In this document: positions 1 through 64,000 of the stretch, one piece after another | Position numbering within the stretch: position 1 is the stretch's first letter | Layout of the letters: the number at the start of each line of letters is the position of its first letter | From: a virus | Virus record (IMG/VR): IMGVR_UViG_3300042881_004673 | Location: 16,392-80,391 of that record | Direction: 5' to 3' (one strand) | Length of the DNA stretch: 64,000 nt | The notes under the pieces: generated by a model | Told to the model about the DNA's origin: nothing | The model's input: the letters and a program-made list of their open reading frames with translations, nothing else | Databases searched by the model: none | Program-made: the position numbers and the translations under genes

Positions 1-404
1 TAGATAACAAAATAATTGATGAAGGAATTGAGTGGGCAAAAAACAATTTAGGGTTATTCTCTGTTGCACAAAGACATTACAAAAAAAGTGAAGTTGTTTA
101 TGCAAGTCCGGCTTTTTTAATTTTTAGTAAAAAAACATATGACACAATAGGTAGGCCTTCTTTTATTGAAACAGATAGATCTGATGTTGCTGGCGAATTA
201 ACACACACATGTTTAGAAAAGAAATTACCTGTTAATATAATCTATCCTTCACACGTTGAACAAAAACAATGGTTATTAGTTGGTAATGAAAGATTTGGTA
301 GAGGAACTACTTATGGTAATAGAGTATATCATGCATTTGAATCTAGAATTGGTAACGTAAGTTTATTTGTGAATAAATGTAAAGAAATATTAGGAGAAAA
401 ATAA
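1..404 (+). CDS. 5'-truncated ORF, probably glycosyltransferase-cluster protein
   Basis: Frame 3 is open from the window edge to TAA 402-404 (DNKIIDEGIEWAK...KEILGEK); TAATG overlap with the next gene. Confidence 0.6.
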   Translation, partial: DNKIIDEGIEWAKNNLGLFSVAQRHYKKSEVVYASPAFLIFSKKTYDTIGRPSFIETDRSDVAGELTHTCLEKKLPVNIIYPSHVEQKQWLLVGNERFGRGTTYGNRVYHAFESRIGNVSLFVNKCKEILGEK

Positions 405-1108
405 TGACTAAAGAAACTTATGACTTTTGTATTATAATCACAACTTATAATAGAACTGAGATGTTAAATAAACTTCTGAATCAAATTGAAAGTGAGAAAA
501 AAAATCATAGAATTTTTGTTGCAATTTTTGATGATGGGGGTAATCAAAATATTGATATCAATAAAAGTTACCATAAAAAAATATCGTTATACCCAAACAA
601 CGGTAAACAAAAATATTACAACATAATCAATTCAACACTCAGTGTTTTAAAAAACATTTCAAGTGAGTATTTTATATACCTACCTGATGATATTTCATTG
701 GTTGAAAATTTCTTTGATGAAACAAAACGTATTTATGAATCTATTAATTTTTCAGATAAAATATGTTTATCTATTTTAACAGACGGTAGAGTAAATAAAA
801 CTAATTGGACAGACTTTAAAACTATTGATTATGGTGAATACTATAAAACACAGTGGAATGATTTATGTTTTATTGCAAAAAGAAATTTTTTCGAAACATT
901 AGAATTTAAAATCATACCAATTAGCCCAAACAGATGGAAAGGAAATCCGAATTTAAGTTCTGGGGTTGGACAACAAATAAGTAATAGACTAAACAAATTA
1001 GGTTTAGGAATGTATCACACTAAAAAATCTTTGGTTATTCACGGAGATCACGAATCTAAAATGAATTACCACGAAAGAAAAGTAACATCTTTAAAAACAA
1101 ATGAGTGA
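404..1108 (+). CDS. GT-A fold (GT2-like) glycosyltransferase
   Basis: IIITTYNR start, FDDG, YLPDD (DxD-like) motifs. Confidence 0.8.
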   Translation: MTKETYDFCIIITTYNRTEMLNKLLNQIESEKKNHRIFVAIFDDGGNQNIDINKSYHKKISLYPNNGKQKYYNIINSTLSVLKNISSEYFIYLPDDISLVENFFDETKRIYESINFSDKICLSILTDGRVNKTNWTDFKTIDYGEYYKTQWNDLCFIAKRNFFETLEFKIIPISPNRWKGNPNLSSGVGQQISNRLNKLGLGMYHTKKSLVIHGDHESKMNYHERKVTSLKTNE

Positions 1109-2042
1109 AAGAATAATAGTAAACGTCGCATCTTATAAAAGAACAGAATCTTTAATTAGGACTTTAGAATCAATAATCGATCAGTGTGACGAAATTAACG
1201 TTGCGCTCAATGATCATTATATGGAGGAAATTCCTGATTTTTTTTACCACAAAAAAATAAATCTTTTTTTTACTGACAATTCTATAGGTGATGCATTCAA
1301 GTATTTAAACTTAGTAAAAGTCGACGGGTATTACTTTTCAATAGATGACGATCTTATTTATCCGCCAACTTATGTTTCTGACACAATTAAAAGATGTAAA
1401 GAATTTAACAATAAAAAAGTTGTAACTTATCACGGAAGAAATTTCCCATCATTTCCAATATCTAGTTATTATAGATCCGCAAGTGAAAGGTATTCATGTT
1501 TAAGCAAAGTTAAAAACGACGTTAAAGTTCAATTTGGTGGAACTGGAGTAATGTGTTTCCATACCTCACTTATGAAAATACCTATTGACTATTTTAAAAA
1601 TCCAAACATGGCGGATGTTTGGATTGGAAAATACTGTATAGAAAATAATATAGAAATTATTTGTTTAAAACATGATGAAGGATATATGAAATATATTCCA
1701 CAAAAAACAACAATTTATAATGAAGCTTCAAAATCGGATAAAATTCAAACGGGATTAGTTAATGGATTATTTACTCCAAAATTTGTAGAAACAAAAATTG
1801 TAGAAACAAAAATTGTAGAAACAAAAATTGAGGATCAAGAATTTGTAAAAAAAAATACACTTAAAACACTTGAGTTAACTCAAAAACAAATAAATTACGA
1901 TAAAATAAATTCTATTTTTCAAAAAAGTAACCCAAAAACAATTACACAAGCAAAAAACAATCAAGAGGTGGTTAATATAAAATTAAACTCATCAACAATA
2001 TCAAAACTTATGGGTAAAGGTAATAAAAAGTTTAAAAAATAG
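1101..2042 (+). CDS. GT-A fold glycosyltransferase with low-complexity C-terminal tail
   Basis: VNVASYKR, SIDDDLIYP (DxD), GGTG, NMADVW; tail has VETKI x3 and INYDKIN. Confidence 0.75.
   Translation: MSERIIVNVASYKRTESLIRTLESIIDQCDEINVALNDHYMEEIPDFFYHKKINLFFTDNSIGDAFKYLNLVKVDGYYFSIDDDLIYPPTYVSDTIKRCKEFNNKKVVTYHGRNFPSFPISSYYRSASERYSCLSKVKNDVKVQFGGTGVMCFHTSLMKIPIDYFKNPNMADVWIGKYCIENNIEIICLKHDEGYMKYIPQKTTIYNEASKSDKIQTGLVNGLFTPKFVETKIVETKIVETKIEDQEFVKKNTLKTLELTQKQINYDKINSIFQKSNPKTITQAKNNQEVVNIKLNSSTISKLMGKGNKKFKK
1782..1829 (+). repeat. 15-bp tandem repeat (TTGTAGAAACAAAAA x3) encoding VETKI
   Basis: Read directly. Confidence 0.9.
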
Positions 2043-2062
2043 TTTTTATTTTGTTTTTGTAA

Positions 2063-2069
2063 TATTTAT
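2063..2069 (+). promoter_or_regulatory. TATTTAT motif, putative phage late-promoter element (first of about 30 copies)
   Basis: Lies 3-31 nt upstream of ATG at 2063, 4938, 8560, 11484, 12717, 17164, 18507, 25745, 28411, 29446, 30259, 30719, 31561, 32162, 34749, 35210, 35623, 37738, 39396, 39894, 40326, 40741, 42621, 42843, 43398, 44069, 45704, 48175, 49901, 51899, 53432, 53693, 63495, 63626, 63892; minus-strand copies at 49908-49918, 51839, 62317. Confidence 0.7.
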
Positions 2070-2086
2070 TAATAAAAAACATTATT

Positions 2087-4885
2087 ATGCCAATTAAACT
2101 AACAATATCACAACAACCTAACGGAGTTTTATTCTCAGGATCAGGAACACTTAATACAACCTCACTTCAAAATTTACCATCATGGGGATTAAACATGGGA
2201 ACTGGAATTTTTTTTAGAGGCCCAAGTAAAATTGTTGGTGGAGCCGTTGGTAATATAAAGTTACATTCAAACTTACTACAAAATTTAGTGCCAATAAGTA
2301 CATTATCAAGTAGTATATATGGTACTAGTGGTGTTATTAATTTAACGGGGGGGGCTATGAATTATTTTTTCTCAATAGGTAACCCTTGGAATGATAGTAA
2401 TTCTTTTCCAAACGCCCTATCTTATTCTGATAATTACATTTCAAATCAACCTTTTAATTTTTCATATCTTATACCTAATCAAACTTATACAAGTTTAGGT
2501 ATAGTTCCACAAAATAATACTTATAGTTGGACAAATCCGCAGTTAGGTGTTTCTGACAACGTACAGGTTGTGGTATTACAACCACAAAACGCGAATGTTA
2601 TAATTACTATACAACAAGTTTTAAATACTGTTAACGTAAGTGTTGTTGGAACAATAAACCCTAACGGATTAGTACCTAATGGTGTTTTTACTTATAATCC
2701 TGGTGGTTATTTAAAAGGTTCAAACCCAAATAAAAGGGTTTTTATGTTTCCTGATAACGCTCAGATGCAAACATGGCAGATAACATCATACCCTACACAA
2801 CCCTTTTCACTCAATCAAGGCATTGTTGCTGCCAATATTCAGCCATCACAACCACCATACTTTCTTATTGATAATTCTAGTTTTGGAATTAGTTCAAATG
2901 CGACAAGCGGTTACATAAATACATCAATGGTTTATAATGATCCTGGAGCAACGATTCAAACCTTAGGTTTCATTACAGGAACTTACATATGGATGGCGCC
3001 CAACAACGTATTCCAAATGAATGTTTTACCGCCACCATCACCTACACCAACTGTAACACCAACTAAGACTACAACACCAACAGTTACACCAACAAAAACA
3101 GTTACACCAACTGTTACTAAAACACCAACTGTAACACCAACAAATACCGCAACACCAACAAATACCGCAACACCAACTGTAACTCCAACAATTACGCCAA
3201 CAAATACTGCAACACCAACTGTCACACCGACACTTACTCTTACGCCAACAGTTACAAATACAGTTACACCGACAATAACCGCAACTCAAACTGAAACACC
3301 AACACCAACTGTTACACCTACCAATACTTTAACACCAACAGTTACGGCTACAAATACGCCGACATTAACTAAAACACCATCACCTACACCAACAACAACA
3401 CCAACTAACACTCCAAGTAACACACCAAACATATCATCAAACTGTTGTTCAAATCCTGAAAATCTTCCACAAGTTAATCAAACAGTTGTTAGAAACTTCA
3501 CAAACGTAACTGCTACAGGTTCTGGAAACATTGGAGTAGGTCCTAATGCTATTAATACGTATTACCAACAATATATAGGATCATTTACAATGTTGAGTGA
3601 TATTATTTTAGGAACAAATGGTGGGTTTACTTATACTTTAACTTTTTCAAATCAGATTCAAGGGATAAGATTTTTAATGTATGGAATGAATGTTAGTCCG
3701 GTATGTTCATTTACATTCACAACAGACAGTGGACCTATAACTATTACCACATGTCAAAGCGGATGTTTAAGTGTTTCTGGAAATGTTATTTCGACAAGTA
3801 CGCCATGTAATCTTCTTGCAGGGGCTGGTTATTTTGAAATAATACCTACCTCTCCTTTCACAATATTAACTATAACAGGACCAGGTGATTCGGGGGGTAC
3901 GGGTCTTCAACTATGTTATTTAGATGCAATAATTCCTTCACCAACACCGACACCAACAAATACCTTAACACCAACACCAACTGTTACCGTAAGTGTTACA
4001 CCAAGTATTGCTGCGTCACCAACAGCGACACCTACAAACACGGCAACACCAACAGTTACACCAACAGTTACACCAACGATTACTGAAACCCCAACACCTA
4101 CGGTTACTCCAACAATTACGGAAACACCGACCGAAACGCCAACAAATACACCAACATTAACACCAACAAATACGCCAACTGTTACTGTAACGCCAACTGT
4201 TACGGCAACTAACACGCAAACACCAACTGTAACACCGACTGAAACACCAACAAATACACCAACAGTAACGTCAACAGTAACACCAACTGTCACACCTACT
4301 GCAACTCCAACATTAACACCACAGTCAACAGTTACTCCAACTTTAACTTCAACACCAACTCTTACACCTACGGTAACTACAACGCCATCAGTAACGCCTA
4401 CATTAACGGCAACACCAACAGCGACTGTAACACCGACTATTTCAATTACACCGACGTTGACACCAACACCAACAACTTCACCAGCACCATCAAATGTGAC
4501 AATATTACTCAACACATTAATTGTTGATGGTTCAATTAACATGTTAGTTACAATTAATTATAACAATACAATTCCATTTGCAACTATTGTAAGTTTCAAC
4601 CTGAACTTGGTTTATACTAATGGAACAACGTATACAGTTCCGTTTACAATCAACATGCCGGCAAATACACCACAAGGATTTGGATCGTTTAATATTCCAG
4701 GAAATGCGGCACAAATATCACAAGGACTTACAAATATTAGTAATGTTGTGATTACCAATTATTCAGGAACCGTTATTCCAAATATTAATATTACGGTAAA
4801 TCCTACGCCAACACCAACACCTACAGCGACATTAACACCATTCCCAACAGTAACACCTTCACCGGCTAACTGTTGTATAATTTAA
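2087..4885 (+). CDS. Thr/Pro-rich mucin-like protein with beta-rich domains (putative virion surface or fibre protein)
   Basis: Two long TPTxTPT tracts; duplicated N-domain (GSGTLN...SLG / VGTIN...TLG...GTYIW); C-terminus SPANCC; paralog of 4960..7119. Confidence 0.7.
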
Positions 4886-4904
4886 TTTAAAAGATAAAAA
4901 AAAT

Positions 4905-4936
4905 GATGGCCCGATAAAACAATTTGTCGGGTCATT
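4905..4936 (+). terminator. Hairpin between the two Thr/Pro genes
   Basis: GATGGCCCGATAAA pairs with TTTGTCGGGTCATT. Confidence 0.55.
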
Positions 4937-4959
4937 GTATTTATATATAAAAATAGATT

Positions 4960-7119
4960 ATGCCAATTACAATCAATATTTACCAACAACCTAACGGACT
5001 TCAATTCCAAGGATCAGGAACGCTAAACTTAGACTCATTTATTGGGAAAACACAAGGAAATGCGGCTAACGTAAATCAAGGTCTTAGATTCAGATCTAAT
5101 GCTTTAAATAATTTAGCTTTAAATAGATTATCATGGATAGGTCTTAATAATCCTAACACTAATTATAGGTTTTACCCTAATTTATTTACGACAATACCAA
5201 ATTTTGGAACCTCCTCAACAGATTATACTACCGCTATAAATACATTTGCAACAGGAGGTCAGTTTTTTATGGTGGGACAAGATGCGACTATAGGGCAATT
5301 AACCGTTCCACAGTCTTATGTTTCAGGTTTAAATTTTAGTTGGGGTTTTTTATTACCAAGTTTAACCTATGCTGGTTTAGGAATGTCTCCACAAACAATT
5401 ACACGAAGTTGGACTGGATCTACTGGTGTGGTTGAGACTCTAACAATTATCGTCAACCCATTACCAACGTCAAATGTTAATATAAACGTTATTGAAACTA
5501 ATGGAAATGTTTATGTTGAAGTTGTTGGAAATATAGGGACTGGATATGTAACGGCATGTGGACTTGGATTTGGACCTGGAAATTCAATATTCTCATCACA
5601 AAGATGGGTACAATTTGGGTCTAGTAGTGTTGGTTTTTGTAAAGTGCAAATAAATTCTTTCCCACCAAGTTTTGGGAATACCTCAAGAACCGCTAATATT
5701 GGATCTCAGTTCACTCCTTTTAGAGTTGACAATCAAGGGGCTTACTTTGATCAAAATGCTTTAACTGATGATATTAATACAAGTATAACTTTTACTGGAA
5801 CAACAATTGCCGGTATGGGTTTAAATACTGGAGTATATAATTGGTATGGACCCGATAATAATATCCAAATGAATATTATTGGACCAACACCAACACCAAC
5901 GGTTACGGCAACCAACACGCAAACACCAACCGTAACACCAACAAATACCGTTACACCCACAATTACGCCAACAGTAACGCCAACAGTTACGGAGACACCA
6001 ACACCAACACCTACACCTACAGTTACGCCAACAGTTACAACTACGGTTACTATTACACCAACTGAGACACCAACTAATACGCCAACACTTACGCCAACAC
6101 TTACAGAAACACCTACCCCAACAGTTACGGCAACTGTAACAGAAACTCCTACACCAACCGCAACAGAAACACCTACAGCAACACCTACAGCAACTGTAAC
6201 ACAATCTGTCACACCTACTATTACACCAACAACTACGGTTACTATTACGCCAACTGAGACACCAACTAATACACCAACACTTACACCAACAATAAGTATT
6301 ACACCTAGTTTTGCGTCTTCACCAACACCTACACCTACAATTACGGAAACACCTACTGTTACTCCTACTGTTACTCCTACGGTTACTGAAACACCTACAA
6401 ATACTCCGACAGTAACTCCAACAAATACAACAACACCAACACAAACAGTTACGGAAACACCAACTCAAACACCAACAGGAACTCCATCGGTTACACCAAC
6501 AGTTACGGAGACACCAACTCAAACACCAACAGGAACTCCATCGGTTACACCAACTATTACACCAACACTTACAGAAACACCATCGGTTACACCTACTAAT
6601 ACGATTACGCCTACGGCAACACAAACACTTACACCTACTGTTACTCAAACACAAACTCAAACTCCTACACCGACAGCAACTGTTACCCCATCTAAATCTC
6701 CAGCACCTGCCACTTTAAATGCAAATTTTAATGTAAATGTGGTTGATGGATCAATATCAGTAATAACAACTGTTTCTTACAATTTAGGAATTCCAGTTCC
6801 AACTATAGTTTACTTCACAGTAAATATTATTTTAACAAATGGTGTAATATTTACAGTCCCTGAAAGTATTACGATCCCTGCATCCACATTACAAGGATCT
6901 GTAACTACTACACTTCCAGGAAATGCGGCACAAGTATCTAACTTAAGTTATGTGAATAATATAACAATTACAAACTATGCTGGAGTTGTTATACCAAATA
7001 TTATAATTAGCATCAACCCAACACCAACACCTACGCCAACAGCAACATTAACACCACTACCAACTATAACACCTTCACCGGCTAATTGTTGTCCAATACT
7101 TGCAATACCAGGATCTTAA
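4960..7119 (+). CDS. Thr/Pro-rich mucin-like protein, paralog of 2087..4885
   Basis: [23 protein letters not shown] start, about 270-aa TP tract, shared C-domain (DGSI...PGNAAQ...SPANCC). Confidence 0.7.
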
Positions 7120-7190
7120 TTGGTGTCGGTGTTTACTATGTTTAATGTTGTAATAACTTTTTGTTAAAATAAAATACAAAAAAAGTTGAA

Positions 7191-8153
7191 TTGAGTCTTA
7201 GTATAATCATACCTACTTTCAAAAACGTAGAGTTTCTTCCTGAGTTATTTGACTCAATAGATAAATGTAATTTCACTGGTGAATACGAAGTTTTAATTGG
7301 AATTGATTCTTGTGAAGATACCTTAAAATATGTTTATGAAAATCAATTTCCAACAAACTTTAAGTTCTTCTTTTTTTTAGAAAACAAAGGTCCTTATTTA
7401 ATTAAAAATACTTTATCTGATTTATCTTCTTTTGATAAACTATTTTTCTTTGACTCAGATGATGTTATGATGCCTGATTTAATAAGTGAAATTGATTCAA
7501 AGTTAAACACGTATTTGGTTGTTAAACCAAAATACATGGACTTTAAAGATCAAAACGGTATTAGAGAATATGTTGGAAAAAAACCAACTTTTGGTGAAGG
7601 TGTGTTTGGTATTATAAAAGAATTGTTTATTGAAATGAATGGTTTTGAAGGGTGGCAAGTTGCCGCTGATTCAGATTTTATGGGTAGACTTTATAAGACA
7701 AATAAAAATATTCTACATACATCACACATTCTTTTCCATAGAAGAATACACCCTAACTCACTAACAATTCACCCAAGAACAGGATTGTCATCTGCGTTAA
7801 GGGGTAATTATTACCACATGAGTAAGAAGAAAACAATTGAAAATATTAAAAATAAAGAATTTTTAAAATCAAATTATAAGGTAGTTGATGTTGAAGACAA
7901 AATACTTTTAAAGTCACAAAATGATATTAATTTGGAGATTGAAGTAAGTGATTATGAGAAAAAAAAATTAAAACACGAATCTATTGCAGATATATTTTTA
8001 AATAAACCAAAAAATATTAAAACAGAGGTAAAGCCAAAAACAATCAATTATAACCATATTAACCAAAACACCAATTACCCAATCTCCTCACAACTATCAG
8101 TTGCATTAAAAAAGGCTAAATTAGAAAATATTAAAAAAAATCACCGTCGTTAA
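7191..8153 (+). CDS. GT2 family glycosyltransferase
   Basis: SIIIPTFK, NKGPY, FFDSDD, ADSDF, RRIHPNS; TTG start. Confidence 0.85.
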   Translation: MSLSIIIPTFKNVEFLPELFDSIDKCNFTGEYEVLIGIDSCEDTLKYVYENQFPTNFKFFFFLENKGPYLIKNTLSDLSSFDKLFFFDSDDVMMPDLISEIDSKLNTYLVVKPKYMDFKDQNGIREYVGKKPTFGEGVFGIIKELFIEMNGFEGWQVAADSDFMGRLYKTNKNILHTSHILFHRRIHPNSLTIHPRTGLSSALRGNYYHMSKKKTIENIKNKEFLKSNYKVVDVEDKILLKSQNDINLEIEVSDYEKKKLKHESIADIFLNKPKNIKTEVKPKTINYNHINQNTNYPISSQLSVALKKAKLENIKKNHRR

Positions 8154-8165
8154 GATTTTTTTGCT

Positions 8166-8173
8166 TATATTTG
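8166..8173 (+). promoter_or_regulatory. Bacteroidota-type -7 promoter element TAnnTTTG (host RNAP, early class)
   Basis: TATATTTG 4 nt before ATG 8178; also at 11434-11441(-), 12663-12670(-), 42267, 45041(-), 53400(-), 58116, 59774, 62348, 62641. Confidence 0.75.
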
Positions 8174-8177
8174 TTCT

Positions 8178-8549
8178 ATGAACAACACAAACAAAATAGG
8201 ACATGTAATCAAGGATGATCACATCAAAAAAGTTAAAAAACTTTTTAAGAAAAAATTAATTAAATGTGATGGTAAAGTTTGGTGCAAAAAAATTCAAATT
8301 GAAATAACTAACATCAGAAAATACAAACAAGGATATTACTTAAGCAAAGAGATTGTGCGTTACTGTTATGAGTTAGATGTTAAAATTAAATTCACAGATG
8401 AATTTGGGGTTTCCGAATCTTGGGTTAAAAACAATAAAAGAGGTATTAACAGTCGAGTTAGAAATTGGAGTAATGAGAAATTACTACAGGACGAATTACA
8501 GTTTTTTGGAATTGAAAACATTTGCGTGTCAAAGATTCAATATGTTTAG
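8178..8549 (+). CDS. hypothetical protein (early-type promoter)
   Basis: 123-aa ORF behind TATATTTG. Confidence 0.7.
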   Translation: MNNTNKIGHVIKDDHIKKVKKLFKKKLIKCDGKVWCKKIQIEITNIRKYKQGYYLSKEIVRYCYELDVKIKFTDEFGVSESWVKNNKRGINSRVRNWSNEKLLQDELQFFGIENICVSKIQYV

Positions 8550-8570
8550 AGTTCTTTTATATTTATTGAT

Positions 8571-9485
8571 ATGAAAGTGTCATTAACAGAAGAACAACTT
8601 AGATCATTCAATAATAGACTTATTTATGAAGGTATTTTGGACGACATGGTTTTCAAAATATCTTTAATTGTTGAGGACGGTAAAACCGAACCTGACATGG
8701 AGTGGGATTTCACCAATGTTAAAAAAGATATAGATAAATCAAAGTTATGGGTTAAAACAAAAGAAGATGCGATCCAATACGTTGAAAGTGTTGTGGATAA
8801 AATTAAAAATATTCCACCTGAATTAAGAAAAAAAATCTTAAAATATGTAATATATTCTTTTATTGGATTACTTTCAATTAAACAACTAAATAAAATGGTT
8901 GAACCAGTTGTAAAAAAGGCTGATCAAATTGAGAAAGAAACAATCGAAAAAATTATTTCACTAAGAATTAGAAAATCAAGTCCAGAATTATATGAACACA
9001 TGAGATATGAAGAAGGTTCCATAACAAAAAAAGGAGAACCTGTTTTGGTCGCCTATAATCTTGGTGATGGGGCATACACTATTGGTTATGGTCACGCAAT
9101 ATTTAGAGGTGAAAATGAAGGGTATGAATTCCTACCGAATTATAATAAAATAATACCAGGTAAAACTAAAATCACTAAAGATCAGGCGGAGATACTACTT
9201 AAAGACGATATTAGTAATTCCGAAGAGATAATAAATAAAATTCTTAATAAATGGGAAACAGAAGGTATTAAAATTAAGGTTAGTCAAGGAATGTATAATG
9301 CTATGGTATCAATGGCATATAATATGGGTCCTGGTATTATAAAAAGTGATTTTATTAAAGCTTTAAAATCGGGCAATACATATTTAGCGGCAGAAGAAAT
9401 ATTAACCACAAGTTCAAACCTGTTTAAAAAATTCCCCGGTCTTGAACCAAGAAGAATGAGGGAATATAAAATGTTTACATCATGA
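8571..9485 (+). CDS. GH24 phage lysozyme with N-terminal leader
   Basis: YEEG...GDGAYTIGYGH catalytic region, AMVSMAYNMG, GLEPRR..E; leader MKVSLTEEQL...LIYE. Confidence 0.85.
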   Translation: MKVSLTEEQLRSFNNRLIYEGILDDMVFKISLIVEDGKTEPDMEWDFTNVKKDIDKSKLWVKTKEDAIQYVESVVDKIKNIPPELRKKILKYVIYSFIGLLSIKQLNKMVEPVVKKADQIEKETIEKIISLRIRKSSPELYEHMRYEEGSITKKGEPVLVAYNLGDGAYTIGYGHAIFRGENEGYEFLPNYNKIIPGKTKITKDQAEILLKDDISNSEEIINKILNKWETEGIKIKVSQGMYNAMVSMAYNMGPGIIKSDFIKALKSGNTYLAAEEILTTSSNLFKKFPGLEPRRMREYKMFTS

Positions 9486-10165
9486 ATAAAGAAAAAATAT
9501 TAAAATTATTTAAAAACTTTGTGGGTGAAGAGGTAAACATTTCCGGACTTCAATGTATTCCTGTTGGGGTTGGTGAATATGGTTCACATAATTCTATTAT
9601 GGGTACCGGTTGGAATCCAAACCCATATCATCAAATTCACTTTAAAATAAAAAATCCAAATAATGTCTGTTATTTTTATGCAATAATTTATGAAGAGTTA
9701 TTAGAATTATTAGAAGAATTTACCCAATATATTAGTATTAAACTAAGACCAAATATAATATGGGAGGACACACAACCAAAATTTTATCTTAACGACGAAA
9801 CAAGAAACAAAATACAAAAAGTTTTTGACTCTGTAAAAGAAATTAAATTTACAACAGGAAATTTAGATGGTGATGGCAAAGAATATGTTATTGAAATAAA
9901 TTCAATTGGTTTTAACAATAAACATTTTGATCTTGAATCATTTTATCTCCAAAACAAGGTTGTTCCAATATCTGCAACAAAAAATGGCGAAAATGTTGAT
10001 GTGAGTGAGGTTATTTACAAATATATAGATGAGTTTTTACCTAAAGTAGAAACTTACTATGAGTCAGAAGAATATTATAAAAAAATAGATGAGATAATTA
10101 CCAAACATCCACTTTTAAATGCGGATTATATTGCGACTTATTACGATACAAAGTTTATCCAATAA
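9482..10165 (+). CDS. hypothetical protein
   Basis: 227-aa ORF, ATGA overlap with the lysozyme gene. Confidence 0.7.
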   Translation: MNKEKILKLFKNFVGEEVNISGLQCIPVGVGEYGSHNSIMGTGWNPNPYHQIHFKIKNPNNVCYFYAIIYEELLELLEEFTQYISIKLRPNIIWEDTQPKFYLNDETRNKIQKVFDSVKEIKFTTGNLDGDGKEYVIEINSIGFNNKHFDLESFYLQNKVVPISATKNGENVDVSEVIYKYIDEFLPKVETYYESEEYYKKIDEIITKHPLLNADYIATYYDTKFIQ

Positions 10166-11429
10166 CTTTCTTTGATCTTTTTTGTCGGTGAAAAGTAATC
10201 ACGAATCGGTGAACTTCATTTTGAATCTCAGCCAATAAAAACCCAAACTCACTTCTTGGAATATCAAAACTTGACCCATCAATCTTGTGTATTGTTTGAG
10301 ATTGGTGTTTATCGTTTTTAGAAATGGAGATCAAATCAATAGAAGATAACAATCCAAGAGATTCAAATACTTTTTTTGCAACACCCAACTGACCTTTACC
10401 GCCATCAATAACAACAAGTGAAGGTAACTCTTGTTTCTCATTTAAAAGTCTTTTGAAACGACGATTTAATACCTCAGTAAATGATGCGTAGTCATCAGGA
10501 CCCTCAACAGTTTTGATATTGAACTTACGATAGTTTGACTTATCGGTCTTACCATTCTTGTAACGAACAAGGGCAGACACCTGACAATCACCAGCAGTGT
10601 GAGAGTTATCAAAAGCTTCAATAAGAGTTGGAACATTCAATAAACCAAATTGTTCTTTGAAAGATCTTGAAATATCACAATACTTTCTAACACGAAACGA
10701 CTCAAGTTTTTTCTCTAACAAATCAACAACATCCATTTTGTTTTTTAAGTTCTGAGAAATCTCAAACTCCATTTGTTCAGAATGATACTTCATAAACTTT
10801 CTCAAACGATTTCGAACCTTGTCAAACTGAAAGGAAAATACATCTCTCATCTCACTTACAATCTTTAAGTAAGAAAACTTCTGAATTGAGGAAACACAAG
10901 GAGCATTACAACGACCAAGATGAAATTCCAAACAAGTCTTGAACTTTTCATTTTGAATATTTTCTTCAGTCAAGTTATAAGAACAAGATCTAAGATTGAA
11001 AATGTCATGAACCATCTCATAGATCTCATAACAAGAGTTAGAACTTGTAGATTCCAAAAGAACTTCACCAGTAAAGTTAGAAGGGTTACAAACTAAAAGT
11101 CTTGGGAACTCATCCGAACTCAAAGTGATAAACCAACGACGAGATCTGTCATCTTTTGCTTTGATGTTGTATTTTGGTTTGTGTGATTTGATAAGTTCGT
11201 CTTCCAACAAAAGAGCTTGAGATTCATCATCAGTGGTCATGAACTCAACATCACGAATCTCATTTACCAAGAAAGTTGTCTTTTTATCTTTGTGGTTTTT
11301 TTGAAAGTAAGACTTAACTCGTTTAGGTAAAAACTTTGACTTACCCACATAGATAATCTGACCCTTCTCGTTTTTGAAAAGGTAACAGCCACTAGATTGG
11401 GGTATATTTGAAAGTTTCTCTGTAATCAC
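10155..11429 (-). CDS. uvrC: UvrC-like excinuclease (GIY-YIG, UVR and RNase H-like domains; no C-terminal HhH)
   Basis: GCYLF...IYVGKS..L..RVKSYF, PKYNI, IEAFDNSH, YRKFNIKTVEGPDDYAS, VIDGGKGQL, EVHRFVITFHR; start re-called to GTG 11429, 4 nt after TATATTTG. Confidence 0.9.
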   Translation of the reverse strand: MITEKLSNIPQSSGCYLFKNEKGQIIYVGKSKFLPKRVKSYFQKNHKDKKTTFLVNEIRDVEFMTTDDESQALLLEDELIKSHKPKYNIKAKDDRSRRWFITLSSDEFPRLLVCNPSNFTGEVLLESTSSNSCYEIYEMVHDIFNLRSCSYNLTEENIQNEKFKTCLEFHLGRCNAPCVSSIQKFSYLKIVSEMRDVFSFQFDKVRNRLRKFMKYHSEQMEFEISQNLKNKMDVVDLLEKKLESFRVRKYCDISRSFKEQFGLLNVPTLIEAFDNSHTAGDCQVSALVRYKNGKTDKSNYRKFNIKTVEGPDDYASFTEVLNRRFKRLLNEKQELPSLVVIDGGKGQLGVAKKVFESLGLLSSIDLISISKNDKHQSQTIHKIDGSSFDIPRSEFGFLLAEIQNEVHRFVITFHRQKRSKKVIG

Positions 11430-11508
11430 AATACAAATATAGTAATTTTTTATGGTAATTTTAAGTAAAAATTTATTAATCAATATTTATTATTAATAAA
11501 ATAGAATA

Positions 11509-12300
11509 ATGGATGTAAATAGATTTAAAATATTGTTAGAATCTAAGTTAGGTAATATTAAAACATTAATATCTGAAGAAAAAAATGATGAAATAATCAA
11601 AATTCAAACAGATTTAGTTAATAAAGGTTATAATATTGGATTGTCTGGACCAAATAACGATGGTATTGATGGTGTTATGGGACCAAAAACAAAATTGGCA
11701 TATAAAAAAGAATTTGGCAAATCATATGGTGATGAGGTAACAAATAAATTAAATAATGACGAGTTAATAGGTAAAACGTCTATTAATGATTATGGTGAAA
11801 TATTGTTTTCTAAAAATAAAACAGCCCCATTACTTATGGTTTATGGTGGAATAAATGTTGGTGGAAAAAAAAGTGGGGTATATATGTGGGATTATGTTAA
11901 TAAATTAAAAGATAAATATACTATATTTGTTGCTAATGACCATAAGGTAAGTGGTCTTAATTCATATAAAAAAGTTTTAGAGTCTTTAAAGGAAAATAAT
12001 ATTACACCATCTTCTAAAATACTTTATTTATTTTCTGGTGGATATAAACCTGGAAAAGAATTACTAAATTCTAACTCAGGTGATTTTAGTGAAATTTTAC
12101 TTGTGGACATTTGGATGGGTGGGTCAGTAGGTAATTTTTATAAGAAATTTGTTAAAGACAATAGTTCAAAAGTTAAATATTATTATACCTCATTTGGATC
12201 TCAAAACGATGACGCTAAAAATTTTATATCCAAAATTGTTTCAAGTGTAAAAAATAGTAATCACATGGAAACAAATACTGATGCGGTTAACAATTTATAA
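11509..12300 (+). CDS. leader + peptidoglycan-binding domain + putative alpha/beta hydrolase-like domain
   Basis: IQTDLVNKGY...DGIDGVMGPKT (PG_binding_1-like); LFSGG elbow-like motif; leader RFKILLES...LISEE. Confidence 0.6.
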   Translation: MDVNRFKILLESKLGNIKTLISEEKNDEIIKIQTDLVNKGYNIGLSGPNNDGIDGVMGPKTKLAYKKEFGKSYGDEVTNKLNNDELIGKTSINDYGEILFSKNKTAPLLMVYGGINVGGKKSGVYMWDYVNKLKDKYTIFVANDHKVSGLNSYKKVLESLKENNITPSSKILYLFSGGYKPGKELLNSNSGDFSEILLVDIWMGGSVGNFYKKFVKDNSSKVKYYYTSFGSQNDDAKNFISKIVSSVKNSNHMETNTDAVNNL

Positions 12301-12307
12301 TAATTAA

Positions 12308-12658
12308 TTACATATTTTTTAAAATCACTTCTAAAGTATAGATGGACTCACGATCTTGTTTAGTTTTAAATTCTTTAGATTTAAGATAGTTTAAACTATC
12401 AACTAATTCATCTCTCTTTGATTTAGGTTTTGTTATTACTTGGACATCCTCATAATCATCATAATCATTGTCATTATCGTCAACTAAATCTTTCATCCAC
12501 GAACTAACATCTAAATCGGCGGTTTTTAATTCGTCGTATAACCAATAATTATTATCTTCAGATTTAGAAGTTATTACATTAGTTATTTCGATGTTCTCAT
12601 CTTCTGGTTTAAGATCAAAGAACTCATAAACTCGGTCATTAATTTTTTTCATTATCAT
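12308..12658 (-). CDS. hypothetical acidic protein
   Basis: Start re-called to ATG 12658, 4 nt after TATATTTG. Confidence 0.7.
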   Translation of the reverse strand: MIMKKINDRVYEFFDLKPEDENIEITNVITSKSEDNNYWLYDELKTADLDVSSWMKDLVDDNDNDYDDYEDVQVITKPKSKRDELVDSLNYLKSKEFKTKQDRESIYTLEVILKNM

Positions 12659-12728
12659 GTTACAAATATACAAATATTTTTTAAATCAACTATTATTTAT
12701 TTAATTTTTTTTAAAGTATTTATATAAT

Positions 12729-15545
12729 ATGAAAGATCTTGTAATACAAATATTAACAGAAGAATCAAAAAAATTAATTTTTGAGTCTGGTATTAGAAAC
12801 ATAAAAGAATTATCTAAACGATATCCTAAGGCAAAAATATATTTTCATCAGGATTTGGATGGAGTGACAACTGCTTTAGGTATGAAAAACTACTTAGAAC
12901 AAAATGGAATTAAAGTGGTTGACTCTGAAATTATCCAATATGGTGATAAGGAATTTGCAATTAAAAAATTAGACGCCGAAGGTGATGTTATGCCGGTGTT
13001 AGTTGACTTTGCTCACGGTAAACCAATGTTTGTTATACATACTGACCATCACGATACGCAAGCTGGTGTAGAACAAGGAACATCAACCAATTTTAAAGCG
13101 TCAAGATCAAACGTTGAGACAATATCTCAAACCGTATCACCAAACGACATTTTTCCATCAGACGATATAACTTTAATTTCTACTGTTGATTCAGCAAACT
13201 ACGCACAATACGATATAACACCCGAAGAGGTAATGAATTATTTGTTTAAGGTAGATAAAGATCAATCATTACAAAAAAACAAAATGGTTATGGGAATGGT
13301 AACCAATAAATTATTATTAGCATTTAAAAACAAACCAAAATTTTTAGAAAATATCGTAATGAATGCAAATCCATCACTATTAAGTATTTTAATGTATATT
13401 AAATCTCAAATTAAAGATAGTGGATATGCTGATGTGGACACATTAGAAAAAAATAAAGAGATGTATGTCCAATCAATGAAGATAAATAAGAATGTTAAAG
13501 TTGATGATGGGATAATAGTTCAATATGGTGGAGGTAGTATGATGAAACCAGGATCATATGATAGATACACACCATTCAGAAATAATCCTGACGCTGACTT
13601 CTTGGTGATTGCTTGGCCCTTAGGGTTGGTACAAGCGTCTTGTAATCCATTTAAGAAAGAAAGAGCACTTAAAGGTGTGAACTTAGGTGAAATTAAAGAT
13701 GAGGTCTTAAACAAGTGGAAATCACAATTACAAAATAAAGACATTCCTTTGTCCACAATTAAATGGATATCTGAATCAGGAAAAAGTTTTAATGAAGAAT
13801 CTGTTGGTTTTACATTTAAAGACTTTAATGCTTTGTATGGAAAAGAATTTAAAAGAATGGATAATGGTGAAAAAATATTAAATGATATTGATGTTGTAAT
13901 GAAAAAACCATTTAGTGAATTGACACAAAACGAAATGAAAATGTTGGACTCAATTAGTGTAAACGCTTGGGATTTAATTAAATCAAATAGTGGTGGACAT
14001 AAATGTATTACCAATATTTCAGGATTGTCTTATTTAGGTAGATCTAAACGACCACCTGAAGGTAAATATAAATATAATTCTGAATCTGATGACTCTCCAT
14101 ATGTTAAATTTACTAAAATGATACAAAATGAATTTGCAAGAATTCTTAAAGAAAAAATTAAAGAAACTAATAATGTTAATGAAAATTACAACTTAATTAG
14201 AAAAAAAGATTTAATTCCAAATCAGATTAATTACAAAAATATAAAAAAAATGTTAATAAAAGAAGAAACATTTGGGGCTACTTGGAAATCACCAATACCA
14301 GGAGATGCTGATTTACTTCATGCGTTTGAAAGACGAAAATCTGACAAACAAGGGGCTCTTATTGGAACCCAAATTGAGGAGAAACTAAAAAAACTTTATG
14401 ATGATGGAATTAACCCTGACATAACTGATTTAAAGTTAAATGTAGATTCTAAAAACTCTACGGTAACGTGGAGCGCAACTATTGGTCCTAGTACTGATGG
14501 TAAAGCATACATGGGAATTTCAACAAGAGGATCTACTGGTGGTAGTTCAGAAAAACGAGCTTTAGATCAAGTAGGTCCTTTAAAACAACAATTAAGTTCA
14601 AAAGGATATCAAGACATAACACCAATCACTTTTGACGGAAAAGACCATTTTGTAAATCCATCTGGTAATAAAATTCACCAATACTTTTTCAAATATACAG
14701 ACCCAAATAAATATCCACCTCACCCAACTAAAGATGGTTTAAATGTTGATAACACTAATACATCTTTAACAACAAACTCATCAGAAAATGATTTATTTGG
14801 TATAAAAGGTATTTTATCCAAAATTAAAGAAAAATTATTCAAAAACAAAACAAACACAAAAAGTAGTGATACAACAAGCAATAATACAACAAGTGGTGAC
14901 ACAACAAGTAATAATACAACCACCACAGATTCCGATTTTAAAACAATAACAAAAAAAGTAATTGCAAATTTTGAAGGAGGATATTGGAATCCATTTTGCC
15001 CGCACCCAACTAGCCGTATGGGTAAATCAACTGAGACTATGTTTGGTTTGGATAGGTATAATGGTAATATTGAAAGCACTGATAAAGGAAAAGAATTTTT
15101 TAAGATTATAGACGATGAAAAAATCGCAGCTGGAGCCACATCTAGTGGTGAAGGTAAAAACATGAAATGGACAAACATGGGTAACTTTTGTAAAAAATGG
15201 AAATGGTTATATAGAGGTGGAGATAAAAAAGAAAAATTAGAAGATCTTGCAACTGAAATTATGGAAAAATACTTTAATAAAAACATGAGTAGTTATATTA
15301 AAGACTCTAAGACCAAAGAAAAAATTATGGGAAATAAAGGATTATTAGTGCATATGTCATACGCAAGTTGGAATGGTCCCGGATTCTTTCAAAAATTCGG
15401 AAGAAAATTAGAAGCCGCGGTAAAAGACGGAAAATCCGACAAAGAATTAATTGATGTTGCCTGTCAATCAAGATTAGACACTGGATTAAACCAAAGTAAA
15501 GTAATAGAGGCCATTAAAAATCCTGATGGGATGAAAACGGCTTAA
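12729..15545 (+). CDS. polyprotein: DHH/DHHA1 phosphoesterase + unknown domain + C-terminal lysozyme-like (GH108-like) domain
   Basis: FHQDLDG, VDFA, HTDHH, SGGH; junctions NVNE and LIKEE; C-terminal NFEGGYWN...ETMFGLD...SWNGPG. Confidence 0.65.
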   Translation: MKDLVIQILTEESKKLIFESGIRNIKELSKRYPKAKIYFHQDLDGVTTALGMKNYLEQNGIKVVDSEIIQYGDKEFAIKKLDAEGDVMPVLVDFAHGKPMFVIHTDHHDTQAGVEQGTSTNFKASRSNVETISQTVSPNDIFPSDDITLISTVDSANYAQYDITPEEVMNYLFKVDKDQSLQKNKMVMGMVTNKLLLAFKNKPKFLENIVMNANPSLLSILMYIKSQIKDSGYADVDTLEKNKEMYVQSMKINKNVKVDDGIIVQYGGGSMMKPGSYDRYTPFRNNPDADFLVIAWPLGLVQASCNPFKKERALKGVNLGEIKDEVLNKWKSQLQNKDIPLSTIKWISESGKSFNEESVGFTFKDFNALYGKEFKRMDNGEKILNDIDVVMKKPFSELTQNEMKMLDSISVNAWDLIKSNSGGHKCITNISGLSYLGRSKRPPEGKYKYNSESDDSPYVKFTKMIQNEFARILKEKIKETNNVNENYNLIRKKDLIPNQINYKNIKKMLIKEETFGATWKSPIPGDADLLHAFERRKSDKQGALIGTQIEEKLKKLYDDGINPDITDLKLNVDSKNSTVTWSATIGPSTDGKAYMGISTRGSTGGSSEKRALDQVGPLKQQLSSKGYQDITPITFDGKDHFVNPSGNKIHQYFFKYTDPNKYPPHPTKDGLNVDNTNTSLTTNSSENDLFGIKGILSKIKEKLFKNKTNTKSSDTTSNNTTSGDTTSNNTTTTDSDFKTITKKVIANFEGGYWNPFCPHPTSRMGKSTETMFGLDRYNGNIESTDKGKEFFKIIDDEKIAAGATSSGEGKNMKWTNMGNFCKKWKWLYRGGDKKEKLEDLATEIMEKYFNKNMSSYIKDSKTKEKIMGNKGLLVHMSYASWNGPGFFQKFGRKLEAAVKDGKSDKELIDVACQSRLDTGLNQSKVIEAIKNPDGMKTA

Positions 15546-15726
15546 ATAACATATTGTGGTTTTTTATGTTACCAAAAAGTTAAGTTTGATTTTAAAATTA
15601 TGTTTAAGTAAATTTATAACTATCTATTATTAAAAAGAATTGTGGTTTTAATTTTATTAGTAGTGTTGTCTTTAGTTTTAATAATTTTAAAAGATCGTAA
15701 AGATTATTTTAAGTATAAAAAAAAAT

Positions 15727-16449
15727 ATGGAGTTATCAAATCTTGTAACGATTGTAATACCTTGTAAAAACGAAAAGGATATTATATTAAAAACGTTGGA
15801 CCTATTAAACTATCAAGTTGATATACATAACGTAAAAGTTGTTGTATGTGACGCATCAAATGATGGGATAACAAAATTAGATCTAATTACAAGGTTAGAG
15901 TATGTGAATAGAACCGACCTGTTTGTCTTACGAGTAATGGATGGTGGACTTCCAGCAATAGCAAGAAACAACGGATTCAAACTTGTTACAACACCATATG
16001 TGTTGTTTATGGATGCTGATGTATTCTTATTAGACCCAAAGGTATTAATAAGATCGGTAATAAAGATAAAAAAACACAATTTAGATCTAGTAACAACAAA
16101 GTTTCGTTCTGATAATGGGAATTATAATTACGTGTATAAGGTATTTGATTTAATACAGACACTCTCCAAGTGGTCAACACCATTCTGCCTTGGTGGATAT
16201 ATGTTAGTTCGTTCAGAAACGTTTAAGTCAATCGGAGGTTTTGATGAAGAGATTAAAGTTGCTGAAGATTATATGCTTTCAAAACAAATTAAACCAAAGA
16301 AATTCGGAAGAATAAACAATATTGTATATACACCACCAAGAAGATTTGAAAACAAAGGTGTGATGTATATGTTAAGACTTATGTTATCATCATTTTTCAA
16401 CAAAAATAACAAAGAATACTTTACAAACGACAAAGGTTATTGGAAATGA
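15727..16449 (+). CDS. GT2 family glycosyltransferase
   Basis: IVIPCKNE, ARNNG, LFMDAD, GGFDE...AED, PRRF. Confidence 0.9.
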   Translation: MELSNLVTIVIPCKNEKDIILKTLDLLNYQVDIHNVKVVVCDASNDGITKLDLITRLEYVNRTDLFVLRVMDGGLPAIARNNGFKLVTTPYVLFMDADVFLLDPKVLIRSVIKIKKHNLDLVTTKFRSDNGNYNYVYKVFDLIQTLSKWSTPFCLGGYMLVRSETFKSIGGFDEEIKVAEDYMLSKQIKPKKFGRINNIVYTPPRRFENKGVMYMLRLMLSSFFNKNNKEYFTNDKGYWK

Positions 16450-17159
16450 AAAAGTGGAGAACAATTATAATGAGTGATTTACATTTAGGCGCCAGACAAT
16501 CACAAACAAATAAGATATTAAGATTCTTAGAAGAGAATGAATCTGAAACACTAATATTAAATGGTGACATTATTGATGGATGGGCATTAAAGGGTGGTGG
16601 TAAATGGAAAAAAGATTGTTCAAAGATATTCAGACGGTTTATGAAACGATCAGAAGATGGAACAAAGGTAGTATATATTAGAGGAAATCACGATGACTTT
16701 TTAAAACCATTTGTTCCGTTCTTATTAAACAACATAGAGATTGTTAGAAAATACACACACATCGGAGCGGACGGAAGAAGTTACTATTGTTTTCATGGAG
16801 ACGTATTGGACTTTGTTATTATGAAAGTAAGATGGTTGGCAGTTCTTGGTGGATGGTCATATGATTTGGTGATAAGATTAAATACATTTTATAACTACAT
16901 AAGAAGAAAGTTTAACTTACCATACCATTCATTGGCAAATGATATTAAACAATCTGTAAAGGGGGCAATCAACTTTGTGTCTGATTTTGAGGAAAACGCA
17001 AAAGGTTTATCAAAACAAAAAGGATTTGATGTTGCGGTATGTGGACACATTCACCAACCTAAGTTAGATGTGGATTATATGAATTCAGGAGACTTCTGTG
17101 AGAACTCCACATGTCTTGTGGAGGATTTTAAAGGTAAGTGGCAAATAATGTATATGTGA
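16446..17159 (+). CDS. calcineurin-like metallophosphoesterase (UDP-2,3-diacylglucosamine hydrolase / LpxH-like)
   Basis: SDLHLG, GDIIDGW, GNHD, HGD, CGHIH, NSGDF. Confidence 0.85.
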   Translation: MKKWRTIIMSDLHLGARQSQTNKILRFLEENESETLILNGDIIDGWALKGGGKWKKDCSKIFRRFMKRSEDGTKVVYIRGNHDDFLKPFVPFLLNNIEIVRKYTHIGADGRSYYCFHGDVLDFVIMKVRWLAVLGGWSYDLVIRLNTFYNYIRRKFNLPYHSLANDIKQSVKGAINFVSDFEENAKGLSKQKGFDVAVCGHIHQPKLDVDYMNSGDFCENSTCLVEDFKGKWQIMYM

Positions 17160-17174
17160 ATACTATTTATCATT

Positions 17175-17651
17175 ATGAACCTACAAGAATCTATAAGAAG
17201 AATATTAAGAGAAGAATTTAATGAAGATAAGAATCTTTATGGTGAGAAATTAAAACCATGTTCAAGAAATCCAATGACAGGGTTTTACAAGGATGGGTAT
17301 TGTAGAACAGGAAATAATGACACAGGAAGTCATACGGTGTGCGCAAAAGTAACAGAAGAGTTTTTAGAGTTTACCAATTCAATGGGGAACAATCTTGATA
17401 TGTTGGAACCTGGTGACAAATGGTGTTTATGTGCAAAAAGATGGGAAGAGGCAAACAAAGAGGGAGTTGCTCCTGAAATGATTAAAAGTTCAACAAACAT
17501 TAAAACATTAAATATAATTGGTGGTATTGAACAAGAACTTGATGAATACGCAAGAACACTTAAAAACGCAAGACAACAGGGGGTTGGGTTAAGATTCCCA
17601 AAGTCGGCAATAAAGGCAAACCCAGCAAGGTTTAGGCCATACAACAGGTAA
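17175..17651 (+). CDS. leader + DUF2237-like domain + basic C-terminal peptide
   Basis: MNLQESIRRILREE then LKPCS..PMTGFYKDGYC...GSHTVCA...PGDKWCLCA.RW. Confidence 0.8.
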   Translation: MNLQESIRRILREEFNEDKNLYGEKLKPCSRNPMTGFYKDGYCRTGNNDTGSHTVCAKVTEEFLEFTNSMGNNLDMLEPGDKWCLCAKRWEEANKEGVAPEMIKSSTNIKTLNIIGGIEQELDEYARTLKNARQQGVGLRFPKSAIKANPARFRPYNR

Positions 17652-17652
17652 T

Positions 17653-17817
17653 ATGAAAAAAATAATAAGATTAACAGAATCAGAACTTATTTCATTAGTT
17701 AAAAGAGTAATGAAAGAAGGTGAACTTACAGAAAAATGTTGGGCAGGATATACTCAAAAAGGTATGAAGACAATGTTTGGTAAGAGATACCCTAACTGTG
17801 TTAAGAAGACAAAGTAA
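17653..17817 (+). CDS. small leader-tagged protein (54 aa) with CWxGY...PNCV motif; not in the ORF track
   Basis: MKKIIRLTESELISLVKRVMKEGELTEKCWAGYTQKGMKTMFGKRYPNCVKKTK*. Confidence 0.8.
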   Translation: MKKIIRLTESELISLVKRVMKEGELTEKCWAGYTQKGMKTMFGKRYPNCVKKTK

Positions 17818-17818
17818 T

Positions 17819-18451
17819 ATGTCATATTTAAATGCAAACCTACCAATAATTAACTGTTTAATTAGAAACGAATTTTTATTTAACCATAAAAAAGGAAATG
17901 GTGAATTTACACCATGTGATGTTCATTCGGTTGCATCGATTCAAGGGAGAACACCTTTATTTGAGGCATTCTTGGAGAACGGAGTAAATTGGACACGAAG
18001 ACCAATACACGCATTTGTATGGAAAGAAGATGCGGAAGTATTAGATTTAACTGAACATATATATTGGGATTGTTTTAGTCCTTACATTGACGTAAAAGTT
18101 AGGGAGAGACTATCAGGTTTAAGAGCCGATTTAATATCAATCACTGGAGTTAAAAGAGTGGGAACATATCTATTCACACTTGATTGGTCTCACGAAAATA
18201 GAAACAATCTTGATTTAGGTTTTTCTGAAACACCTGAACACAAATGTGGTCACGTATTCAAAATGGATAATGGTAATTATTTTATTTATCCCAACAACAG
18301 GATAATTTGGTTTGACAGAGCTTGGACATTTAATAGGATAGATAAGAATCCTGGTTATGAAATAGATTTAAATATATATTCGGTGGAGAATAAAACATAT
18401 CACACTACAGATTATTCATACATGACTGAGTTCGCCAAAGATAACGAATAA
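17819..18451 (+). CDS. conserved phage hypothetical protein
   Basis: Start re-called to MSYLNANLP; WDCFS, YLFTLDW, EHKC, YPNNRI motifs. Confidence 0.75.
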   Translation: MSYLNANLPIINCLIRNEFLFNHKKGNGEFTPCDVHSVASIQGRTPLFEAFLENGVNWTRRPIHAFVWKEDAEVLDLTEHIYWDCFSPYIDVKVRERLSGLRADLISITGVKRVGTYLFTLDWSHENRNNLDLGFSETPEHKCGHVFKMDNGNYFIYPNNRIIWFDRAWTFNRIDKNPGYEIDLNIYSVENKTYHTTDYSYMTEFAKDNE

Positions 18452-18466
18452 AAGACATTTTAAATC

Positions 18467-18498
18467 AATCTTCACTTAAAATGTGAGGATTTTTTTTT
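18467..18498 (+). terminator. intrinsic terminator
   Basis: AATCTTCAC/GTGAGGATT stem + T-run. Confidence 0.7.
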
Positions 18499-18519
18499 AT
18501 CTAAGGTATTTATAATAAT

Positions 18520-19167
18520 ATGAAACACCTAATTAGAAAAATATTAAAAGAGGAGGTAAATAAGAAATACCCAAAACCAACACCAAACGTTGAAAAACTA
18601 ATATATAATTGGTTAAATAACTATTTTTCAGGATCTAAAATGTATCAAACAAAGGACTATGCGTTTAGCTATACTTTTGAATGGTGTAATAATGGTATGG
18701 AAATAGCTCAAGCTATTATAGATTTTAACCATGATCACGATGCTTGGGATGACAAAAGAAAAACAAGTGAACGAAATTTTGAATCAGGAGAATTTTCAAT
18801 ACCTGAAGATATTATAGATGATTTAGAAACTGATATACCGGTAAGAAGAAACTATTTAAGATATATTGTAGAAGAATGGTTTGAAGATACATTGTTAGAA
18901 AAAATCAAAAGTGCATTGGGAAGAAATGATATATCAATAGATGATTTTTCTGAACACCCTAAAAAGTCTCAAGTTTGCGTTCCTCCTGTTTCAAAACCTG
19001 AAGGGGTTACAGATGATGAAATGATTGATTTTATTGTCAAAAATACTTTATTTAGAAGAGATGAGTTAGAAAAAAGAATTGTAGATGAACGTGAATGGTT
19101 GGAAAAATTATATACAGATAAACTGCGTAGCTCAGAAGTGGATAGAGTAAGAGGAAGTAGATGGTAA
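18520..19167 (+). CDS. leader-tagged hypothetical protein
   Basis: MKHLIRKILKEE. Confidence 0.8.
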   Translation: MKHLIRKILKEEVNKKYPKPTPNVEKLIYNWLNNYFSGSKMYQTKDYAFSYTFEWCNNGMEIAQAIIDFNHDHDAWDDKRKTSERNFESGEFSIPEDIIDDLETDIPVRRNYLRYIVEEWFEDTLLEKIKSALGRNDISIDDFSEHPKKSQVCVPPVSKPEGVTDDEMIDFIVKNTLFRRDELEKRIVDEREWLEKLYTDKLRSSEVDRVRGSRW

Positions 19168-19613
19168 TGAGAAAACTTATTAAACACATATTAAAAGAAG
19201 AAGTATCTAAACAACAAATAGATAAGGGTATTGATATTGTTATTAACGGATTAAAAAAAGAATTTCCATTTGTTGTTGGTTGGAAATTACATGACAATTA
19301 TGATGAATATATAACAAGCATTTATATTGATTTGGTTGTTGAATATGAAAAAGTAAAAGAGTTCTATGGTTTAAAACCTAAAATGACGTATAGCCTTGAA
19401 TATATTAAAAACAGACAAGTGGCATATGTCCTTACTCCATTTAAATATGAAGGCAATTTTGACCCATATATAGAGTCTCAAAAATTAAGTGAATATGTAT
19501 TTGAAATGTATGAATATATACCTGAAGAATTAAAGTTAGAAGAAAAGGATACGTATGGTTCTTCAAGGACTAACTATAAAGCATTAAAAGTTGATGATTT
19601 TATTTTTGTTTAA
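19167..19613 (+). CDS. leader-tagged hypothetical protein
   Basis: MRKLIKHILKEE; TAATG coupling. Confidence 0.8.
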   Translation: MRKLIKHILKEEVSKQQIDKGIDIVINGLKKEFPFVVGWKLHDNYDEYITSIYIDLVVEYEKVKEFYGLKPKMTYSLEYIKNRQVAYVLTPFKYEGNFDPYIESQKLSEYVFEMYEYIPEELKLEEKDTYGSSRTNYKALKVDDFIFV

Positions 19614-19936
19614 TGAGAGGACTAATTAGATACATATTGAAAGAAGAAACAGAAGAAATTGACCAAAAGGTTATGAATTTTCTTGTGCGAAGATATGAAG
19701 TTAAAGAAATAAATATTGACGACAATATTAGACTTAAAAGGATTCATTTCAAAGTAGATGATGATTATTATAATATTGGAACTTTTGATAATAAAAAAAG
19801 ACAAGTAAGATTGATTTTAAATATGTTAGAAGATAATAATGTTACAGAACCAATTGATAATTTTTCAAATGAAAACAATCCATATAGACAAAAAGTTATT
19901 AGAACAATTAAAAAGTTTTTATCCCAAGTAATGTAA
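19613..19936 (+). CDS. leader-tagged hypothetical protein
   Basis: MRGLIRYILKEE; TAATG coupling. Confidence 0.8.
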   Translation: MRGLIRYILKEETEEIDQKVMNFLVRRYEVKEINIDDNIRLKRIHFKVDDDYYNIGTFDNKKRQVRLILNMLEDNNVTEPIDNFSNENNPYRQKVIRTIKKFLSQVM

Positions 19937-20370
19937 TGAAAGAGTTAATTAGACACATATTAAAAGAAGAAGAAAATGAAAACCTAAAAGAAAGGTTTGT
20001 TAGATCCGCCCAATCCATTCCTTATATTATCCAAAGTAATGTAGATTCAAATCTTTTTACAGAAATTGAAATTGGAAGTATTAATTATAATAACAATCAT
20101 AACAGCATTGATGGTGAATTGTTAATAACATCTTGGTGTGATGATCCTGACCTTTTTTCGTTTACAAACCAACTGAAATTAGTTGATAAAGAATTGGACA
20201 CAGTTTTACTTAATTATTCATTTACAAGTAACGGTTCTTTTGGGAAAAAGAAAGGTAAATATAATAACTTGATGTGTTGGTTTATTGGTTGTGAATGGAG
20301 TGCTGAAGGTGATTATACAATGAAGATGAAATACCATTTTACGCAAGAAGAATATGATGATGGTGAATAA
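19936..20370 (+). CDS. leader-tagged hypothetical protein
   Basis: MKELIRHILKEE; TAATG coupling. Confidence 0.8.
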   Translation: MKELIRHILKEEENENLKERFVRSAQSIPYIIQSNVDSNLFTEIEIGSINYNNNHNSIDGELLITSWCDDPDLFSFTNQLKLVDKELDTVLLNYSFTSNGSFGKKKGKYNNLMCWFIGCEWSAEGDYTMKMKYHFTQEEYDDGE

Positions 20371-23300
20371 AGATTTAATTAGACATATCTTAAAAGAGGA
20401 AACTCGTGACACCAAATCAAAACTAATTAAACAAATTGAAGATGAGGGGTTGTATTCTATTGCTGAATTAGTTGGGGGATTAGACAACCTAAAGAAGATA
20501 CTAAAAGATAACCCCGAAATGGTTGAAAGAATTGAAAACCAAAAAGGGTTAGTTAAAGTGTCTTGGACAACGGATGGAGACGATCCATCAATTGATTTGC
20601 CATTTAAAATTATTGGTGCAGGGTGGAATATATGGATGACTAATAGTTGGCCAATAGTTAATATTATTTATAATGAAAATAAATTAACTAAAGATGAGAA
20701 TTATAAATTTAAAGATTTTTTATATGATTCTTTTAATGATGAAAGTTCGGTAAGAGTTCTTAAACTTAATAGTGATGAACCTAGAATGCATAAAACCTAT
20801 GTTCAGTTAGGGGAAATAAATGGGAAAACTGCACAAAAAAATACAACCGATTTAAGTCGCAGTTATGATCTGTCTGATATTCGGGAAATAGTAGAAACGT
20901 TAGGATATGATAATATTATTAAAGAGGAGGTAGATAACACTAAAGAAATTCAAAAAAATTTAAGAACAATTAAGATATTGTTATCTCAAATTAGTTGGGA
21001 AGGACTTTGTGATATATGGGTAGAATATAATCCTGTTGATAAGGATTATGAAATCAGATCCAAGTCAATAAAAAGACATTTTGATCATGACGAAATTGTT
21101 AATGAATTAAATTTTGTGGAAGAATCAATAAAAGCTATGGGTCTCAGACCTTATGTATTTTCACCATGGCATGTTGATAATTGTGAGGATGAGGTTGAGT
21201 TTATGAACGAAAGTATAGATAAAAGTGATGAGAAAAGAAACAAGATCATAGAAAAAATTATGGACAACATTATTTTTCCTGAATATAAACATATCATTTG
21301 TGGTTATGATGTAAAAAATGATGAGGTTTTTAATGAACCTGTAGTTAATGTTACTTTTATTGGTGGGTATGGAACAAAACTTTGGCCTACCACACAAGGA
21401 ATTCAAAAAATGTATAGTGATGTTTTAGATGAAATTTGGAATACTATTTACGATTACATTAATATTCCAGTTGGCGTTACTATGGAAACAACGCCCAAAT
21501 GTGATGAACAAGAAAACATTTATCTTAGAGAATCAATTGGCAAATCTGAAAATAATAAACTTAAGTTGGTTAAAGATATTATATATACCATGTTTGATAA
21601 TATTATAGATTTAGAATACATCGCCAAAAGAAATGAGATTATGGTTTACTATGATACACAAGAAGAGTTAGAGAGTTCAGAAATATGTGATACTATAAAT
21701 GATTATACCAATTTAAATGTTGTTCCTTGGTATGACTACAAGAAACGAACAGAATTAAAAAAGGACCCTGATTTTTACATAGATACTGAAAGATATGAGG
21801 AAGAACTTAATGAAAATTATAGCCCTGCTGGTAAAGAAATAATTCCAAACGAAATTGTTATACATAAATCTAATCCTAAGTTCAGAGACAAGATTATAGA
21901 ACAAGGATTAAAAGTTCGTGCTGGTGAATGTTATAAAATATATGCAGGATATGGAACAAAATGTAAACCTGCAATATTTGCAACCAACTCAACAAATAAG
22001 AGATCGTGGTTTGATTCTACTTATGATGATGATGTTTGGGAAATTGATACAACAATGATGCCCGAAATCAAATGGTATAAGGATAGACACTACGAATCAA
22101 GTAAAAAACATATAGTAACCTTTCAAGACATACCTAAAGAGGCAATCAAACTTATCTATGAAGGTTCAGGTAAAGATGGGGGAATAATGGAATCAGTTGA
22201 CAAATCTGAAGACAAAAAACTTAAGTTGGTTACAAAAATGATTCATGAGTTTTTTGATGATGTTAGTTTTATTGATATTAAAAAATATGAAAATAAACCA
22301 ATGATAAGAGTTTATTTTGATAACGATGAATATGCTGGTAATGAAGAGACTTATTTTGCTGAACAAATACAAGATAAAATATATGAATATACAGGTATTA
22401 AACTTATTCCGTATTGGCACAATATTCAGTATAACACTGATGCAGATTTTCGTTTAGATGCCATTAAACTAAAATACGATAATGAAGGAAATGTTATAAA
22501 TGAATCTGAAGAAAAACAACCAAAGTATGTTAATATAATTAAAAATCTTATAGAACCATTTAAAGAAGAAGAAGATTGTGTTTGCGAAATTAGAGTAACA
22601 TCCGAAGACGATTTTTATATTATTTATTTGGTATTTGGAACGGAAGAACTAAATGATAAATTTTCTAGTTTTCTTCAAAGAGCTGAATATACAATAAATT
22701 TAAGAAATGATGTTAAAAACACAATTAAAGATTATTTGCCAATAGATAATATATATGTTGGATCCATATCAAAACCAAATTGCGAATGGAAACCCATGAA
22801 TGAATCTACATTCTTTCTTAGAAGGGTTGATACGAGTTTAATGGAAAAAGAGTTCTTTGAGAATTTAAATATTATTACCGATGTTTATTTAGATAAATAT
22901 AATAATGGTGTGGGTTTTAATTTTGAAACCTTTGAAGATCATGCCATAAATTATTTTATAGATAATTATTACAATGATTTAACTAATTACGGAGAAAATG
23001 ATTACCCGTATGATGAGATTTATAAATTCCTTTCAAATCATTTTCATAATAAGATTAAAGATAAATACGACACTTTTTTTGGTCGTAATATAAATGAATC
23101 AGAAAATAAAAAACAATCCTTATTAAAGACAATAGAAAAGGAAGGGTTATATAATTTTATAGAAATGTCTGGATTAGACATTAGTCAAATTAGTTCGGTT
23201 TTAAAAAACATGGATAACCCTAAAGAAGTATTAAAACAATATATCAGGGATTTTGTTTTAAAACATGGTAATAAATGGGGAGATAATAGTGGAACACTTA

Positions 23301-23527
23301 GTGGATATGAAATCCAATTAAGTGATAACAAATATGTTGACGATATAACGGTTCAAGACAGCGACCAAATTGCTGTTGAGATATTGGAATTTGATCAAGA
23401 CGAGTATGGACATACTGAACAAAACGACCAATACATAACAACTATTAACAACCTAACTAATGATGAGTTATTAACTATTATTTCTTGGATGATGGAAACA
23501 ATTAAAAATGGTGATTGGAATAGATAA
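20354..23527 (+). CDS. leader-tagged polyprotein of about 9 modules, one ADP-ribosyltransferase-like
   Basis: KDLIRHILKEE leader; junctions IKEE, MNES, LRES, LNE, IMES, INES, MNES, INES; exact start uncertain (20354-20363). Confidence 0.75.
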   Translation: MMMVNKDLIRHILKEETRDTKSKLIKQIEDEGLYSIAELVGGLDNLKKILKDNPEMVERIENQKGLVKVSWTTDGDDPSIDLPFKIIGAGWNIWMTNSWPIVNIIYNENKLTKDENYKFKDFLYDSFNDESSVRVLKLNSDEPRMHKTYVQLGEINGKTAQKNTTDLSRSYDLSDIREIVETLGYDNIIKEEVDNTKEIQKNLRTIKILLSQISWEGLCDIWVEYNPVDKDYEIRSKSIKRHFDHDEIVNELNFVEESIKAMGLRPYVFSPWHVDNCEDEVEFMNESIDKSDEKRNKIIEKIMDNIIFPEYKHIICGYDVKNDEVFNEPVVNVTFIGGYGTKLWPTTQGIQKMYSDVLDEIWNTIYDYINIPVGVTMETTPKCDEQENIYLRESIGKSENNKLKLVKDIIYTMFDNIIDLEYIAKRNEIMVYYDTQEELESSEICDTINDYTNLNVVPWYDYKKRTELKKDPDFYIDTERYEEELNENYSPAGKEIIPNEIVIHKSNPKFRDKIIEQGLKVRAGECYKIYAGYGTKCKPAIFATNSTNKRSWFDSTYDDDVWEIDTTMMPEIKWYKDRHYESSKKHIVTFQDIPKEAIKLIYEGSGKDGGIMESVDKSEDKKLKLVTKMIHEFFDDVSFIDIKKYENKPMIRVYFDNDEYAGNEETYFAEQIQDKIYEYTGIKLIPYWHNIQYNTDADFRLDAIKLKYDNEGNVINESEEKQPKYVNIIKNLIEPFKEEEDCVCEIRVTSEDDFYIIYLVFGTEELNDKFSSFLQRAEYTINLRNDVKNTIKDYLPIDNIYVGSISKPNCEWKPMNESTFFLRRVDTSLMEKEFFENLNIITDVYLDKYNNGVGFNFETFEDHAINYFIDNYYNDLTNYGENDYPYDEIYKFLSNHFHNKIKDKYDTFFGRNINESENKKQSLLKTIEKEGLYNFIEMSGLDISQISSVLKNMDNPKEVLKQYIRDFVLKHGNKWGDNSGTLSGYEIQLSDNKYVDDITVQDSDQIAVEILEFDQDEYGHTEQNDQYITTINNLTNDELLTIISWMMETIKNGDWNR

Positions 23528-23573
23528 GTAATATGAAATATAACATTAGTGAACACAAAGATAATTATACTAT

Positions 23574-24170
23574 ATGAACCTACAAGAGAACATAAGAAGA
23601 ATATTAAAGGAGGAAACTGATGGCGTTAACGCCTTAATAGATGTTATTACATCAAGACATGAAATGTCTGATGAGTTAATAGAAAAGGTAAAAGACTTTA
23701 TTTCACAATCAAACTGCAAAAAAATAGAATTTGCCAATTTTAAGATGCCGGCTATGGGAGTTGCTTTACATGATGGTGTGTTAATAAATAAAATTGCGTT
23801 AAACCAAAGGTTAGAATACCTATTGTTTATTATATTTCACGAGACCGCACATCAGTATCAGTTTAAAAAGTATGGTGAAGATATAATGTATGAGTGTTAT
23901 CTTGGTGATATAAGTGTTGAGGAAGCAGCAAAACTAATGAAACATACTGAAGAAGTTGCAGATGAGTTTGCAGGAAAAAAAATTAAACAACTTCAAAAAC
24001 AAGGATTGTTAGATAAAGGGTTTATTCCTCCTTCATTATATAAAAATGTTCCTATCTCACAAATAGTTGCAATGGTAGGGTTTTACAGATCACAATTAAA
24101 ACAACAGAACATAACAACTCCTGATAAGATCAGTGAGTTCTTTTATAATATGGTTAAAAATAATATATAG
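23574..24170 (+). CDS. leader + zincin-like (HExxH) metallopeptidase domain
   Basis: MNLQENIRRILKEE; FHETAHQYQ; downstream EEVADEFA. Confidence 0.7.
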   Translation: MNLQENIRRILKEETDGVNALIDVITSRHEMSDELIEKVKDFISQSNCKKIEFANFKMPAMGVALHDGVLINKIALNQRLEYLLFIIFHETAHQYQFKKYGEDIMYECYLGDISVEEAAKLMKHTEEVADEFAGKKIKQLQKQGLLDKGFIPPSLYKNVPISQIVAMVGFYRSQLKQQNITTPDKISEFFYNMVKNNI

Positions 24171-24206
24171 ATGAACCTACAGGAAAACATACAAAGTATT
24201 AGATAA
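24171..24206 (+). pseudogene. orphan leader stub MNLQENIQSIR*
   Basis: ATGAACCTACAGGAAAACATACAAAG nearly identical to the start of 25756; stops after 11 codons. Confidence 0.6.
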
Positions 24207-24211
24207 ATAAT

Positions 24212-25129
24212 ATGAAAATAAAATCAATCAATGTTATCAATGGAAAAAACAAATGGAGTGAGTCCAAAGATAAGCTTATTCATATGATTTTAGATTTGGG
24301 TGAATTTGAAGAAAAACCATCAGATAAAATAGAAGGATTTTACGAAAGAATAAAAGAATATTTACCATCATTAAAAAGTCACAGATGTTCTGAAGGAAAA
24401 CCAGGAGGGTTTCTTAAAAGAATTAAAGATGGAACATGGATGGGACACATTATAGAACATGTGGCATTGGAATTACAAACACTTGCCGGAATGAATACAG
24501 GATGGGGAAGAACAAGAGGAGTTAAAGGACAAAAAGGAGTGTATAATGTTGTGTTTAATTATGAAAACAAAGACAGTGGAAAACTAGCCGCAAGAGAAGC
24601 ATTTAATGTTGTGAATGATATTATAAATGATATAGATCCAAAAATAGATAGAATAGTTAAAAAATTAAAACCAAAAAACTTAAAAGAATCCATAAGAAGA
24701 ATATTAAGGGAAGAAACCAACATTAAACCCATTCTAAACAATTTACTTAATATGTTGTTTGATGGATTTGATGATATCTATTATGATTGGGCTCAATATA
24801 ATTGTGGAATGGGTGTTTGTTGTGACCCATATGCTGTTGGGTTTGTTCTTCCAAAAAATAATTATGATGATTATTTATTCAAATTGGTTGATGGTAATAA
24901 CTATGACGATAATGGTAAATACTTTAAAGAAGTAATGGGTGAGTTACCTGAAGTATGTTATGAAATGCCTGATGTTAAAAACCCAAACTTTAATTTTATA
25001 ATATTTTACGAAGTGTTTGCCGAAGAAATTGAGGATTACTTGGGACGTAAAGGTAATTGGAAAATTGAGTTACTAGCTTTAATAAATGAAAAGTTTGGTT
25101 GTAAGGCCACTAATATAATGTTTATATGA
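24212..25129 (+). CDS. cyanophycin synthetase N-terminal domain fused to an internal leader and an unknown domain
   Basis: LDLGEFEEKPSDKIEGFYER...LPSL.SHRCS.G..GGFL.R...GTWMGHIIEHVALELQTLAG..TG.GRTR; internal NLKESIRRILREE at 24677. Confidence 0.85.
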   Translation: MKIKSINVINGKNKWSESKDKLIHMILDLGEFEEKPSDKIEGFYERIKEYLPSLKSHRCSEGKPGGFLKRIKDGTWMGHIIEHVALELQTLAGMNTGWGRTRGVKGQKGVYNVVFNYENKDSGKLAAREAFNVVNDIINDIDPKIDRIVKKLKPKNLKESIRRILREETNIKPILNNLLNMLFDGFDDIYYDWAQYNCGMGVCCDPYAVGFVLPKNNYDDYLFKLVDGNNYDDNGKYFKEVMGELPEVCYEMPDVKNPNFNFIIFYEVFAEEIEDYLGRKGNWKIELLALINEKFGCKATNIMFI

Positions 25130-25144
25130 AAGAACAAATAATTT

Positions 25145-25176
25145 AATCCTCCACTTGTAAAGATGGGGGATTTTTT
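25145..25176 (+). terminator. intrinsic terminator
   Basis: AATCCTCCA/TGGGGGATT + T-run. Confidence 0.7.
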
Positions 25177-25190
25177 GTATATTAGCGGTA

Positions 25191-25463
25191 ATGAAAGACC
25201 TAACTGAATATATAGAAACACTGCTCGATGGGATTAAAAACGCCTGCGAGGTAAATTATGTGAACAATATCTACGAGGTTAATGTTATAAGAGACTATCG
25301 TAATTGTGAGGAGAGATATAAAGTTATGGCATATCGTAATCATAATTTAGTAATGGAAATAATGAAAACTTTAAAATCATATCTTCCAAAATCATTATAT
25401 GTTATTAGGGTTAAAGAAATTAATATTCCAATATCATTTATATCGTTACATTATGCAAAGTAA
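25191..25463 (+). CDS. hypothetical protein
   Basis: 90-aa ORF; TATATTAG (-7 variant) just upstream. Confidence 0.6.
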   Translation: MKDLTEYIETLLDGIKNACEVNYVNNIYEVNVIRDYRNCEERYKVMAYRNHNLVMEIMKTLKSYLPKSLYVIRVKEINIPISFISLHYAK

Positions 25464-25734
25464 ATTAGAACATATTGTGGAAAAATACTTCAAGGTGATA
25501 AATTTATTACCATATGGTGATATTAATGTAAGCATAAAAGATCAAATCGGGATTTGTCTCATTACAATATATGTTAAAACATATGAAGATTATTGTGAAT
25601 ATTATAAATCTGATAATAAAACCCCAATGAAGTTAAGTGATATAAAAGATGATATGGAAAATATGTTTCCATATGTGTTTAAGGTATTATGTAAATTAAA
25701 TAAGGATCGTATAAAAGAGTATGGGGTTAATTGA
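25453..25734 (+). CDS. hypothetical protein
   Basis: Start re-called to MQSKLE, overlapping the previous gene end. Confidence 0.6.
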   Translation: MQSKLEHIVEKYFKVINLLPYGDINVSIKDQIGICLITIYVKTYEDYCEYYKSDNKTPMKLSDIKDDMENMFPYVFKVLCKLNKDRIKEYGVN

Positions 25735-25755
25735 TATATAAGTATATTTATTAAT

Positions 25756-26277
25756 ATGAACCTACAAGAAAACATACAAAGGATTAGATCAATGATGGGG
25801 GTTATATCTGAAAAGTTAGAAGATATACAAGGAACACCATTATATCATAAAACCTCAACTGAAACTGGAATTAAAATAATAAATTCGGATTCTCTTATCG
25901 GAACCAAACCTTCTGATGAATATCTTAATATAGATAAAAGATTGGCTGACACAGAAAAACAAAGTGCGATATCACTCACAAGAGAAAAAAATTGGAAGCC
26001 CGATCAATCAATAGGTAAAGGGTCAGGTGAAAGTATTTCAAATGATGACATGGTATTTGTTCTTGATAAATCAAGATTAGAAACAAAGTATGAAGTAGAA
26101 CCATTTAATTATTATGGTTTAGACCCTAACGATACTGGAACAAGTAAAGGTGGTGAGTTTGAGGAAAGAGTATTAACCAATAGAATTCATCCACTTCATA
26201 GGTATCTTGTTGATATAATATACAAAGGAAGTGATCCTGAAATACAAGTAATAATTAATGATTATTTAAATAGATGA
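25756..26277 (+). CDS. leader + putative ADP-ribosyltransferase-fold domain
   Basis: MNLQENIQRIRSMMGVISE; LYHKTS...AISLTR...VFVLD...EFEERV pattern. Confidence 0.55.
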   Translation: MNLQENIQRIRSMMGVISEKLEDIQGTPLYHKTSTETGIKIINSDSLIGTKPSDEYLNIDKRLADTEKQSAISLTREKNWKPDQSIGKGSGESISNDDMVFVLDKSRLETKYEVEPFNYYGLDPNDTGTSKGGEFEERVLTNRIHPLHRYLVDIIYKGSDPEIQVIINDYLNR

Positions 26278-26603
26278 ACCTACAAGAGAACATAAGAAGA
26301 ATATTAAGGGAAGAGTCGGGACTTAGTCCAAGGTTCCTTAGAAGAGTTCCTATGGATAAGTTAGAGGAGTCTTTTGGTCACGCATTAAAACTAGCAACAA
26401 AAAAATATTATAGATATCGACCTATATTAAATGACGATTACAAATTACATTTTTTTACAAAGGAAGTTGTGGAATTATTATTAGATTCAGTATCACATTT
26501 AATGTATCCAACAATAAAAGGGTCGTGGTATGATGAAGAGTTTTCAAATGTAAAAAAACATTTCAAAGATAGAATAACAGAATGGTGGGAAACCTTAGAT
26601 TAA
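26274..26603 (+). CDS. leader-tagged hypothetical protein
   Basis: MNLQENIRRILREES then FLRRV module. Confidence 0.75.
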   Translation: MNLQENIRRILREESGLSPRFLRRVPMDKLEESFGHALKLATKKYYRYRPILNDDYKLHFFTKEVVELLLDSVSHLMYPTIKGSWYDEEFSNVKKHFKDRITEWWETLD

Positions 26604-26690
26604 TTAAGATTATACGATCAATTCATTCGGTTCATAGTCTTCCACTTCGTTTCAGAATTCACCTCATAAATTTATCCTATACTCTTAACG

Positions 26691-26744
26691 AGAGTAATCT
26701 TTACCTTTGTATAACAAACAAGAGTAATCTTTACCTTTGTATAA
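26691..26744 (+). repeat. 24-bp direct repeat AGAGTAATCTTTACCTTTGTATAA x2 (30-bp period)
   Basis: Copies at 26691-26714 and 26721-26744. Confidence 0.9.
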
Positions 26745-27455
26745 AGGATATGTGGTAATTATTGGGACATATCTTAAACAGTAATGTAATGTATAAATCG
26801 TTTACATGATGAGGTTCTCATGTATAGAAAGTTTACCTGATAGTTCCCCCCCATTTAATCACTCACATCTACGATGTTCGTTCTCCATTTATAAGTGACA
26901 CAATTAGTAAACACTATGGTGATCATATTAGTAGGTGGTTTATAATGGGGAACAAAGTTCCCCCACATATTACCACCAAGTTAGAGTAGATCAATTAGTT
27001 ACTTATGTTTTATATCGTTAGAGTCAGGATAAACCTGATATAAGTTATATGAAAGGTAAGTAGTTTACATGTATATAGTATGTCGTTATTATTAAGGTGT
27101 CAAAGGTTGAAAGGAACTTAAGTTGGTCATAAGTGGTCACTTATGGGTCGTTGAAGTTATCTATAAGTGATCTACTAACGTCCTAAAGGACTGTCCGCGG
27201 CTATGGGACTTTAACTATACTATTTTCGCTGGAAAATACAAGTAGTGAAAAAAGTGGTCCTGTAGGTATCTACAGAGGGGGTTTATTCATTCTCACTATA
27301 GCAACAGGACTATTATCGGTGGGAGAAAGTGGGTAGAACACTATGGGGAATAAGTGGTAGAAAGTGGGAAGGGGACTGTGTAGTGACGCGAGCGAGCCTG
27401 ACATTTTGACAAAAACAAGAAAATTAACATATTTATTTATTAACAATCCCCCCTT

Positions 27456-27737
27456 ATGATACATCTAATAGACAAATTCGAAACAACACTAAGTGAAATT
27501 AACGGGACCATTACGGTCAATTATAGACATGACATATTGACAGGTTACTGTGAGTATAGAATTGTGGAGGTGAATAACAGATTTAAACAGAAGGCATGGT
27601 TACTTACCAATACAGACATGGGGGATGTGATAGAGTATGTGCATAGTAATATGCCCCTATCAGATAATGATCTAATGGTTGTGGATAAATTAATCAGAGA
27701 TCACTCGCTTAAAGCTGTTCAAGATCTTCATCGGTAA
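27456..27737 (+). CDS. hypothetical protein
   Basis: 93-aa ORF; TATTTAT at 27430. Confidence 0.5.
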   Translation: MIHLIDKFETTLSEINGTITVNYRHDILTGYCEYRIVEVNNRFKQKAWLLTNTDMGDVIEYVHSNMPLSDNDLMVVDKLIRDHSLKAVQDLHR

Positions 27738-28433
27738 TGATGTGAGAACGGATCCATCCACTTAGTTTAGAGGTGGGGAAAGTTTTTAAGGACATAATAG
27801 ATAATACCATAACACATATAGTGAACAGTCCAATCATAACCCACAAGATACTAATATAGTATAGGGGATTATACATAACGATTCTTATATGTAGGTTCAA
27901 CCAATGGTTCACATGGTAATGGTCTACAGATCATAAGTGAGATCCCCACACCAAAGAGGGGAAGAGTAAGATATATTAATAGGTTTCTCATAGTAATATA
28001 AAGATAAGTATAATATATCACATAGACAAATCATTTCATCAATTAAATCATGGGGACCCTTATATATATTATAAGGCAGGTTGGAGTCTACACTCCAAGC
28101 ATCCCCAAGACTGCCAGCCCGACTCGATCTCTCATTGTCTATACAAAGATACGAAACCCTAATGACAATAACAAATAAGTTGACAACTAAATTATCAATT
28201 AAGTTATTAACAACGGGCCCCCTCCCTTACATAGTGGCATGGGGGGCTATGTCCAATATGACCCCCTCCCCCCTCCGTATCCCCCCCATATATGACATTA
28301 TGACAGGCCATAGGGGGGTTCAATCCTCTCTATGGTGTATTCGTGAAAAAAATTCTGGAAAAATTTTTGGGAAAAAATTGAAACTATTCCCCCATTACAT
28401 AGTGATGGTATATTTATTACTAAAGAAAATATT

Positions 28434-29153
28434 ATGAAAAGAATTATAAGATTAACTGAATCAGATCTAACAAGGATTGTTAAACGTATAATAATGGAGG
28501 AGCAATGTTCTGCACCACCTCAATGGTTAATGAATTATCAACTCGACGGTAAATTAGGAAAGGGTGAATGTTCTAATTGGGAATGGAGAAAAGACACATA
28601 TACTTTTTTATTTATAAATCCTAAAGTTAAGATATTAATATTGAGTATTAATCCGAATGAGATTGAAGAGGATCAATTAAACGAACTTAAACAAATATTT
28701 GGTGAACCCAAAATTACGGAAAAATATTACACATTTAAATATACTTTCTCAAACCAAGAAGATGGTGGGGATTTAAATCAAACACTTGATAAATTACAAG
28801 GAAAGGTTCCATGGATCGCATCCCTTAACGAGTCTGACATAAGACGTATATTGGAAAACGCCTTCACTAAAATGAGAAGAAGGGATGGTGAACCTATTGT
28901 AAGAAAAACGGATTTAGTAAAAGGTGTTATACATGATTTATCTATGAAAATGTCCAAAGAATATGGTTTGGATGAATATGAGGGTGATGATAACATTCCT
29001 GAGTATCTAATGCCTTATCTTGATGAAATCTCTGAAGTTGTATCTAATATTGATACAATGTTAATTTGGGATGCTGTTTATGAATCCCTCGATACCCCCG
29101 AAATAAATGATCTAATTGATAAAATTGTTGATGAATATGGCGAAGATAATTAA
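28434..29153 (+). CDS. leader-tagged two-module protein
   Basis: MKRIIRLTESDLTRIVKRIIMEE; internal second leader LNESDIRRILE. Confidence 0.8.
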   Translation: MKRIIRLTESDLTRIVKRIIMEEQCSAPPQWLMNYQLDGKLGKGECSNWEWRKDTYTFLFINPKVKILILSINPNEIEEDQLNELKQIFGEPKITEKYYTFKYTFSNQEDGGDLNQTLDKLQGKVPWIASLNESDIRRILENAFTKMRRRDGEPIVRKTDLVKGVIHDLSMKMSKEYGLDEYEGDDNIPEYLMPYLDEISEVVSNIDTMLIWDAVYESLDTPEINDLIDKIVDEYGEDN

Positions 29154-29159
29154 TATGAT

Positions 29160-29189
29160 CCCCATTCTCTAATACAGGTGGGGTTTTTT
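29160..29189 (+). terminator. CCCCA...TGGGG family terminator
   Basis: CCCCATTCTCTAATACAGGTGGGG + T-run; related to 31398 and 33552. Confidence 0.75.
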
Positions 29190-29259
29190 GTTTTATGTAA
29201 AACGACCCCCCTCTTTCTTATGTTTACATTATTAACTAATATCATTAACGTTTAACTAT

Positions 29260-29412
29260 ATGAGAAATCTTGGAATCATATTATCTGCATTGGTAACCAT
29301 TATTTTGGTTATATATTATGTGAACCCATTTATCATATATCTTATTGGATGTTATCAGGTTGGAGTATGGATTGGGGACGCCATGATTAAGTTGATTGAA
29401 AAAGATGATTGA
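29260..29412 (+). CDS. small membrane protein (50 aa); not in the ORF track
   Basis: MRNLGIILSALVTIILVIYYVNPFIIYLIGCYQVGVWIGDAMIKLIEKDD*. Confidence 0.55.
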   Translation: MRNLGIILSALVTIILVIYYVNPFIIYLIGCYQVGVWIGDAMIKLIEKDD

Positions 29413-29469
29413 TAAAAATAATATCCCTATTATGAGGTGATGGTATATTTATTAATAAAAGAAAATATT

Positions 29470-29835
29470 ATGTCAAAAATTATAAGATTAACGGAAAGAG
29501 ATTTATCTCGTATTGTTAGACAAACGATTATGGAGATGGAATCCTCTAGTGAATTTACAAACCATACTGGTTCTCCTACTAAGGTATCTATAATCAAGTT
29601 TAATAAAAAAATGGATTATGACGGGGCTTTGTCCATGTTGAAAACATATGGATCAACATATCGTTTTCCAAACAATTGGGGTAGTATAAAAGACACATTT
29701 AATAGTGGGGAGTATTGGGATAGTACTACACATGGGACATACAACATATCATATTACAATATGAAAGATAAACAATTACATCATGGGCATAGACTGCATA
29801 AAAAATATTTAATATTAGTTAAAAAAAATAAATAA
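29470..29835 (+). CDS. leader-tagged hypothetical protein
   Basis: Start re-called to MSKIIRLTERDLSRIVRQTIME. Confidence 0.8.
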   Translation: MSKIIRLTERDLSRIVRQTIMEMESSSEFTNHTGSPTKVSIIKFNKKMDYDGALSMLKTYGSTYRFPNNWGSIKDTFNSGEYWDSTTHGTYNISYYNMKDKQLHHGHRLHKKYLILVKKNK

Positions 29836-29860
29836 TTTTAATTATTAAACAAAATTAATT

Positions 29861-30208
29861 ATGAAAAGAATTATAAGATTAACGGAAAGAGATTTAACAA
29901 GAATTGTTAGAAGAGTTATAAAAGAAAATGCTGATAAAACAAACATCTATTATAGGAGATGTGAGGGTGGTTACGGTTTAATTGAACCCGAAAGTTTTGA
30001 GTTTTTACCTGGTGATGATAAATTTATAAAATTCCTTAGAAAACCTGATCCTAATTTTGATAATGGAAATAGTAAAAGTATTGGTAAGTGTCTTGCTTAT
30101 GAAGAACCAATGGAAGGGTTATGTTTTGATATAATTGTTGAAGAAGGTGAAGGTGGTAGAAAAATTGCTTATAGTGGAATTGATTGTGAGACAAGGGAAA
30201 GATGGTAG
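29861..30208 (+). CDS. leader-tagged hypothetical protein
   Basis: MKRIIRLTERDLTRIVRRVIKE. Confidence 0.8.
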   Translation: MKRIIRLTERDLTRIVRRVIKENADKTNIYYRRCEGGYGLIEPESFEFLPGDDKFIKFLRKPDPNFDNGNSKSIGKCLAYEEPMEGLCFDIIVEEGEGGRKIAYSGIDCETRERW

Positions 30209-30270
30209 TGTTTTTTAACAACTGATATATTTTAAGAGTGGGGTTTTTTATTTCCTTATATTTATCATAT

Positions 30271-30687
30271 ATGAAAGTAGTCATAACTAAATCACAATAT
30301 CAGAAAATCGTATTTAATTTATTGGATGTCTTGTATGGTCCCAATATTTCATTTAAAAAAGATGAGAATTCAGATGTATTTGAGATTTTATCAGATGATG
30401 ATGTAGAAATTTTTAGAGTTTATACAAAAGAGGGAAGATCTAAAGGATGTAAAAGAGATTTGTTAGTTCTTTCTAATACAATGGAGGACATTCAATCGTA
30501 TGTGCCACCATCGGTATTAAGAAAAAAATTATTTGCTAAAACTGTTATTTCTTATGTTAATGAAAAAACGGATCTTGATGTTGATTGTATTGATTTTGCG
30601 TATGAAATATATGATAATGATGAAACTTATTTCGAAAAAAAATATAGATTTAACGTTAAAAAAAATAAAAAAACTCACAATCGATAG
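30271..30687 (+). CDS. hypothetical protein, paralog of 37271..37711
   Basis: Start re-called to MKVVITKSQY; shared NLLD.LYGP, KGCK.DL, RKKLF.KTVISYVNEKT.LD.DCIDF. Confidence 0.8.
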   Translation: MKVVITKSQYQKIVFNLLDVLYGPNISFKKDENSDVFEILSDDDVEIFRVYTKEGRSKGCKRDLLVLSNTMEDIQSYVPPSVLRKKLFAKTVISYVNEKTDLDVDCIDFAYEIYDNDETYFEKKYRFNVKKNKKTHNR

Positions 30688-30742
30688 GTTTTTTTATTTT
30701 TTTTTTTGAACATAGAAGTATTTATAAATAAATTAAAATATT

Positions 30743-31387
30743 ATGGGAAGAATTATAAGATTAACGGAAAGAGATTTAACAAGAATTGTTAGAAGAGTTA
30801 TTAGAGAGGAACAAACAAATGTTAATGATGATTATTATTTTATTGACGAAAAAAGTATTTATGAACCACAATATGGGTATGGTGGTGGTAATGCGTTCCA
30901 AACTGTAAGAGGAACAGAAGTTTGGTTGAATAATGCCGCTCAGACATCATGGCCTGCGGGTGATGCGGTTAAAACAAAAAAGGCGGCACAAAAACTTATA
31001 AAAGCTTTATCAGGATTAGATATTAGCGGAAGTGGTGCCAAGTTGGCTCAAGAAGTTGCAACCGAATGGAAAACATACGGTTTGATTGATCAAAATGAAT
31101 TTTTAAGGCAGTGGGATGTGTTAGCAGCAAAACAAGGAGAATATTTCAACCTTAGTGGCGGGAACATGTTTAAATGGATGTCACCTTGGGAAGAATTGTT
31201 TGATGATAATGAGCATGATATTGCAAGTCAAATGATTGATCATAGTATAGCAAGAGTTAAAACTTACTGTCAACCTTATGCGGATCAAAAAACTAAAGCC
31301 GCAAGAGGTGTTGGAACATATTCTAAAAATGTAATTTGTGATTTGTTTGTAACTAATGATCTAAGAAGTCCTATGTTTAAAGACTAA
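30743..31387 (+). CDS. leader-tagged hypothetical protein
   Basis: MGRIIRLTERDLTRIVRRVIREE. Confidence 0.8.
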   Translation: MGRIIRLTERDLTRIVRRVIREEQTNVNDDYYFIDEKSIYEPQYGYGGGNAFQTVRGTEVWLNNAAQTSWPAGDAVKTKKAAQKLIKALSGLDISGSGAKLAQEVATEWKTYGLIDQNEFLRQWDVLAAKQGEYFNLSGGNMFKWMSPWEELFDDNEHDIASQMIDHSIARVKTYCQPYADQKTKAARGVGTYSKNVICDLFVTNDLRSPMFKD

Positions 31388-31397
31388 TAAAATTTAT

Positions 31398-31430
31398 AAC
31401 CCCATTTTCTAATAAGAGTGGGGTTTTTTT
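31398..31430 (+). terminator. CCCCA...TGGGG family terminator
   Basis: AACCCCATTTT...GAGTGGGGTT + T-run. Confidence 0.75.
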
Positions 31431-31572
31431 ATGATATAAAATTCTTCCTTTCTTATTGGGCGCCGGAACCCCGTCCCGACTTCGTCGGTTTTTTTTATCT
31501 TATTTATAATTTACTTAAGTGGGTATTTCAGAAAAGGTGTCGGTTTTTTTGTTTATACCATATTTATTATAT

Positions 31573-32142
31573 ATGAAAAAAATTATAAGATTAACAGAAA
31601 ATGATTTGTATAGAATTGTTCGACAAGTTATTAGTGAAGAAGAAGTTTCTTATAATGTATTAAACAAATACTTAATATCTAAACCAGAGTTAATACCGTT
31701 ATATCAAGAGATTGAAAAAGTTCTTGGTGATAAATTTACTGAAAAACATTTTACCGATGAAATCAAATATTCGGGAGGATTAAAAGAACTAAGTGGAAAA
31801 CTTTTACCAAAAACTATTAATTCTTTTAATTTGTTAAAAAGCAAATTTCCTAATATAACCTATTCAGATAAAAGTTATCGTACTTATAAACTTCAAAAAG
31901 ATATGTTTTTAGATAGCGCTAAATCACACGGAAATACTATTTCAGGTGGGCTAATTCAAGCGGCTTTACCTGGATTTAGTCAACACCACACAGGAAAATC
32001 TTTAGACCTTGCTAATTATAAAAAAAATGGAGTTTCACAATTAACACCTGAAATATTACAAAAATATAATTTTTCACTTCCATACCAATATAAAACATCA
32101 TTCAGAATGGCAGAACCTTGGCACATATATTTAAATAACTAA
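31573..32142 (+). CDS. leader + M15B (VanY-like) D-Ala-D-Ala carboxypeptidase
   Basis: MKKIIRLTENDLYRIVRQVISEE; SYRTY..Q, AALPGFSQHHTGKSLD, EPWH. Confidence 0.85.
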   Translation: MKKIIRLTENDLYRIVRQVISEEEVSYNVLNKYLISKPELIPLYQEIEKVLGDKFTEKHFTDEIKYSGGLKELSGKLLPKTINSFNLLKSKFPNITYSDKSYRTYKLQKDMFLDSAKSHGNTISGGLIQAALPGFSQHHTGKSLDLANYKKNGVSQLTPEILQKYNFSLPYQYKTSFRMAEPWHIYLNN

Positions 32143-32185
32143 TTTTTTTTGAATATATAAGTATTTATAAATAAATTAAAATATT

Positions 32186-32719
32186 ATGGGAAGAATTATA
32201 AGATTAACAGAAAGAGATTTGACTCGCATCGTTAGAAGAGTTATTAGAGAAAATGAAGAAGAGTGGATTGACCAATCACAAGATATGGATGATGAATCAG
32301 ACTTTTCAAAAATGGAACTAGAACAAAGTAGTAAAGAGGCGACAGAACAATTGAGTCCTGAAGAGCAAGATATGTTACGTGATTTTATAGAAAGTAACGG
32401 TATTGAATCTTTACAATCAATAGTTAAAGATTCTTTGGAGTCTGTATTGACGGAAGAGGATGAAAATGAAATGGGTGATAATGAATACGAAATAAGAAGT
32501 ATCATTGATAAAATTATTGGTTATAGTTCAATTGGTGCTGTATTAGCGATTGTTCCGGCAGCAATGTTTATAAGTGCGGGAATTGCTGCGGCTTTAGGTG
32601 TTTATGCTTTAGCAAGTAATACTCTTAGAGATTCCGCTTGGTTTAAAAGAAAAGGTTATGATAAATACCAAACAGGACACCATTACGGAAAATCCGATAA
32701 AAGTAGAAACAACAGATAA
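32186..32719 (+). CDS. leader-tagged protein with acidic region and TM segment(s)
   Basis: MGRIIRLTERDLTRIVRRVIRE; DDESDFSKM similar to DNESDYSEM in 44092; hydrophobic IGAVLAIVPAAMFISAGIAAALGVYAL. Confidence 0.8.
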   Translation: MGRIIRLTERDLTRIVRRVIRENEEEWIDQSQDMDDESDFSKMELEQSSKEATEQLSPEEQDMLRDFIESNGIESLQSIVKDSLESVLTEEDENEMGDNEYEIRSIIDKIIGYSSIGAVLAIVPAAMFISAGIAAALGVYALASNTLRDSAWFKRKGYDKYQTGHHYGKSDKSRNNR

Positions 32720-32721
32720 TA

Positions 32722-33216
32722 ATGAAAAGAATTATAAGATTAACCGAATCAGATTTAACAAGACTTGTTAAAAAAACTATTATGGAACTTGATAGGTCAA
32801 CTTATGATAGAGCTGCTGATGTTGCAGGTGAAAAAGGATATAATAAATTGTCTGATAGATTTCGTGAATACGGAAAAGAATTTGGTTTAAATCAAGAAAG
32901 AGATAATATCGTAATGGTTGTAGATCGTGGAGGTGAAGACCAAGTTTTAAACGTTAGAATTAATGATCTAAAAAGTGATTCTAACTATTCTATGAGTTTT
33001 ACTTTGGAAACAGAAGAACTTGATAAAGGAACTAAAAGAAAGTTTGAATTAAACAAATATTCGGATAACATAGAATTTTATCTGAATGGTCAATTTCCAT
33101 CTTTGCCACAGACAAGGAAAGATGCAAAAAAAGTTTTAAGGTTGTTTGAAAACAATGGAGTTGATGTAAGTAAAATTGACCCAAGATCAATATCATATGA
33201 TGACAGTGGATTTTAA
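32722..33216 (+). CDS. leader-tagged hypothetical protein
   Basis: MKRIIRLTESDLTRLVKKTIME. Confidence 0.8.
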   Translation: MKRIIRLTESDLTRLVKKTIMELDRSTYDRAADVAGEKGYNKLSDRFREYGKEFGLNQERDNIVMVVDRGGEDQVLNVRINDLKSDSNYSMSFTLETEELDKGTKRKFELNKYSDNIEFYLNGQFPSLPQTRKDAKKVLRLFENNGVDVSKIDPRSISYDDSGF

Positions 33217-33240
33217 ATGATAAACTAAAGAAATAAAGAT

Positions 33241-33528
33241 ATGAAAAGAATTATAAGATTAACTGAATCAGATTTAACAAGATTAGTTAAACAAGTTATT
33301 AGTGAAAACTACGAAAACTCATTATACTCAGATATTATGGAACTAATAAAAAATTCTAACTCAAGTCATGAAGAAACCATTAGTGTTTTAAATTCTATTG
33401 TTGATGAAATGTCTTCTTCAAGGAGATTAAGACGAGATGTAGAAAAAAGATTTCGTGATGATAATGAAATCACAAGTAATGATCCACGATATCTTTACGA
33501 CATGGGACGTGGAGTATCAGGTCATTAA
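33241..33528 (+). CDS. leader-tagged hypothetical protein
   Basis: MKRIIRLTESDLTRLVKQVISE. Confidence 0.8.
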   Translation: MKRIIRLTESDLTRLVKQVISENYENSLYSDIMELIKNSNSSHEETISVLNSIVDEMSSSRRLRRDVEKRFRDDNEITSNDPRYLYDMGRGVSGH

Positions 33529-33551
33529 AAATTAATAAATAAAATTTTTAT

Positions 33552-33585
33552 AAAACCCCATTCTCTAACAAGAGTGGGGTTTTTT
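33552..33585 (+). terminator. CCCCA...TGGGG family terminator
   Basis: AAAACCCCATTCT...AGAGTGGGGTTTT. Confidence 0.8.
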
Positions 33586-33634
33586 GTTTCACTTATTTAA
33601 ATGTTGGGGTATATTTAAAATTATATATTATTCT

Positions 33635-34033
33635 ATGGTTAGAAAAGACATTTATAAAATTGACATACAAGATGGTTTATATTTTTTAGTATTTCATAAA
33701 ACATTTAATGGTGGGTTTGGATCCGCAGTATCTTTATATGTGAATGAATTCGAATATTTAAAATTTGATTGTTTTGGGGAGAATGAAGGTCATTATCATA
33801 TTTATGATGAAATAACAAATGAGATCATATATTTTATTGAAAAAACATGTGAAGAACAAATAACTCGTACTTCATATGAATTAATTAATAATATTGACAC
33901 ATATTTAAATAAAAGTAAAAATGTGGATATAAAAAATTTTAAAATAAATCACAAAGATTTTATAGAAAAAATAGATGATGTAAAAAATAAAATGTTAGAA
34001 TATGAATATAATTTTTATTCTACTTTAAGATAA
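33635..34033 (+). CDS. hypothetical protein
   Basis: Start re-called to MVRKDIYK; LKFDCFG..GHYH motif. Confidence 0.65.
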   Translation: MVRKDIYKIDIQDGLYFLVFHKTFNGGFGSAVSLYVNEFEYLKFDCFGENEGHYHIYDEITNEIIYFIEKTCEEQITRTSYELINNIDTYLNKSKNVDIKNFKINHKDFIEKIDDVKNKMLEYEYNFYSTLR

Positions 34034-34044
34034 AATATAAAACA

Positions 34045-34698
34045 ATGACACCACACCATTTATCAGAAAAATTTTACACCTCGATTAATTTGGTGGTAAA
34101 TAAGACACAGCCAAAAAAAATACTATTTTTAGCAAAAGTCTTTTGTGAAGAATGGTTATTACCTAATATGTTAACGTATTCAGATGATGTTCATATTGAT
34201 TATATTCTAATACAAGAAGATGAGGTTATTGGTCTTGAGTGTGAAATTAAAGATGGAATGAAATATAATTTTCCACATAACTATGTTTCATTTGATGAGT
34301 TTAAAAACTTTTTATTTTTGGATTCTTATGATTTTATTATAATGGATACGGTTCATTATAAGGACTATATGGATTACATTTTTAAAAACATAATTCCTTT
34401 GTGTGACGGTTATGTTTTATTACATGATACATTACCACAAAGTGAGGGATCTTTGACAATACCTCGTAGATCTGATACTAGTCCTTGGGTTGGTCAAACA
34501 TATATTTCATTTCATAATTTTTATTTGGGAAATAAGAATATATCATATAATTTTGATGATGGTTATGTTGGTTATGGTTTAATTGATTGTTCTAAAAATA
34601 ATATTAATGTTGATTATGATGACACAATAATTTGGGGACTAGATCAAATTAAACTTAGTTCCATCCCTCACGAACAATTTAATAATGTTATAATGTAA
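34045..34698 (+). CDS. class I SAM-methyltransferase-like protein (Methyltransf_24-like)
   Basis: YDFIIMDTVH...GYVLLHDT.P; N-terminal glycine motif not evident. Confidence 0.5.
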   Translation: MTPHHLSEKFYTSINLVVNKTQPKKILFLAKVFCEEWLLPNMLTYSDDVHIDYILIQEDEVIGLECEIKDGMKYNFPHNYVSFDEFKNFLFLDSYDFIIMDTVHYKDYMDYIFKNIIPLCDGYVLLHDTLPQSEGSLTIPRRSDTSPWVGQTYISFHNFYLGNKNISYNFDDGYVGYGLIDCSKNNINVDYDDTIIWGLDQIKLSSIPHEQFNNVIM

Positions 34699-34773
34699 AA
34701 AAAAATAAATAATTAATAATAAAAGTGAGATTTTTTGCAACATCAACATATTTATTAATAAATTAAAACAAAT

Positions 34774-35310
34774 AAATTAAAACATTATGGGAAAAATAGT
34801 AAGATTAACTGAATCAGATTTAGTTAGAATTGTAAAAAGAGTAATTAATGAAGGTCTGAGTACAGCACTTATGGCACCATTAACTGTTGGTGGTAAAACA
34901 TATCAAGTGCAACTTTTTGGTAGAGATACGGTTGCTTTTGTTAGTAAAAATGATGTAAACACTGAGATTAAAGACAGAGATCTAATTGGAAAACTTAATA
35001 CGGCGGCCGGATTTGCTTATGAAGCAATTCCAACATCAACCGGAACAGCGTCAGTTGGGTATATTAAAAATCACTGTTCTAAATACGGTAATCTTTGTAG
35101 TAAATTACCATAATGGTAGTTGGGTTTACCAAAGATCTTTATAATTAAAATAATATTTAAAATCCCCACATTAAAATTAAGATTGTTGGGTTTTTTTAAA
35201 ACATAAACATATTTATTAAAAAATTAAAAAATTAAAACATTATGGGAAAAATAGTAAGATTAACTGAATCAGATTTAGTTAGAATTGTAAAAAGAGTAAT
35301 TAATGAAGGT
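34774..35310 (+). repeat. 82-bp perfect direct repeat (34774-34855 and 35229-35310) covering 5' UTR and leader
   Basis: AAATTAAAACATTATGGGAAAAATAG...AATTAATGAAGGT is identical; identity stops one codon after the leader Glu. Confidence 0.9.
34787..35113 (+). CDS. leader-tagged hypothetical protein
   Basis: MGKIVRLTESDLVRIVKRVINE. Confidence 0.8.
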   Translation: MGKIVRLTESDLVRIVKRVINEGLSTALMAPLTVGGKTYQVQLFGRDTVAFVSKNDVNTEIKDRDLIGKLNTAAGFAYEAIPTSTGTASVGYIKNHCSKYGNLCSKLP

Positions 35311-35538
35311 ACATCTTCTGGGCCATTCATAGTTAATGGTAAAAAGTATAATCTATTAGTTTATGGAAATGGAACAGTTGCGTACGATGATGGTATGGGT
35401 AGGGGAGTTATGGACCCCGCTATGATTAAAAAATTAAACGCTCTGTCTGGAATGGATATGCCCAGTACCGGAGTCGTAGAAGTAAAGAAACTTATGTCAT
35501 ACCCCAAACTTTATATGTGGTATAATCATCAACAATAG
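35242..35538 (+). CDS. leader-tagged hypothetical protein, diverged paralog of 34787
   Basis: Identical leader; cargo shares V.GK.Y...G..TVA...KLN..G. Confidence 0.8.
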   Translation: MGKIVRLTESDLVRIVKRVINEGTSSGPFIVNGKKYNLLVYGNGTVAYDDGMGRGVMDPAMIKKLNALSGMDMPSTGVVEVKKLMSYPKLYMWYNHQQ

Positions 35539-35577
35539 GTTCTTGGAGACACAGTATAAAGGTACATAAAAGTAACT

Positions 35578-35611
35578 AAACCCCATCTTTTAATTAAGTT
35601 TGGGGTTTTTT
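35578..35611 (+). terminator. intrinsic terminator
   Basis: AAACCCCA/TGGGGTTT + T-run. Confidence 0.7.
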
Positions 35612-35634
35612 GTTTTCCATTATATTTATCATAT

Positions 35635-36435
35635 ATGAAAATCATTCTTACAGAAGATCAGTATGAACAATTAACTGAAATGATTAAACTAGACATCAAG
35701 GTGGGTGACACCATAATGGGTGGCAAGTTTAAAAATAAGAAGGTTGTTGTAAAAACAATTGGAAAAAATGATAAGGGAGATATTACAATTAACGGTAAAC
35801 CATTATTGAGATTCAGAATTATAAAAGAATCCAATAATGCTGGTCTTAGAAGACGTGAAAGAATTGAGGAACTGTTCCACGATTATTTATTATCTAATAA
35901 TGTAACCCCTCAGGATTCGTTTGAGGGATACTTTCAATCATTGTGTTGGGACATTGCAATTAAGGTTGTAGATAGATCAAATGTTACCCTTAGAAACCAA
36001 ATCATTCGATTTATTAAAAATTATTTTTATGAAGAATTTAAAGGGTGGTGGGAAAGAAAACAAAAAAGAATGGGTATTAATGAAAATTCGTCAAGATCAG
36101 AAAAGATAAAAAAGTATTTAAAAAATAAATTGAATATTGATTTTACCGACAAGATCCAACAAATAACTTCCACATATGATGTTCCAACAAGTTTTGATGA
36201 TGGTATTGCTCCATCAACTATCAGAACATATTTGAATCATTGGGGTCCGATGTATCTTGTTAAAATTGATGGTGAAAATTATTTATATCAAGATAGAGGT
36301 GATTTTGAAATGTTTATTGATGAGGATGGATATTGGAATAAAGATGAAATCCCTGAAAAACTTGGTATCTCTGTATTGGGGTTAAGGTTCTCAGATATTC
36401 TTGACATGTATTTTTATGAGGAGGACCAAATATGA
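35635..36435 (+). CDS. leader-tagged three-module polyprotein
   Basis: MKIILTEDQYEQLTE; small basic module; IIKE-S module; INE-N module shared with 36432 and 39408. Confidence 0.8.
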   Translation: MKIILTEDQYEQLTEMIKLDIKVGDTIMGGKFKNKKVVVKTIGKNDKGDITINGKPLLRFRIIKESNNAGLRRRERIEELFHDYLLSNNVTPQDSFEGYFQSLCWDIAIKVVDRSNVTLRNQIIRFIKNYFYEEFKGWWERKQKRMGINENSSRSEKIKKYLKNKLNIDFTDKIQQITSTYDVPTSFDDGIAPSTIRTYLNHWGPMYLVKIDGENYLYQDRGDFEMFIDEDGYWNKDEIPEKLGISVLGLRFSDILDMYFYEEDQI

Positions 36436-37274
36436 AAATAATTATAACGGAAAACCAACTTAAAACGGTAGTATTTAAAAACATTAATGAATCCGCACCC
36501 AAAGATATAGAAAAAAGATATAAAACATATTCAAAACTTTTAAATGAACTAACAGAAACATTTGATTGGGTATCTAAAATTGATGTTAAATTAAGTTCTA
36601 CCGCCGAAGCAGGTGGATGGAGAAATGAAGAGAGTAAACCACTATTAAAAGTGTCAGTTTATTTTAAAAACTATCAAAAAATTCGAATGACGACACAGTT
36701 TGAGTTATTTGATGAAATAAGCTTTATTCACGATATGTTTTTTCCTCAACTAACCGGTGACCCTCTTATATATTCAGATAATGTTACAGCATATTTTTCA
36801 GTTAAATCAGTTTTTCCAAACGGTAAAACGGACTCCTTCCCAAGTCAAAACCAAATTGTTTCGGGGGATTATGACGCTGTAAGTCAAATTAGTGAATCAA
36901 ATGAAAAAAATAAAATTTTTCTTAAAGATAAGTTTGGAATTGACCTTGACGGAAAAATTAGAATGATTCAAAGTTATGAAGAACTTCCACTTGTGTTTGC
37001 CTCACATTTTTACCCAAAAGATTTTAACAGGATGTTAAATGATGGTGGTCCGTTTTATGTGATGAGCATTAATAAAGGTTATAAAATTGGTAATACATAT
37101 GTAAACAAACTTTATTTATATCGACCTCGAGTTGACGGATCTAGTTATTTAGTAGACCAAGATGGGTATAATAAAGCCGAATCCACTTTTTTGGAAAATC
37201 TTGGAGTTGATGTAATGGGTTTAACAATTAAAGATTTGGTTAACATATATTTTAATGAGGAGGATCAAATATGA
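36432..37274 (+). CDS. leader-tagged two-module protein
   Basis: MKIIITENQL...INE; ISE-SNEK.KIFLKDKFGID module; ends YFNEEDQI like 35635 (YFYEEDQI). Confidence 0.8.
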   Translation: MKIIITENQLKTVVFKNINESAPKDIEKRYKTYSKLLNELTETFDWVSKIDVKLSSTAEAGGWRNEESKPLLKVSVYFKNYQKIRMTTQFELFDEISFIHDMFFPQLTGDPLIYSDNVTAYFSVKSVFPNGKTDSFPSQNQIVSGDYDAVSQISESNEKNKIFLKDKFGIDLDGKIRMIQSYEELPLVFASHFYPKDFNRMLNDGGPFYVMSINKGYKIGNTYVNKLYLYRPRVDGSSYLVDQDGYNKAESTFLENLGVDVMGLTIKDLVNIYFNEEDQI

Positions 37275-37711
37275 AAGTAGAAATAAGTAAAAAACAATAT
37301 CAAAGGGTCATTTATAATTTATTAGATACATTGTATGGGCCAAAACTTTCATATGAAAGAAAAAAAGATATGATTTACATATATTCAAATGATAATGATC
37401 CTTTTGAAAATGAGTTGATTGGAGAAGGTGATGCGATATTTAGAGTTTATACGGGTAGTGGTAAAGGTAAAGGATGTAAAAAAGATTTGTATGTTACTTC
37501 TGAGACCGGAGAAGAAATTGAAGATTTTATACCAAAAGCCGCAACAAGAAAAAAATTATTTTCCAAAACTGTTATTTCTTATGTTAATGAAAAAACGGGA
37601 CTTGATATTGATTGTATTGATTTTTGGTATCACACAGGTTTAGAGGATTATTCGTCTAGCTACGATAAATATAATTTTAATGTGAAAAAGAATAAAAAGA
37701 TTAGAACATAA
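37271..37711 (+). CDS. hypothetical protein, paralog of 30271..30687
   Basis: Shared motifs listed under 30271. Confidence 0.8.
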   Translation: MKVEISKKQYQRVIYNLLDTLYGPKLSYERKKDMIYIYSNDNDPFENELIGEGDAIFRVYTGSGKGKGCKKDLYVTSETGEEIEDFIPKAATRKKLFSKTVISYVNEKTGLDIDCIDFWYHTGLEDYSSSYDKYNFNVKKNKKIRT

Positions 37712-37761
37712 ACAGTGCGGGTTTTTGTTTTATATACTATTTATTAACAAACGATAATATC

Positions 37762-38205
37762 ATGAATAGAAGTTATAGTAAAATTAGACACATACAAGAG
37801 GCAAACTTTCGTTTGGAAAGGAGATTGATCTCTGAACAAGCCGTTCCTCAGCAAGTTACTGACTTGTTTAATGAATTAAAAAAAGTTCCTCTTTATCAAG
37901 AATCTAATGCTTTAAGAGCGGACGGAAATAGAGTATACTATATAGGAAACATTGGTGGAACAAGCAAAACCGGAATGTTTGGTAAGGATAAATCTGAAAT
38001 TGGAACCCTTACAAACGCCACCGATCCTAACGCTAGATTTTTTGAGTGGACAGGAACAGGATGGAAACGAGGTGAACAACAAAACAAGTATTATGATGTG
38101 GCGGCCGTTGATCAGAATACGGCACTTAAAGATTATGCAAATCTATCTCTACCACAACAATCAAATCAACAAAGTCCTACCAATAATGTGGCAATCACCA
38201 ATTAA
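37762..38205 (+). CDS. leader-tagged hypothetical protein
   Basis: MNRSYSKIRHIQEANFRLERRLISE. Confidence 0.75.
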   Translation: MNRSYSKIRHIQEANFRLERRLISEQAVPQQVTDLFNELKKVPLYQESNALRADGNRVYYIGNIGGTSKTGMFGKDKSEIGTLTNATDPNARFFEWTGTGWKRGEQQNKYYDVAAVDQNTALKDYANLSLPQQSNQQSPTNNVAITN

Positions 38206-38223
38206 TTAAACTAGCCATAGAAT

Positions 38224-38703
38224 ATGGGTAATTATGTAAATTTACCGGACAAATCTCTTAGGGTTATAATAATGACTCTAAATAAAGAATTTGACGAAAA
38301 CAATATTGATATTGAGGGAAATGATATTTTCGAAGAAGATACTGTTAATCTTATTGATGCTACATTGGAATATTTTGGTATTGGAGGTCAAGATATTGAA
38401 TTATACTCATATTTCATTTCTTTATGTCTTTTAAATCCTGGTTATTTGGATAAGACTGTTCCAATACAAAGACCTAAATTAAACAAATATGAAGTTATTC
38501 ATAGTGAGTCATCTAGGGTTTATAAAACTACCACATATAGAACCGTAATACCATCATATATTGAGTTGGATGAAAATATGATTGGTGATTTAAGGTCAAT
38601 AGAGTTATATGATTATTGGGATGGTGAAGAGATTAGTGATTATGTGGACGATTCAGAAACAACTGATGACTCAGTGGAGGAAATAAATAGAATTCAAGAG
38701 TAG
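38224..38703 (+). CDS. acidic hypothetical protein, paralog of 41770..42249
   Basis: PDK..R, RP.L.KYE..H, SYI.L, Y....GEEI shared. Confidence 0.75.
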   Translation: MGNYVNLPDKSLRVIIMTLNKEFDENNIDIEGNDIFEEDTVNLIDATLEYFGIGGQDIELYSYFISLCLLNPGYLDKTVPIQRPKLNKYEVIHSESSRVYKTTTYRTVIPSYIELDENMIGDLRSIELYDYWDGEEISDYVDDSETTDDSVEEINRIQE

Positions 38704-38757
38704 AAAATTTAAATAAAAACAATTTATCAAACTAATTATAACAAAACAATTTATATT

Positions 38758-39339
38758 ATGAAAAAATTATTATTAAAAATCACATCTTTATTAGGGTTGA
38801 AAAAAAATAAAACTTCTGTAGATCGAGCAGTAAAAATATACAAAGGTAAATTTGCGTTTTGTGGAGCTTCAGGAGCAGAAGCAACTGGAAATATTGTTAC
38901 AGTCCAAGGTAGAAAATTTAAAGAGGGTCGTTCAGTATGTCCAGTAATGAATGGTCCGTCAATTGCAAACCTTAAATTGGTCCCAAACCCATCTGTTACT
39001 CCTGATGGAACTGAAGATACAGTATGGTCTTTCTTTTGGTATTATGATGAGGTTCCTCAAGCACCAACTTGGGAAACTTTACCTACAGTAAATCGTTCAT
39101 TTGTAATTGGAGATACTCCAAACACTCAAATGAGTAATATGTTCTGTATGCCATGTAAGATTTTTAAAACTATTAATGGTGTTGAATTGGCAGAATGTGT
39201 TGGGCCATTAAATGAGATGGCAGTTCCTTTAAGAAGAGCCATTAGAGTTCATTCTGGTCAAACATCGATTACACAAGCACCTGAAGGATCGTCGTATCCG
39301 GTTGGAACTGTGATTCCAACAACTACTGATTCTGAATAA
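38758..39339 (+). CDS. Cys-containing hypothetical protein
   Basis: FCGAS, VCPV, VWSFFW, FCMPC, ECVGP. Confidence 0.75.
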   Translation: MKKLLLKITSLLGLKKNKTSVDRAVKIYKGKFAFCGASGAEATGNIVTVQGRKFKEGRSVCPVMNGPSIANLKLVPNPSVTPDGTEDTVWSFFWYYDEVPQAPTWETLPTVNRSFVIGDTPNTQMSNMFCMPCKIFKTINGVELAECVGPLNEMAVPLRRAIRVHSGQTSITQAPEGSSYPVGTVIPTTTDSE

Positions 39340-39357
39340 TCTAACTAAATTTAAATC

Positions 39358-39385
39358 AAACCCCGCCTAATCAGTGGGGTTTTTT
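39358..39385 (+). terminator. intrinsic terminator
   Basis: AAACCCCGC/GTGGGGTTT + T-run. Confidence 0.75.
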
Positions 39386-39407
39386 ATTTCCTACATATTT
39401 ATCATAT

Positions 39408-39842
39408 ATGAAAATCATTATAACGGAATCTCAATCGGGCGTAATTAAAAGATACGAAAGAATGGTTAGGAATATAAAAAAAAGTATTTCTGAAAATGTG
39501 TCAAGATCGGAAAAAATAAAAAAATTTTTAAAAGATAAACTGAATATTGATTTTACAAATGGAATCAAACAAATAACATCTCAAGAGGATATCCCACGAG
39601 TTTTTATTGATGACGCTTTAAGTTGGGGGGAGTTAAAAAAGTCTTTAAATTTTTGGGGACCTATGTATCTATTTGAACTTGAAAGTCATAAAATTTTATA
39701 TCAAGATAGAGGTGATTTTGAATGGTTTATGGATGAAAATGGTCATGAATATGTTGATGATGAAATTACTGAACATCTTGGGATTGGAATTATGGGGTTA
39801 AGATTCTCAGATATTGTTGACACATATTTTGAGGAAAAATAG
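39408..39842 (+). CDS. leader-tagged protein, stand-alone version of the last module of 35635
   Basis: MKIIITESQ...ISE-NVSRSEKIKKFLKDKLNIDFT...WGPMYL...LYQDRGDFE...LRFSDI. Confidence 0.8.
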   Translation: MKIIITESQSGVIKRYERMVRNIKKSISENVSRSEKIKKFLKDKLNIDFTNGIKQITSQEDIPRVFIDDALSWGELKKSLNFWGPMYLFELESHKILYQDRGDFEWFMDENGHEYVDDEITEHLGIGIMGLRFSDIVDTYFEEK

Positions 39843-39917
39843 TTTTTATAACCCTACATTAAAAAACTAATTAAAAATTTTTGTTTTATTTAATATTTAT
39901 ATATAAAGAATAACATT

Positions 39918-40307
39918 ATGAGGAGAATTATAATTGACCAACAAGAAAAAAATAGAATTCTAAACATGTATGTTTTTAAAACAAAAAAAAATAAACTAAG
40001 AGAGGGTATTGAATCACAAGAAACATTTGATATTGAAATAACAGGCCCTGATAAAGAAACAGGAAACTTAAGTTTAAAAAATATTAAAGTTGATCCAACA
40101 GACAAGTGTAAGGTAATATTTGATTATAATATATCGGGAGAAGGTATTAAACAATATTTTGAGATGGGCCAATTAATGGGAAATGAGGGGGAATATTCGT
40201 GTTCCAAAAATCAATTTTTATTAGAATCCAAACTTGGTAAAAGAGTTTATGTAACAAACGAAACAAACGAAACAATTAAAAATCATTGTTTAAGTTGTAA
40301 AGTTTAA
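39918..40307 (+). CDS. leader-tagged hypothetical protein
   Basis: MRRIIIDQQEKNRILNMY...LRE. Confidence 0.7.
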   Translation: MRRIIIDQQEKNRILNMYVFKTKKNKLREGIESQETFDIEITGPDKETGNLSLKNIKVDPTDKCKVIFDYNISGEGIKQYFEMGQLMGNEGEYSCSKNQFLLESKLGKRVYVTNETNETIKNHCLSCKV

Positions 40308-40350
40308 TTTTTTTAAAAACTAAAGTATTTATATTATAAAAAATAATATT

Positions 40351-40677
40351 ATGAGAAGAGATATAAGACTAACAGAAAGAGATTTAACAAGACTCGTTAA
40401 AAGAATTGTTAGAGAAGAAGATGAATTTGATATAGAACAAACAGTTATGGACGCAGGAGAATTTGAAGTTGAAGATATCCCTGAAGAATGTAAAGGGAAT
40501 GACCCTGGAATGTCAAAAATTGATATGTTAACTGGATGTATTGGTAGTATAACAAAAAAATCAACGTCTTTAACGTCGGCATTAACGGCTCTAACCGCCC
40601 TATTGACTACGGCTGAGACTGAATCTGCCGCTAGCACTGTTGCAGAGTCAAGAAGAAGAAGATATAGAAATTATTAA
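40351..40677 (+). CDS. leader-tagged hypothetical protein
   Basis: MRRDIRLTERDLTRLVKRIVREE; ends VAESRRRRYRNY. Confidence 0.8.
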   Translation: MRRDIRLTERDLTRLVKRIVREEDEFDIEQTVMDAGEFEVEDIPEECKGNDPGMSKIDMLTGCIGSITKKSTSLTSALTALTALLTTAETESAASTVAESRRRRYRNY

Positions 40678-40703
40678 ATAACTAATATAATTTTTATTTA
40701 ATC

Positions 40704-40729
40704 ACCCACCCCAATAAGGTGGGTTTTTT
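40704..40729 (+). terminator. intrinsic terminator
   Basis: ACCCACC/GGTGGGT + T-run. Confidence 0.8.
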
Positions 40730-40752
40730 ATTTTACAAGGTATTTATCTCAT

Positions 40753-41337
40753 ATGAAGATTATAATTTCTGAATCCCAATATTCAAATATTTTTGAATCT
40801 AATAACGAGAAGCAATCAAACCTCATCTATAAAATGTGGAATGATGGTATGGATATTTATGAGATATCAGAATTAATAGGTCTGAAAGAATCTCAAGTTA
40901 TTTATTATCTTAAAGATAAAGAAATTAGAATTAGTTGTGATTTATCATATATAATTATCCAAATACTTTATAGAACAAGTTTAATTAATAAAAACTTTAA
41001 CTTTAATAACGGAGAAATGATTCTAAACTTAAATTGGGATAGTTTTGGTGGGTCTGTTAATTTTGAATATGAAGATAAAAAATATAAATTGTCAGGGATG
41101 GCAACACCTTATTGGGATGGAAACTGCTCAACACCGGTTGATGGTTCTTATTTTGAAGATATAGAGTCAGGAGATTACTATGATGAATATGATAATTCAG
41201 GTATTAGAACAGATTACACACCATCTAAATTTAAATCGATTCAAGAACTCATTGATTTTTTAAATAACGAATACCCTAAATTGTTAATTTCACCAATAAA
41301 GGAATTGATTCATTATTTTAAAAATAAATATATGTAA
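40753..41337 (+). CDS. leader-tagged hypothetical protein
   Basis: MKIIISESQYSNIFES; ATPYWDG. Confidence 0.75.
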   Translation: MKIIISESQYSNIFESNNEKQSNLIYKMWNDGMDIYEISELIGLKESQVIYYLKDKEIRISCDLSYIIIQILYRTSLINKNFNFNNGEMILNLNWDSFGGSVNFEYEDKKYKLSGMATPYWDGNCSTPVDGSYFEDIESGDYYDEYDNSGIRTDYTPSKFKSIQELIDFLNNEYPKLLISPIKELIHYFKNKYM

Positions 41338-41342
41338 ATTAT

Positions 41343-41756
41343 ATGATATCTGAAAAACACATAGAAAGAATTAATAAGGTGATCAAAGACATGGTCTTTG
41401 ATTATGATGGTAAAATATTTACTCCTGACTTAAATATTGATTTTCAGTATCAATTTATAATCACTGGCCAAAGAAGAATGATTTCTGTTGGAGAATATTA
41501 CGATCATTTGGATGTGTTAGTTGAGATTATTGATGGTAACGAAAGAACCACTAAGTTTTTTGTTGTTTTTAAAACTTTGAATGATAATTTAAACAAAGAT
41601 TATATGTTAACCAATTATTTGGGAAATTCAATTAGTGATGAGTTATCTTATTTCTTTGGTGAAGATTATGTTAGAGTTAGACTTGTAAAAATACAATTTA
41701 GTGAAGAATATAACCAAAAAATAAATGATACGAGTTTAAAAATCCTAAAAAAATAA
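41343..41756 (+). CDS. hypothetical protein
   Basis: 137-aa ORF. Confidence 0.7.
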   Translation: MISEKHIERINKVIKDMVFDYDGKIFTPDLNIDFQYQFIITGQRRMISVGEYYDHLDVLVEIIDGNERTTKFFVVFKTLNDNLNKDYMLTNYLGNSISDELSYFFGEDYVRVRLVKIQFSEEYNQKINDTSLKILKK

Positions 41757-41769
41757 CTATATATTATAT

Positions 41770-42249
41770 ATGTCAAGAAAAATAGAACAATATCCTGATA
41801 AGGCGATTAGACCAATTTTACTTTCAATTGTTGAATCTTTAGAAAACGATGGAGTGTTTATTGCAGATATGAGAGAAGACTATGAAAATGAATTCCAACA
41901 GTCATACCCAATTATTGAATCAGAGTTGGAAAGTTATGGTTTAGAAAACGAATTTGAAGATGTCACTTACATTATGTATTTATTTATTAATAACCCAAAT
42001 TTTACGACAGAACCAATTAATAGACCTGAATTAAAAAAATATGAAATTTTACATATTGTGGATAGAACAATTAATGTCCATGATACTTATTTAACTAATT
42101 TTGATAGTTATATTCCACTAACAAAAGATATTTTACGAGACATGCAATCCGATAGTTTATATGAACCATATGAAGGTGAAGAAATTGATTCGGAACATAT
42201 GGATTCAGATTGGAATGATGATTGGATTGATGAAATTAATGAGGTTTAA
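41770..42249 (+). CDS. acidic hypothetical protein, paralog of 38224
   Basis: Shared motifs listed under 38224. Confidence 0.75.
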   Translation: MSRKIEQYPDKAIRPILLSIVESLENDGVFIADMREDYENEFQQSYPIIESELESYGLENEFEDVTYIMYLFINNPNFTTEPINRPELKKYEILHIVDRTINVHDTYLTNFDSYIPLTKDILRDMQSDSLYEPYEGEEIDSEHMDSDWNDDWIDEINEV

Positions 42250-42280
42250 TTTTTAATTTTTTGTTTTATATTTGTTATTA

Positions 42281-42598
42281 ATGAAAAGAGCAAGTGTGAA
42301 ATTATTTGATTTGGTTTATGGTGAATTAATTCCCGTAGAATCAAAAATCTTTGGTAAAATGGTTTTTATATTTTATACCATAGATGATCAATTAAGACCA
42401 CAGATTGTTTATTATCCATCAACTAAAGAAATAAAAACTTTAAGATCTCTTGAAATTGAGTTCTCAGAATTCATTCCACTTCAAAGAGACGAATTCATTC
42501 TACAATTTTCTAATTGGATTAGAGAGAGGTATTACGATGAAATGTTATTTAAAGGAATTGATTACATTGACTTTTTAGAAGAACTACTGGTTTTTTAA
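42281..42598 (+). CDS. hypothetical protein (early-type promoter)
   Basis: Start re-called to ATG 42281 after TATATTTG 42267. Confidence 0.65.
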   Translation: MKRASVKLFDLVYGELIPVESKIFGKMVFIFYTIDDQLRPQIVYYPSTKEIKTLRSLEIEFSEFIPLQRDEFILQFSNWIRERYYDEMLFKGIDYIDFLEELLVF

Positions 42599-42643
42599 TT
42601 AAACTTTTATTTCCTTATTGTATTTATTAACTATATATGTATT

Positions 42644-42823
42644 ATGAATAATGAACAAAAGGCCGAAAAGTATAATCAACTAATGTATGAATATACAAAA
42701 ACACAAAACAAAATTTCCTCAATCAAGGGTGAATCACTTAATTTAAACGAAAACCAACTAAAAGAAATAAAACTTCTTGAGGGTAAATTGGAGTTAATTA
42801 TGAGAACCGCATCTTTTTTATAA
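42644..42823 (+). CDS. small coiled-coil protein (59 aa); not in the ORF track
   Basis: MNNEQKAEKYNQLMYEYTKTQNKISSIKGE...TASFL*; TATTTAT at 42621. Confidence 0.65.
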   Translation: MNNEQKAEKYNQLMYEYTKTQNKISSIKGESLNLNENQLKEIKLLEGKLELIMRTASFL

Positions 42824-42868
42824 AGATTTTAATTATTTTAAGTATTTATACATATAAAATAATGTATC

Positions 42869-43345
42869 ATGGGTCAATTTATAGTTTCTGAAAGTGAAAA
42901 AAAACAAATAAGACTTCTTTATGAGGTAAACAAACCATTACCACAAGCATCAAATTTTGTTAAGACTTTGGCAAGATATTTAAACATAGAACCAAGCGCT
43001 ATAATTGGTCTTGATTGGTCTTTATATAAAAATGATAATGACATAAAAACACAATTAGTTAATCTTTTTGAAACATCAAAAAAAACCGTAACTAACAAAA
43101 TTAACAATGTTAAACTTAATACTTCACTATTTAATGTCTTAAAGCAAAAATTAATTTCATATGTTCCAAATGATGCAACAAAAGAACAAAAAGATTATTT
43201 TGATGAAATAAAAAAAGGACTCACAACAGATCAAACAACCACAACAGTTAAACAAAATCAACCAACTTCAAATGTGTATAGCTTTGATAGCTTCCAACCA
43301 ACTCAAACAAAACCCACTTTATCGAGATTTCAATCACTTATTTAA
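42869..43345 (+). CDS. leader-tagged hypothetical protein
   Basis: MGQFIVSESEKKQIRLLYE. Confidence 0.75.
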   Translation: MGQFIVSESEKKQIRLLYEVNKPLPQASNFVKTLARYLNIEPSAIIGLDWSLYKNDNDIKTQLVNLFETSKKTVTNKINNVKLNTSLFNVLKQKLISYVPNDATKEQKDYFDEIKKGLTTDQTTTTVKQNQPTSNVYSFDSFQPTQTKPTLSRFQSLI

Positions 43346-43419
43346 ACATAATACATAAATTTAATTATAGTTATATTAAAATATTTAGTTTATGGTATAT
43401 TTATATATAAAAATATTAT

Positions 43420-43755
43420 ATGATAAATGAGTCAGATATAAAAAGAATAGTTAAAAAAGTAAAATCCGATAATATAAATGAAGGATTATTTGACACGTTT
43501 TTTGGTCGTGGATATTCTGGATACGCAAATGACCTATCAGAAATTATGGAAGATCTTATTTCTAACGTATATTATGATAAAAATTTAATTGCGTCAGTTA
43601 AAAACCTTTATTACGATATTAAAGATTCAAATCTTGACAGAAGACAAAAACAAGAATTAACCGATATTATAGGTGGATTATATCAAACTTTAGAAAGTTC
43701 AAAAAATAATTTAGAAAGATATCTTAAAAGAATAGAAAGATTAAATAGAATATAA
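43420..43755 (+). CDS. leader-tagged helical protein
   Basis: MINESDIKRIVKKV...INE-GLFD. Confidence 0.75.
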   Translation: MINESDIKRIVKKVKSDNINEGLFDTFFGRGYSGYANDLSEIMEDLISNVYYDKNLIASVKNLYYDIKDSNLDRRQKQELTDIIGGLYQTLESSKNNLERYLKRIERLNRI

Positions 43756-43762
43756 AAAAATT

Positions 43763-44017
43763 ATGGGATTTAAAATATATATTACGGAAAAACAATTAGA
43801 CGTGGTTCTTAAAGATTTAATGTTAGTTGAGCAATATCCTCTATTACCAAATCAAGATACCCCACAATTAACCCACATTAAAAAAAAGAAAATAATGCCA
43901 GTCCCTAATCCGAAGAAATATTCAAAATAAAGAGTCTGCGCTAGACTACTAAAAAAACATGTGTCAGAATTTAAAAAAGTAATCTACGCTTTTGGTTTAA
44001 CTAAAGGATTAAAATAA
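43763..44017 (+). pseudogene. leader-tagged small ORF (43763-43930), possibly interrupted by a premature TAA
   Basis: MGFKIYITEKQLDVVLKDLMLVE...KYSK*; the same frame stays open for 28 more codons to 44017. Confidence 0.4.
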
Positions 44018-44091
44018 ACAAAAAACGATAAAGTAATTTATTAAAATAAACTTTTAAAAATAAATAGATATTTATATAAAAAACAAAAAAA

Positions 44092-44652
44092 ATGGGAAAA
44101 AAAATTAGACTAACAGAATCTGCATTTCATTCTTTAATTAGAAGACTTGTTATTGAAACTAAAGAAAAAATGGACGACGAGGATTCGGATCATGATGATA
44201 TGGACAATGAAAGTGATTACTCAGAAATGAGTAAGGAAATGGCGGTTAAAAAAATCTCCACTTATCTAAAAAGACGACTATCAAAAAATCAAGAAGAAAA
44301 ATTAAAAGATAAAATACAAGATAAAATAGAAATAGAGGAGTCAAGAAGAAGATATGGTAGATATCTAAATGAAGAGGATGACGAAGATAAAAATTTATCA
44401 TCAAGAAAATCTGACCGTAAAGAAAAAATTGTAATTGGGGCTGGCGCTGGTATATCAGTAACAGGAGCGGTTGCAGCACTTGGATCAATTATGGGTTATT
44501 CCGAAAGTCAATTGACAAGTTTAATTCACGATATTACAGCAAATGCTGGTCTTGGTAATTTTACAGGTCCTGTAACATACGCTATGATTGCCGCTGGTAT
44601 AGCACTACTATTTAAAGGTCTTGATATGAAACATAGAAGAAAAAACTCTTAA
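44092..44652 (+). CDS. leader-tagged protein with two TM segments
   Basis: MGKKIRLTESAFHSLIRRLVIE; internal EESRRRYGRYLNEE; hydrophobic C-terminal half. Confidence 0.8.
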   Translation: MGKKIRLTESAFHSLIRRLVIETKEKMDDEDSDHDDMDNESDYSEMSKEMAVKKISTYLKRRLSKNQEEKLKDKIQDKIEIEESRRRYGRYLNEEDDEDKNLSSRKSDRKEKIVIGAGAGISVTGAVAALGSIMGYSESQLTSLIHDITANAGLGNFTGPVTYAMIAAGIALLFKGLDMKHRRKNS

Positions 44653-44666
44653 TATCATTTAAAATA

Positions 44667-44695
44667 AAAAAACCCATCTATTCGATGGGTTTTTT
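44667..44695. terminator. bidirectional terminator between convergent genes
   Basis: AAAAAACCCATC-TATTC-GATGGGTTTTTT. Confidence 0.8.
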
Positions 44696-45022
44696 GTTTT
44701 CTAAATATTTTTCCAAAATTAAAATAATTTCATCAATCTCTTCTTTATCTTCATTGCTAACCAACTTTAATTTTTTATGTTTAATTATATATTTCCACAT
44801 AAATAAATAATGAAGAATAATCACCAATAATATTGTAATAAAAGTTATATCAACAAAAATTAAATATGGGATAACCATAAAGATAAAAGTTATAATAAAA
44901 TTATATTTGTCAGAATTAGATCTAACTAAACTTTTATAACCACGAATAACCTTTTCTAATTCTTTTTGTGGTAGATCTTTATAAAGACTAGCCTCCTTTT
45001 TAATTTTTAACATATCTTTCAT
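44678..45022 (-). CDS. membrane protein (2 TM)
   Basis: Hydrophobic core; TATATTTG on the minus strand at 45041-45048. Confidence 0.7.
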   Translation of the reverse strand: MKDMLKIKKEASLYKDLPQKELEKVIRGYKSLVRSNSDKYNFIITFIFMVIPYLIFVDITFITILLVIILHYLFMWKYIIKHKKLKLVSNEDKEEIDEIILILEKYLENKKPIE

Positions 45023-45072
45023 ATTAATTAACGATAATTACAAATATATTAATAAAAAATTAATTTAAAAAA

Positions 45073-45498
45073 TTATTCTACAGAAATTAATTCTAATTCA
45101 AAAATTAAATTTTTTCCGGACAACGGATGGTTAGCGTCTAAAACAATGTTATCTTCATTAATTTCTTTAACAACAACATTCATTGGTCCTTGTGGTGTTG
45201 TTGTTTGTAACATTTGACCGACCTCAATATTTTCAGGAACTCTGTCTTTTGGAACTTCAGCAATTAACTCCTCTTTTCTTTCACCATAAGCGTCCATGTA
45301 ATCAATCTCAATTGTTTTTTTATCGCCTTCTTTCATGCCAATCAAACCCTTCTCAAATCCAGGAATCAAAGACCCTTTGCCCAAAGTTGCTGCTAATGGT
45401 TCTCTACCTTCAGTTAAAGAAGAATCAAAAATAGACCCATCTTCTAATTTACCCGTGTAATTTACAGTCACGGAACTGTTTACATCTACAATTTTCAT
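45073..45498 (-). CDS. FKBP-type peptidyl-prolyl isomerase (SlyD/SlpA-like, with IF domain)
   Basis: VNYTGKLEDGSIFDSS, LIPGFEKGL.GM..G, AYG, LDANHPLSGK.L.F. Confidence 0.95.
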   Translation of the reverse strand: MKIVDVNSSVTVNYTGKLEDGSIFDSSLTEGREPLAATLGKGSLIPGFEKGLIGMKEGDKKTIEIDYMDAYGERKEELIAEVPKDRVPENIEVGQMLQTTTPQGPMNVVVKEINEDNIVLDANHPLSGKNLIFELELISVE

Positions 45499-45713
45499 AT
45501 TTTAAATTTTTTATAAAATATAAACAACGGATTTAAATATGTAAAATGGTATTTATTAAATTATGGTAAATTTTTAAATCTATCTTGATAAGTTTAATCA
45601 TTTTACATACAATTTATACCTAATGGTTAAATTCTAATGTTAAAAATTAGCAATTGTCTCCGTTTAATTTTTATTTAATAACAACTCAACCAAATTAAAC
45701 TCGTATTTATAGT

Positions 45714-48170
45714 ATGAAACATTTATTACTTTTATTTTTATTTCCCCTTTTTGTTTATTCGCAATATTGTCCGGCTTTAGGGCCAGATCAACTATTACCT
45801 TGTGGTGTTAACTCAACCACTTTAACGGCGGACTTAAGTCAGTGTGGGCCTGGTGGACCAAATCCAAATCAAACAACAAACTACGGTGTAACAAACATTC
45901 CTTATGTTGCCCAAGCCAACACAGGAACACAAGTCTTTTTAGGTGATGATGCAATATCTCAACCACAAAACATAGGGTTTACCTTTTGTTTTTTTGGAAA
46001 TACATACACACAGTTCTACATTGGATCTAATGGATGGATTGGTTTTTCAGGTGGTCAACCAGCAACCTTTGCGTCAGTTGCAATTCCTAATGGTGGGTTA
46101 AATGTTCCAAAGAATTGTATTATGGGTCCTTGGCAAGACTGGCACCCGGGCATCGGCGGGCAAATCAGATATCAAATTAGTGGAGTTGCCCCTTGTAGAA
46201 AATTAACAGTTAGTTGGATTAACGTTCCTATGTATTTGTGCACTAATTTACAAGGTAATTTTCATATTGTAATCTATGAATCAACAAATGTAATTGAAAA
46301 CCACATACAGAGTAAACCAAATTGTCCTAATTGGGCTCTTGGAACAGCAGTTCAAGGGATTCATAACCAACCGGGAACTATTGGTATTGTTGTCCCTGGT
46401 AGAAACTCAACACAATGGTCAACTCAAAACAACTCATATAGATGGACACCAAGTGGTCCTACAGTTCAACCTGTATTAACATGGTATCAAGTAGGTAATC
46501 CAAATCCAATCGGAACGGGCCCTACAATCACAGTTACACCCCCTCTTGCTGGCGCAAATTACACTTGTCATTTAGTTTATCCTATTTGTAATGCCGGATG
46601 GTCAACCTGTAACGCAGGTATTGGTAATTTAGGGCCCGACACTGTCTTTGTTGCACCAGGTCCACCACAATTGCCACCACCAAATTTAGTTCTACAAGAC
46701 CCAAACTGTAATAATGGGTGTAATGGATCAATTACTGTGGTTCCTAATGGTGGAACAGGAGTAACAACTATCTCTTGGAACGGTGGATCAACAAACTTAA
46801 CCCTAAACAACTTATGTAGTGGTAACTATTTGTTTAATTTAGTGGATGCCGCAGGTTGCACATACAGTGGATCAGCAACTTTACTTAATCCCCCACCATT
46901 ACAATCCCCCCAATTTGTGAATATCAACCCAACTTGCTTTGGTTATTGTGATGGAACATCAACTGTAAACCCAATTGATGGTGTTGCACCATATACATTC
47001 CTTTGGGGTAACAGTCAAACCACTCAAACGGCAACAAATCTATGTTCAGGACAACAAACTGTTACGGTTTATGATCAATATAACTGCCCCGCACAAGGAA
47101 CAACAACATTGATTGATCCTCCAATGGTTACAATCAACCAAATCACAGGTTTAGATACGGTTTGTTATAACTCTACAGTCAATCCTTATGGTGTTACAAG
47201 TGTTTTCCCTAACTTAGGGTATGTTTGGACTAACACAATAGGAAATATCACTACAGGACAAGGGACAGACCAAATAAATTTAGATGTTACTGGTGTAAAT
47301 GGGGGTAATTACCCTAACTCACTATCGGTTATTGGTGTTAATCAACTTGGATGTCAGTCATTACCTGAAACTTTTAACCTTGTTGTGTTAAATATTCTTC
47401 CATCAATCACTCAAGTTGGTCCATTTTGTGAATATGACAACTGTATTAACCTAAATGGTACCCCACAAGGTGGAATTTTTAGTGGATTAAACGTTTGGGG
47501 TGGACAATACTGTCCAAATAACGGATTTATTGGTCTTGATGTTGTGAATTACAACTATATTCAGTCAGGTTGTTTGTTTAATACATCAATAAATGTTCAA
47601 GTATACCCAAGACCACTCATTTCTCCTGTTGTAAACGGTGTTGTTTTTGAAAATACCGAGTATCATGAGATATGTGAGGGAGATACCATTACCGATATCT
47701 TTGATGCAGTGTCTGCAAGTGGTGGATATAACGAATGGTACTCGTTTGGAGACACAACAATTAGTCAAACATTAAATATTACTTGGGATCAAGATGGAAT
47801 ATTCCAATTTCAAGTGGTTAGATGGGACAATGGATGTGTTTCTAACCCCGAAAACTTCATTGTAACCTTAGAATTGTGTCCAAATGAGATATTTTACATA
47901 CCAAACGCCTTTACACCTAATGGTGATGAAAGAAATAACACATTTAAACCCATAATTACGTCAGGAGTAGACGTTTTTAACTATGTATTTGTAATATATA
48001 ACCGTTGGGGACAGATAATATGGGAATCTTATAACACAAACATGGGTTGGGATGGTAATTATGACGATAAACCATGTCAAGATGGTGTTTATACTTGGAA
48101 ATTAAGATTTAAAACACCTAAAACTGACAAAATAAATGAATTTATAGGTAATTTAACATTAGTTAAATAG
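45714..48170 (+). CDS. T9SS type-B substrate: signal peptide, SprB-like repeats, gliding-motility (CHU_C) C-terminal domain
   Basis: MKHLLLLFLFPLFVYSQ; PNCNNGCNGSI...LC.G.Y...D..GC repeats; YIPNAFTPNGD..N..F...IYNRWGQ...WDG...GVY. Confidence 0.9.
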   Translation: MKHLLLLFLFPLFVYSQYCPALGPDQLLPCGVNSTTLTADLSQCGPGGPNPNQTTNYGVTNIPYVAQANTGTQVFLGDDAISQPQNIGFTFCFFGNTYTQFYIGSNGWIGFSGGQPATFASVAIPNGGLNVPKNCIMGPWQDWHPGIGGQIRYQISGVAPCRKLTVSWINVPMYLCTNLQGNFHIVIYESTNVIENHIQSKPNCPNWALGTAVQGIHNQPGTIGIVVPGRNSTQWSTQNNSYRWTPSGPTVQPVLTWYQVGNPNPIGTGPTITVTPPLAGANYTCHLVYPICNAGWSTCNAGIGNLGPDTVFVAPGPPQLPPPNLVLQDPNCNNGCNGSITVVPNGGTGVTTISWNGGSTNLTLNNLCSGNYLFNLVDAAGCTYSGSATLLNPPPLQSPQFVNINPTCFGYCDGTSTVNPIDGVAPYTFLWGNSQTTQTATNLCSGQQTVTVYDQYNCPAQGTTTLIDPPMVTINQITGLDTVCYNSTVNPYGVTSVFPNLGYVWTNTIGNITTGQGTDQINLDVTGVNGGNYPNSLSVIGVNQLGCQSLPETFNLVVLNILPSITQVGPFCEYDNCINLNGTPQGGIFSGLNVWGGQYCPNNGFIGLDVVNYNYIQSGCLFNTSINVQVYPRPLISPVVNGVVFENTEYHEICEGDTITDIFDAVSASGGYNEWYSFGDTTISQTLNITWDQDGIFQFQVVRWDNGCVSNPENFIVTLELCPNEIFYIPNAFTPNGDERNNTFKPIITSGVDVFNYVFVIYNRWGQIIWESYNTNMGWDGNYDDKPCQDGVYTWKLRFKTPKTDKINEFIGNLTLVK

Positions 48171-48185
48171 TAGATATTTATTTAT

Positions 48186-48845
48186 ATGAGTAAAAAACAA
48201 AATCCTAAGTTAAAAGAGGGTGATCGCATAGTTCTAATATACATGCCAGGTGAAGATGTTGATACAGGAACCAAAGGAAAGGTTAAAAGAATAGGTCAAC
48301 AACCTAGTTTTGGGTCAGAATTTGACTATATGTATGATGTAGAGTGGTATGATGACGATGAAAAGGTTATATCTACCCTATCTTTACTCCCACAGAGCGA
48401 TACTTGGATGTTAGATCGTGAATATAGTCAAAACGACCAAAATGACCTAAATGAAGGTAGAATTATAGATCTTGATGAGTTAATAAAACGACATGAGTGG
48501 TCAAGACTCTTTAAAAAGTCTGATTTAAAGTCTATTATGGAGTATTTAAACGCAATTAAACAATTGGGTGTGGTAAATATGTTTGAATCAGGTCAATTTT
48601 TAGGTAAAACTGAGGATTATTTGACCACATACTTTAATTTATACCGTAAACAACAAGATTTAGACGATAAAGATGAAGAATTGATTAAAAAAATCTTAGA
48701 AATGTCAGAAATGGTTAGAAATATCATGATTTCAGCCGCAGTTACTGATTTAGAACAGAAAAATAAAGAAATTACGGGATCATCAGCAACACATAGGGTA
48801 AATAGACTTGCAACTGAGGTTGTAAAATACTTTATGACTCAATAA
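48186..48845 (+). CDS. two-module protein (DUF4314-like SH3 fold + DUF5049-like)
   Basis: LKEGDRIVLIYM...GTKGKV; LNE junction; LNAIKQLGVVNMF. Confidence 0.5.
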   Translation: MSKKQNPKLKEGDRIVLIYMPGEDVDTGTKGKVKRIGQQPSFGSEFDYMYDVEWYDDDEKVISTLSLLPQSDTWMLDREYSQNDQNDLNEGRIIDLDELIKRHEWSRLFKKSDLKSIMEYLNAIKQLGVVNMFESGQFLGKTEDYLTTYFNLYRKQQDLDDKDEELIKKILEMSEMVRNIMISAAVTDLEQKNKEITGSSATHRVNRLATEVVKYFMTQ

Positions 48846-48917
48846 TAACGTTTTTTTTATTTAAACACTTGATTATATCATATAATTTGCTCATTTTTAC
48901 ATAAAAACAAACAAATT

Positions 48918-49190
48918 ATGACATTTTTATCAATTTCTTTACTAATTTTTAGTATAATTATTCTTTTTACAACCATTTTATTCATATATTGGTGGAAAAA
49001 ATACGGAAAATCACTATTTTTTACCTTAAAAGACCTAAAAAACATGCAAAATCCATCAAATTTTACTAAAAACCTTAATAATTTGGGTAATTTAGAAGAT
49101 TTTTACAAAAATATTGGTAGTTTTGGAGGTCAAATTGGTAATTTTAACCAAAGAATGGGTGAAATTGCTAAAAAAATAACTAAAAAATAG
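48918..49190 (+). CDS. single-pass membrane protein
   Basis: N-terminal hydrophobic helix followed by WWKKYGK. Confidence 0.65.
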   Translation: MTFLSISLLIFSIIILFTTILFIYWWKKYGKSLFFTLKDLKNMQNPSNFTKNLNNLGNLEDFYKNIGSFGGQIGNFNQRMGEIAKKITKK

Positions 49191-49245
49191 ATAAAATTCT
49201 CGAAAAAGACCTGTTTTTGGTCATTTTTTGTCTATATATATAACA

Positions 49246-49272
49246 AAAAAACCCCTAAAATAGGGGTTTTTT
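49246..49272. terminator. bidirectional terminator
   Basis: AAAAAACCCCTA-AAA-TAGGGGTTTTTT. Confidence 0.8.
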
Positions 49273-49343
49273 GATTAAAATAGAGGTTATTTTAGTCTTT
49301 TTGTATAATATCCTCAATAAAAAAATTAGTTATAATGTGGACG

Positions 49344-49871
49344 TTAAACTCCCTTAATTAAATTTAATGATTGTTTTAAATATTCTTTTGATCTTGGTGA
49401 TGGGGTAAATTCATCTTCTTTTGTTTGTAAATTTAAAACCCTTTCAATATCCTTAACTAATTCAGTTCCGTGTTCATTTTCCTTATATAATTCAATAATT
49501 TTGTCCATTGCTTTATGACAATCACCTGTTGTTTCATCATAATAATTTTTATTTCTAAACTTATTTAAATGATTCATCATTTCATAAGATAAATGGGAAC
49601 CACCATCTTTTACATCTTTAAATAACCTAATGTTATTTAAAATACCTAAAGTATCTACCATAGAATTAACGCCCATAGATCTTTTTGTGATACCAGGAGT
49701 GTATTTCGAGTATTCGTCAGATCTACCAACAATTTCTTCTAATGGTATAACGTTTTCGGGTATACATTTAGGTTTTTTAATTTCCTTTTTAGAATTAATC
49801 TCATTTTCCTCATTTAAAACAGATCTTACAATCTTATTTATTTTAAAGTCTAATAGTTTATTTGATCTCAT
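49344..49871 (-). CDS. leader-tagged hypothetical protein
   Basis: KINKIVRSVLNEE; divergent TATTTAT/ATAAATA pair at 49901-49918. Confidence 0.7.
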   Translation of the reverse strand: MRSNKLLDFKINKIVRSVLNEENEINSKKEIKKPKCIPENVIPLEEIVGRSDEYSKYTPGITKRSMGVNSMVDTLGILNNIRLFKDVKDGGSHLSYEMMNHLNKFRNKNYYDETTGDCHKAMDKIIELYKENEHGTELVKDIERVLNLQTKEDEFTPSPRSKEYLKQSLNLIKGV

Positions 49872-49927
49872 ATGTTTTGAAATTTTATTATTATATTTAG
49901 TATTTATATAAATAAATATACAATACT

Positions 49928-50515
49928 ATGAGAATTGTTGAAAATGTTGTAAAACAAGTGTTAGAAGAATATTATAACCACCCGATGAAATTAAAAAATA
50001 ATGTATTAATTTCAGATATATTAAAATATCACTTAGAAAAAAAAATACCTTTATCTGAAAATATTCTTAAAACTTATTCAAGATCCTTTATCAATTTAAT
50101 AAATGAAGTAAGAAGACTTTATAATCAAGGACATATTATATTAAATAACGAAGATCGTTTAATTGTGGAATCAGATTTAGGTAAAAAAGTAATTTTAGAG
50201 AATGGTGAAAATGTCTATTTAGAAATTCCTATGGAAAATTTAGAATTTATTTCAGAGGCAGAATATCAAGGAAGAAAAGTTCAGTTGGGTAAACCTATGC
50301 AAGGGGACATTAAGAAGTCTAAAGTTTACGTAAAAAACGACAAAGGAAAGGTTGTTAAAGTAAATTTTGGTTTTGGTGGAAAATCGGCCAAAGGTAAAAT
50401 AATGACAATTAAAAAAAACAATCCTGATAGGAGAAAATCATTTAGAGCAAGACATAATTGTGATAATCCTGGGCCAAAGTGGAAACCAAGATACTGGAGT
50501 TGCAAAGCATGGTAA
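49928..50515 (+). CDS. leader-tagged protein with conserved basic phage domain
   Basis: VVKQVLEE; ISE-AEYQGRKV.L.KP...KVNFG...RRKSFRARHNC...RYWSCKAW. Confidence 0.75.
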   Translation: MRIVENVVKQVLEEYYNHPMKLKNNVLISDILKYHLEKKIPLSENILKTYSRSFINLINEVRRLYNQGHIILNNEDRLIVESDLGKKVILENGENVYLEIPMENLEFISEAEYQGRKVQLGKPMQGDIKKSKVYVKNDKGKVVKVNFGFGGKSAKGKIMTIKKNNPDRRKSFRARHNCDNPGPKWKPRYWSCKAW

Positions 50516-50573
50516 AAATTTAATTATATTATAAAAAGAAGAAGATTTAGATCAAGAATTAAATAAAAAATAT

Positions 50574-51206
50574 ATGACTTTAACCAAACAGACAATAGTT
50601 GAATCTTATAAGTATGATTCTTTGATAAGAAAAATTGTCAAAGATATTGTCACACTATATAAGGAAAAGGGTGTGGGAGAATATTATCTTCCTGAGGACA
50701 TTAATGAGAATGAATATGAATATCATTTTAAAGATATTTTTGTTACTGTTGAATTATTATTAGAGGAATCCAAAAGTGTTGATGGATTTTTATTAAACGC
50801 GGATTACTATTCTGACGACGATGATGGTGAAGATGTTGTCATTGTTAAAATCGTATATAATCCTGAAACAAAAAATAAAATATTATATGACATGATTGGA
50901 GAGTTAAATGAAATTTTAGCTCATGAATTAAGACACAACTACCAAAAAAACAAAGGTTTATTCGACTTTAATGTTGAACCAAATGATGATGAAGATGACG
51001 AAGAAGAAGGATATGATTATTACACAAAACCAAAAGAATTAGATTCTCAATACTACGGATTTAAAAGAATGTCTAAAATTACGGGAAGACCATTTAATGA
51101 TGTAATGATAGGTTGGTTTAAAAAGTATAAGGATGTTCATAAAATGAACGACGATGAAGTAAAACTTACCATTAAGAAAATATTAGACTATAAGACTAAT
51201 CTTTAA
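50574..51206 (+). CDS. zincin-like (HExxH) protein
   Basis: LAHELRHNYQ...YY..PKELDS. Confidence 0.6.
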   Translation: MTLTKQTIVESYKYDSLIRKIVKDIVTLYKEKGVGEYYLPEDINENEYEYHFKDIFVTVELLLEESKSVDGFLLNADYYSDDDDGEDVVIVKIVYNPETKNKILYDMIGELNEILAHELRHNYQKNKGLFDFNVEPNDDEDDEEEGYDYYTKPKELDSQYYGFKRMSKITGRPFNDVMIGWFKKYKDVHKMNDDEVKLTIKKILDYKTNL

Positions 51207-51816
51207 ATCTTTTAATTATCTTATCTATTAATGTTGTTAATAAATTAGACGCAAAAATACCACCAGTGTAATGACTAACACCAGTTACAATTAGATTGAC
51301 TTGTTGTTCTGATAAATCAAGATCTGACATATCTTTTAATAAAGGAACTAATGGGATTAAAAAAGTATAAGCAATCATGTTAGAAACTTTTGAAAATGTA
51401 ATATTTAAACTATCTAAAAAATTAAACATAGCATCTTTTAGTTCGTAAGATTTTATCATTGCCCTATCAAAAAAAGTTATTAATTTTTTTTCTTTTATAA
51501 TTTCTAAAACTTTATGTAATTTTTCTTTATTGGTTGAGAAAAACGTTAAAGTTATTCCAAAACAAATTAAAGTAATGTCAGATTCTGATAAGTTTGAATA
51601 ACGATCCTCCATGTAATTTGAGATTGGACCAACAAATCCCCCAATAACAGAACCCCAAGTTAATAAAAAAGTAAAATCAATTCCAAATTGTTTTTTAACA
51701 TCTTTTAAAAATTTCTTTGTAAAGTCTCTTGATTTTTCAAAAATTCCGGCAATTTCTTCCTCTTGTTGTTCTTTTAATAATTTAATAAATTGTGATTCCG
51801 TTAAAATTAAATCCAT
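51196..51816 (-). CDS. leader-tagged membrane protein
   Basis: MDLILTESQFIKLLKE; several hydrophobic segments. Confidence 0.7.
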   Translation of the reverse strand: MDLILTESQFIKLLKEQQEEEIAGIFEKSRDFTKKFLKDVKKQFGIDFTFLLTWGSVIGGFVGPISNYMEDRYSNLSESDITLICFGITLTFFSTNKEKLHKVLEIIKEKKLITFFDRAMIKSYELKDAMFNFLDSLNITFSKVSNMIAYTFLIPLVPLLKDMSDLDLSEQQVNLIVTGVSHYTGGIFASNLLTTLIDKIIKRFKD

Positions 51817-51922
51817 AACATAAGTATATATCTATATAATAAATATAGAATAAATAAAACATTTAGTGTTTTAAAAAAAATATTTGATAAACGATAAATA
51901 TTTATTAAAAAACAAAACAACT

Positions 51923-52585
51923 ATGAACGCATATTTTTTTAAAATGGATAAACAAGAAAAAGACAATATCTTGGATCAACATAAACATATTTATGATGGT
52001 TATGTGACTAAATATAATCAACAGAGTAATCAGACTCCATTATATGTTCAGGATTTGGCAAACGATAAGATGGGTTTAACTGTAAATAACAAAGGAGTTG
52101 TTAAACCATATAGCAACATGAATATTAATGAAACACACACAGGATCAGACATGATTGGTGGTGACCCACAATCTCAAAGTAATATGAAATACCGTCATTT
52201 AAAAAACGGAACTGTTGATTTTGATAATTTTTCTGATACTAATTTAGTAGATAAAGACACTATGAATGATAACTACCCTTCTCCAAACGAAAACGAACAA
52301 GAATATGTGAGCTATGGTAATTTTAAAGATGAAATGAGTCAAAATTTAGATCAATATGAATATGACATTGATGAGTTAGAGGATTACTCAACAGATGGTT
52401 TATATTCGGATAATGATGAAACGGAAGATGATGAAACGGAAGATGATGAAACGGAAGATGATGAAGATTATAATTTTTCTGATGACTTAGATATTTCTAG
52501 TGTTGACGAAGAAAACCAATATGATGTTTTATCAAACATAAATGAGTCTTTAAATATGTTTAAAAAATTTAAAAATTATAATTAA
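51923..52585 (+). CDS. leader-tagged acidic protein
   Basis: Start re-called to MNAYFFKMDKQEKDNILDQH; INE junctions. Confidence 0.75.
   Translation: MNAYFFKMDKQEKDNILDQHKHIYDGYVTKYNQQSNQTPLYVQDLANDKMGLTVNNKGVVKPYSNMNINETHTGSDMIGGDPQSQSNMKYRHLKNGTVDFDNFSDTNLVDKDTMNDNYPSPNENEQEYVSYGNFKDEMSQNLDQYEYDIDELEDYSTDGLYSDNDETEDDETEDDETEDDEDYNFSDDLDISSVDEENQYDVLSNINESLNMFKKFKNYN
52413..52465 (+). repeat. 15-bp tandem repeat ATGATGAAACGGAAG x3.5 (DDETE)
   Basis: Read directly. Confidence 0.9.
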
Positions 52586-52587
52586 AA

Positions 52588-52887
52588 ATGGAAATTCAAG
52601 AATTAATATTTTTTTATCTTCACGAAAATATAAACACTGTTGAGGTTCATTTTAGATTAAATATTGATTCTGAAGAAGAGATGAGAACGGATTTTATTAG
52701 TTTAAGCGAAGCTTCTGATTTTGGGTATGAAATAATAATGGAAGATTACAATACCCAAGACGAAGAAGATGAAGACGAATTTTATTGGTTAGAATCCCCA
52801 TCAATTGATGAGGATAATCTAATGATTTTTTTAAATGAGTATTACGTTATTAATCCAGATAAATTACCAAAACCTGAATTTACTTAA
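52588..52887 (+). CDS. acidic hypothetical protein
   Basis: 99-aa ORF. Confidence 0.7.
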   Translation: MEIQELIFFYLHENINTVEVHFRLNIDSEEEMRTDFISLSEASDFGYEIIMEDYNTQDEEDEDEFYWLESPSIDEDNLMIFLNEYYVINPDKLPKPEFT

Positions 52888-53384
52888 GGACCAACTCTAG
52901 TTAAAAACATGGTTGTTGTTTCCCCACTAGTATTTGACCCAAAATCATAACTACCTGAAGTTCTTATTGCAAGACTCTCTACCCCATCATCAAGAATTTT
53001 CCACACACGACGAGTTCCATCATAGTTAAAAACAATATAACCATAATCATATACACTACGTTGGCCATGAGTATAGTAAGTATATTTTTTACTCCAAGTT
53101 GTGCCACCACTCGGTAAATCAACAGGGTTAAAATATATTATGGAATAATCCAATGCCAACCTTGTAAAACCAACAGAGATAGAGTCTATTGGCTTTGTTT
53201 CACTTTCATTAACATAAAGATCGCCAGGATAGAAAACTTGATTTAAACCTGAGTTGTCCCTATTTTCATAGGTAATTTTATCAATTCTATATTCACCACT
53301 TAAACTAAGTAGAGGTGGTTGGGCGTATTTCACACAAGAAGTTATTAAAACTAAGGAAATAAAGGATATAAGTATTTTTTTCAT
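52884..53384 (-). CDS. lipoprotein, possibly lipocalin-like
   Basis: MKKILISFISLVLITSC lipobox; LSGEYRI; TATATTTG at 53400-53407(-). Confidence 0.7.
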   Translation of the reverse strand: MKKILISFISLVLITSCVKYAQPPLLSLSGEYRIDKITYENRDNSGLNQVFYPGDLYVNESETKPIDSISVGFTRLALDYSIIYFNPVDLPSGGTTWSKKYTYYTHGQRSVYDYGYIVFNYDGTRRVWKILDDGVESLAIRTSGSYDFGSNTSGETTTMFLTRVGP

Positions 53385-53447
53385 ATTTAATTGTTTTTAC
53401 AAATATAACCATTTTTTTATGTTTTTAAAACTATTTATAAAAAAAAA

Positions 53448-53678
53448 ATGGATTTAGATAAAATTATTTATTTGTTAACAACATATACTTACCCAACAAA
53501 TAAAAAAGAAATGGGGGAACAAGATGAGTCGCCACCATCCACAGGTGGAGCTGCATATCCTACTGTAACAAAATGGGAGACGGGGTTAACAAGAAGTGTT
53601 GCAAATCAAATTGATTACAAGGCCAAATGGAAAGATTTATACAAAATAACGAGAGGTAAGTCAAATACTTTATTATAA
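53448..53678 (+). CDS. small protein with duplicated KW...TR..N motif
   Basis: KWETGLTRSVAN and KWKDLYKITRGKSN. Confidence 0.7.
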   Translation: MDLDKIIYLLTTYTYPTNKKEMGEQDESPPSTGGAAYPTVTKWETGLTRSVANQIDYKAKWKDLYKITRGKSNTLL

Positions 53679-53704
53679 ACAAAATTAGTAGATATTTATA
53701 AATT

Positions 53705-55018
53705 ATGGTAAGAAATATACAAATTAATGAATCTGAAAAAAGAGAGTTATTAAAACAACATTCTAACAATAAATCTTTTTTAATTGAAGATGATGTTGTT
53801 TTTACAAATTGGTTAAGTTCCGATAATAAATATGTCGTATTTATGGATCAATTAATTGAAGTAAAAACAAAAACAAATTTAGGGGATATTTGGAAAAATC
53901 CAGACAACCTATTTTTATTTTTAGAACATCTTTATAAAACTTCCAAATTTACATCGGTAATAAAAGAAGAAGCGTCTAACTTTTTTTCCAAAAGACTTAT
54001 AATGGAAGGTAATAGAGATTTATCGTCAATTAAACATTTAATTAAAATTTTAATTAAAGAAGATAATGCAATCCAATGGCTTTGGAATAAAGGAGTACAG
54101 GGAGTAAAAGCTGTGGGTAATTTTGTGGTAGACACCGTAAAATCAACCTACACAGGCATTAAAGACACACTTTCACAAGCTTGGGATGGTATAAAAGCGG
54201 CAGGTATTGCAATTTCTAAAGGGGATTTTACAGAACTTATGGCAATAATTGGCAGAGGGTTTTTATGGGCGGCAAGAAAAATAAGGTCCGCCGCTTATAG
54301 CACTGTTGGTATGATTGTAGATGCCATTTTAATAGCGACTGGTGTTGGTAAAATTGGTCAGGTAGTTGTTTGGGCGATCATTGTTGCGTTAGACCTTTAT
54401 GAATTTATTAACGAAGATTATGAAAACAAAGATGATCCTATGTGGGTAAGATATTTATTTTTTGGATGTGATGTTTTAGGGTTAGTTTTTGCTGGGGCAG
54501 CTGCGGGAGGAGCAAGAGCCGTAATAAAAGGGGTTTTTAAAGGAATTTCTTCAGGGGCTGAAGCGGCAGTAACAATCGCTAAAAACAAATCCATAATGGG
54601 AATTCTTACAAAAATGGTTGGAGCGATGAAAGATTTACCAGCTAAATTCGCTCAGCATTCTGCAAAACTTGGAACAGGTTTTTTTGCTAAGTTATTTGGA
54701 CCGGCTTTAACTGGTCTTGGAAAGGTAGTTACCGGGTTTTTAAATTCAATAAAATCATTATTTAGTAAACCACAATTTAGACCTGTTTTAATACAACTTG
54801 GATTAATAACTGGATTAGGAGCTTATGGTGAAATACAAAAAGAAAAACTTTCCGATTTAGAAACCAAAAAGAAAGAAATGGATAAACAAAACGCAATTAA
54901 TGCGGCATCGGTTGAAAAACAAAATAAAGAATTGGCAACAAAATCTGATGATTTATTGGCAGCTTTAGATACTGGTGAGAATAATTTGGACGATATAAAT
55001 GCATGGGGAAATGATTAA
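53705..55018 (+). CDS. leader-tagged helical multi-TM protein
   Basis: MVRNIQINESEKRELLKQH; several LIxE sites; Gly/Ala-rich TM helices. Confidence 0.75.
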   Translation: MVRNIQINESEKRELLKQHSNNKSFLIEDDVVFTNWLSSDNKYVVFMDQLIEVKTKTNLGDIWKNPDNLFLFLEHLYKTSKFTSVIKEEASNFFSKRLIMEGNRDLSSIKHLIKILIKEDNAIQWLWNKGVQGVKAVGNFVVDTVKSTYTGIKDTLSQAWDGIKAAGIAISKGDFTELMAIIGRGFLWAARKIRSAAYSTVGMIVDAILIATGVGKIGQVVVWAIIVALDLYEFINEDYENKDDPMWVRYLFFGCDVLGLVFAGAAAGGARAVIKGVFKGISSGAEAAVTIAKNKSIMGILTKMVGAMKDLPAKFAQHSAKLGTGFFAKLFGPALTGLGKVVTGFLNSIKSLFSKPQFRPVLIQLGLITGLGAYGEIQKEKLSDLETKKKEMDKQNAINAASVEKQNKELATKSDDLLAALDTGENNLDDINAWGND

Positions 55019-55019
55019 T

Positions 55020-56357
55020 ATGGAAAAAGAAATACTAAACGAAATATTAAGGATTAGATTATTATCAAATTATGATATGAAATCAACTTTAACTGAAAAC
55101 GAAGAAATTATTTTAAAAGAAGGTAAGGGTGATACGGTTGTTAACACTATAAAAACTGTTGACGATATTGCAAAAATAGAAAGACAAATGTTGAAAGCAT
55201 CAGAAAATGAATTAAGAACCGCTTTAAATCAAGGTAAAAAACTTACTATTACCGCTAAAGACGGAATAACATTATTAAAAACAACTGATGAAATTATTGG
55301 AGCACTAAAGGCTGGTAAACTAGCGCCAGCTGAAGCTGGAAAAGTTTATAGAAACGCATTTAGAAACACAACAGATATTAAATTACTTCAGGGTATTGCC
55401 GATAAAACGGTGGAGGGAGCAAGTTTTATTAATAAGTATGGGAATTTAAATAAATCAGAGTTTATTTCAAGGGTAACAAAAGACATGAAAATAGGTCCAC
55501 AACAAGCGGAGGCTCTTTTTAAATCTAACACAAAAAGATTATCTATTATAGGTAACACGGGCGAAAACTTAGTTAAAAACACAGGTAAAAACACAGGTAA
55601 AAACGCAGGTAAAAACGCAGGTAAAAATTCTCAAAATATTAACATCAATATTAACAATAACGTTAAAAATATGAGTAATGCTGAATATGCAAAATATTTG
55701 GATGGATATGCTGATGATCTTTATAAGGCTACAGGTAAAGATGCGGATGATTTAGCGCGAAATAGTGGTTTTAAAAATTTTGATGATTGGGGTAGAAGAG
55801 ATCCTGATGGAATGTTAAGAGTTATAGAATCTGAAACTAGGTCTAATACGGGATTTTTTGGTAGACTTTTTGCTAAAGGTAATAGATGGGCCATTGTATG
55901 GTCAATTGTTAAATGGGGATCATTAGCGGTTGGGGCTTATTGGTTATATAAAAAATTGTTTGGAGATAATGCTCCAAACCCTTGTGAACCAGGAACTCAT
56001 ATGGTTGAAGGAAAAGGTTGTATTCCTGATGGTGGAGACGGCGGAGGCGGAGGCGGCGGAGGCGGTGGAGGCGGTGGAGACACAGAAGATGAAGGACCTA
56101 ATGATGAAAACCTTAAAGATTCCGAAGGAAATAAATATGTTGAATGTGAACCACCTTATTATAAAGGATGTATCGGAAAAAAAGGTGATGACAATATTAA
56201 AAAGGCTCAAGATTGTTTGGGAGTAACGCCTAATGGATTCTTTAATCAAGAAACAGAAGACGCACTAAAAAATAAAATAAATAAAAAAAGTTTCACTTCT
56301 TCAGACATGAGTGCTATATGTGCTAAAAGTTATGGTGGAGGAAGTTTTCAAATTTAA
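55020..56357 (+). CDS. leader-tagged protein with TM helix, Gly linker and C-terminal PG-binding-like domain
   Basis: MEKEILNEILRI...IILKE; WAIVWSIVKWGSLAVGAYWL; poly-Gly; IKKAQDCLGV.PNGFF..ETE.AL. Confidence 0.7.
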   Translation: MEKEILNEILRIRLLSNYDMKSTLTENEEIILKEGKGDTVVNTIKTVDDIAKIERQMLKASENELRTALNQGKKLTITAKDGITLLKTTDEIIGALKAGKLAPAEAGKVYRNAFRNTTDIKLLQGIADKTVEGASFINKYGNLNKSEFISRVTKDMKIGPQQAEALFKSNTKRLSIIGNTGENLVKNTGKNTGKNAGKNAGKNSQNINININNNVKNMSNAEYAKYLDGYADDLYKATGKDADDLARNSGFKNFDDWGRRDPDGMLRVIESETRSNTGFFGRLFAKGNRWAIVWSIVKWGSLAVGAYWLYKKLFGDNAPNPCEPGTHMVEGKGCIPDGGDGGGGGGGGGGGGGDTEDEGPNDENLKDSEGNKYVECEPPYYKGCIGKKGDDNIKKAQDCLGVTPNGFFNQETEDALKNKINKKSFTSSDMSAICAKSYGGGSFQI

Positions 56358-56369
56358 AAAATAAAAAAA

Positions 56370-58085
56370 ATGGATGTAAGTAGTATTTTAAGTAAAATTT
56401 TAAATGAAGAATATGTGGTAGGTAAAACCGGAAGAGGTATAAATTATAAAGACACTAATTTGGTATTATCAAACGCCAAAACAAATTGCCCAACTTTAAA
56501 GTTTTTAGGTGGTATAAAATCAATGACACCATCATCCCCTATAGATGGAAATGTTCCTTTAATGAATAAGTTTCCCGAAATTTACAATATGACACCAGAT
56601 GCTGTTGCCTATGCGTCGGGTAAACTTGGTAGTGAAAATATTGTGGTTTTTGGTGTTGTAGATCCTAACACACAATCAGGAAAAAGAGGTTTATTAGCTT
56701 ATACAGTTGCCTCAGGACTAAAACCTCAAAGATTCCCAGGAGGAGCTGGAACCGGATGTGGAGAACTACAAAGATTTGAGGATTATGGTCAAGGTAATTT
56801 ATCTGAATATAATAAAGCGGTGTTAGATTCTTATTTAAAAAGATATGGTGGTATGTATACCACTGCTGAACCGTCTAATATGAGTAATTTTATTGCAGTT
56901 GAATATAGAGATTTAAGACAAAATGGTAAACAATTGCCTTGGGATGGTGATCCTCAGGGAAAAGTTTGGAGAAAAGTTGAGGGTGGTAGTCAACAATTTC
57001 TTGACAACGCCGAAGAAACTGACAAGATAATGAAAGAACAAGGATTTACCGACATACAACCTTCAAATCAAACTGAATTGGGTTTAGGGTTTACTTTAAA
57101 ATCGGCAAAAGACAATTTGGGAACTATGGGGATTGACTCAAGTGTGGCCACAACTAAGGCGTATTGGCCAACTAGAAATGGTGGTGTTGTTTTTGACCCA
57201 ACTCCTGATCAATGTAGAGAATTTGTAAGACTACTTAAAGCTTGTAAAAATAACGATAAAAGTGTTACTAAAGATCAGTGTAATGAAAAACTAATACAAA
57301 GAAAGTTAAGTACAATTAGTTGTAATAAAAAAGGAATGTTTAAAGCGGGAGGAATACTTGGTCTTAAAGATGATTTTGAAGCCTTAATAGGTGACCCTAC
57401 GTATTATGGTTTACAGAATTTAGCGACTGGTCTTGGAACAGTTACTCAGGGCAATATCACAGCAGAATCAACTTTAGAGTTTAAGATCAATAATATTTTA
57501 AATGAAGAACATAGAAAATTTTCGTTTAATAATGTTAAAAAACATCAATATAATTTTAATAAAGAGTTGGTTGAGGATTTTTCATCTCAGTTAGTTTTAA
57601 GTGCCTATTTTGATCTTCAAAAATCTATGAAAAAATTAAACAGATTAAATGAAGGTCTTGCTGGCGATATCTTTGGTGGTCTTGGGTTTAACTTAGGAGA
57701 CAAACTAATGGGGGGTGCAAAAGAAACCATCGTTACTTACATTGTCAAAAAACTTGGGTTTAAGGCGGATGATTTTATCACATTACTTATTATAAATGTT
57801 TTTGCAAATTTAGATGTTGCTGACTACAAAGAATTTTTTACTAATTGTTCTAAATTTACAAAAATAATTGTAAAATCCGCGCTAGAAGCTTGGTTGGATC
57901 TGGCCATGAAAAAAATTGGGAGCGGGAAGGGGTCTATGGAAGGGTTTGTTTATTCGGCGCTTAAAAATACGGTAACAGAAACCGCGGCACAAACAACAGT
58001 ATTTAAAAGATTAGAAATTTTAGCAGAAAATATGGTTTGTCCAATAGTTCAAAATATAGATGATATGGGAGAAGCTTTAATTTAA
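56370..58085 (+). CDS. leader-tagged multi-module protein
   Basis: ILSKILNEE; internal INNILNEE and LNE-GL. Confidence 0.75.
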   Translation: MDVSSILSKILNEEYVVGKTGRGINYKDTNLVLSNAKTNCPTLKFLGGIKSMTPSSPIDGNVPLMNKFPEIYNMTPDAVAYASGKLGSENIVVFGVVDPNTQSGKRGLLAYTVASGLKPQRFPGGAGTGCGELQRFEDYGQGNLSEYNKAVLDSYLKRYGGMYTTAEPSNMSNFIAVEYRDLRQNGKQLPWDGDPQGKVWRKVEGGSQQFLDNAEETDKIMKEQGFTDIQPSNQTELGLGFTLKSAKDNLGTMGIDSSVATTKAYWPTRNGGVVFDPTPDQCREFVRLLKACKNNDKSVTKDQCNEKLIQRKLSTISCNKKGMFKAGGILGLKDDFEALIGDPTYYGLQNLATGLGTVTQGNITAESTLEFKINNILNEEHRKFSFNNVKKHQYNFNKELVEDFSSQLVLSAYFDLQKSMKKLNRLNEGLAGDIFGGLGFNLGDKLMGGAKETIVTYIVKKLGFKADDFITLLIINVFANLDVADYKEFFTNCSKFTKIIVKSALEAWLDLAMKKIGSGKGSMEGFVYSALKNTVTETAAQTTVFKRLEILAENMVCPIVQNIDDMGEALI

Positions 58086-58139
58086 TTTTTTTTTTGTTTA
58101 TCTAATTTTTTTATATATCTTTGTAGAAATTAATCTACT

Positions 58140-58835
58140 ATGAAAAACACAATAAGCCCTCTGTCTTCCCTATTAATTATAGGTTTCTTTGTTTTTTGCC
58201 TTTTAAATGTAAAGCCTCAAAAAACCAATGATACAAATAAAAACCTCTATTCGCAAAACGAACAGACGGTATCTGATGGCGGTGGATACACCCCAAAAAA
58301 AATACAAAGATCTCAAGAAACAATAGACTATTTTAATGAAATTGTTTTTAATACCGAATTTAAAGGAAAAAGGGAAAGTGCCTTCAAATGGAATAAAAAC
58401 ATGAAAATATATGTTGAGGGCGAAAAAATTGATTATTTGATGGTAGAATTAAATGATATTGTTTCAGAACTTAATAATATTATTAACACTATTGAAATAG
58501 AAATTGTTAAAAACCCTAAAGATGCCAATATGTTTATTTATCTTGGGTCAAGTGATGGTTTTGCCAATTATTGCCCAAATTTAGATCGTTCTTTATTAAC
58601 AAATAATTGGGGTCTTTTTAGTGTTGGATCGGTAAAAGGTTATATGTATGTTGATATCAATAGAGCAAATGAAGTAGAACAAAAACACTTACTTCGTGAA
58701 GAGTTAACACAATCTTTAGGGTTGTTTAATGACTCTTACAAATACCCTGAAAGTATTTATTATCAAGGTTGGACAACAACAACAGAATACGCACCAATTG
58801 ATGTTGAACTTATTGAAATGTTATACAATGAATAA
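58140..58835 (+). CDS. DUF2927-like protein with N-terminal membrane anchor
   Basis: KWNK, HLLREELTQSLGLFNDS...SIYYQ; TATCTTTG at 58116. Confidence 0.7.
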   Translation: MKNTISPLSSLLIIGFFVFCLLNVKPQKTNDTNKNLYSQNEQTVSDGGGYTPKKIQRSQETIDYFNEIVFNTEFKGKRESAFKWNKNMKIYVEGEKIDYLMVELNDIVSELNNIINTIEIEIVKNPKDANMFIYLGSSDGFANYCPNLDRSLLTNNWGLFSVGSVKGYMYVDINRANEVEQKHLLREELTQSLGLFNDSYKYPESIYYQGWTTTTEYAPIDVELIEMLYNE

Positions 58836-59013
58836 TATATTTGTAATTATTAAAAACGTTAGTCTTCCAAATAACCGAATACTGCCTGTGATAATGTTAA
58901 ACGAACAAGGAGAGGTGTGGGAATTTGATGATAAAGACAAAGTCCAAGAGATGGTAAACATATTAAATACCAACACCGATTCGGGCCATAAATACGAAAT
59001 TAAGAAGATTTGA
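58828..59013 (+). CDS. small hypothetical protein
   Basis: Start re-called to MNNIFVIIK; EVWEFD...NTDSGHKYE. Confidence 0.65.
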   Translation: MNNIFVIIKNVSLPNNRILPVIMLNEQGEVWEFDDKDKVQEMVNILNTNTDSGHKYEIKKI

Positions 59014-59019
59014 TACCAT

Positions 59020-59091
59020 GGTTCCGTAGTGAAAGGGATATCACAGTAGATTTCTAATCTTCTATTCCTGGTTCGAATCCAGGCGGGACTA
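59020..59091 (+). tRNA. tRNA-Arg (UCU)
   Basis: GGTTCCG/CGGGACT acceptor; loop TT-TCT-AA; CCTGG-TTCGAAT-CCAGG T arm. Confidence 0.9.
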
Positions 59092-59229
59092 CAATTTAAT
59101 TAAAAAAACAATGGAAGATATACACCAACAAATTCACGAAGAGTTTATTAACTCAGAAAACTATGAAAAATATTTATACGAATTAAACCAATATGGCTTG
59201 ATTTAAAAAAAAATTTGTATCTTTACAGT

Positions 59230-59727
59230 ATGAAAAACAAACTACCATACGAAGCCACAGGAAACGCAATTAAAGGATATACTGAGTCATCAACCGCCAA
59301 AGGCGAAAGAAATGATTGTGTTGTTAGAGCATTTGCGTCTTCATTTGAAGTATCTTATGATTATGCTCACAGGTATGTTGCCGATGAATTTGGAAGAAAA
59401 CCAAGAAATGGTACATACGGAACGGTATCTAAACTTGTCAAAATGGGTGACAGTTTGTTTAAGGTTAACGGCAAAAAAATTCGTCCTGTTGGGATAAGAC
59501 ATAATGACCAAATGTTAAGATCATTAATGTATGATGTGACAATCAAAGGTGAAACAAAGAAAAGAAACATGACTGTGGGCACATTTGTTAAACAAAACCC
59601 AAAAGGCACATTCTTTGTTCTTGTTAACCGACATGCGTTTACAATCAAAGATGGTGTTGTTATTGGAAACCCTGAAGATGCCACCAAGACTAAAAAAATC
59701 ATGAGATGTGCATTTGAGATAAAATAA
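59230..59727 (+). CDS. conserved phage protein (DCVVRA...H..DG family)
   Basis: NDCVVRAFA, HAFTIKDG; start 4 nt after TATCTTTA. Confidence 0.75.
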   Translation: MKNKLPYEATGNAIKGYTESSTAKGERNDCVVRAFASSFEVSYDYAHRYVADEFGRKPRNGTYGTVSKLVKMGDSLFKVNGKKIRPVGIRHNDQMLRSLMYDVTIKGETKKRNMTVGTFVKQNPKGTFFVLVNRHAFTIKDGVVIGNPEDATKTKKIMRCAFEIK

Positions 59728-59773
59728 ATTAAAAAATTTTCATAAAATGTTTGGCAGTTTAAAACAAACGCCA

Positions 59774-59855
59774 TATATTTGTAAGAGAAACAACGGGGGT
59801 AGGAAGTGAGAGGTTGGTGTCCTACTCCCGTGAAGAAATAAGAAGTTCATTGAAA
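59774..59855 (+). promoter_or_regulatory. tRNA-operon promoter with 12-bp hairpin and boxA-like sequence
   Basis: TATATTTG 59774; ACGGGGGTAGGA (59793-59804) pairs with TCCTACTCCCGT (59820-59831); GTTCATTGAAA 59845-59855. Confidence 0.55.
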
Positions 59856-59863
59856 TTAAAATA

Positions 59864-59956
59864 TTGTGGTGGTAAGAAACGGGAAACTCGTAAAGTGCAT
59901 TAACCTGTTGACATAAGATGGTGAAACGAGAGTGTGTGTCAGCTACTTAACTACAA
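59864..59956 (+). ncRNA. structured ncRNA candidate
   Basis: Closing stem TTGTGGT/ACTACAA; inner ACGGG-AAA-CTCGT and GTTGACATA/TGTGTCAGC. Confidence 0.45.
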
Positions 59957-59965
59957 AATTAAAAT

Positions 59966-60119
59966 AGTCAGGTGGTGGAATGTTAGACACATAGTGACAC
60001 GCACGGCAACCTTGAATAAGTGCACTTTGAAAAGGCAATGCGAATGATGAAGAACACTACCTCACTGTGCGTAGGTAAAATTCAAAGTGTTCATGCAGGT
60101 TAGAATCCTGTCCTGACTA
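59966..60119 (+). ncRNA. 154-nt tRNA-like RNA with about 100 nt inserted in place of the anticodon arm
   Basis: AGTCAGG/CCTGACT-A acceptor; TGGTGGAATGTTAGACAC D-arm; GCAGG-TTAGAAT-CCTGT T-arm. Confidence 0.7.
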
Positions 60120-60194
60120 CAACTAAGGAAGTATATGAGAGTCCTGAATTGTACACAAAATATCCCTATTGACATCTCGGAAAGACGAGAATAT

Positions 60195-60268
60195 AGTTAA
60201 TTAGCTCAGTTGGTTAGAGCGATTCCCTGATACGGAATAGGTCATTGGTTCGAGTCCAGTATTAACTA
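60195..60268 (+). tRNA. tRNA-Ile (GAU)
   Basis: AGTTAAT/ATTAACT; ATTCC-CTGATAC-GGAAT; TTCGAGT T loop. Confidence 0.9.
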
Positions 60269-60273
60269 CATAT

Positions 60274-60346
60274 CGCGGGATGTGGAAATTGGTCATCCGC
60301 TCGGTCTCATAAGCCGAGATTACAGGTTCGAGCCCTGTTCCCGCAA
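60274..60346 (+). tRNA. tRNA-Met (CAU), initiator type
   Basis: CGCGGGA/TCCCGCA with C1:A72 mismatch; TCGGT-CTCATAA-GCCGA. Confidence 0.9.
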
Positions 60347-60350
60347 CTAA

Positions 60351-60413
60351 AAGGGTAGAATATTCGTAAGGGCCTTTCCTGAAAGATGGCTAGCTAGGCC
60401 CGTGTCTACCCTT
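60351..60413 (+). ncRNA. structured spacer RNA candidate
   Basis: AAGGGTAGA/TCTACCCTT and GGGCCT/AGGCCC stems enclosing GAAAGA. Confidence 0.45.
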
Positions 60414-60419
60414 ATTTTT

Positions 60420-60491
60420 GGTCCCATCGACTATCGGTTAGGTCGTCAGGTTTTCATCCTGGAAAGTCGGGTTCGATTCCCGGTGGGACTA
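60420..60491 (+). tRNA. tRNA-Glu (UUC)
   Basis: GGTCCCA/TGGGACT; TCAGG-TTTTCAT-CCTGG; TTCGATT T loop. Confidence 0.9.
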
Positions 60492-60571
60492 CTATAGCTA
60501 ACCAAGCTTTACTACGATACGGGTTCATACCTGTGGGTTAGGGGTGACGATCAGGAAAGACTGATAAACTT

Positions 60572-60644
60572 GGTCCCGTGGTTGAATGGTTACAATTCCA
60601 CCCTGTCACGGTGCGAGATACGGGTTCGAATCCCGTCGGGACCG
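60572..60644 (+). tRNA. tRNA-Asp (GUC)
   Basis: GGTCCCG/CGGGACC-G; loop CT-GTC-AC; ACGGG-TTCGAAT-CCCGT. Confidence 0.9.
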
Positions 60645-60668
60645 CTAAACTTTAAAAAAATAACTATT

Positions 60669-61109
60669 ATGAAAACACTTTTTTTAACTCTGTCGTTATT
60701 TTTTGTTAATTTTTTTAATTCACAAGTTATTAAAATTAAGGTATCTGAAGTTATGGACTCTTACGGACAAGACACCAGTGTTTTAAATGTTATAAATAAT
60801 GATAGTCTTATCTACGAACATAGAAAAGTTAATAGTTTTTATGATATTGATTTAACCAATAATAGATTTTTTATTATAAAAAGTAATGGTGTTGAAGTTG
60901 AGGGTGATATATCCTTTGATGTTAAAGACGGAATTTACATAATTAATTTCTTAGTTGATGGATACACTACCGGATTGGTTGTAAATTTAAATAATGAACA
61001 AGTCGCATGGTTTTCAATATCCGAACAATTTGTTTTAGATTCCGATATTTTACAGACTTATATTGAAATTTGTATATTTATTAACTTTCAAATATTAAAA
61101 AGTTCTTAA
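60669..61109 (+). CDS. secreted hypothetical protein
   Basis: Start re-called to MKTLFLTLSLFFVNFFNSQ (signal peptide followed by Q, Bacteroidota style). Confidence 0.7.
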   Translation: MKTLFLTLSLFFVNFFNSQVIKIKVSEVMDSYGQDTSVLNVINNDSLIYEHRKVNSFYDIDLTNNRFFIIKSNGVEVEGDISFDVKDGIYIINFLVDGYTTGLVVNLNNEQVAWFSISEQFVLDSDILQTYIEICIFINFQILKSS

Positions 61110-61142
61110 TAAACGTCCCATCATAATTGTTGGGGTTTTTTA

Positions 61143-61646
61143 TTAGGGCCTTGTCGGATTAACTTGTTTAAGAATGTTAGTTATGGCAGTAACTGCTGTG
61201 TTAGACGGTGTTGTATTAACCCTTGAAACCCCATCAATTTTAGTCATCTTATTCATAATAGGATCTATTAATCCAGTATTTATAAATGTTTTCATGGTGG
61301 GGACAGCTTTAAATTGATAGTCATAAATAGCCCTAAGTCTTACCCCATCAACATTAAGTTCTGTATTCCCAAAGTATGGCTTCCACACAATCTCTTCTTC
61401 ACCACTAGAGTCTCTCATTCCCGTTGTTCTTTTAACTGAAAAATAATTCTTAGGTTTATTAGGGTTGTCTGTGTAATATTGATTTAATGAGTTATTATAG
61501 AATGTTGCAACCCCTTGTAGTGCGGTTGTTATATTTGTATTTACAGTGAGTGAATCAAACACTTCATTAATTAATGGTTTAGAATCTCCCATGGTGGATT
61601 CCATTAAGTTGTAAAATCTTTTTTTATAATCGTTAATTTTTTTCAT
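61143..61646 (-). CDS. leader-tagged hypothetical protein
   Basis: MKKINDYKKRFYNLMESTMGDSKPLINE. Confidence 0.75.
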   Translation of the reverse strand: MKKINDYKKRFYNLMESTMGDSKPLINEVFDSLTVNTNITTALQGVATFYNNSLNQYYTDNPNKPKNYFSVKRTTGMRDSSGEEEIVWKPYFGNTELNVDGVRLRAIYDYQFKAVPTMKTFINTGLIDPIMNKMTKIDGVSRVNTTPSNTAVTAITNILKQVNPTRP

Positions 61647-61661
61647 AATTGTTGGGTTTTA

Positions 61662-62303
61662 TTAAGGTTTTGTAGATGATTGGGGTTTTGTAGGTGCCTC
61701 GGGCATTGCGTATGAGGTGAGTCGTTCTGTATAAATTGGGTTAATAATATCTATGTAATTTTTAAAGGTTGTTTTATTTACATACCGATCACGTACTTGT
61801 CCACTATAAATCCCTATTCTTGAAGTATCAGTATGATCACCACCAGCGGCTTTAAATGCTGCCTGAAGACCTGGAGTATTGTATATAACTGAAAAAAATC
61901 TATCAACATCTGTAATTAAATTTCTTAATCCCACTAAAGCACTTACTAAAAATATCTGAGCGGCCATCATTGAAAGTTCACCATTCATTGTAGTTACCGC
62001 TATATTAATATTAGGATTCAGCTTTCTTACCCACGAATTCCACTGAGCAGGTCTATTACTGTCATTAGTCTTTTCAACTAATGAAGGAAACAAAGTTAAA
62101 TCTCTTACCCATGGACCGTTGGACAATGAAACTTTAGGAACGGTTTTAAACGCCTCGAAAGATGCTTTGTCTTTAAAATCCCTACTTCTTCCTTTTATTG
62201 CTCCAGGTGGAGTATAAACTTCCATAAGTAATGGTCTAACATCACCAATTGTGGATTCCATTAAGTTGTAAAATCTTTTTTTATGATCGTTAATATTTTT
62301 CAT
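61662..62303 (-). CDS. leader-tagged hypothetical protein
   Basis: MKNINDHKKRFYNLMESTIGDVRPLLME; TATTTAT(-) at 62317-62323. Confidence 0.75.
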   Translation of the reverse strand: MKNINDHKKRFYNLMESTIGDVRPLLMEVYTPPGAIKGRSRDFKDKASFEAFKTVPKVSLSNGPWVRDLTLFPSLVEKTNDSNRPAQWNSWVRKLNPNINIAVTTMNGELSMMAAQIFLVSALVGLRNLITDVDRFFSVIYNTPGLQAAFKAAGGDHTDTSRIGIYSGQVRDRYVNKTTFKNYIDIINPIYTERLTSYAMPEAPTKPQSSTKP

Positions 62304-62359
62304 AATTTATTTTATTATAAATATGCTAATAATTAAAATAAAATACTTATATTTGTATT

Positions 62360-62629
62360 ATGAAAAAATTTGAAGATTTAGAGTTTGAAAAAATTGAAGA
62401 CGCACCTTTCCAAATTGGTGTGAAGTGTCGAATGATGTTTGAAAATGGATACGGTGTATCTGTTGTTTCTCACACACATTCATATGGTGGTAAAGATGGT
62501 TTGTTTGAAGTTGCCGTTTTGGGTAAAGATGGTGATATAACCTACGATACTTCGGTAACGGATGATGTGATTGGTTATTTAAATCCAAAAGATGTTACAG
62601 AAATTATGGAGAATGTGCAGTCTTTATAA
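62360..62629 (+). CDS. conserved phage hypothetical protein
   Basis: FENGYGVSVV...SYGG..GLFEVAVL...DDVIGYL; TATATTTG at 62348. Confidence 0.8.
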   Translation: MKKFEDLEFEKIEDAPFQIGVKCRMMFENGYGVSVVSHTHSYGGKDGLFEVAVLGKDGDITYDTSVTDDVIGYLNPKDVTEIMENVQSL

Positions 62630-62652
62630 AAAAAATTGTTTATATTTGTAAT

Positions 62653-62931
62653 ATGACTGACGAACAAAGAAAAGCTTTAGATAATGTTATGGATTGGTTT
62701 GACTTTGAAAAAGTTCATAAAACCATGAGATCTTTACGATGGCAGTGGGATGGTGCTGAAGAAGGAATACCTTGTATGGGTGAGATTCGAGAAAAGGCAA
62801 GAGAGTTATTAACGGATTCGATTGAACGAGAAACAAGTGTCGGATCTGGAGGTTTTCAAGTGACCTATATTCCTGTAGAGGGATTTTTAAAACTTGAATT
62901 CATAGTATCTGAATGGGATGCTTTGATTTAA
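62653..62931 (+). CDS. hypothetical protein
   Basis: FDFEKVHK.M..L.W.W...GGF; TATATTTG at 62641. Confidence 0.75.
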   Translation: MTDEQRKALDNVMDWFDFEKVHKTMRSLRWQWDGAEEGIPCMGEIREKARELLTDSIERETSVGSGGFQVTYIPVEGFLKLEFIVSEWDALI

Positions 62932-62974
62932 AAAAAATGTATAATTGTTTAACTTAAAATAAAAAAAATAAACT

Positions 62975-63217
62975 ATGTCGTTAAAATCGGGAAACAAAGG
63001 ACGCTACATCCAAAAAGTAGGACATTTAGACATCTACGCAAAAGACAGTCTTAAACCAGCTAAAGCCTCAAAATTAAAATGGTTAAAAGGTGAGGTTAAA
63101 AACACAGAGTATGTTGTGTATCATGCTAAAAAAATTGTTGAGTCAGGTTTTAAAACCAAAGAATTGGCGGTTAATAAGGCATCAGAACTAATGAAAAAAC
63201 ACATTGCTAAATCTTAA
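62975..63217 (+). CDS. small basic hypothetical protein
   Basis: 80-aa ORF. Confidence 0.65.
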   Translation: MSLKSGNKGRYIQKVGHLDIYAKDSLKPAKASKLKWLKGEVKNTEYVVYHAKKIVESGFKTKELAVNKASELMKKHIAKS

Positions 63218-63227
63218 TTATAAAAAT

Positions 63228-63437
63228 ATGAGAAAAATTTTAGCAAAAGTTGTTGGTTGTTTAATTTCATTTATTGGAATTGTATTTTGTTCAATATATG
63301 TTCAACATAAAATATCAATTATTTCGATAATATTAGGGTTGTTTGGGGTCATAATAATTTACCCAATATTTGAACATTGGACTAACTACTTTGAACGTTT
63401 ATTTGAAAAAAAAGATTTAGAGTCAAATAGTAATTAG
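63228..63437 (+). CDS. small 2-TM membrane protein
   Basis: Start re-called to MRKILAK. Confidence 0.6.
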   Translation: MRKILAKVVGCLISFIGIVFCSIYVQHKISIISIILGLFGVIIIYPIFEHWTNYFERLFEKKDLESNSN

Positions 63438-63659
63438 TTAGTGTTATTTGCTAATCATTAGTCTTTTTTTTAATTTAAATCAAAATTTTATACGTATTTA
63501 TAACAAATATATATCATGGAAATAGAAATTTATATCGCAATAGGAATACCGGTTTGTTTGGTTGGAATTCTAACCTGTATGTATATGGTAAATAAACATA
63601 AATTGTAATTTAACCAATTTGTTTATATTTATAGTAAAATAAACATTAAATATTTTATT

Positions 63660-63833
63660 ATGAAATTAACAAAAGAAAAATTATTGGGCATCGTTAGGCA
63701 TACCATTACATTTATTGGCGGTATTCTTGTCATGAAAGGAATCGTTGAGGATTCAATGGTGCAAGAAATCTTAGGAGGAGCCACTACATTGGCAGGAGCC
63801 ATTTGGTCAATTGTTGTTAAAAACAAAAATTAA
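63660..63833 (+). CDS. putative holin-like membrane protein (57 aa); not in the ORF track
   Basis: MKLTKEKLLGIVRHTITFIGGILVMKG...GAIWSIVVKNKN*; 2 TM, basic tail, TATTTAT at 63626. Confidence 0.65.
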   Translation: MKLTKEKLLGIVRHTITFIGGILVMKGIVEDSMVQEILGGATTLAGAIWSIVVKNKN

Positions 63834-63853
63834 CTTTTATTATTTTTAAAATT

Positions 63854-63880
63854 AAAAACCCACTTTTGGTGGGTTTTTTT
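63854..63880 (+). terminator. intrinsic terminator
   Basis: AAAAACCCAC...GTGGGTTTTT. Confidence 0.8.
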
Positions 63881-63917
63881 ATTAATCATTATATTTATCA
63901 TTTATAAGTTTGAAAAT

Positions 63918-64000
63918 ATGACAGGAATTATTATTGCGTTTATAACAGGTGTTTTAGGACCTATACTTTTAGTTTACATTAAAAATAAATTAGAAAAGAA
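63918..64000 (+). CDS. 3'-truncated ORF with N-terminal TM helix
   Basis: MTGIIIAFITGVLGPILLVYIKNKLEK... Confidence 0.6.
   Translation, partial: MTGIIIAFITGVLGPILLVYIKNKLEK

Follow-up and report, generated by a model that had tools for sequence, protein, structure and literature searches.

Short N-terminal leader peptides shared by unrelated proteins of an uncultured jumbo phage are candidate capsid-targeting propeptides

About 40 unrelated genes in the window (the 64,000-nt stretch of viral DNA analyzed here) were found to start with leader peptides that are short, conserved, and of only a few kinds (Table 1). On balance, sequence evidence favors the view that these leaders are portable N-terminal propeptides with a role like that of the T4 capsid-targeting sequence (CTS), i.e., that they would load the attached protein into the capsid and then be removed by a protease. 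Wherever the capsid-targeting reading made a prediction that could be computed, the outcome agreed with it. The window comprises 28% of a ~290-kb uncultured jumbo phage, best explained as belonging to a clade of Bacteroidota jumbo phages that is related to T4 and uncultured.

Leader classes in the window

The leader positions given by a first-pass annotation each fell on an ORF start or at most three codons from one, with the stated motif present; the starts at 49871, 51816, 61646, and 62303 proved to be those of minus-strand genes. The leader placed at 20363 belongs to an ORF starting at 20354 (MMMVNKDLIRHILKEE), and those at 29470 and 31573 begin at internal ATGs, the program-made list beginning both ORFs earlier, at GTG. 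The count of about 40 includes approximately eight loose forms (12729, 49871, 49928, 56370, 43763, and some of class E).

Two sequences were scored as similar when they shared at least 9 identities in 18 residues. Among the 128 called genes, 30 were similar to at least one other in their first 26 residues, giving 83 pairs. Residues 40–66 of the same 128 proteins (control) formed none, and N-termini shuffled 20 times formed zero to two. This N-terminal likeness is well beyond chance expectation. Past residue ~25 the leader proteins are unrelated, as had been proposed: after removal of the first 32 residues, members of classes A, B, and C had no mutual BLASTP match at 1e-3, and the few paralogous body matches were 35635/36432/39408, 30271/37271, and 38224/41770.

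The division into six classes stood in part. The motifs of classes A, D, E, and F were recovered; classes B and C reduce to a single leader in two variants, with the common core I(R/K)(R/H)IL(R/K)EE. The class A consensus is MKRIIRLTESDLTRIVKRVIxE, and in a relative, hybrid leaders (e.g., MKKVIKLTESQLEDIIKRVINE) connect it to the short class D leader (MKIIITExQ). A class E regular expression matched nine times in ~123,000 residues, always at protein residues 8–10, and the conserved block of class F ended at [LI]-x-E in six of six members (window plus relative). When leader HMMs were scanned over all six frames, 20 of the 20 significant class A matches began at an ORF Met; one internal class B copy was found, in ORF 24212–25129.

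Table 1. Leader-bearing genes of the window.
Positions	Strand	Feature	Remarks
17653..17817	+	Class A, 54 aa	MKKIIRLTESELISLVKRVMKE
28434..29153	+	Class A, 239 aa	MKRIIRLTESDLTRIVKRIIME
29470..29835	+	Class A, 121 aa	MSKIIRLTERDLSRIVRQTIME
29861..30208	+	Class A, 115 aa	
30743..31387	+	Class A, 214 aa	TATTTAT at -24
31573..32142	+	Class A, VanY-type peptidase body, 189 aa	Pfam PF02557, residues 101-185, E 3e-10
32186..32719	+	Class A, 177 aa	
32722..33216	+	Class A, 164 aa, widespread body family	94 relatives
33241..33528	+	Class A, 95 aa	
34787..35113	+	Class A, 108 aa	
35242..35538	+	Class A, 98 aa	
40351..40677	+	Class A, 108 aa	
44092..44652	+	Class A, diverged leader, 186 aa	MGKKIRLTESAFHSLIRRLVIE
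43420..43755	+	Possible truncated class A leader	MINESDIKRIVKKV; groups with class A; weak HMM match, iE 0.33
17175..17651	+	Class B, complete DUF2237 domain	Pfam PF09996, residues 19-116, E 2.5e-38
23574..24170	+	Class B, 198 aa	
24171..24206	+	Leader-only stub MNLQENIQSIR*	
24212..25129	+	Cyanophycin-synthase N-domain protein, internal class B copy, then second body	Copy at aa 155-169, nt 24674-24718
25756..26277	+	Class B, ...RIRSMMG subtype, 173 aa	
26274..26603	+	Class B, 109 aa	
18520..19167	+	Class C, first in five-gene array	MKHLIRKILKEE; TATTTAT at -13
19167..19613	+	Class C	Ortholog in relative G043 without leader
19613..19936	+	Class C	
19936..20370	+	Class C	
20354..23527	+	Class C, 1057 aa	No Pfam match, no PHROG match
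12729..15545	+	Loose C-like, 938 aa	G043 ortholog without leader
49344..49871	-	Loose C-like	…KINKIVRSVLNEE
49928..50515	+	Loose C-like	Homologous G043 body has class A leader
56370..58085	+	Loose C-like	MDVSSILSKILNEE
8571..9485	+	Class D, phage lysozyme body	Pfam PF00959, residues 159-298, E 6e-17
35635..36435	+	Class D	TATTTAT at -12
36432..37274	+	Class D	
39408..39842	+	Class D	Body matches C-terminal module of 35635
40753..41337	+	Class D	Homologous G043 body has class B leader
43763..43930	+	Loose class D (MGFKIYITEKQ)	
51196..51816	-	Class D (MDLILTESQ)	
39918..40307	+	Class E	
42869..43345	+	Class E	
51923..52585	+	Class E-like	G043 ortholog: same leader
53705..55018	+	Class E	
11509..12300	+	Class F-like	RFKILLESKLGNIKTLISE
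61143..61646	-	Class F	…KKRFYNLMESTMGDSKPLINE↓
61662..62303	-	Class F	…KKRFYNLMESTIGDVRPLLME↓

Modularity, spread and upstream DNA

Class A conservation dropped directly past I-x-E (93 distinct bodies, viral contigs). The DUF2237 domain, the lysozyme, and the VanY peptidase each lie behind a leader; the DUF2237 domain at 17175 is whole and of bacterial type, with the leader an add-on before it. Orthologous bodies in the window and in G043 carried different leaders (C vs. none, C-like vs. A, D vs. B). Within the 164-aa family, one subgroup has residues 6–19 swapped and two I-x-E sites kept. The AF2 model of the 32722 protein (pLDDT mostly <50 in the leader and mostly >90 in body residues 61–164) depicts the leader as a low-confidence helix attached to a well-folded body. 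Bodies of leader genes include peptidoglycan-acting ones: lysozyme, VanY, PG_binding_1, and LysM.

Class A was found in more than 119 viral contigs, in 3 of 185,579 prokaryote genomes, and at the head of 9,533 protein clusters. No cultured phage was found with a class A leader, and no published description of this leader was found in the literature. Flavobacterium phage immuto, a cultured relative, has analogous leaders; its 73-aa gene at the T4 gp67 position has a leader common to four other genes. Sequence comparison showed that the leaders are modular and selected as peptides, that leaders of different classes can replace one another on orthologous bodies, that they are confined to viruses, and that thousands of unrelated bodies carry them.

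A single tag borne by so many unrelated proteins would also fit systems of one maturase and many substrates, in which the leader serves for recognition by a modifying enzyme (RiPP-type or radical-SAM) and is not a sorting signal. That account is highly improbable, as no radical-SAM gene was found in the contig or in three complete relatives (G043, G015, and G018), no conserved enzyme gene was seen adjoining the leader arrays, and the bodies are folded proteins of 80–1000 aa rather than peptides.

The motif TATTTAT lay at most 45 nt upstream of 43/128 and 104/370 genes (expected 2–3%), and leader genes were enriched for it (Fisher p 0.008 and 0.001). It was also upstream of terminase, portal, protease, scaffold, sheath, and gp25 homologs. 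Because TATTTAT also preceded a gp41-like helicase gene, and a search for a gp55-like sigma gave weak matches only, late expression is presumed from the motif.

Many leader genes were preceded by a GGGGTTTTTT-type hairpin and by TATTTAT 11–12 nt before the ATG, and some paralogs had near-identical upstream DNA (e.g., 30743 and 32186). These features would suit a conserved unit that acts chiefly at the DNA level, as a cassette joint made up of terminator, promoter, and first codons. Such a joint would aid recombination and let late mRNAs with a short leader or none be expressed efficiently, and the peptide would be a passenger without a sorting role. In T4-like phages, PeSL promoter-terminator cassettes mediate such gene shuffling (PMC4122927, PMC2839356). 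PeSLs likewise surround small ORFs of unknown function with a stem-loop terminator and a promoter and are swappable in hyperplastic regions. They are, however, non-coding early-promoter elements, whereas here the conserved unit reaches into an amino-acid-selected peptide and the promoter motif is common to structural genes. The cassette account is quite improbable. Leader synonymous sites are free to vary, codon use at conserved leader positions being that of the bodies, and Arg codon families switch (Arg15: AGA.39, CGA.34, CGT.21). The 22 conserved codons extend well past any initiation determinant, and the leader is kept in those 9,533 clusters across contigs with differing flanking DNA. Shuffling is itself compatible with a peptide function, as at the T4 internal-protein locus.

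Candidate cleavage sites and head genes

Leader similarity had been described as mostly ending at a hydrophobic residue-x-Glu, and this was borne out for [ILV]-x-Glu at 93 of 94 boundaries, the remaining one being Asp. Within bodies, the residue following [ILVM]-x was Glu 174 times and Asp 279 times; helices in general prefer Glu over Asp, and [LI]-x-E is by itself common, occurring in 25% of random internal 25-residue windows of this Lys/Glu/Ile-rich proteome. Class A offers two candidate sites, L-T-E at residue 9 and I-x-E at residue 22. T4 gp21 cleaves after L/I-x-E, and Asp in place of that Glu stops processing (PMC9026906). Among capsid proteins of relatives, 12 of 12 have L-I-(N/Y)-E↓A ~22 residues before a PIVRR motif, where T4 gp23 is cut (L-T-E↓A). 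The protease of the clade thus probably keeps a T4-like specificity.

No head genes were present in the 28%-complete contig, so the link between leaders and protease depends on relatives. Complete relatives (295–412 kb) have a T4-type head module with a gp23-like capsid protein and a gp21-like S77 protease, in the order terminase-portal-protease-scaffold-capsid. The S77 protease, which the first-pass annotation had proposed to look for, was found in 9 of 10 complete leader-bearing relatives (5/5 and 4/5) and retains the positions of T4 gp21 His85 and Ser140. The tenth relative had no S77 protease, no detectable terminase, and only a 48-residue capsid-like fragment, so its head module probably lies beyond the contig. 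A gp23-like capsid protein was found in 11 of the 12 relatives tested, and 2,566 phage records match. The protease gene of the 400-kb clade is immediately followed by one class A gene, and a second class A gene adjoins; in G043, no head-module protein has a class A leader.

Amphipathic helices with an L/I/V stripe are interaction modules of a generic kind, and the leader could instead be a docking or oligomerization helix, retained on proteins that are not packaged in the head, for another late partner (a tail or baseplate adaptor, the inner membrane, a phage chaperone, or a shared regulatory subunit). Peptidoglycan-acting bodies could then act at the envelope or tail, and longer proteins do hold internal leader copies. 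Some orthologs manage without any leader, so packaging may be optional or the tag may have another role. Docking is nevertheless unlikely, if credible: it leaves unexplained that four independent classes end in hydrophobic-x-Glu with Glu over Asp at 93:1, and that leader genes adjoin the protease gene. The leaders lack a hydrophobic core for membrane insertion, and long hydrophobic stretches were absent from 86 of the 89 bodies.

As a check proposed against the capsid-targeting reading, leader-tagged proteins were examined for replication and nucleotide-metabolism domains, and none had one. The bodies showed no charge bias like that of the basic T4 internal proteins.

Relation to known systems and proposed role

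In T4, the CTS is carried by IPI, IPII, IPIII, and Alt and is removed by the prohead protease gp21 (PMC9026906, PMC3012670, PMC5694885); Alt is cut at ITE-6 (PMC5694885). As in T4, a short N-terminal propeptide ending in hydrophobic-x-Glu is common to unrelated, polymorphic proteins, the genes lie in variable, cassette-like regions, and head genes resembling gp23, gp20, and gp21 are present in the lineage. Class D MKIIITE resembles T4 Alt MELITE, and class C MKELIRHILKEE resembles gp24 MAKINELLRE and gp22 MLKEQLIAE (NC_000866). Unlike in T4, the class A leader has 22 residues and two candidate sites (T4 IPIII, 10 residues), lacks sequence homology to the 10-residue CTS MKTYQEFIAE, and is one of at least four to six classes rather than a single one. 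The hosts are Bacteroidota, and the leaders are known from sequences alone. Dozens of genes per genome and ~10^4 protein clusters overall are tagged, compared with four to five proteins in T4.

In the phiKZ-like giant phages, many head-internal proteins are processed after Glu by a gp21-related protease, and propeptides occur on inner-body and ejection proteins (phiKZ gp175, SPN3US gp245; PMC10052503, PMC5694885). Some of these propeptides are short (20–24 residues) and can contain several cut sites. The motif there is S/A-x-E or A-x-E, vs. I/L-x-E here, and the capsid proteins (not gp23-like by sequence) and genome type differ. No mention of a leader common to unrelated proteins was found in that literature (PMC10052503, PMC5694885).

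Under the capsid-targeting reading, genes with TATTTAT would be expressed late in infection along with the head genes, as their shared motif suggests. The leader, predicted to form a short hydrophobic strand and then an amphipathic helix, would bind the prohead scaffolding core and so put the attached protein inside the shell. The gp21-like S77 protease would then cut after hydrophobic-hydrophobic-x-Glu, as suggested by where the motif lies, by the preference for Glu, and by the site conserved in the capsid protein, releasing the body from the core. By analogy, the freed proteins would remain in the head with the DNA, and some at least may enter the host at infection.

Leader peptides and bodies in the window

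All-against-all comparison of the first 26 residues of the 128 called genes yielded 83 similar pairs, against none for residues 40-66 of the same proteins and 0-2 for shuffled N-termini. This bears out the claim of the first-pass annotation that leaders are common to otherwise unrelated proteins. Translation recovered the motifs at every coordinate to which that annotation had assigned them, with the correction that four of these are starts of minus-strand genes. The two largest N-terminal clusters comprised 13 genes with the class A leader (containing IIRLTE(S/R)DL) and nine genes with classes B (MNLQE(N/S)IxRI) and C (MKxLIRxILKEE), which form a single leader type (core IRRILKEE). After removal of 32 N-terminal residues, the bodies (the protein parts after the leader) of the members of these clusters had no mutual BLASTP similarity. 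A phage lysozyme body stood behind a class D leader (MKIIITExQ), a VanY peptidase body behind class A, and a class B leader preceded a whole DUF2237 domain. Simple paralogy was rejected because of the different known folds among the bodies and their lack of mutual similarity.

Classes E and F were also real. In approximately 123,000 residues the class E pattern (xEKxxILxxH/Y) had nine matches, each of them positioned at residues 8-10 of its protein, and similarity among class F copies (RFxxLxESxxG) ended at [LI]-x-E in six of six. A six-frame scan of the contig and a complete relative with a class A HMM gave 20 significant matches, every one starting at the first Met of its ORF. Leaders were charged and amphipathic, as had been described, and had no Sec, Tat or lipoprotein hydrophobic core of at least 10 residues after a basic N-terminus; true signal peptides were present on other contig genes, e.g., the gene at 45714. 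The described end at hydrophobic-x-Glu was found as I-x-E at residue 22 in class A, L-x-E in classes B and C, and I-T-E in class D, as well as in class F. Reading these ends as marks of capsid targeting is limited by the frequency of [LI]-x-E, a motif that by chance is present in one of every four random 25-residue windows.

In an AlphaFold2 model of the 164-aa class A protein, a helix at residues 9-21 (pLDDT mostly <50) preceded a β-rich body at residues 61-164 (pLDDT mostly >90). A low-confidence helix before a well-folded body is what an appended tag would be expected to give in such a model. Foldseek searches with this model returned nothing from the PDB at E ≤0.001, and uncharacterised phage proteins alone from BFVD.

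Some proteins contained two or three leader copies. One ORF on IMG/VR contig 3300031992_000053 read as body, leader, body and leader-only end, and a DNA-level check found no intervening stop. Tandem ORFs of this kind (proteins P0095-P0113) had two to three class A copies with different bodies, some with a leader-only tail, and may represent cargo polyproteins or cassette arrays in decay. Within the window, a single ORF joined a cyanophycin-synthase N-domain (PF18921, E 2e-44) to an internal class B leader and, after it, another uncharacterised body; just upstream of this ORF lay a leader-only stub (MNLQENIQSIR, then a stop). By sequence, the region looks like two cassettes fused in frame. Under a protease model, internal leaders would be cleavable joints.

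Distribution, exchange and conservation of the leaders

IMG/VR was scanned with a degenerate DNA pattern for IIRLTE(S/R)DL, which located class A at at least 119 loci. Among the matches listed, nearly all lay 2-4 codons past an ORF start and 93 distinct bodies were represented; positions that the pattern did not fix had the residues (T/H)-R-I-V-K-R-V-I-x-E, and after the I-x-E the information content fell from approximately 2.8 bits to <0.6 bits. Class B was found at 31 further viral loci with 25 bodies. The class A pattern occurred in 3 of 185,579 prokaryotic species genomes. Searches of 50,697 GenBank phage records (tblastn and blastn) gave no real match to the class A leader, and no cultured phage bearing it was found among these records. 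With a class A leader profile, 9,533 of 1.84 billion cluster representatives (clustering at 50% identity) matched at E ≤0.001.

Just five of 89 distinct class A proteins contained a Pfam domain: PG_binding_1 (twice), LysM, DUF6576, and HD. Pfam and PHROG scans left almost all leader-tagged proteins without a match, no family in them covered the leader itself, and no internal-virion-protein family was found among the tagged proteins tested. An ESM Atlas search with the leader returned just unnamed viral clusters, all below 0.9, and a full-text search for the motif strings found no description of the leader in print.

Comparison with G043, a complete relative with head genes, showed that leaders are exchangeable between bodies. 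There, the body of gene 19167 was leaderless, the body of gene 49928 had a class A leader, and the body of gene 40753, which is class D in the window, had a class B leader. A subgroup of the 164-aa family had the middle of the leader replaced and both I-x-E sites retained. Some orthologs were wholly without a leader, which limits the capsid-targeting reading.

A rival explanation is that the leader is a cassette or expression element. In codon alignments of the leaders, synonymous sites varied freely (Thr ACA/ACT/ACG/ACC; Leu TTA/CTA/CTT/TTG; Arg AGA/CGT/CGC), and, in other contigs, the conserved leader positions of 89 distinct class A genes had the same codon use as the bodies. These two results indicate selection on the peptide, and the second led us to reject DNA-level conservation as the main cause. 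Should the leaders turn out not to sort proteins, one would still have to explain why thousands of unrelated viral proteins bear a strictly selected peptide of 22 residues.

T4-type head module, protease and candidate cleavage sites

The window spans bases 16392-80391 of an 80,391-bp single-contig virus record. CheckV estimated this record as 28% complete, which places the genome size near 290 kb. No head or tail genes were recognised on this 28% portion, and the gp21-family Peptidase_S77 protease was absent from it. All leader contigs with a CheckV completeness estimate extrapolated to approximately 200-430 kb, mostly near 300 kb. The T4 gp21-like prohead protease for which the first-pass annotation had proposed to look was present in the lineage: Peptidase_S77 scored above the Pfam cut-off in all but one of ten leader genomes that are complete or nearly so. 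At the positions matching T4 gp21 His85 and Ser140, which we take to be catalytic, the residues were conserved in the proteases of these relatives. In the tenth genome (G046), terminase and protease were not detectable and the capsid-like match was a 48-residue fragment, so that its head module probably lies off the linear contig; its value as a counter-example, with leaders and no protease, is weakened accordingly.

The G043 genome (321 kb, direct terminal repeats) has 46 of the 128 contig genes in common with the window. Its head genes were ordered terminase, portal, two small genes, protease, scaffold-like acidic protein, and capsid protein, the last of which matched 2,566 phage records, T4-likes included. 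In the larger leader-bearing relatives (400-kb clade), a 132-aa class A gene immediately followed the protease gene and was adjoined by a 110-aa class A gene. Two of these genomes contained an insertion between protease and class A gene that was missing from two others and behaves as a mobile, homing-endonuclease-type element.

No class A leader was found on the G043 head-module proteins, and the bodies, in which a charge bias was sought, were neither especially basic nor acidic; both results limit the capsid-targeting reading. The leader could instead be a docking element with a role other than capsid targeting. Bearing on capsid targeting followed by cleavage is the leader end itself, where the residue after [ILVM]-x was Glu in 93 of 94 distinct class A proteins; in the bodies, Asp was commoner than Glu in the same context (279 vs. 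174). Cleavage by gp21 follows the rule L/I-x-E, and in T4 Asp at that site allows targeting but blocks processing (PMC9026906). The same motif was found in the capsid protein: 12 capsid proteins of the clade had L-I-(N/Y)-E followed by Ala, approximately 22 residues ahead of a conserved PIVRR motif, and T4 gp23 has L-T-E|A, the gp21 cut site, at the matching place.

Several T4 propeptides (NC_000866) have the same form as the leaders: Alt MELITE, gp24 MAKINELLRE, gp22 MLKEQLIAE, and IPII/IPIII MKTYQEFIAE. The Alt propeptide is cut at ITE-6 (PMC5694885). The leaders have no sequence homology to the T4 capsid-targeting sequence MKTYQEFIAE, and the likeness, as between class D and Alt, is in form alone. 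Another explanation, that the leader is the recognition tag of a RiPP-type or radical-SAM maturase, was found wanting and rejected because no radical-SAM gene (PF04055) was matched in the source record (G000), G043, or genomes G015 and G018.

Flavobacterium phage immuto (vB_FspM_immuto, MW353176.1; 160 kb; host Flavobacterium sp. LMO8) was among the closest cultured relatives by capsid protein (41% identity). It has the same T4-type head module, and its own genes share N-terminal leaders that fall into three families, all of which have hydrophobic-x-Glu sites. One 73-aa leader gene occupied the T4 gp67 position between the portal and protease genes, and another family heads a PduO-type (cob(I)alamin) adenosyltransferase. 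With this head module and these leader families, immuto makes the capsid-targeting hypothesis directly testable.

Probable hosts, upstream motif and proposed meaning of the leaders

The contig (G+C approximately 30%) codes for a CHU_C/SprB type IX-secretion protein, lipoprotein-type signal peptides, glycosyltransferases, a UvrC-like nuclease, and lysis-type enzymes. The type IX secretion domain, together with the few cellular matches in Prevotellaceae and Bacteroidales assemblies, points to Bacteroidota as the hosts.

In the 45 nt ahead of each gene, the promoter-like motif TATTTAT was present for 43 of 128 window genes and 104 of 370 G043 genes (expected 2-3%), mostly at -11/-12 or -20 to -24. 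It was enriched on leader genes, and most leader genes without it lay directly downstream of one having it. Homologs of terminase, portal, protease, scaffold, sheath, and gp25 also had the motif upstream, and leader genes may accordingly be expressed with the head genes, late in infection. The late-sigma family phrog_234 matched weakly in three relatives, and direct gp55 homology gave weak matches at most. A fuller form, (A/G)TATTTAT(A/T) then an A-rich stretch, was found window-wide and in G043, 10-20 times commoner upstream of genes than expected and often directly 3' of a GGGGTTTTTT-type hairpin. Of its two favoured distances to the ATG (11-12 nt and 20-24 nt), the shorter would give nearly leaderless mRNAs.

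Coordinates of features in the window and in related genomes
Record	Coordinates	Feature
Window	2087-7119	Two large paralogs (932 and 719 aa); sole match phrog_15511 (unknown function); both flanked by glycosyltransferase-like genes
Window	15727-17159	Family 2 glycosyltransferase gene overlapping the start of a calcineurin-like metallophosphoesterase gene; immediately 5' of first class B leader gene
Window	24171-24206	Leader-only stub
Window	24212-25129	Cyanophycin-synthase N-domain ORF with internal class B leader
Window	30718-30742, 35622-35634, 39395-39407	Examples of (A/G)TATTTAT(A/T) with A-rich stretch
Window	32722-33216 (+)	164-aa class A protein
Window	45714-48170	818-aa protein with signal peptide, SprB repeats, PKD-like domain and CHU_C type IX secretion domain; 47% identity to a gene in 634-kb uncultured phage LR745206.1
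3300031992_000053 (L104)	7388-8899	Tandem class A ORF
G043 (inside L157)	299538-299729 (-)	63-aa opposite-strand ORF in head module; by-eye likeness to ribosomal protein bS21 (MIIVKLDKHTNIEKALKILK...)
G043	300317-301042	Protease
G043	301394-302887	Scaffold
G003, G002 (L128, L129)	48707-49678; 357096-358109	323-337-aa gene with Cys-rich N-terminus between protease and neighbouring class A gene
immuto (L210-L217)	102250, 102836, 113144, 123311, 81481	Leader family MKKSQL..IIKE, 5 genes, one at T4 gp67 position
immuto (L210-L217)	1803, 103762, 117587, 118588	Leader family MENFDLKKFLVENKLT..LLKE, 4 genes
immuto (L210-L217)	25470, 111631	Leader family ...AGIITES, 2 genes

Judged from sequence comparison and the structure model, capsid targeting with removal by the prohead protease is the best available candidate explanation of the leaders, and one that we somewhat favour. 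More tentatively, we propose that a globally distributed and still uncultured clade of Bacteroidota phages (300-400 kb) may send roughly 10^4 protein families into the capsid by means of a small set of portable leader peptides.

Should the leaders prove to be tags for capsid loading, sequence alone would mark the proteins injected by, or carried in the virions of, a large phage group known from metagenomes only, and metagenomes could be mined with a one-line sequence rule for injected proteins that act in anti-defence or takeover. Approximately 9,500 functionally uncharacterised protein clusters would then be candidate early-acting proteins of host takeover, cell-wall entry or anti-defence. 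The leaders would also provide a ready packaging tag for engineering phages of Bacteroidota (Flavobacteria, Prevotella and relatives). The T4 capsid-targeting principle, known from a handful of proteins, would here be scaled up and diversified into several interchangeable classes, and the phage head would deliver a set of effectors on a par with the repertoires of bacterial secretion systems.

Follow-up and report, generated by a model that had tools for sequence, protein, structure and literature searches.

In phage T4, the internal proteins IPI, IPII and IPIII and the protein Alt carry a short N-terminal tag ending in L/I-x-Glu on otherwise unrelated, fast-evolving sequences (PMC3012670), with one gene and one tag for each cargo. 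These capsid-targeting sequences are described in the literature as 10–20 residues long and ending in [IL]xE, and the T4 internal proteins themselves as basic. The prohead protease gp21 is specific for L/I-x-E, and processing is blocked when P1 is Asp (PMC9026906); the cuts in Alt fall at ITE-6 and LTE-619 (PMC5694885). In a different phage lineage, that of phiKZ, 201phi2-1 and SPN3US, inner-body and ejection proteins are cut at S/A-x-Glu by gp175/gp245 (MEROPS S80), a protease distantly homologous to T4 gp21. The propeptides of these giant phages carry several sites each, and cleavage removes them without separating a string of folded domains. Polyvalent proteins place several unrelated effector-type domains on one polypeptide, with predicted delivery alongside the DNA, recurrent ADP-ribosyltransferase (ART) domains and a highly variable domain order (Iyer et al. 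2017, PMC5512222). Finally, and as a concept only, the polyproteins of picornavirus-like RNA viruses are single products in which one protease cuts short conserved motifs lying between the folded domains, so that each part arises in equal numbers. In the literature that we searched, with most subscription journals outside its scope, no account of a tailed-phage cargo polyprotein processed by the head protease came up.

Here, we analyse a candidate for such a protein in a 64,000-nucleotide stretch of viral DNA (the window), taken from positions 16,392 to 80,391 of the IMG/VR record IMGVR_UViG_3300042881_004673, a 28%-complete fragment of a large T4-like phage that probably infects Bacteroidota. 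The reading frame claimed at 20354–23527 (+) is indeed open and codes for 1057 aa (124.8 kDa, pI 4.7), laid out as a 15-residue leader followed by nine modules, M1 to M9 (Table 1). A first-pass annotation made from the sequence alone had described a modular chain with eight junctions; the chain stands, with all eight junctions within 3 nt of where they had been placed, and only the module sizes required correction, from 100–190 aa to a measured 94–177 aa.

Table 1. Leader, modules and joints of the open reading frame at 20354–23527; junctions are given with the position of their first nucleotide.
Feature	Residues	Coordinates (strand)	Description	C-terminal end	Junction	P1 Glu
Type-A leader	1–15	20354..20398 (+)	putative capsid-targeting propeptide, ending in its own [IL]-x-E site	I-L-K-E15	ILKE15 (leader site)	E15
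M1	16–192	20399..20929 (+)	helical plus beta domain (predicted), paralogue of M9	I-K-E-E192	IIKEE, 20915	E192
M2	193–286	20930..21211 (+)	alpha-beta-beta-alpha-beta domain (predicted)	F-M-N-E286	MNES, 21203	E286
M3	287–393	21212..21532 (+)	alpha-beta-beta-alpha-beta domain (predicted)	Y-L-R-E393	YLRES, 21521	E393
M4	394–487	21533..21814 (+)	paralogue of M6	E-L-N-E487	LNE, 21806	E487
M5	488–613	21815..22192 (+)	ADP-ribosyltransferase-fold domain (predicted)	G-I-M-E613	IMES, 22184	E613
M6	614–717	22193..22504 (+)	alpha-beta-beta-alpha-beta domain (predicted)	V-I-N-E717	VINES, 22493	E717
M7	718–817	22505..22804 (+)	alpha-beta-beta-alpha-beta domain (predicted)	P-M-N-E817	PMNES, 22793	E817
M8	818–915	22805..23098 (+)	mainly helical, three long helices (predicted)	N-I-N-E915	INES, 23090	E915
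M9	916–1057	23099..23524 (+)	helical plus beta domain (predicted), paralogue of M1, C-terminal

The nine modules are independently exchangeable behind a shared short N-terminal leader. A search of 1.84 billion proteins returned 545 relatives of the 1057-aa protein, and among 150 representatives, end-to-end alignments of the nine modules cover 147 joints and 39 ordered neighbour pairs. Both the order and the number of modules vary among these relatives, with breaks exactly at the xE sites that had been taken as module boundaries. One relative, G003 (292 kb, 99%-complete), distributes its modules over three leader-tagged genes, as M1-M1, M4-M5-M3 and M6-M7-M9, and contains about 36 leader-tagged ORFs overall; it shares 66 of 115 ORFs with the window's record, and 43 of the hits between the two cover more than 60% of the query at a median identity of 62%. 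Scans of the whole protein against Pfam and PHROG returned only noise, with no Pfam family at E ≤ 1, and tblastn against 50,697 phage records gave no match; no cultured relative was found.

Recurring linkers between the modules had also been proposed, and this proved correct for an extended motif, [ILMV][NRMY]ES, which occurs six times in the ORF against 0.25 expected (none of 5000 shuffles reached six). The loose form [ILMV]xE, in contrast, is not enriched (29 observed, 25.4 expected), and the case therefore rests on the extended motif and its position. Each joint of the chain itself bears a conserved hydrophobic-x-Glu-Ser/Asn motif. Across the representative relatives, [ILMVF]xE[SNDTEA] is present at 141 of the 147 internal joints, and the stricter [ILMVF][NRMYKQT]ES at 115 of them, compared with two matches in 26,881 interior residues. 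Glutamate is specifically retained: the joints contain 119 instances of [ILMVF]xES and none of [ILMVF]xDS, whereas in module interiors the Asp form is the commoner one (40 against 14). The hydrophobic P3 residue is likewise kept whichever modules flank the joint, so that features of protease specificity, a P1 Glu and a hydrophobic P3, are found together at 141 of 147 joints. As a separate observation, hydrophobic-x-Glu seems depleted in module interiors relative to the Asp form (normalised ratio 0.42, compared with 0.88–0.96 across three gene sets of G003), which we do not rely on because the interior sequences are homologous and not independent.

To these features the structure prediction adds the setting of the joints. 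In an AlphaFold model, the 1057-aa protein takes the form of beads on a string (pTM 0.36), and all eight joint Glu residues lie within the 15% of residues that have a pLDDT below 50. Eighteen other [ILMV]xE sites, including ILKE15 of the leader, lie outside such segments, and all but that of the leader are within modules. A tail of about 70 aa in M1 (aa 125–194), with pLDDT below 50, contains four [ILMV]xE sites, of which I-K-E-E192 is the last. In the model, the domain boundaries fall at the claimed xE sites and the modules fold independently, with the joints in flexible linkers; at least four different folds are predicted among the nine modules. Alignments at M2, M3, M4 and M8 were shallow in the whole-protein model because MAFFT misplaced single-module relatives of these modules; a clear loss of model confidence was seen for M8 alone, where hardly any alignment existed, and confidence was also lower for M1. 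In a Foldseek search with the whole model, YscD/PrgH periplasmic domains matched weakly and in tandem (E=5.5e-4, rmsd 15 Å), and the comparison of M2, M3, M4, M6 and M7 with ring-building-motif and KH-like folds was likewise made on the whole model. Other weak matches of the whole model were to ribosomal protein chains and KH-domain proteins. Since the matches to ring-building domains of type III secretion, ribosomal proteins and KH domains are all weak, no function was assigned from them.

The view of the modules as separate cargo domains acquired a recognisable fold in the case of M5, while for the other modules the whole-protein scan and one whole-model fold search yielded none. M5, which is 126 aa long with a joint at either end, was modelled with a pLDDT of 82 and matched Tpt1 in Foldseek (E=2.7e-4); the comparison with KptA gave VIA Z=10.2 and an rmsd of 2.2 Å over 89 aa, followed by ART toxins at Z 5–7. 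Based on this predicted structure, M5 is an ADP-ribosyltransferase-fold domain resembling the C-terminal lobe of Tpt1/KptA. Residues H504, S506 and R511 are invariant in the M5 family, and H504-K-S506, invariant in 30 members, is a candidate counterpart of the NAD-binding H-x-S/T motif of Tpt1/PARP. We rejected the assignment of M5 as a Tpt1/KptA orthologue, because only the C-terminal lobe (KptA residues ~83–180) aligns and the two-lobed enzyme with its N-terminal RNA-binding lobe is not matched.

Resemblances between modules noted in the first pass hold up in Smith-Waterman comparisons with shuffling, with M4 against M6 at z=14.6, M1 against M9 at z=5.6 and M3 against M6 at z=5.5; a self-BLASTP of the 1057-aa protein detected no repeats. 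The reported similarity of M8 to a stand-alone leader-tagged gene (26274–26603) was also recovered, over 90 aligned residues at 22% identity (pairwise E=6e-5).

The chain is embedded in a larger set of leader-tagged genes. It is the fifth and last in a run of genes with the type-A leader (18520, 19161, 19613, 19936 and 20354), a leader common to six genes of the window's record, and at least 28 of the 116 ORFs of the 80-kb record bear one of four leader types. As in the T4 set, unrelated proteins here have in common a short, putative N-terminal propeptide that ends in L/I-x-Glu. Another leader-tagged gene of the window encodes a VanY peptidoglycan peptidase domain. In relatives, the type-A leader precedes many different modules, and one and the same module is found either after a leader end (ILREE, VLRES) or after an xNES joint, so by sequence comparison the leader end and the joint are equivalent positions for modules. 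In several relatives a complete leader copy is retained within the chain, and some joints could therefore be gene-fusion scars.

A Glu-specific protease of the right kind, which the first-pass annotation had invoked, is found in the near-complete relative and not in the window's record, in which no protease, capsid or portal gene was found, this 28% fragment being without head genes; the link to a head protease runs through G003. There, a Peptidase_S77 (gp21-family) protein scores 88.5 bits against a cut-off of 27 and matches the T4 gp21 structure 5JBL with E=2.6e-16. It is 236 aa long (G003:C1 154,799–155,509, minus strand) and belongs to a head cluster in which the order is terminase, portal, a 242-aa protein of unknown role, protease, scaffold-like protein and gp23-type capsid protein. 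Upstream of its region of alignment with mature gp23, the capsid protein has five [ILV]xE sites, including IKE44, LYE51 and INE60-A; two [IL]NES sites are present in the 242-aa protein. Among cultured phages, the nearest capsid relatives are those of Flavobacterium phages, at 40% identity. Immediately after the capsid gene comes a gene headed by the leader-type N-terminus IKNILKE.

We favour, with moderate confidence, an interpretation in which the ORF encodes a capsid-targeted cargo precursor that is cut at each joint by the head protease. The leader would act like a T4 capsid-targeting sequence, taking the whole chain into the prohead scaffolding core, where a gp21-family prohead protease, cutting after Glu in L/I-x-E, would remove the leader and cut each joint. 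This would release nine proteins of 11–20 kDa in equal numbers inside the head, to be ejected together with the DNA when a host is infected and to act on that host; M5 at least, judging from its predicted fold, could be an NAD-using ADP-ribosyltransferase-type enzyme, as T4 Alt is. We infer prohead entry and cutting at the joints, as well as the presence of the protease in the window's own phage. Since leader end and joint are one motif, genes could fuse or split there while keeping targeting and processing, from which the free shuffling of modules among relatives would follow. A counterpoint to this interpretation is that eight of the nine modules are acidic (pI 4.4–4.8; M5, at pI 7.9, is the sole non-acidic one), unlike the basic internal proteins of T4.

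The principal alternative, which we regard as rather unlikely, is that the product is packaged, or acts, as one uncut, multi-domain ('polyvalent') 125-kDa beads-on-a-string protein that loses no more than its leader, with the joints serving as a preferred linker, a helix cap or a boundary favoured in recombination and not as protease sites. Polyvalent phage proteins with 2–15 domains are well documented, some of them delivered unprocessed (PMC5512222), and since a helix starts soon after the joint in each module of the AlphaFold model, helix capping could account for the Ser-Glu/Asp-rich module starts. Neither a linker nor a helix cap, however, would explain why 141 of 147 joints have Glu at P1 and Asp is virtually absent there, although Asp is the commoner residue in this sequence context within modules, and why a hydrophobic P3 is kept regardless of the flanking modules; nor would either explain the presence of the motif at leader ends and upstream of the gp23-like core of the relative's capsid protein. 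At the DNA level, a 76-nt stretch with 76% identity is common to the beginnings of M4 and M6 and opens precisely on the Glu codon, as recombination there could produce, but joint codons differ within the ORF, indicating selection at the protein level. The idea of a long exact DNA repeat serving as a pure recombination handle at the joints was rejected, as the M4/M6 repeat is the only one in this ORF and the joint codons differ.

An improbable alternative is that the protein is not part of the virion at all, with leaders and joints being, for example, a common regulatory or translation-start element at gene 5' ends or a cytoplasmic localisation or assembly helix, and the ORF a fused array of paralogues acting in the infected cell. 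The window's record has no recognised structural gene near the ORF; against this, in the relative a leader-type N-terminus heads the gene right after the capsid gene, and the extended motif is present in the capsid protein and in the head-cluster protein of unknown role. Additionally, leaders of 10–20 residues ending in [IL]xE match the capsid-targeting sequences of the T4 literature, and the ART-fold and VanY cargo types fit injected proteins. That the joints are N-x-S glycosylation sequons or internal translation starts is very improbable and was rejected: N-E-S is formally N-x-S, Asn occupies P2 in 84 of the 115 motif-bearing joints, several GT2 genes lie in the window and three joints have Met at P3 (ATG at 21203, 22184 and 22793), but roughly one in four of these joints has R, M, K, Q or Y in place of Asn while Glu is constant, leader ends lack Asn, and Leu (53) and Ile (45) at P3 far outnumber Met (17), which shows that conservation is not of a start codon.

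The cargo-precursor interpretation places the protein closest to the T4 system, with cutting after Glu established in T4 and predicted here, an ADP-ribosyltransferase among the cargo (Alt in T4, the M5 fold here), and a gp21-family protease and a gp23-family capsid protein in the near-complete relative. It departs from T4 in having up to nine modules per tag with a putative cleavage motif at every joint and in the longer preferred motif, [ILM]-N-E-S. The relation would be one of mechanism only, as searches of Pfam, PHROG and, by tblastn, 50,697 phage records revealed no homology to the IPI, IPII, IPIII or Alt families. With phiKZ-type phages it shares many paralogous head-internal proteins, a three-residue motif and cutting after Glu, all predicted here, yet P3 is small (S/A/G) in those phages and hydrophobic here, as in T4. 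Like polyvalent proteins, it combines at least two distinct domains, its nine modules being shuffled in order among relatives; no Pfam family of the classical polyvalent set (MuF, zincin-like peptidase, ParB, methylases, helicases and others) was detected at E ≤ 1, and the ART-fold domain is the one component common to both. Processed polyvalent proteins are thought to be cut by their own peptidase domain, whereas none was detected here with Pfam and PHROG, and the joints resemble sites of a separate head protease. From RNA-virus polyproteins, with which there is no evolutionary relation, it differs in being an accessory cargo gene of a dsDNA phage, not a replication or structural set, and in its unfixed module order.

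A further reading, which we hold tentatively and just short of an even call, is that the head-protease site is both a processing signal and a context-free boundary at which modules and leaders are exchanged, fused and split. If so, this dual-role site would make a combinatorial cassette system for injected effectors, with any number of cargo domains per tag at 1:1 ratios. Such a system would be to phages what polymorphic toxin systems are elsewhere, and would resemble the engineered T4 CTS packaging vector in a natural form that takes several cargoes. Cutting at the joints, if it occurs, would mean that a dsDNA phage applies a polyprotein strategy to its injected proteins and not to core genes, in which one tag and one protease load many small effectors equally and the cleavage motif makes modules freely exchangeable. 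The head-internal 'first-strike' repertoire would then grow from the handful known in T4 to dozens per genome, and hundreds of new small domain families would become candidate host-takeover or anti-defence effectors, with a natural design for packaging several foreign proteins together in T4-type capsids.

The polyprotein ORF (product 124.8 kDa, pI 4.7) combines a modular, shuffled architecture with a Glu-specific joint motif in flexible linkers, and all eight junctions proposed in the first-pass annotation were recovered in place. The candidate scissile bonds divide the chain into a 15-residue leader and nine modules (M1–M9) of 94–177 aa each. Within the ORF the loose pattern [ILMV]xE shows no enrichment (29 seen vs 25.4 expected); the form [ILMV][NRMY]ES occurs six times vs 0.25 expected, at module boundaries only, a count matched by 0 of 5000 shuffles. 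Since the joint codons vary (ATG/ATA/CTT, AAC/AAT/AGA and TCA/TCT/AGT) and the sole DNA repeat in the ORF is a 76-nt stretch that the M4 and M6 starts share at 76% identity, the conservation of the joints lies at the protein level. The resemblances between modules claimed at first pass are real (M4 vs M6, z=14.6; M3 vs M6, z=5.5; M1 vs M9, z=5.6), and the whole of M8 is homologous to a stand-alone, leader-tagged gene.

Features of the window and of the head-gene stretch of the relative G003. Candidate scissile bonds, marked by a slash, have Glu as P1.
Feature	Position	Strand	Description
Polyprotein ORF	20354-23527	+	open, encodes 1057 aa
Candidate bond	ILKE15/E		end of leader
Candidate bond	IKEE192/V
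Candidate bond	MNE286/S
Candidate bond	LRE393/S
Candidate bond	LNE487/N
Candidate bond	IME613/S
Candidate bond	INE717/S
Candidate bond	MNE817/S
Candidate bond	INE915/S
M1–M2 linker	20726-20935 (aa 125-194)		pLDDT <50
Segments with pLDDT <50	aa 1-4, 92-98, 125-194, 280-289, 385-394, 483-491, 525-536, 608-616, 716-722, 813-825, 879-883, 911-916
M8 homologue	26274-26603		stand-alone, leader-tagged
Large paralogues	2087-7119	+	932 and 719 aa
UvrC-like protein	10155-11483	-	GIY-YIG and UvrC RNase H endonuclease domains
938-aa protein	12729-15545	+	type-A-like leader (MKDLVIQILTEE)
Cyanophycin-synthetase-like protein	24212-25129	+	N-terminal domain PF18921, E=1.7e-44
Small-gene run	28434-44652	+	dense; leaders MKRIIRLTE[SR]DLTRIVKRVI.E or MKIIITE.Q
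Gene in this run	28434-29153		internal leader-like SLNESDIRRILEN at aa 131
VanY protein	31573-32142	+	leader-tagged (MKKIIRLTENDL...), 189 aa
CHU_C protein	45714-48170	+	818 aa; signal-peptide-like start, SprB repeat, PKD-like domain, CHU_C C-terminal domain
Five-tRNA cluster	59020-60645	+	Arg-TCT, Ile-GAT, Met-CAT, Glu-TTC, Asp-GTC
G003 head cluster (L010)	G003:C1 146000-162000	-	compact, T4-type

Searching 1.84 billion representative proteins with phmmer returned 545 relatives of the ORF protein, 126 of them with E below 1e-30; the clusters looked up hold solely unnamed or hypothetical metagenome proteins. When M1–M9 were mapped onto the best 150 of the 545, each module aligned over its full length while order, number and combination varied widely, and the 147 internal joints represent 39 different ordered module pairs. 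The pattern [ILMVF]xE[SNDTEA] is present at 141/147 joints, and the stricter [ILMVF][NRMYKQT]ES at 115/147, vs 2 matches in 26,881 module-interior residues; these 115 have L, I or M at P3 and, in most cases (84), N at P2. At P1 of the joints, Glu is never replaced by Asp ([ILMVF]xES 119 times, [ILMVF]xDS 0 times), whereas in module interiors the Asp form outnumbers the Glu form about threefold. A given module may follow either an internal joint or, directly, the end of an N-terminal leader: M5 is preceded by ...ILREE, ...ILRED or ...ELNEN, and M6 by ...VLRES or ...GLMES. Leader ends and joints can thus stand in for each other. In G003, a closely related 292-kb phage, the modules of the ORF are divided among three genes with a leader each (M1-M1, M4-M5-M3 and M6-M7-M9). 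Comparison with the relatives shows the modules to be genuine units of exchange.

The whole protein was modelled with AlphaFold2 from an alignment of 56 relatives, most of them co-linear. The model reached a mean pLDDT of 74.5 with a pTM of only 0.36, which indicates confidently predicted domains whose mutual arrangement is not fixed. The Glu residues of all eight joints lie in segments with pLDDT <50, which make up 15% of the chain (chance about 3e-7, a rough guide that treats the sites as independent), so the predicted domains do not span the joints and their boundaries agree with the first-pass xE sites. Three further sites of the 29 [ILMV]xE lie in such segments, each of them in the tail of M1; the remaining 18 lie outside, 17 within modules and one being ILKE15 of the leader. 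Between M1 and M2 the linker is of unusual length (about 70 residues) and contains four [ILMV]xE sites and not a single [ILM]NES joint. It is similar to the propeptides with redundant multiple sites reported from giant phages. In the phiKZ group of giant phages, many head-internal proteins are cleaved at S/A-x-E.

In the model, M2, M3, M4, M6 and M7 have a common alpha-beta-beta-alpha-beta core, to which some add a helix or strand, M8 is predominantly helical with three long helices, and M1 and M9 are helical plus beta. Folded alone (pLDDT 82), M5 has the predicted fold of an ADP-ribosyltransferase (ART). It matches the NAD-binding C-lobe of Tpt1/KptA (Foldseek E=2.7e-4; VIA Z=10.2, rmsd 2.2 Å over 89 residues), followed by ART toxins at Z 5–7, and an H-K-S motif is invariant throughout the M5 family.

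At least 28 of 116 ORFs start with one of four conserved leaders, each having [ILV]xE (MK.LIRHILKEE, MNLQENIRRILREE, MKRIIRLTESDLTRIVKRVI.E and MKIIITE.Q), and the polyprotein ORF is the fifth and last of consecutive genes bearing the first. The leader-tagged VanY D-Ala-D-Ala carboxypeptidase (E=3.2e-10) could be an injected cell-wall enzyme. The cyanophycin-synthetase-like protein carries a complete internal leader copy (NLKESIRRILREE) at aa 157, then another domain, and looks like a fusion retaining the whole leader. By eye, motifs of DHH-type phosphoesterases (DHH around aa 106) can be made out in the 938-aa protein, along with a FEGGYW stretch at its C-terminus like that of GH108 lysozymes; the protein has no Pfam match at E<=0.001 and no [ILM]xES joints, and may be a second multi-domain cargo protein. 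Elsewhere, the UvrC-like gene lies in otherwise plus-strand surroundings, and the two large paralogues, in a region of higher GC (35–37%) flanked by GT2 glycosyltransferase-like genes, have N- and C-terminal sequences in common and PHROG 15511 as sole match.

Four observations suggest a phage of Bacteroidota: a GC of about 29% with nearly all genes on one strand, the tRNA cluster, the type IX secretion CHU_C domain, and Flavobacterium phages as closest cultured capsid relatives (40% identity) of the window's near-complete kin. No head genes are recognisable in the window's own record (80,391 bp, 28% complete by CheckV). G003, a near-complete phage relative (291,867 bp, 99% complete), has 66/115 ORFs in common with that record; among the 43 matches that span >60% of the query, median identity is 62%, and some attain 85–97%. 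Its head genes run large terminase, portal, 242-aa protein, Peptidase_S77, scaffold-like protein and gp23-family capsid protein (213 bits). The protease (236 aa, 88.5 bits) matches the T4 gp21 structure 5JBL at E=2.6e-16, and the scaffold-like protein is acidic. The N-terminal 60 residues of the capsid protein hold LLE6, IKE23, IKE44, LYE51 and INE60/A, all upstream of the part aligning with mature T4 gp23, and ungapped projection places the T4 maturation point at IKE44/N. Two [IL]NES sites lie in the 242-aa protein, and a 239-aa gene directly after the capsid gene has a type-A-leader-like start (...IKNILKE) and ...TQNES... in its C-terminus. Across G003, leader-tagged proteins contain [ILMV]NE[SA] six times as often as expected (6 vs 1.05); elsewhere the motif sits mostly within the first 70 residues.

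T4 gp21, the prohead protease, recognises the short motif L/I-x-E and cuts behind its Glu, processing is blocked when Asp takes that last position, and IPIII begins with a capsid-targeting sequence of 10 residues that cleavage removes (PMC9026906). Alt, a packaged ADP-ribosyltransferase, is cleaved at ITE-6 and LTE-619 (PMC5694885), and the T-even internal proteins are a diverse set with the targeting sequence alone in common (PMC3012670). The ORF, not homologous to these proteins, is like them in its putative tag, its motif, its presumed protease family and its predicted ART cargo. Chief among the rival readings is a polyvalent protein that stays uncut, of the multi-domain phage class predicted to be delivered with DNA (PMC5512222), whose joints are mere linkers or recombination boundaries; we consider this unlikely, as it leaves unexplained the strictness of Glu at P1, the conservation of a hydrophobic P3, and the identity of the joints with leader ends and capsid-protein sites. 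The first-pass proposal of cleavage by a Glu-specific head protease is the best-supported explanation and on balance probable, the arguments for it here coming from the related genome and the T4 precedent: the leader would direct packaging of the chain into the head, where the prohead protease would then separate the modules. No account of a cargo polyprotein like this one turned up in the literature open to searching. Unlike T4 internal proteins, its modules are mostly acidic and it favours the longer motif [ILM]-N-E-S over L/I-x-E; unlike T4, it hangs up to nine putative cargo modules on one tag, with a candidate site at each joint.

Follow-up and report, generated by a model that had tools for sequence, protein, structure and literature searches.

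Terminator, promoter and leader repeats as joints of cassette exchange in a lake-water T4-type phage, with the leader as a candidate prohead tag

In a T4-type phage from lake water a group of small genes is organized as cassettes, and their terminators, their promoters, and the coding sequence of a 22-codon leader act as the joints where related phages have gained, lost, or exchanged entire cargos. This pattern fits homologous recombination between the repeats. The best overall explanation, which we favor with moderate confidence, combines cassettes that are swappable at repeat joints with a leader that would serve as a prohead tag and be cleaved by the prohead protease.

Results

Source of the window and complete relatives

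The window, i.e., the whole stretch of 64,000 nucleotides that was analyzed, comes from an 80-kb IMG/VR contig with a CheckV completeness of 28%. Its source is an uncultured lake-water T4-type phage with a genome of roughly 300 kb, of which the cassette island is a hyperplastic region; the probable host is a member of the Bacteroidota. Five complete relatives that bear the leader (G001-G005) have genomes of 295-322 kb and 6-16 leader genes apiece. Dozens of genes are leader-marked in a genome, e.g., about 40 of the 392 genes of G003, and in G003 the gene adjoining the capsid gene has a class-1 leader inside its sequence.

Peptidase_S77, the gp21-family prohead protease, and a Gp23-type capsid protein were found in all four relatives that were searched (G001-G004, with G005 left out). 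Neither was found in the 80-kb contig, a 28% complete fragment without the head module. The N-terminal half of the window gene 12729 has an ortholog of 67-77% identity in four of the five complete relatives (G001, G002, G003, and G005). The link of the protease and the capsid protein to the window depends on what the relatives have in common with it, namely, the leader and a single protein of strong conservation, and the connection of the leader to the head is circumstantial.

Repeats, promoters and terminators

In the cassettes at 28.4-44.7 kb, all on the plus strand, a short TATTTAT promoter and hardly any 5' UTR precede the 22-codon leader or one of a related class, which is followed by an unrelated cargo and then by a CCCC...GGGGTTTTTT terminator. 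Of the island, 85% is cargo. The repeats that a sequence-only reading had listed for this region are all present. The 82-bp sequences 34774-34855 and 35229-35310 are identical, without further extension, and the second copy ends at 35310, one codon past Glu22 of the gene starting at 35242. A 50-mer of the promoter/leader block is found exactly at both 30716 and 32159, GTGATGGTATATTTATTA has exact copies at 28402 and 29437, and CCCCA...TGGGGTTTTTT hairpins are located at 29160, 31398, 33552, 35578, and 39358. Repeat families include one of 74 nt that spans the start codon and the leader (12 copies), the 58-nt family D6 composed of terminator, promoter, and ATG (five copies), and the 35-nt terminator family D12 (four copies). 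Terminator-like sites number 15, compared to 6.3 +/- 2.5 in shuffled sequences.

TATTTAT is present at most 40 nt upstream in 20 of the 33 genes tabulated at 27.4-44.7 kb, for which about one gene in 33 would be expected by chance according to our estimate from base composition. Its spacing is fixed at two distances, -22 to -26 in most leader genes and -12 in the MKIIITExQ class. Sigma-70-type sites are not in excess (106 versus 124 in shuffles). In a small sample of G003 genes, TATTTAT was found upstream of the terminase, prohead protease, scaffold-like, and sheath genes, and it was not found upstream of the DNA polymerase, helicase, and Clp ATPase genes. Late expression of the leader cassettes is plausible, judging from the motif and its distribution.

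Cassette exchange between related phages

The window was compared with two close relatives, L137 and L138, with which it shares blocks of 85-97% nucleotide identity. Fifteen island genes are syntenic (82-100% amino acid identity), about 11 genes occur only in the window, and about 14 only in the relatives. All 16 internal block ends are located in a leader, in a terminator/promoter spacer, or at most 20 nt from a start codon, and none lies within a cargo; those in leader codons 16-23 are at 30807, 31620, 33301, and 35308. Since genes that are disrupted are purged, any model predicts to some extent that breakpoints will lie at gene borders.

The first cassette, A1 (28402..29194), has TATTTAT at 28411, the leader at 28434-28499 (MKRIIRLTESDLTRIVKRIIME), a cargo that extends to 29153, and the terminator at 29160. 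It is missing in L137, and similarity stops 10 nt upstream of the ATG. The leader genes A2 (29470-29835) and A3 (29861-30208) have a common promoter at 29446 and a hairpin remnant near 30225-30250 (29437..30250 in total), and both cargos are missing in L137/L138. Cassette B1 (30259..30700), with TATTTAT 12 nt upstream of the ATG, contains a class 2 gene (30271-30687, MKVVITKSQYQ), which is a paralog of 37271-37711 (repeat families D4 and D14) and is kept in L137/L138 with 88-89% amino acid identity. In cassette A4 (30716..31432; promoter 30719, leader 30743-30808, cargo to 31387, terminator 31398) the similarity to L137/L138 ends at leader codon 22 and returns at the stop codon, with another cargo in between. 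The cargo of A5 (31561..32142; TATTTAT at -12, leader 31573-31638) is a VanY-type peptidase domain (Pfam PF02557, E 3e-10). It is missing in L137, where an aligned crossover joins an A5-type promoter to the leader of the A7 gene.

The operon of the three leader genes A6 (32186-32719), A7 (32722-33216), and A8 (33241-33528) occupies 32159..33586, with the promoter at 32162 and the terminator at 33552. A7 has 165 metagenome homologs at E <= 0.01, and the best 120 of the 165 match it in full or for the most part, with 62-91% identity. At A8 shared blocks end at leader codon 21 and 10 nt upstream of the ATG. A segment of 2.0 kb with four genes follows (33589..35601; 33635-34033, 34045-34698, A9 at 34787-35113, and A10 at 35242-35538), which contains the 82-bp perfect repeat and lies between two terminator repeats, those of 33552 and 35578. 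The entire segment is lacking in L136, and the crossover maps within the hairpins of these two terminators. The similarity between A10 and L137 stops at codon 23.

The class-2 operon B2 (35635-36435), B3 (36432-37274), and B4 (37271-37711), at 35578..37735 with the terminator at 35578, TATTTAT at 35623 (-12), and repeat family D6, is kept in L137/L138 (86-93% amino acid identity). It is followed by the genes 37762-38205, 38224-38703, and 38758-39339 (37738..39385; promoter 37738, terminator 39358), the first of which is replaced in L137/L138 by an unrelated gene of 190 amino acids, with breaks 2 nt upstream of both flanking ATGs. Cassette B5 (39396..39893; TATTTAT 39396 at -12, class 2 gene 39408-39842, repeat families D9, D13, and D18), the gene of which is in its C-terminal part a paralog of B2, is missing in L138, with a crossover within the TATTTAT motifs at 39396 and 39894. 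L138 keeps the two genes at 39894..40730 (promoters 39894 and 40326), namely, gene 39918-40307 (98% amino acid identity) and A11 (88%; leader 40351-40416, cargo to 40677, terminator 40704).

Further small genes at 40741..44000 start at 40753 (MKIIISESQ), 41343, 41770, 42281, 42644, 42869 (MGQFIVSESEKKQIRLLYE), 43420 (MINESDIKRIVKKV), and 43763, most of them with TATTTAT or a diverged leader-like start. The last cassette of the island is A12 (44069..44700), with the promoter at 44069, the leader at 44092-44157, and a bidirectional terminator at 44667-44695. The right border of the island is syntenic in the distant relatives L010 and L011 (A12 32%, the next minus-strand gene 42% amino acid identity). 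L010 and L011, the shared genes of which are 89-100% identical at the amino acid level, also represent an independent pair for comparison. They differ by seven gene indels, six of which are leader genes; one crossover is located within the leader coding sequence and others are in terminator plus promoter, promoter, or terminator.

The proposal of the sequence-only reading that the repeats act as recombination joints and create a hypervariable cargo island is borne out by the comparison with related genomes: gene content differs among relatives, and the blocks around unshared genes end at repeats. It had also proposed that an integrase is not involved, and in agreement with this no integrase- or transposase-like domain was found among the island genes scanned, a subset of the small ORFs.

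Extension of the leader system upstream of the island

The leader system extends beyond the region covered by that reading (28400-44700), to 17175..26603, again on the plus strand. Class-3 leader genes (MNLQENIRRILREE) start at 17175, 23574, 25756, and 26274, class-4 genes (MKxLIRHILKEE) start at 18520, 19161, 19613, 19936, and 20354, and an ORF with a class-1 leader is located at 17653-17817. The cargo of gene 17175 is DUF2237, and this domain begins at residue 19. The ortholog of the gene 23574 cargo in L104 bears a class-1 leader instead of class 3.

Portability of the leader peptide

Twelve genes at 28.4-44.7 kb and the one at 17653 start with MxRIIRLTESDLTRIVKRVIxE. The ungapped mean DNA identity among these 13 leaders is 74% for +1..+66, 39% for -60..-1, and 30% for +67..+240; the fall to the background of 30% past codon 22 means that the repeat stops at this codon. 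A profile of the leader matches 7,539 protein clusters (50% identity clusters, E <= 1e-3), and the match begins at residues 1-4 in 140 of the best 150 clusters. No match to the leader was found in Pfam, PHROG, or the literature, and a tblastn search against 50,697 GenBank phage records, T4 included, yielded none at E <= 1.

The leader acts as a portable peptide. It is joined to recognizable domains, i.e., VanY and DUF2237, one cargo can have different leader classes in different phages, and some proteins contain a second, internal leader copy that precedes a second module. AlphaFold predicts a separate helix of residues 9-20 (pLDDT about 55), followed by a confident domain (pLDDT about 90). 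Of 211 leaders, 204 have Glu22 and 209 have I, V, or L at position 20. The [ILV]-x-E motif is short and its chance occurrence is common; residues 7-9 are another L-T-E. In the A7 family, an alignment of 52 homologs and the window protein, other sequence stands in place of the leader core in 17 of the 53 sequences while the gene is retained, and therefore the canonical leader is dispensable.

Discussion

A crossover within the leader keeps the reading frame, and thus an incoming or neighboring cargo inherits a promoter, a start codon, and the leader in one step. In the explanation that we favor, the leader would be an address tag, as an analog of the capsid targeting sequence that T4 internal proteins bear. 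It would take its cargo into the prohead, and a gp21-type prohead protease would cut it off behind the [IVL]-x-Glu of residues 20-22. As for the cargos, they would be proteins carried in the virion and possibly injected, a set with fast turnover that would be produced along with the head proteins. A role as a packaging tag is plausible in view of the I-x-E end of the leader and of the T4-type protease and capsid protein in complete relatives.

Alternatively, the leader might be an address or docking helix for another destination (tail, baseplate, fiber hub, phage chaperone, or export route), and the prohead protease would then not remove it. This would suit a short amphipathic helix that is detached from the cargo fold, and also the leader genes of L067, which have a large gene, its N-terminus being of the sheath type, at a distance of no more than about 3 kb, as well as the hydrophobic C-terminal segment of the A12 cargo. 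However, small and very diverse cargos that include enzymes (VanY, an HExxH protein, and DUF2237) suit internal or injected proteins better than fiber modules, and the invariant Glu22, the I/V/L at position 20, and the T4-type protease of the relatives fit processing, so that we consider another destination rather unlikely. Still less likely, in our opinion, is that the leader contributes to the work of cytoplasmic proteins, e.g., as an oligomerization, nucleic-acid-binding, or membrane-surface helix or a degron, in an ordinary multigene family. The helix is indeed basic and amphipathic (RIVKRVIKE), and two-module proteins keep internal copies, but a single biochemical role is hard to imagine for more than 7,000 unrelated cargos, including enzymes to which the helix is merely appended. 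Moreover, the leader classes are interchangeable on one cargo, and replacement of the leader core is tolerated in the A7 family.

The conservation might also reside mainly on the nucleic acid, i.e., in a translation-start or leaderless-mRNA element and recombination substrate spread by gene conversion, with a functionless peptide. The copies of the 82-bp repeat are identical even at silent sites, other leader pairs are 89-92% identical, promoters 12 nt upstream of the ATG imply near-leaderless mRNAs, crossovers are located in the leader block, and the pN/pS within the leader, about 0.5-0.6, is only moderately below 1. However, the invariant residues Thr8, Leu12, and Arg14 are each encoded by four synonymous codons, the conserved block ends exactly at the invariant Glu codon, and the peptide is kept across thousands of clusters and also at internal positions, where a start-site function cannot apply; a functionless peptide seems improbable. 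It is very improbable that the cassette indels are artefacts of assemblers that joined strains at leader or terminator repeats: short-read assemblers are misled by repeats of this size (identical over up to 82 bp, or 93% over about 110 nt) and many homolog contigs have just 0.6-3 kb, but L137 and L138, from different samples, agree over an overlap of about 9 kb, the copies in L009, L010, and L145 agree, 91-98% of the sampled words of the window arrangement are present in 20 lake-water runs, and what is unshared is unique sequence rather than shared genes in a new arrangement. The presence of one genotype at at least 91% of words in 20 runs speaks against a fast turnover at the scale of these samples.

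Returning to the prohead tag, we tentatively propose, as possible rather than probable, that T4-type jumbo phages of Bacteroidota possess a very large address-tag system not described before, which would consist of the leader and its sister classes. If true, each phage would load dozens of unrelated proteins, and all phages together thousands of families, into heads for delivery to the host. The coding sequence of the tag would double as an in-frame recombination joint, and thus one crossover could be enough to turn any gene that is captured into a late protein that is packaged.

The leader-cassette system is closest to the T4 internal proteins with a capsid targeting sequence and to the PeSL cassettes. 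A more general analogy is offered by polymorphic toxin and effector families, which have a conserved N-terminal trafficking domain and a hypervariable C-terminal cargo that is swapped by recombination at the module border. The conserved N-terminal address module, the variable cargo, and the recombination at the border are the same in the leader genes, but the tag has only 22 residues and is phage-encoded, and the cargos are without recognizable toxin domains.

Ip1, Ip2, and Ip3, which are internal proteins of T4, bear a capsid targeting sequence of about 10 residues (PMC3012670; PMC12373910). Other T-even phages have variable Ip genes, and about 10 Ip types are reported (PMC3012670; PMC12373910, citing Repoila et al., 1994). 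As in the leader genes, a short conserved N-terminal peptide is found on otherwise unrelated small proteins, the gene set varies among close relatives, and a T4-type capsid protein and a gp21-family protease are present, for the leader clade in its complete relatives. The end of the leader fits the L/I-x-E pattern that is cut by the T4 gp21 protease family, which is a likeness of a short sequence motif. The T4-type internal proteins are viewed in the literature as a diverse anti-defence set with only the tag in common (PMC3012670; PMC12373910), and this view matches the architecture of the leader genes. In contrast, the leader has 22 residues and no detectable similarity to the T4 tag, there are several classes of it that can stand in for one another, it is also located inside multi-module proteins, and it is found in more than 7,000 clusters and dozens of genes per genome, compared to the about 10 Ip types reported.

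PeSL cassettes of T4-type phages consist of a stem-loop and a strong sigma-70-like early promoter, and mini-circles are released by recombination between neighboring copies (Arbiol et al., 2010, PMC2839356; Comeau et al., 2014, PMC4122927). The resemblance to PeSLs invoked by the sequence-only reading holds for the composite of terminator hairpin and promoter, which is repeated in hyperplastic regions rich in small ORFs, and for its role, with indels and replacements between close relatives that end in the motifs and with no integrase or transposase, as far as the island genes scanned show for the window. It does not extend to the promoter, which is TATTTAT at -12 or about -23 in the window, common to head and tail genes, instead of sigma-70-like and early. 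Nor does it extend to the position of the repeat, which, unlike that of PeSLs, runs 66 nt into the coding sequence, and therefore some of the crossovers are in-frame protein fusions.

Cassette exchange between related phages

The sequence-only reading had proposed that the genes of the cassette island (about 28.4-44.7 kb), in which a TATTTAT promoter and a 22-codon leader precede unrelated cargos that end in terminators, are shuffled at repeats. Close relatives of the window were obtained by a metagenome scan, and the blocks shared with two of them, L137 and L138, have nucleotide identities of 85-97%. Fifteen island genes are syntenic in these relatives (82-100% amino acid identity), about 11 are found only in the window, and about 14 only in the relatives. 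While cargo makes up 85% of the island, the shared blocks never end deep within a cargo. Of their 16 internal ends, four lie within leader codons 16-23 (30807, 31620, 33301, and 35308), the others at most 20 nt from a start codon or in terminator or promoter spacers.

The crossovers were located by three-way alignments. The relative L136 lacks four genes (33589-35601), and the switch falls within the two hairpins 33552 and 35578, both of which had been proposed to be terminators. L138 lacks the gene 39408-39842, with the switch inside the TATTTAT motifs at 39396 and 39894. In L137, the leader gene A7 (32722-33216) is joined to a promoter of the A5 type, and the VanY gene, which is the cargo of A5, and the leader gene A6 (32186-32719) are missing. 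The independent pair L010 and L011, whose shared genes have 89-100% amino acid identity, differs in seven genes, six of which are leader genes. One crossover in this pair lies within the leader coding sequence, and the others map to a terminator-promoter repeat, a promoter, a terminator, and a microhomology at the ATG.

The gene content thus differs in part from that of the relatives, with breakpoints at the repeats. A conserved content and order without such breakpoints was not seen in the comparison of related genomes, so the shuffling model stands. Breakpoints at gene borders are partly expected, because selection removes disrupted genes, and the in-frame crossovers inside the leader are the more specific evidence. 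Judged from these alignments, shuffling of the cassettes is very probable.

Repeats, terminators, and promoter motif

A direct check of the sequence recovered all repeats on which the proposal had been based, each at its expected place, i.e., a perfect 82-bp repeat (34774-34855 and 35229-35310), a 50-mer with two copies (30716 and 32159), an 18-mer with two copies (28402 and 29437), and five CCCCA...TGGGGTTTTTT hairpins (29160, 31398, 33552, 35578, and 39358). A repeat search of the window grouped the copies into three families: a 74-nt family (12 copies) that spans the start codon and the leader, a 58-nt family (5 copies) that consists of terminator, promoter, and ATG, and a terminator family (4 copies).

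Terminator-like sites are more frequent than in shuffles (15 versus 6.3 +/- 2.5), and for sigma-70-type sites no enrichment over shuffles was found. TATTTAT is situated at -22 to -26 upstream of most leader genes and exactly at -12 for the genes starting with MKIIITExQ (class 2). Both peaks are visible in G003, one of five complete leader-bearing phage genomes from IMG/VR, with 34 genes at -23 to -20 and 30 genes at -13 to -11. In class-2 genes, only 5 nt separate the end of TATTTAT from the ATG (motifs at 30259, 31561, 35623, 39396, and 40741). If TATTTAT is a -10-like element, the class-2 mRNAs would have no 5' UTR, or almost none.

Leader classes, cargos, and distribution

The start MxRIIRLTESDLTRIVKRVIxE (class 1) is present on 12 genes within 28.4-44.7 kb and on one gene at 17653. 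Across the 22 codons, these 13 copies are 74% identical at the DNA level; identity is 39% in the preceding 60 nt and falls to the background value of 30% past the leader. The class-2 start MKIIITExQ is tied to this leader by a hybrid in the related stretch L109, MKIIITEDQYEQLTNIVKRVISE. Further related starts, MNLQENIRRILREE and MKxLIRHILKEE, occur at 17.1-26.6 kb, and therefore the system extends beyond the region to which it had been assigned. Another recurrent N-terminal class, xFIITEEEKxRILxMY, is found on unrelated proteins of up to 610 aa, at 39918 and 42869 of the window and at 60720, 64992, 100822, 101642, and 107608 of G003.

Domain assignments indicate that the leader is joined to recognisable domains that normally occur without it. 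It is carried by a VanY peptidase (Pfam; gene at 31573). The product of 17175-17651 contains, from residue 19, the bacterial family DUF2237 (Pfam E 2.5e-38), preceded by an 18-residue class-3 leader, MNLQESIRRILREEFNED, and the gene looks like a captured cellular gene that has been provided with a phage tag. The 198-aa protein encoded at 23574-24170 has a class-3 leader, while its 53%-identical ortholog in L104 (2903-3526) has a class-1 leader; it contains an HExxH motif (FHETAHQ) and may thus be a small metallopeptidase. The 109-aa protein of 26274-26603 corresponds, with 98% identity, to the C-terminal module of a longer L137 protein (404 aa; 1541-2755). The two differ by a fusion or fission at the leader, which is retained as an internal segment in L137. 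In an alignment of A7 with 52 homologs, the leader core is swapped for another sequence in 17 of the 53 sequences, and I-M-E at residues 20-22 is kept. In such variants (P0047, P0049, P0051, and others) residues 6-19 are KTFYNFINESDRQS in place of RLTESDLTRLVKKT, with the same length. An AlphaFold model of A7, built with 53 sequences, shows a low-confidence helix at residues 9-20 (pLDDT about 55), followed by a confident beta-rich domain (pLDDT about 90), for which Foldseek retrieved nothing from the PDB at E <= 0.001.

When a leader profile was run against representatives of clusters formed at 50% identity, it matched 7,539 of them at E <= 1e-3; 293 of these reached 1e-10. The match begins at residues 1-4 in 140 of the best 150, and several matches have an additional internal leader copy preceding a second module. 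A degenerate leader DNA pattern matched more than 117 IMG/VR stretches. The five complete genomes of 295-322 kb contain 6-16 canonical copies each, and some 40 of the 392 genes of G003 have a leader of one class or another. Neither Pfam nor PHROGs has a family covering the leader, and most cargos are without a family in either database. Among GenBank phages, no match was found to the island (megablast) or to a leader protein or the leader alone (tblastn), and a literature search retrieved no occurrence of the motif LTESDL. When 66 long leader proteins retrieved with the profile were compared with Pfam, only four single matches resulted (OmpA, GNAT, DUF760, and RhoGAP-FF1). In the ESM Atlas, only unnamed viral clusters were matched, with scores below 0.9.

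Possible functions of the leader

The prohead protease of T4, gp21, cleaves after Glu in L/I-x-E. In the leaders, Glu22 is nearly invariant and position 20 is I, V, or L. All four complete relatives searched (of five) have genes for a prohead protease of the Peptidase_S77 family and for a capsid protein of the Gp23 family, and the gene order in G003 is terminase, portal, protease, acidic scaffold-like protein, and capsid protein. TATTTAT is found in G003 upstream of the terminase, protease, scaffold-like, and sheath genes, and not upstream of the DNA polymerase, helicase, or Clp ATPase genes. The gene adjoining the capsid gene of G003 contains an internal class-1 leader. The idea that the 432-aa gene adjoining the capsid gene encodes a capsid paralog (vertex protein) was unsupported (BLASTP E 0.079, no Pfam match).

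The only common element of the internal proteins of T4 is a capsid targeting sequence, which directs them into the scaffolding core (PMC3012670). According to the passages on these proteins in PMC12373910, more than 10 Ip types are recognised via the capsid targeting signal, and Ip1-3 block restriction enzymes. We attach about an even chance to the leader being a capsid tag.

Alternatively, the leader may serve another address function. It may also be a helix with a shared biochemical role. Lastly, its role may be mainly at the level of nucleic acids, and yet the invariant residues Thr8, Leu12, and Arg14 are each encoded by four synonymous codons, which suggests that selection acts on the peptide. 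The crude pN/pS of 0.5-0.6 is weak as a test in either direction.

Source contig and host

The window comprises bases 16392-80391 of an 80,391-bp IMG/VR virus contig, which is 28% complete (CheckV). It has a G+C content of about 28-30% and contains five tRNA genes and a gene for a UvrC-like nuclease. The 45714-48170 product ends in what resembles a C-terminal domain of type IX secretion, which would indicate a Bacteroidota host. The product of G003 140247-141392 (L133 2365-3510) shares with it a signal peptide and this putative domain; TATTTAT is upstream of both genes, and the G003 gene lies directly 3' of the capsid gene.

The 938-aa protein encoded at 12729-15545 shows, over its N-terminal half, 67-77% identity to proteins of G001, G002, G003, and G005 (295-322 kb) and 38-42% identity to stretches of uncultured GenBank phages of 630-640 kb. 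The relatives encode its two halves as separate genes: the C-terminal half has matches elsewhere in G002-G005, and the match to the N-terminal half has one or two in-frame stop codons in G001, G002, and G005.

In 20 metagenome runs of lake water, all from the release years 2020-2025, the exact arrangement of 30201-40200 is represented by 91-98% of the words sampled. Therefore, the genotype of the window is stable and recurrent, although the island varies between lineages.

Significance and comparison with known systems

If the tag loads cargo into the head, thousands of phage proteins would become candidates for injection, and factors for anti-defence and host takeover would likely be among them. 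Such candidates could be found from sequence alone, in a phage clade without a cultured member. The leader profile can serve directly for searches, and a tag of this kind might be employed to bring foreign proteins into phage heads. One repeat unit that combines promoter, start codon, proposed tag, and crossover site offers a simple route to new expressed genes, and the PeSL idea is thereby extended from regulatory DNA to coding sequence.

In function, the region resembles a combination of the internal-protein locus of T-even phages and PeSL cassettes (PMC2839356, PMC4122927), but by sequence it belongs to neither. Its tag resembles nothing in GenBank phages, and in contrast to PeSLs, its promoter is not sigma-70-like and its repeat reaches into the coding region. 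The system also differs in scale, with dozens of leader genes in each genome and clusters that number over 7,000, and in having several interchangeable leader classes and internal leader copies.
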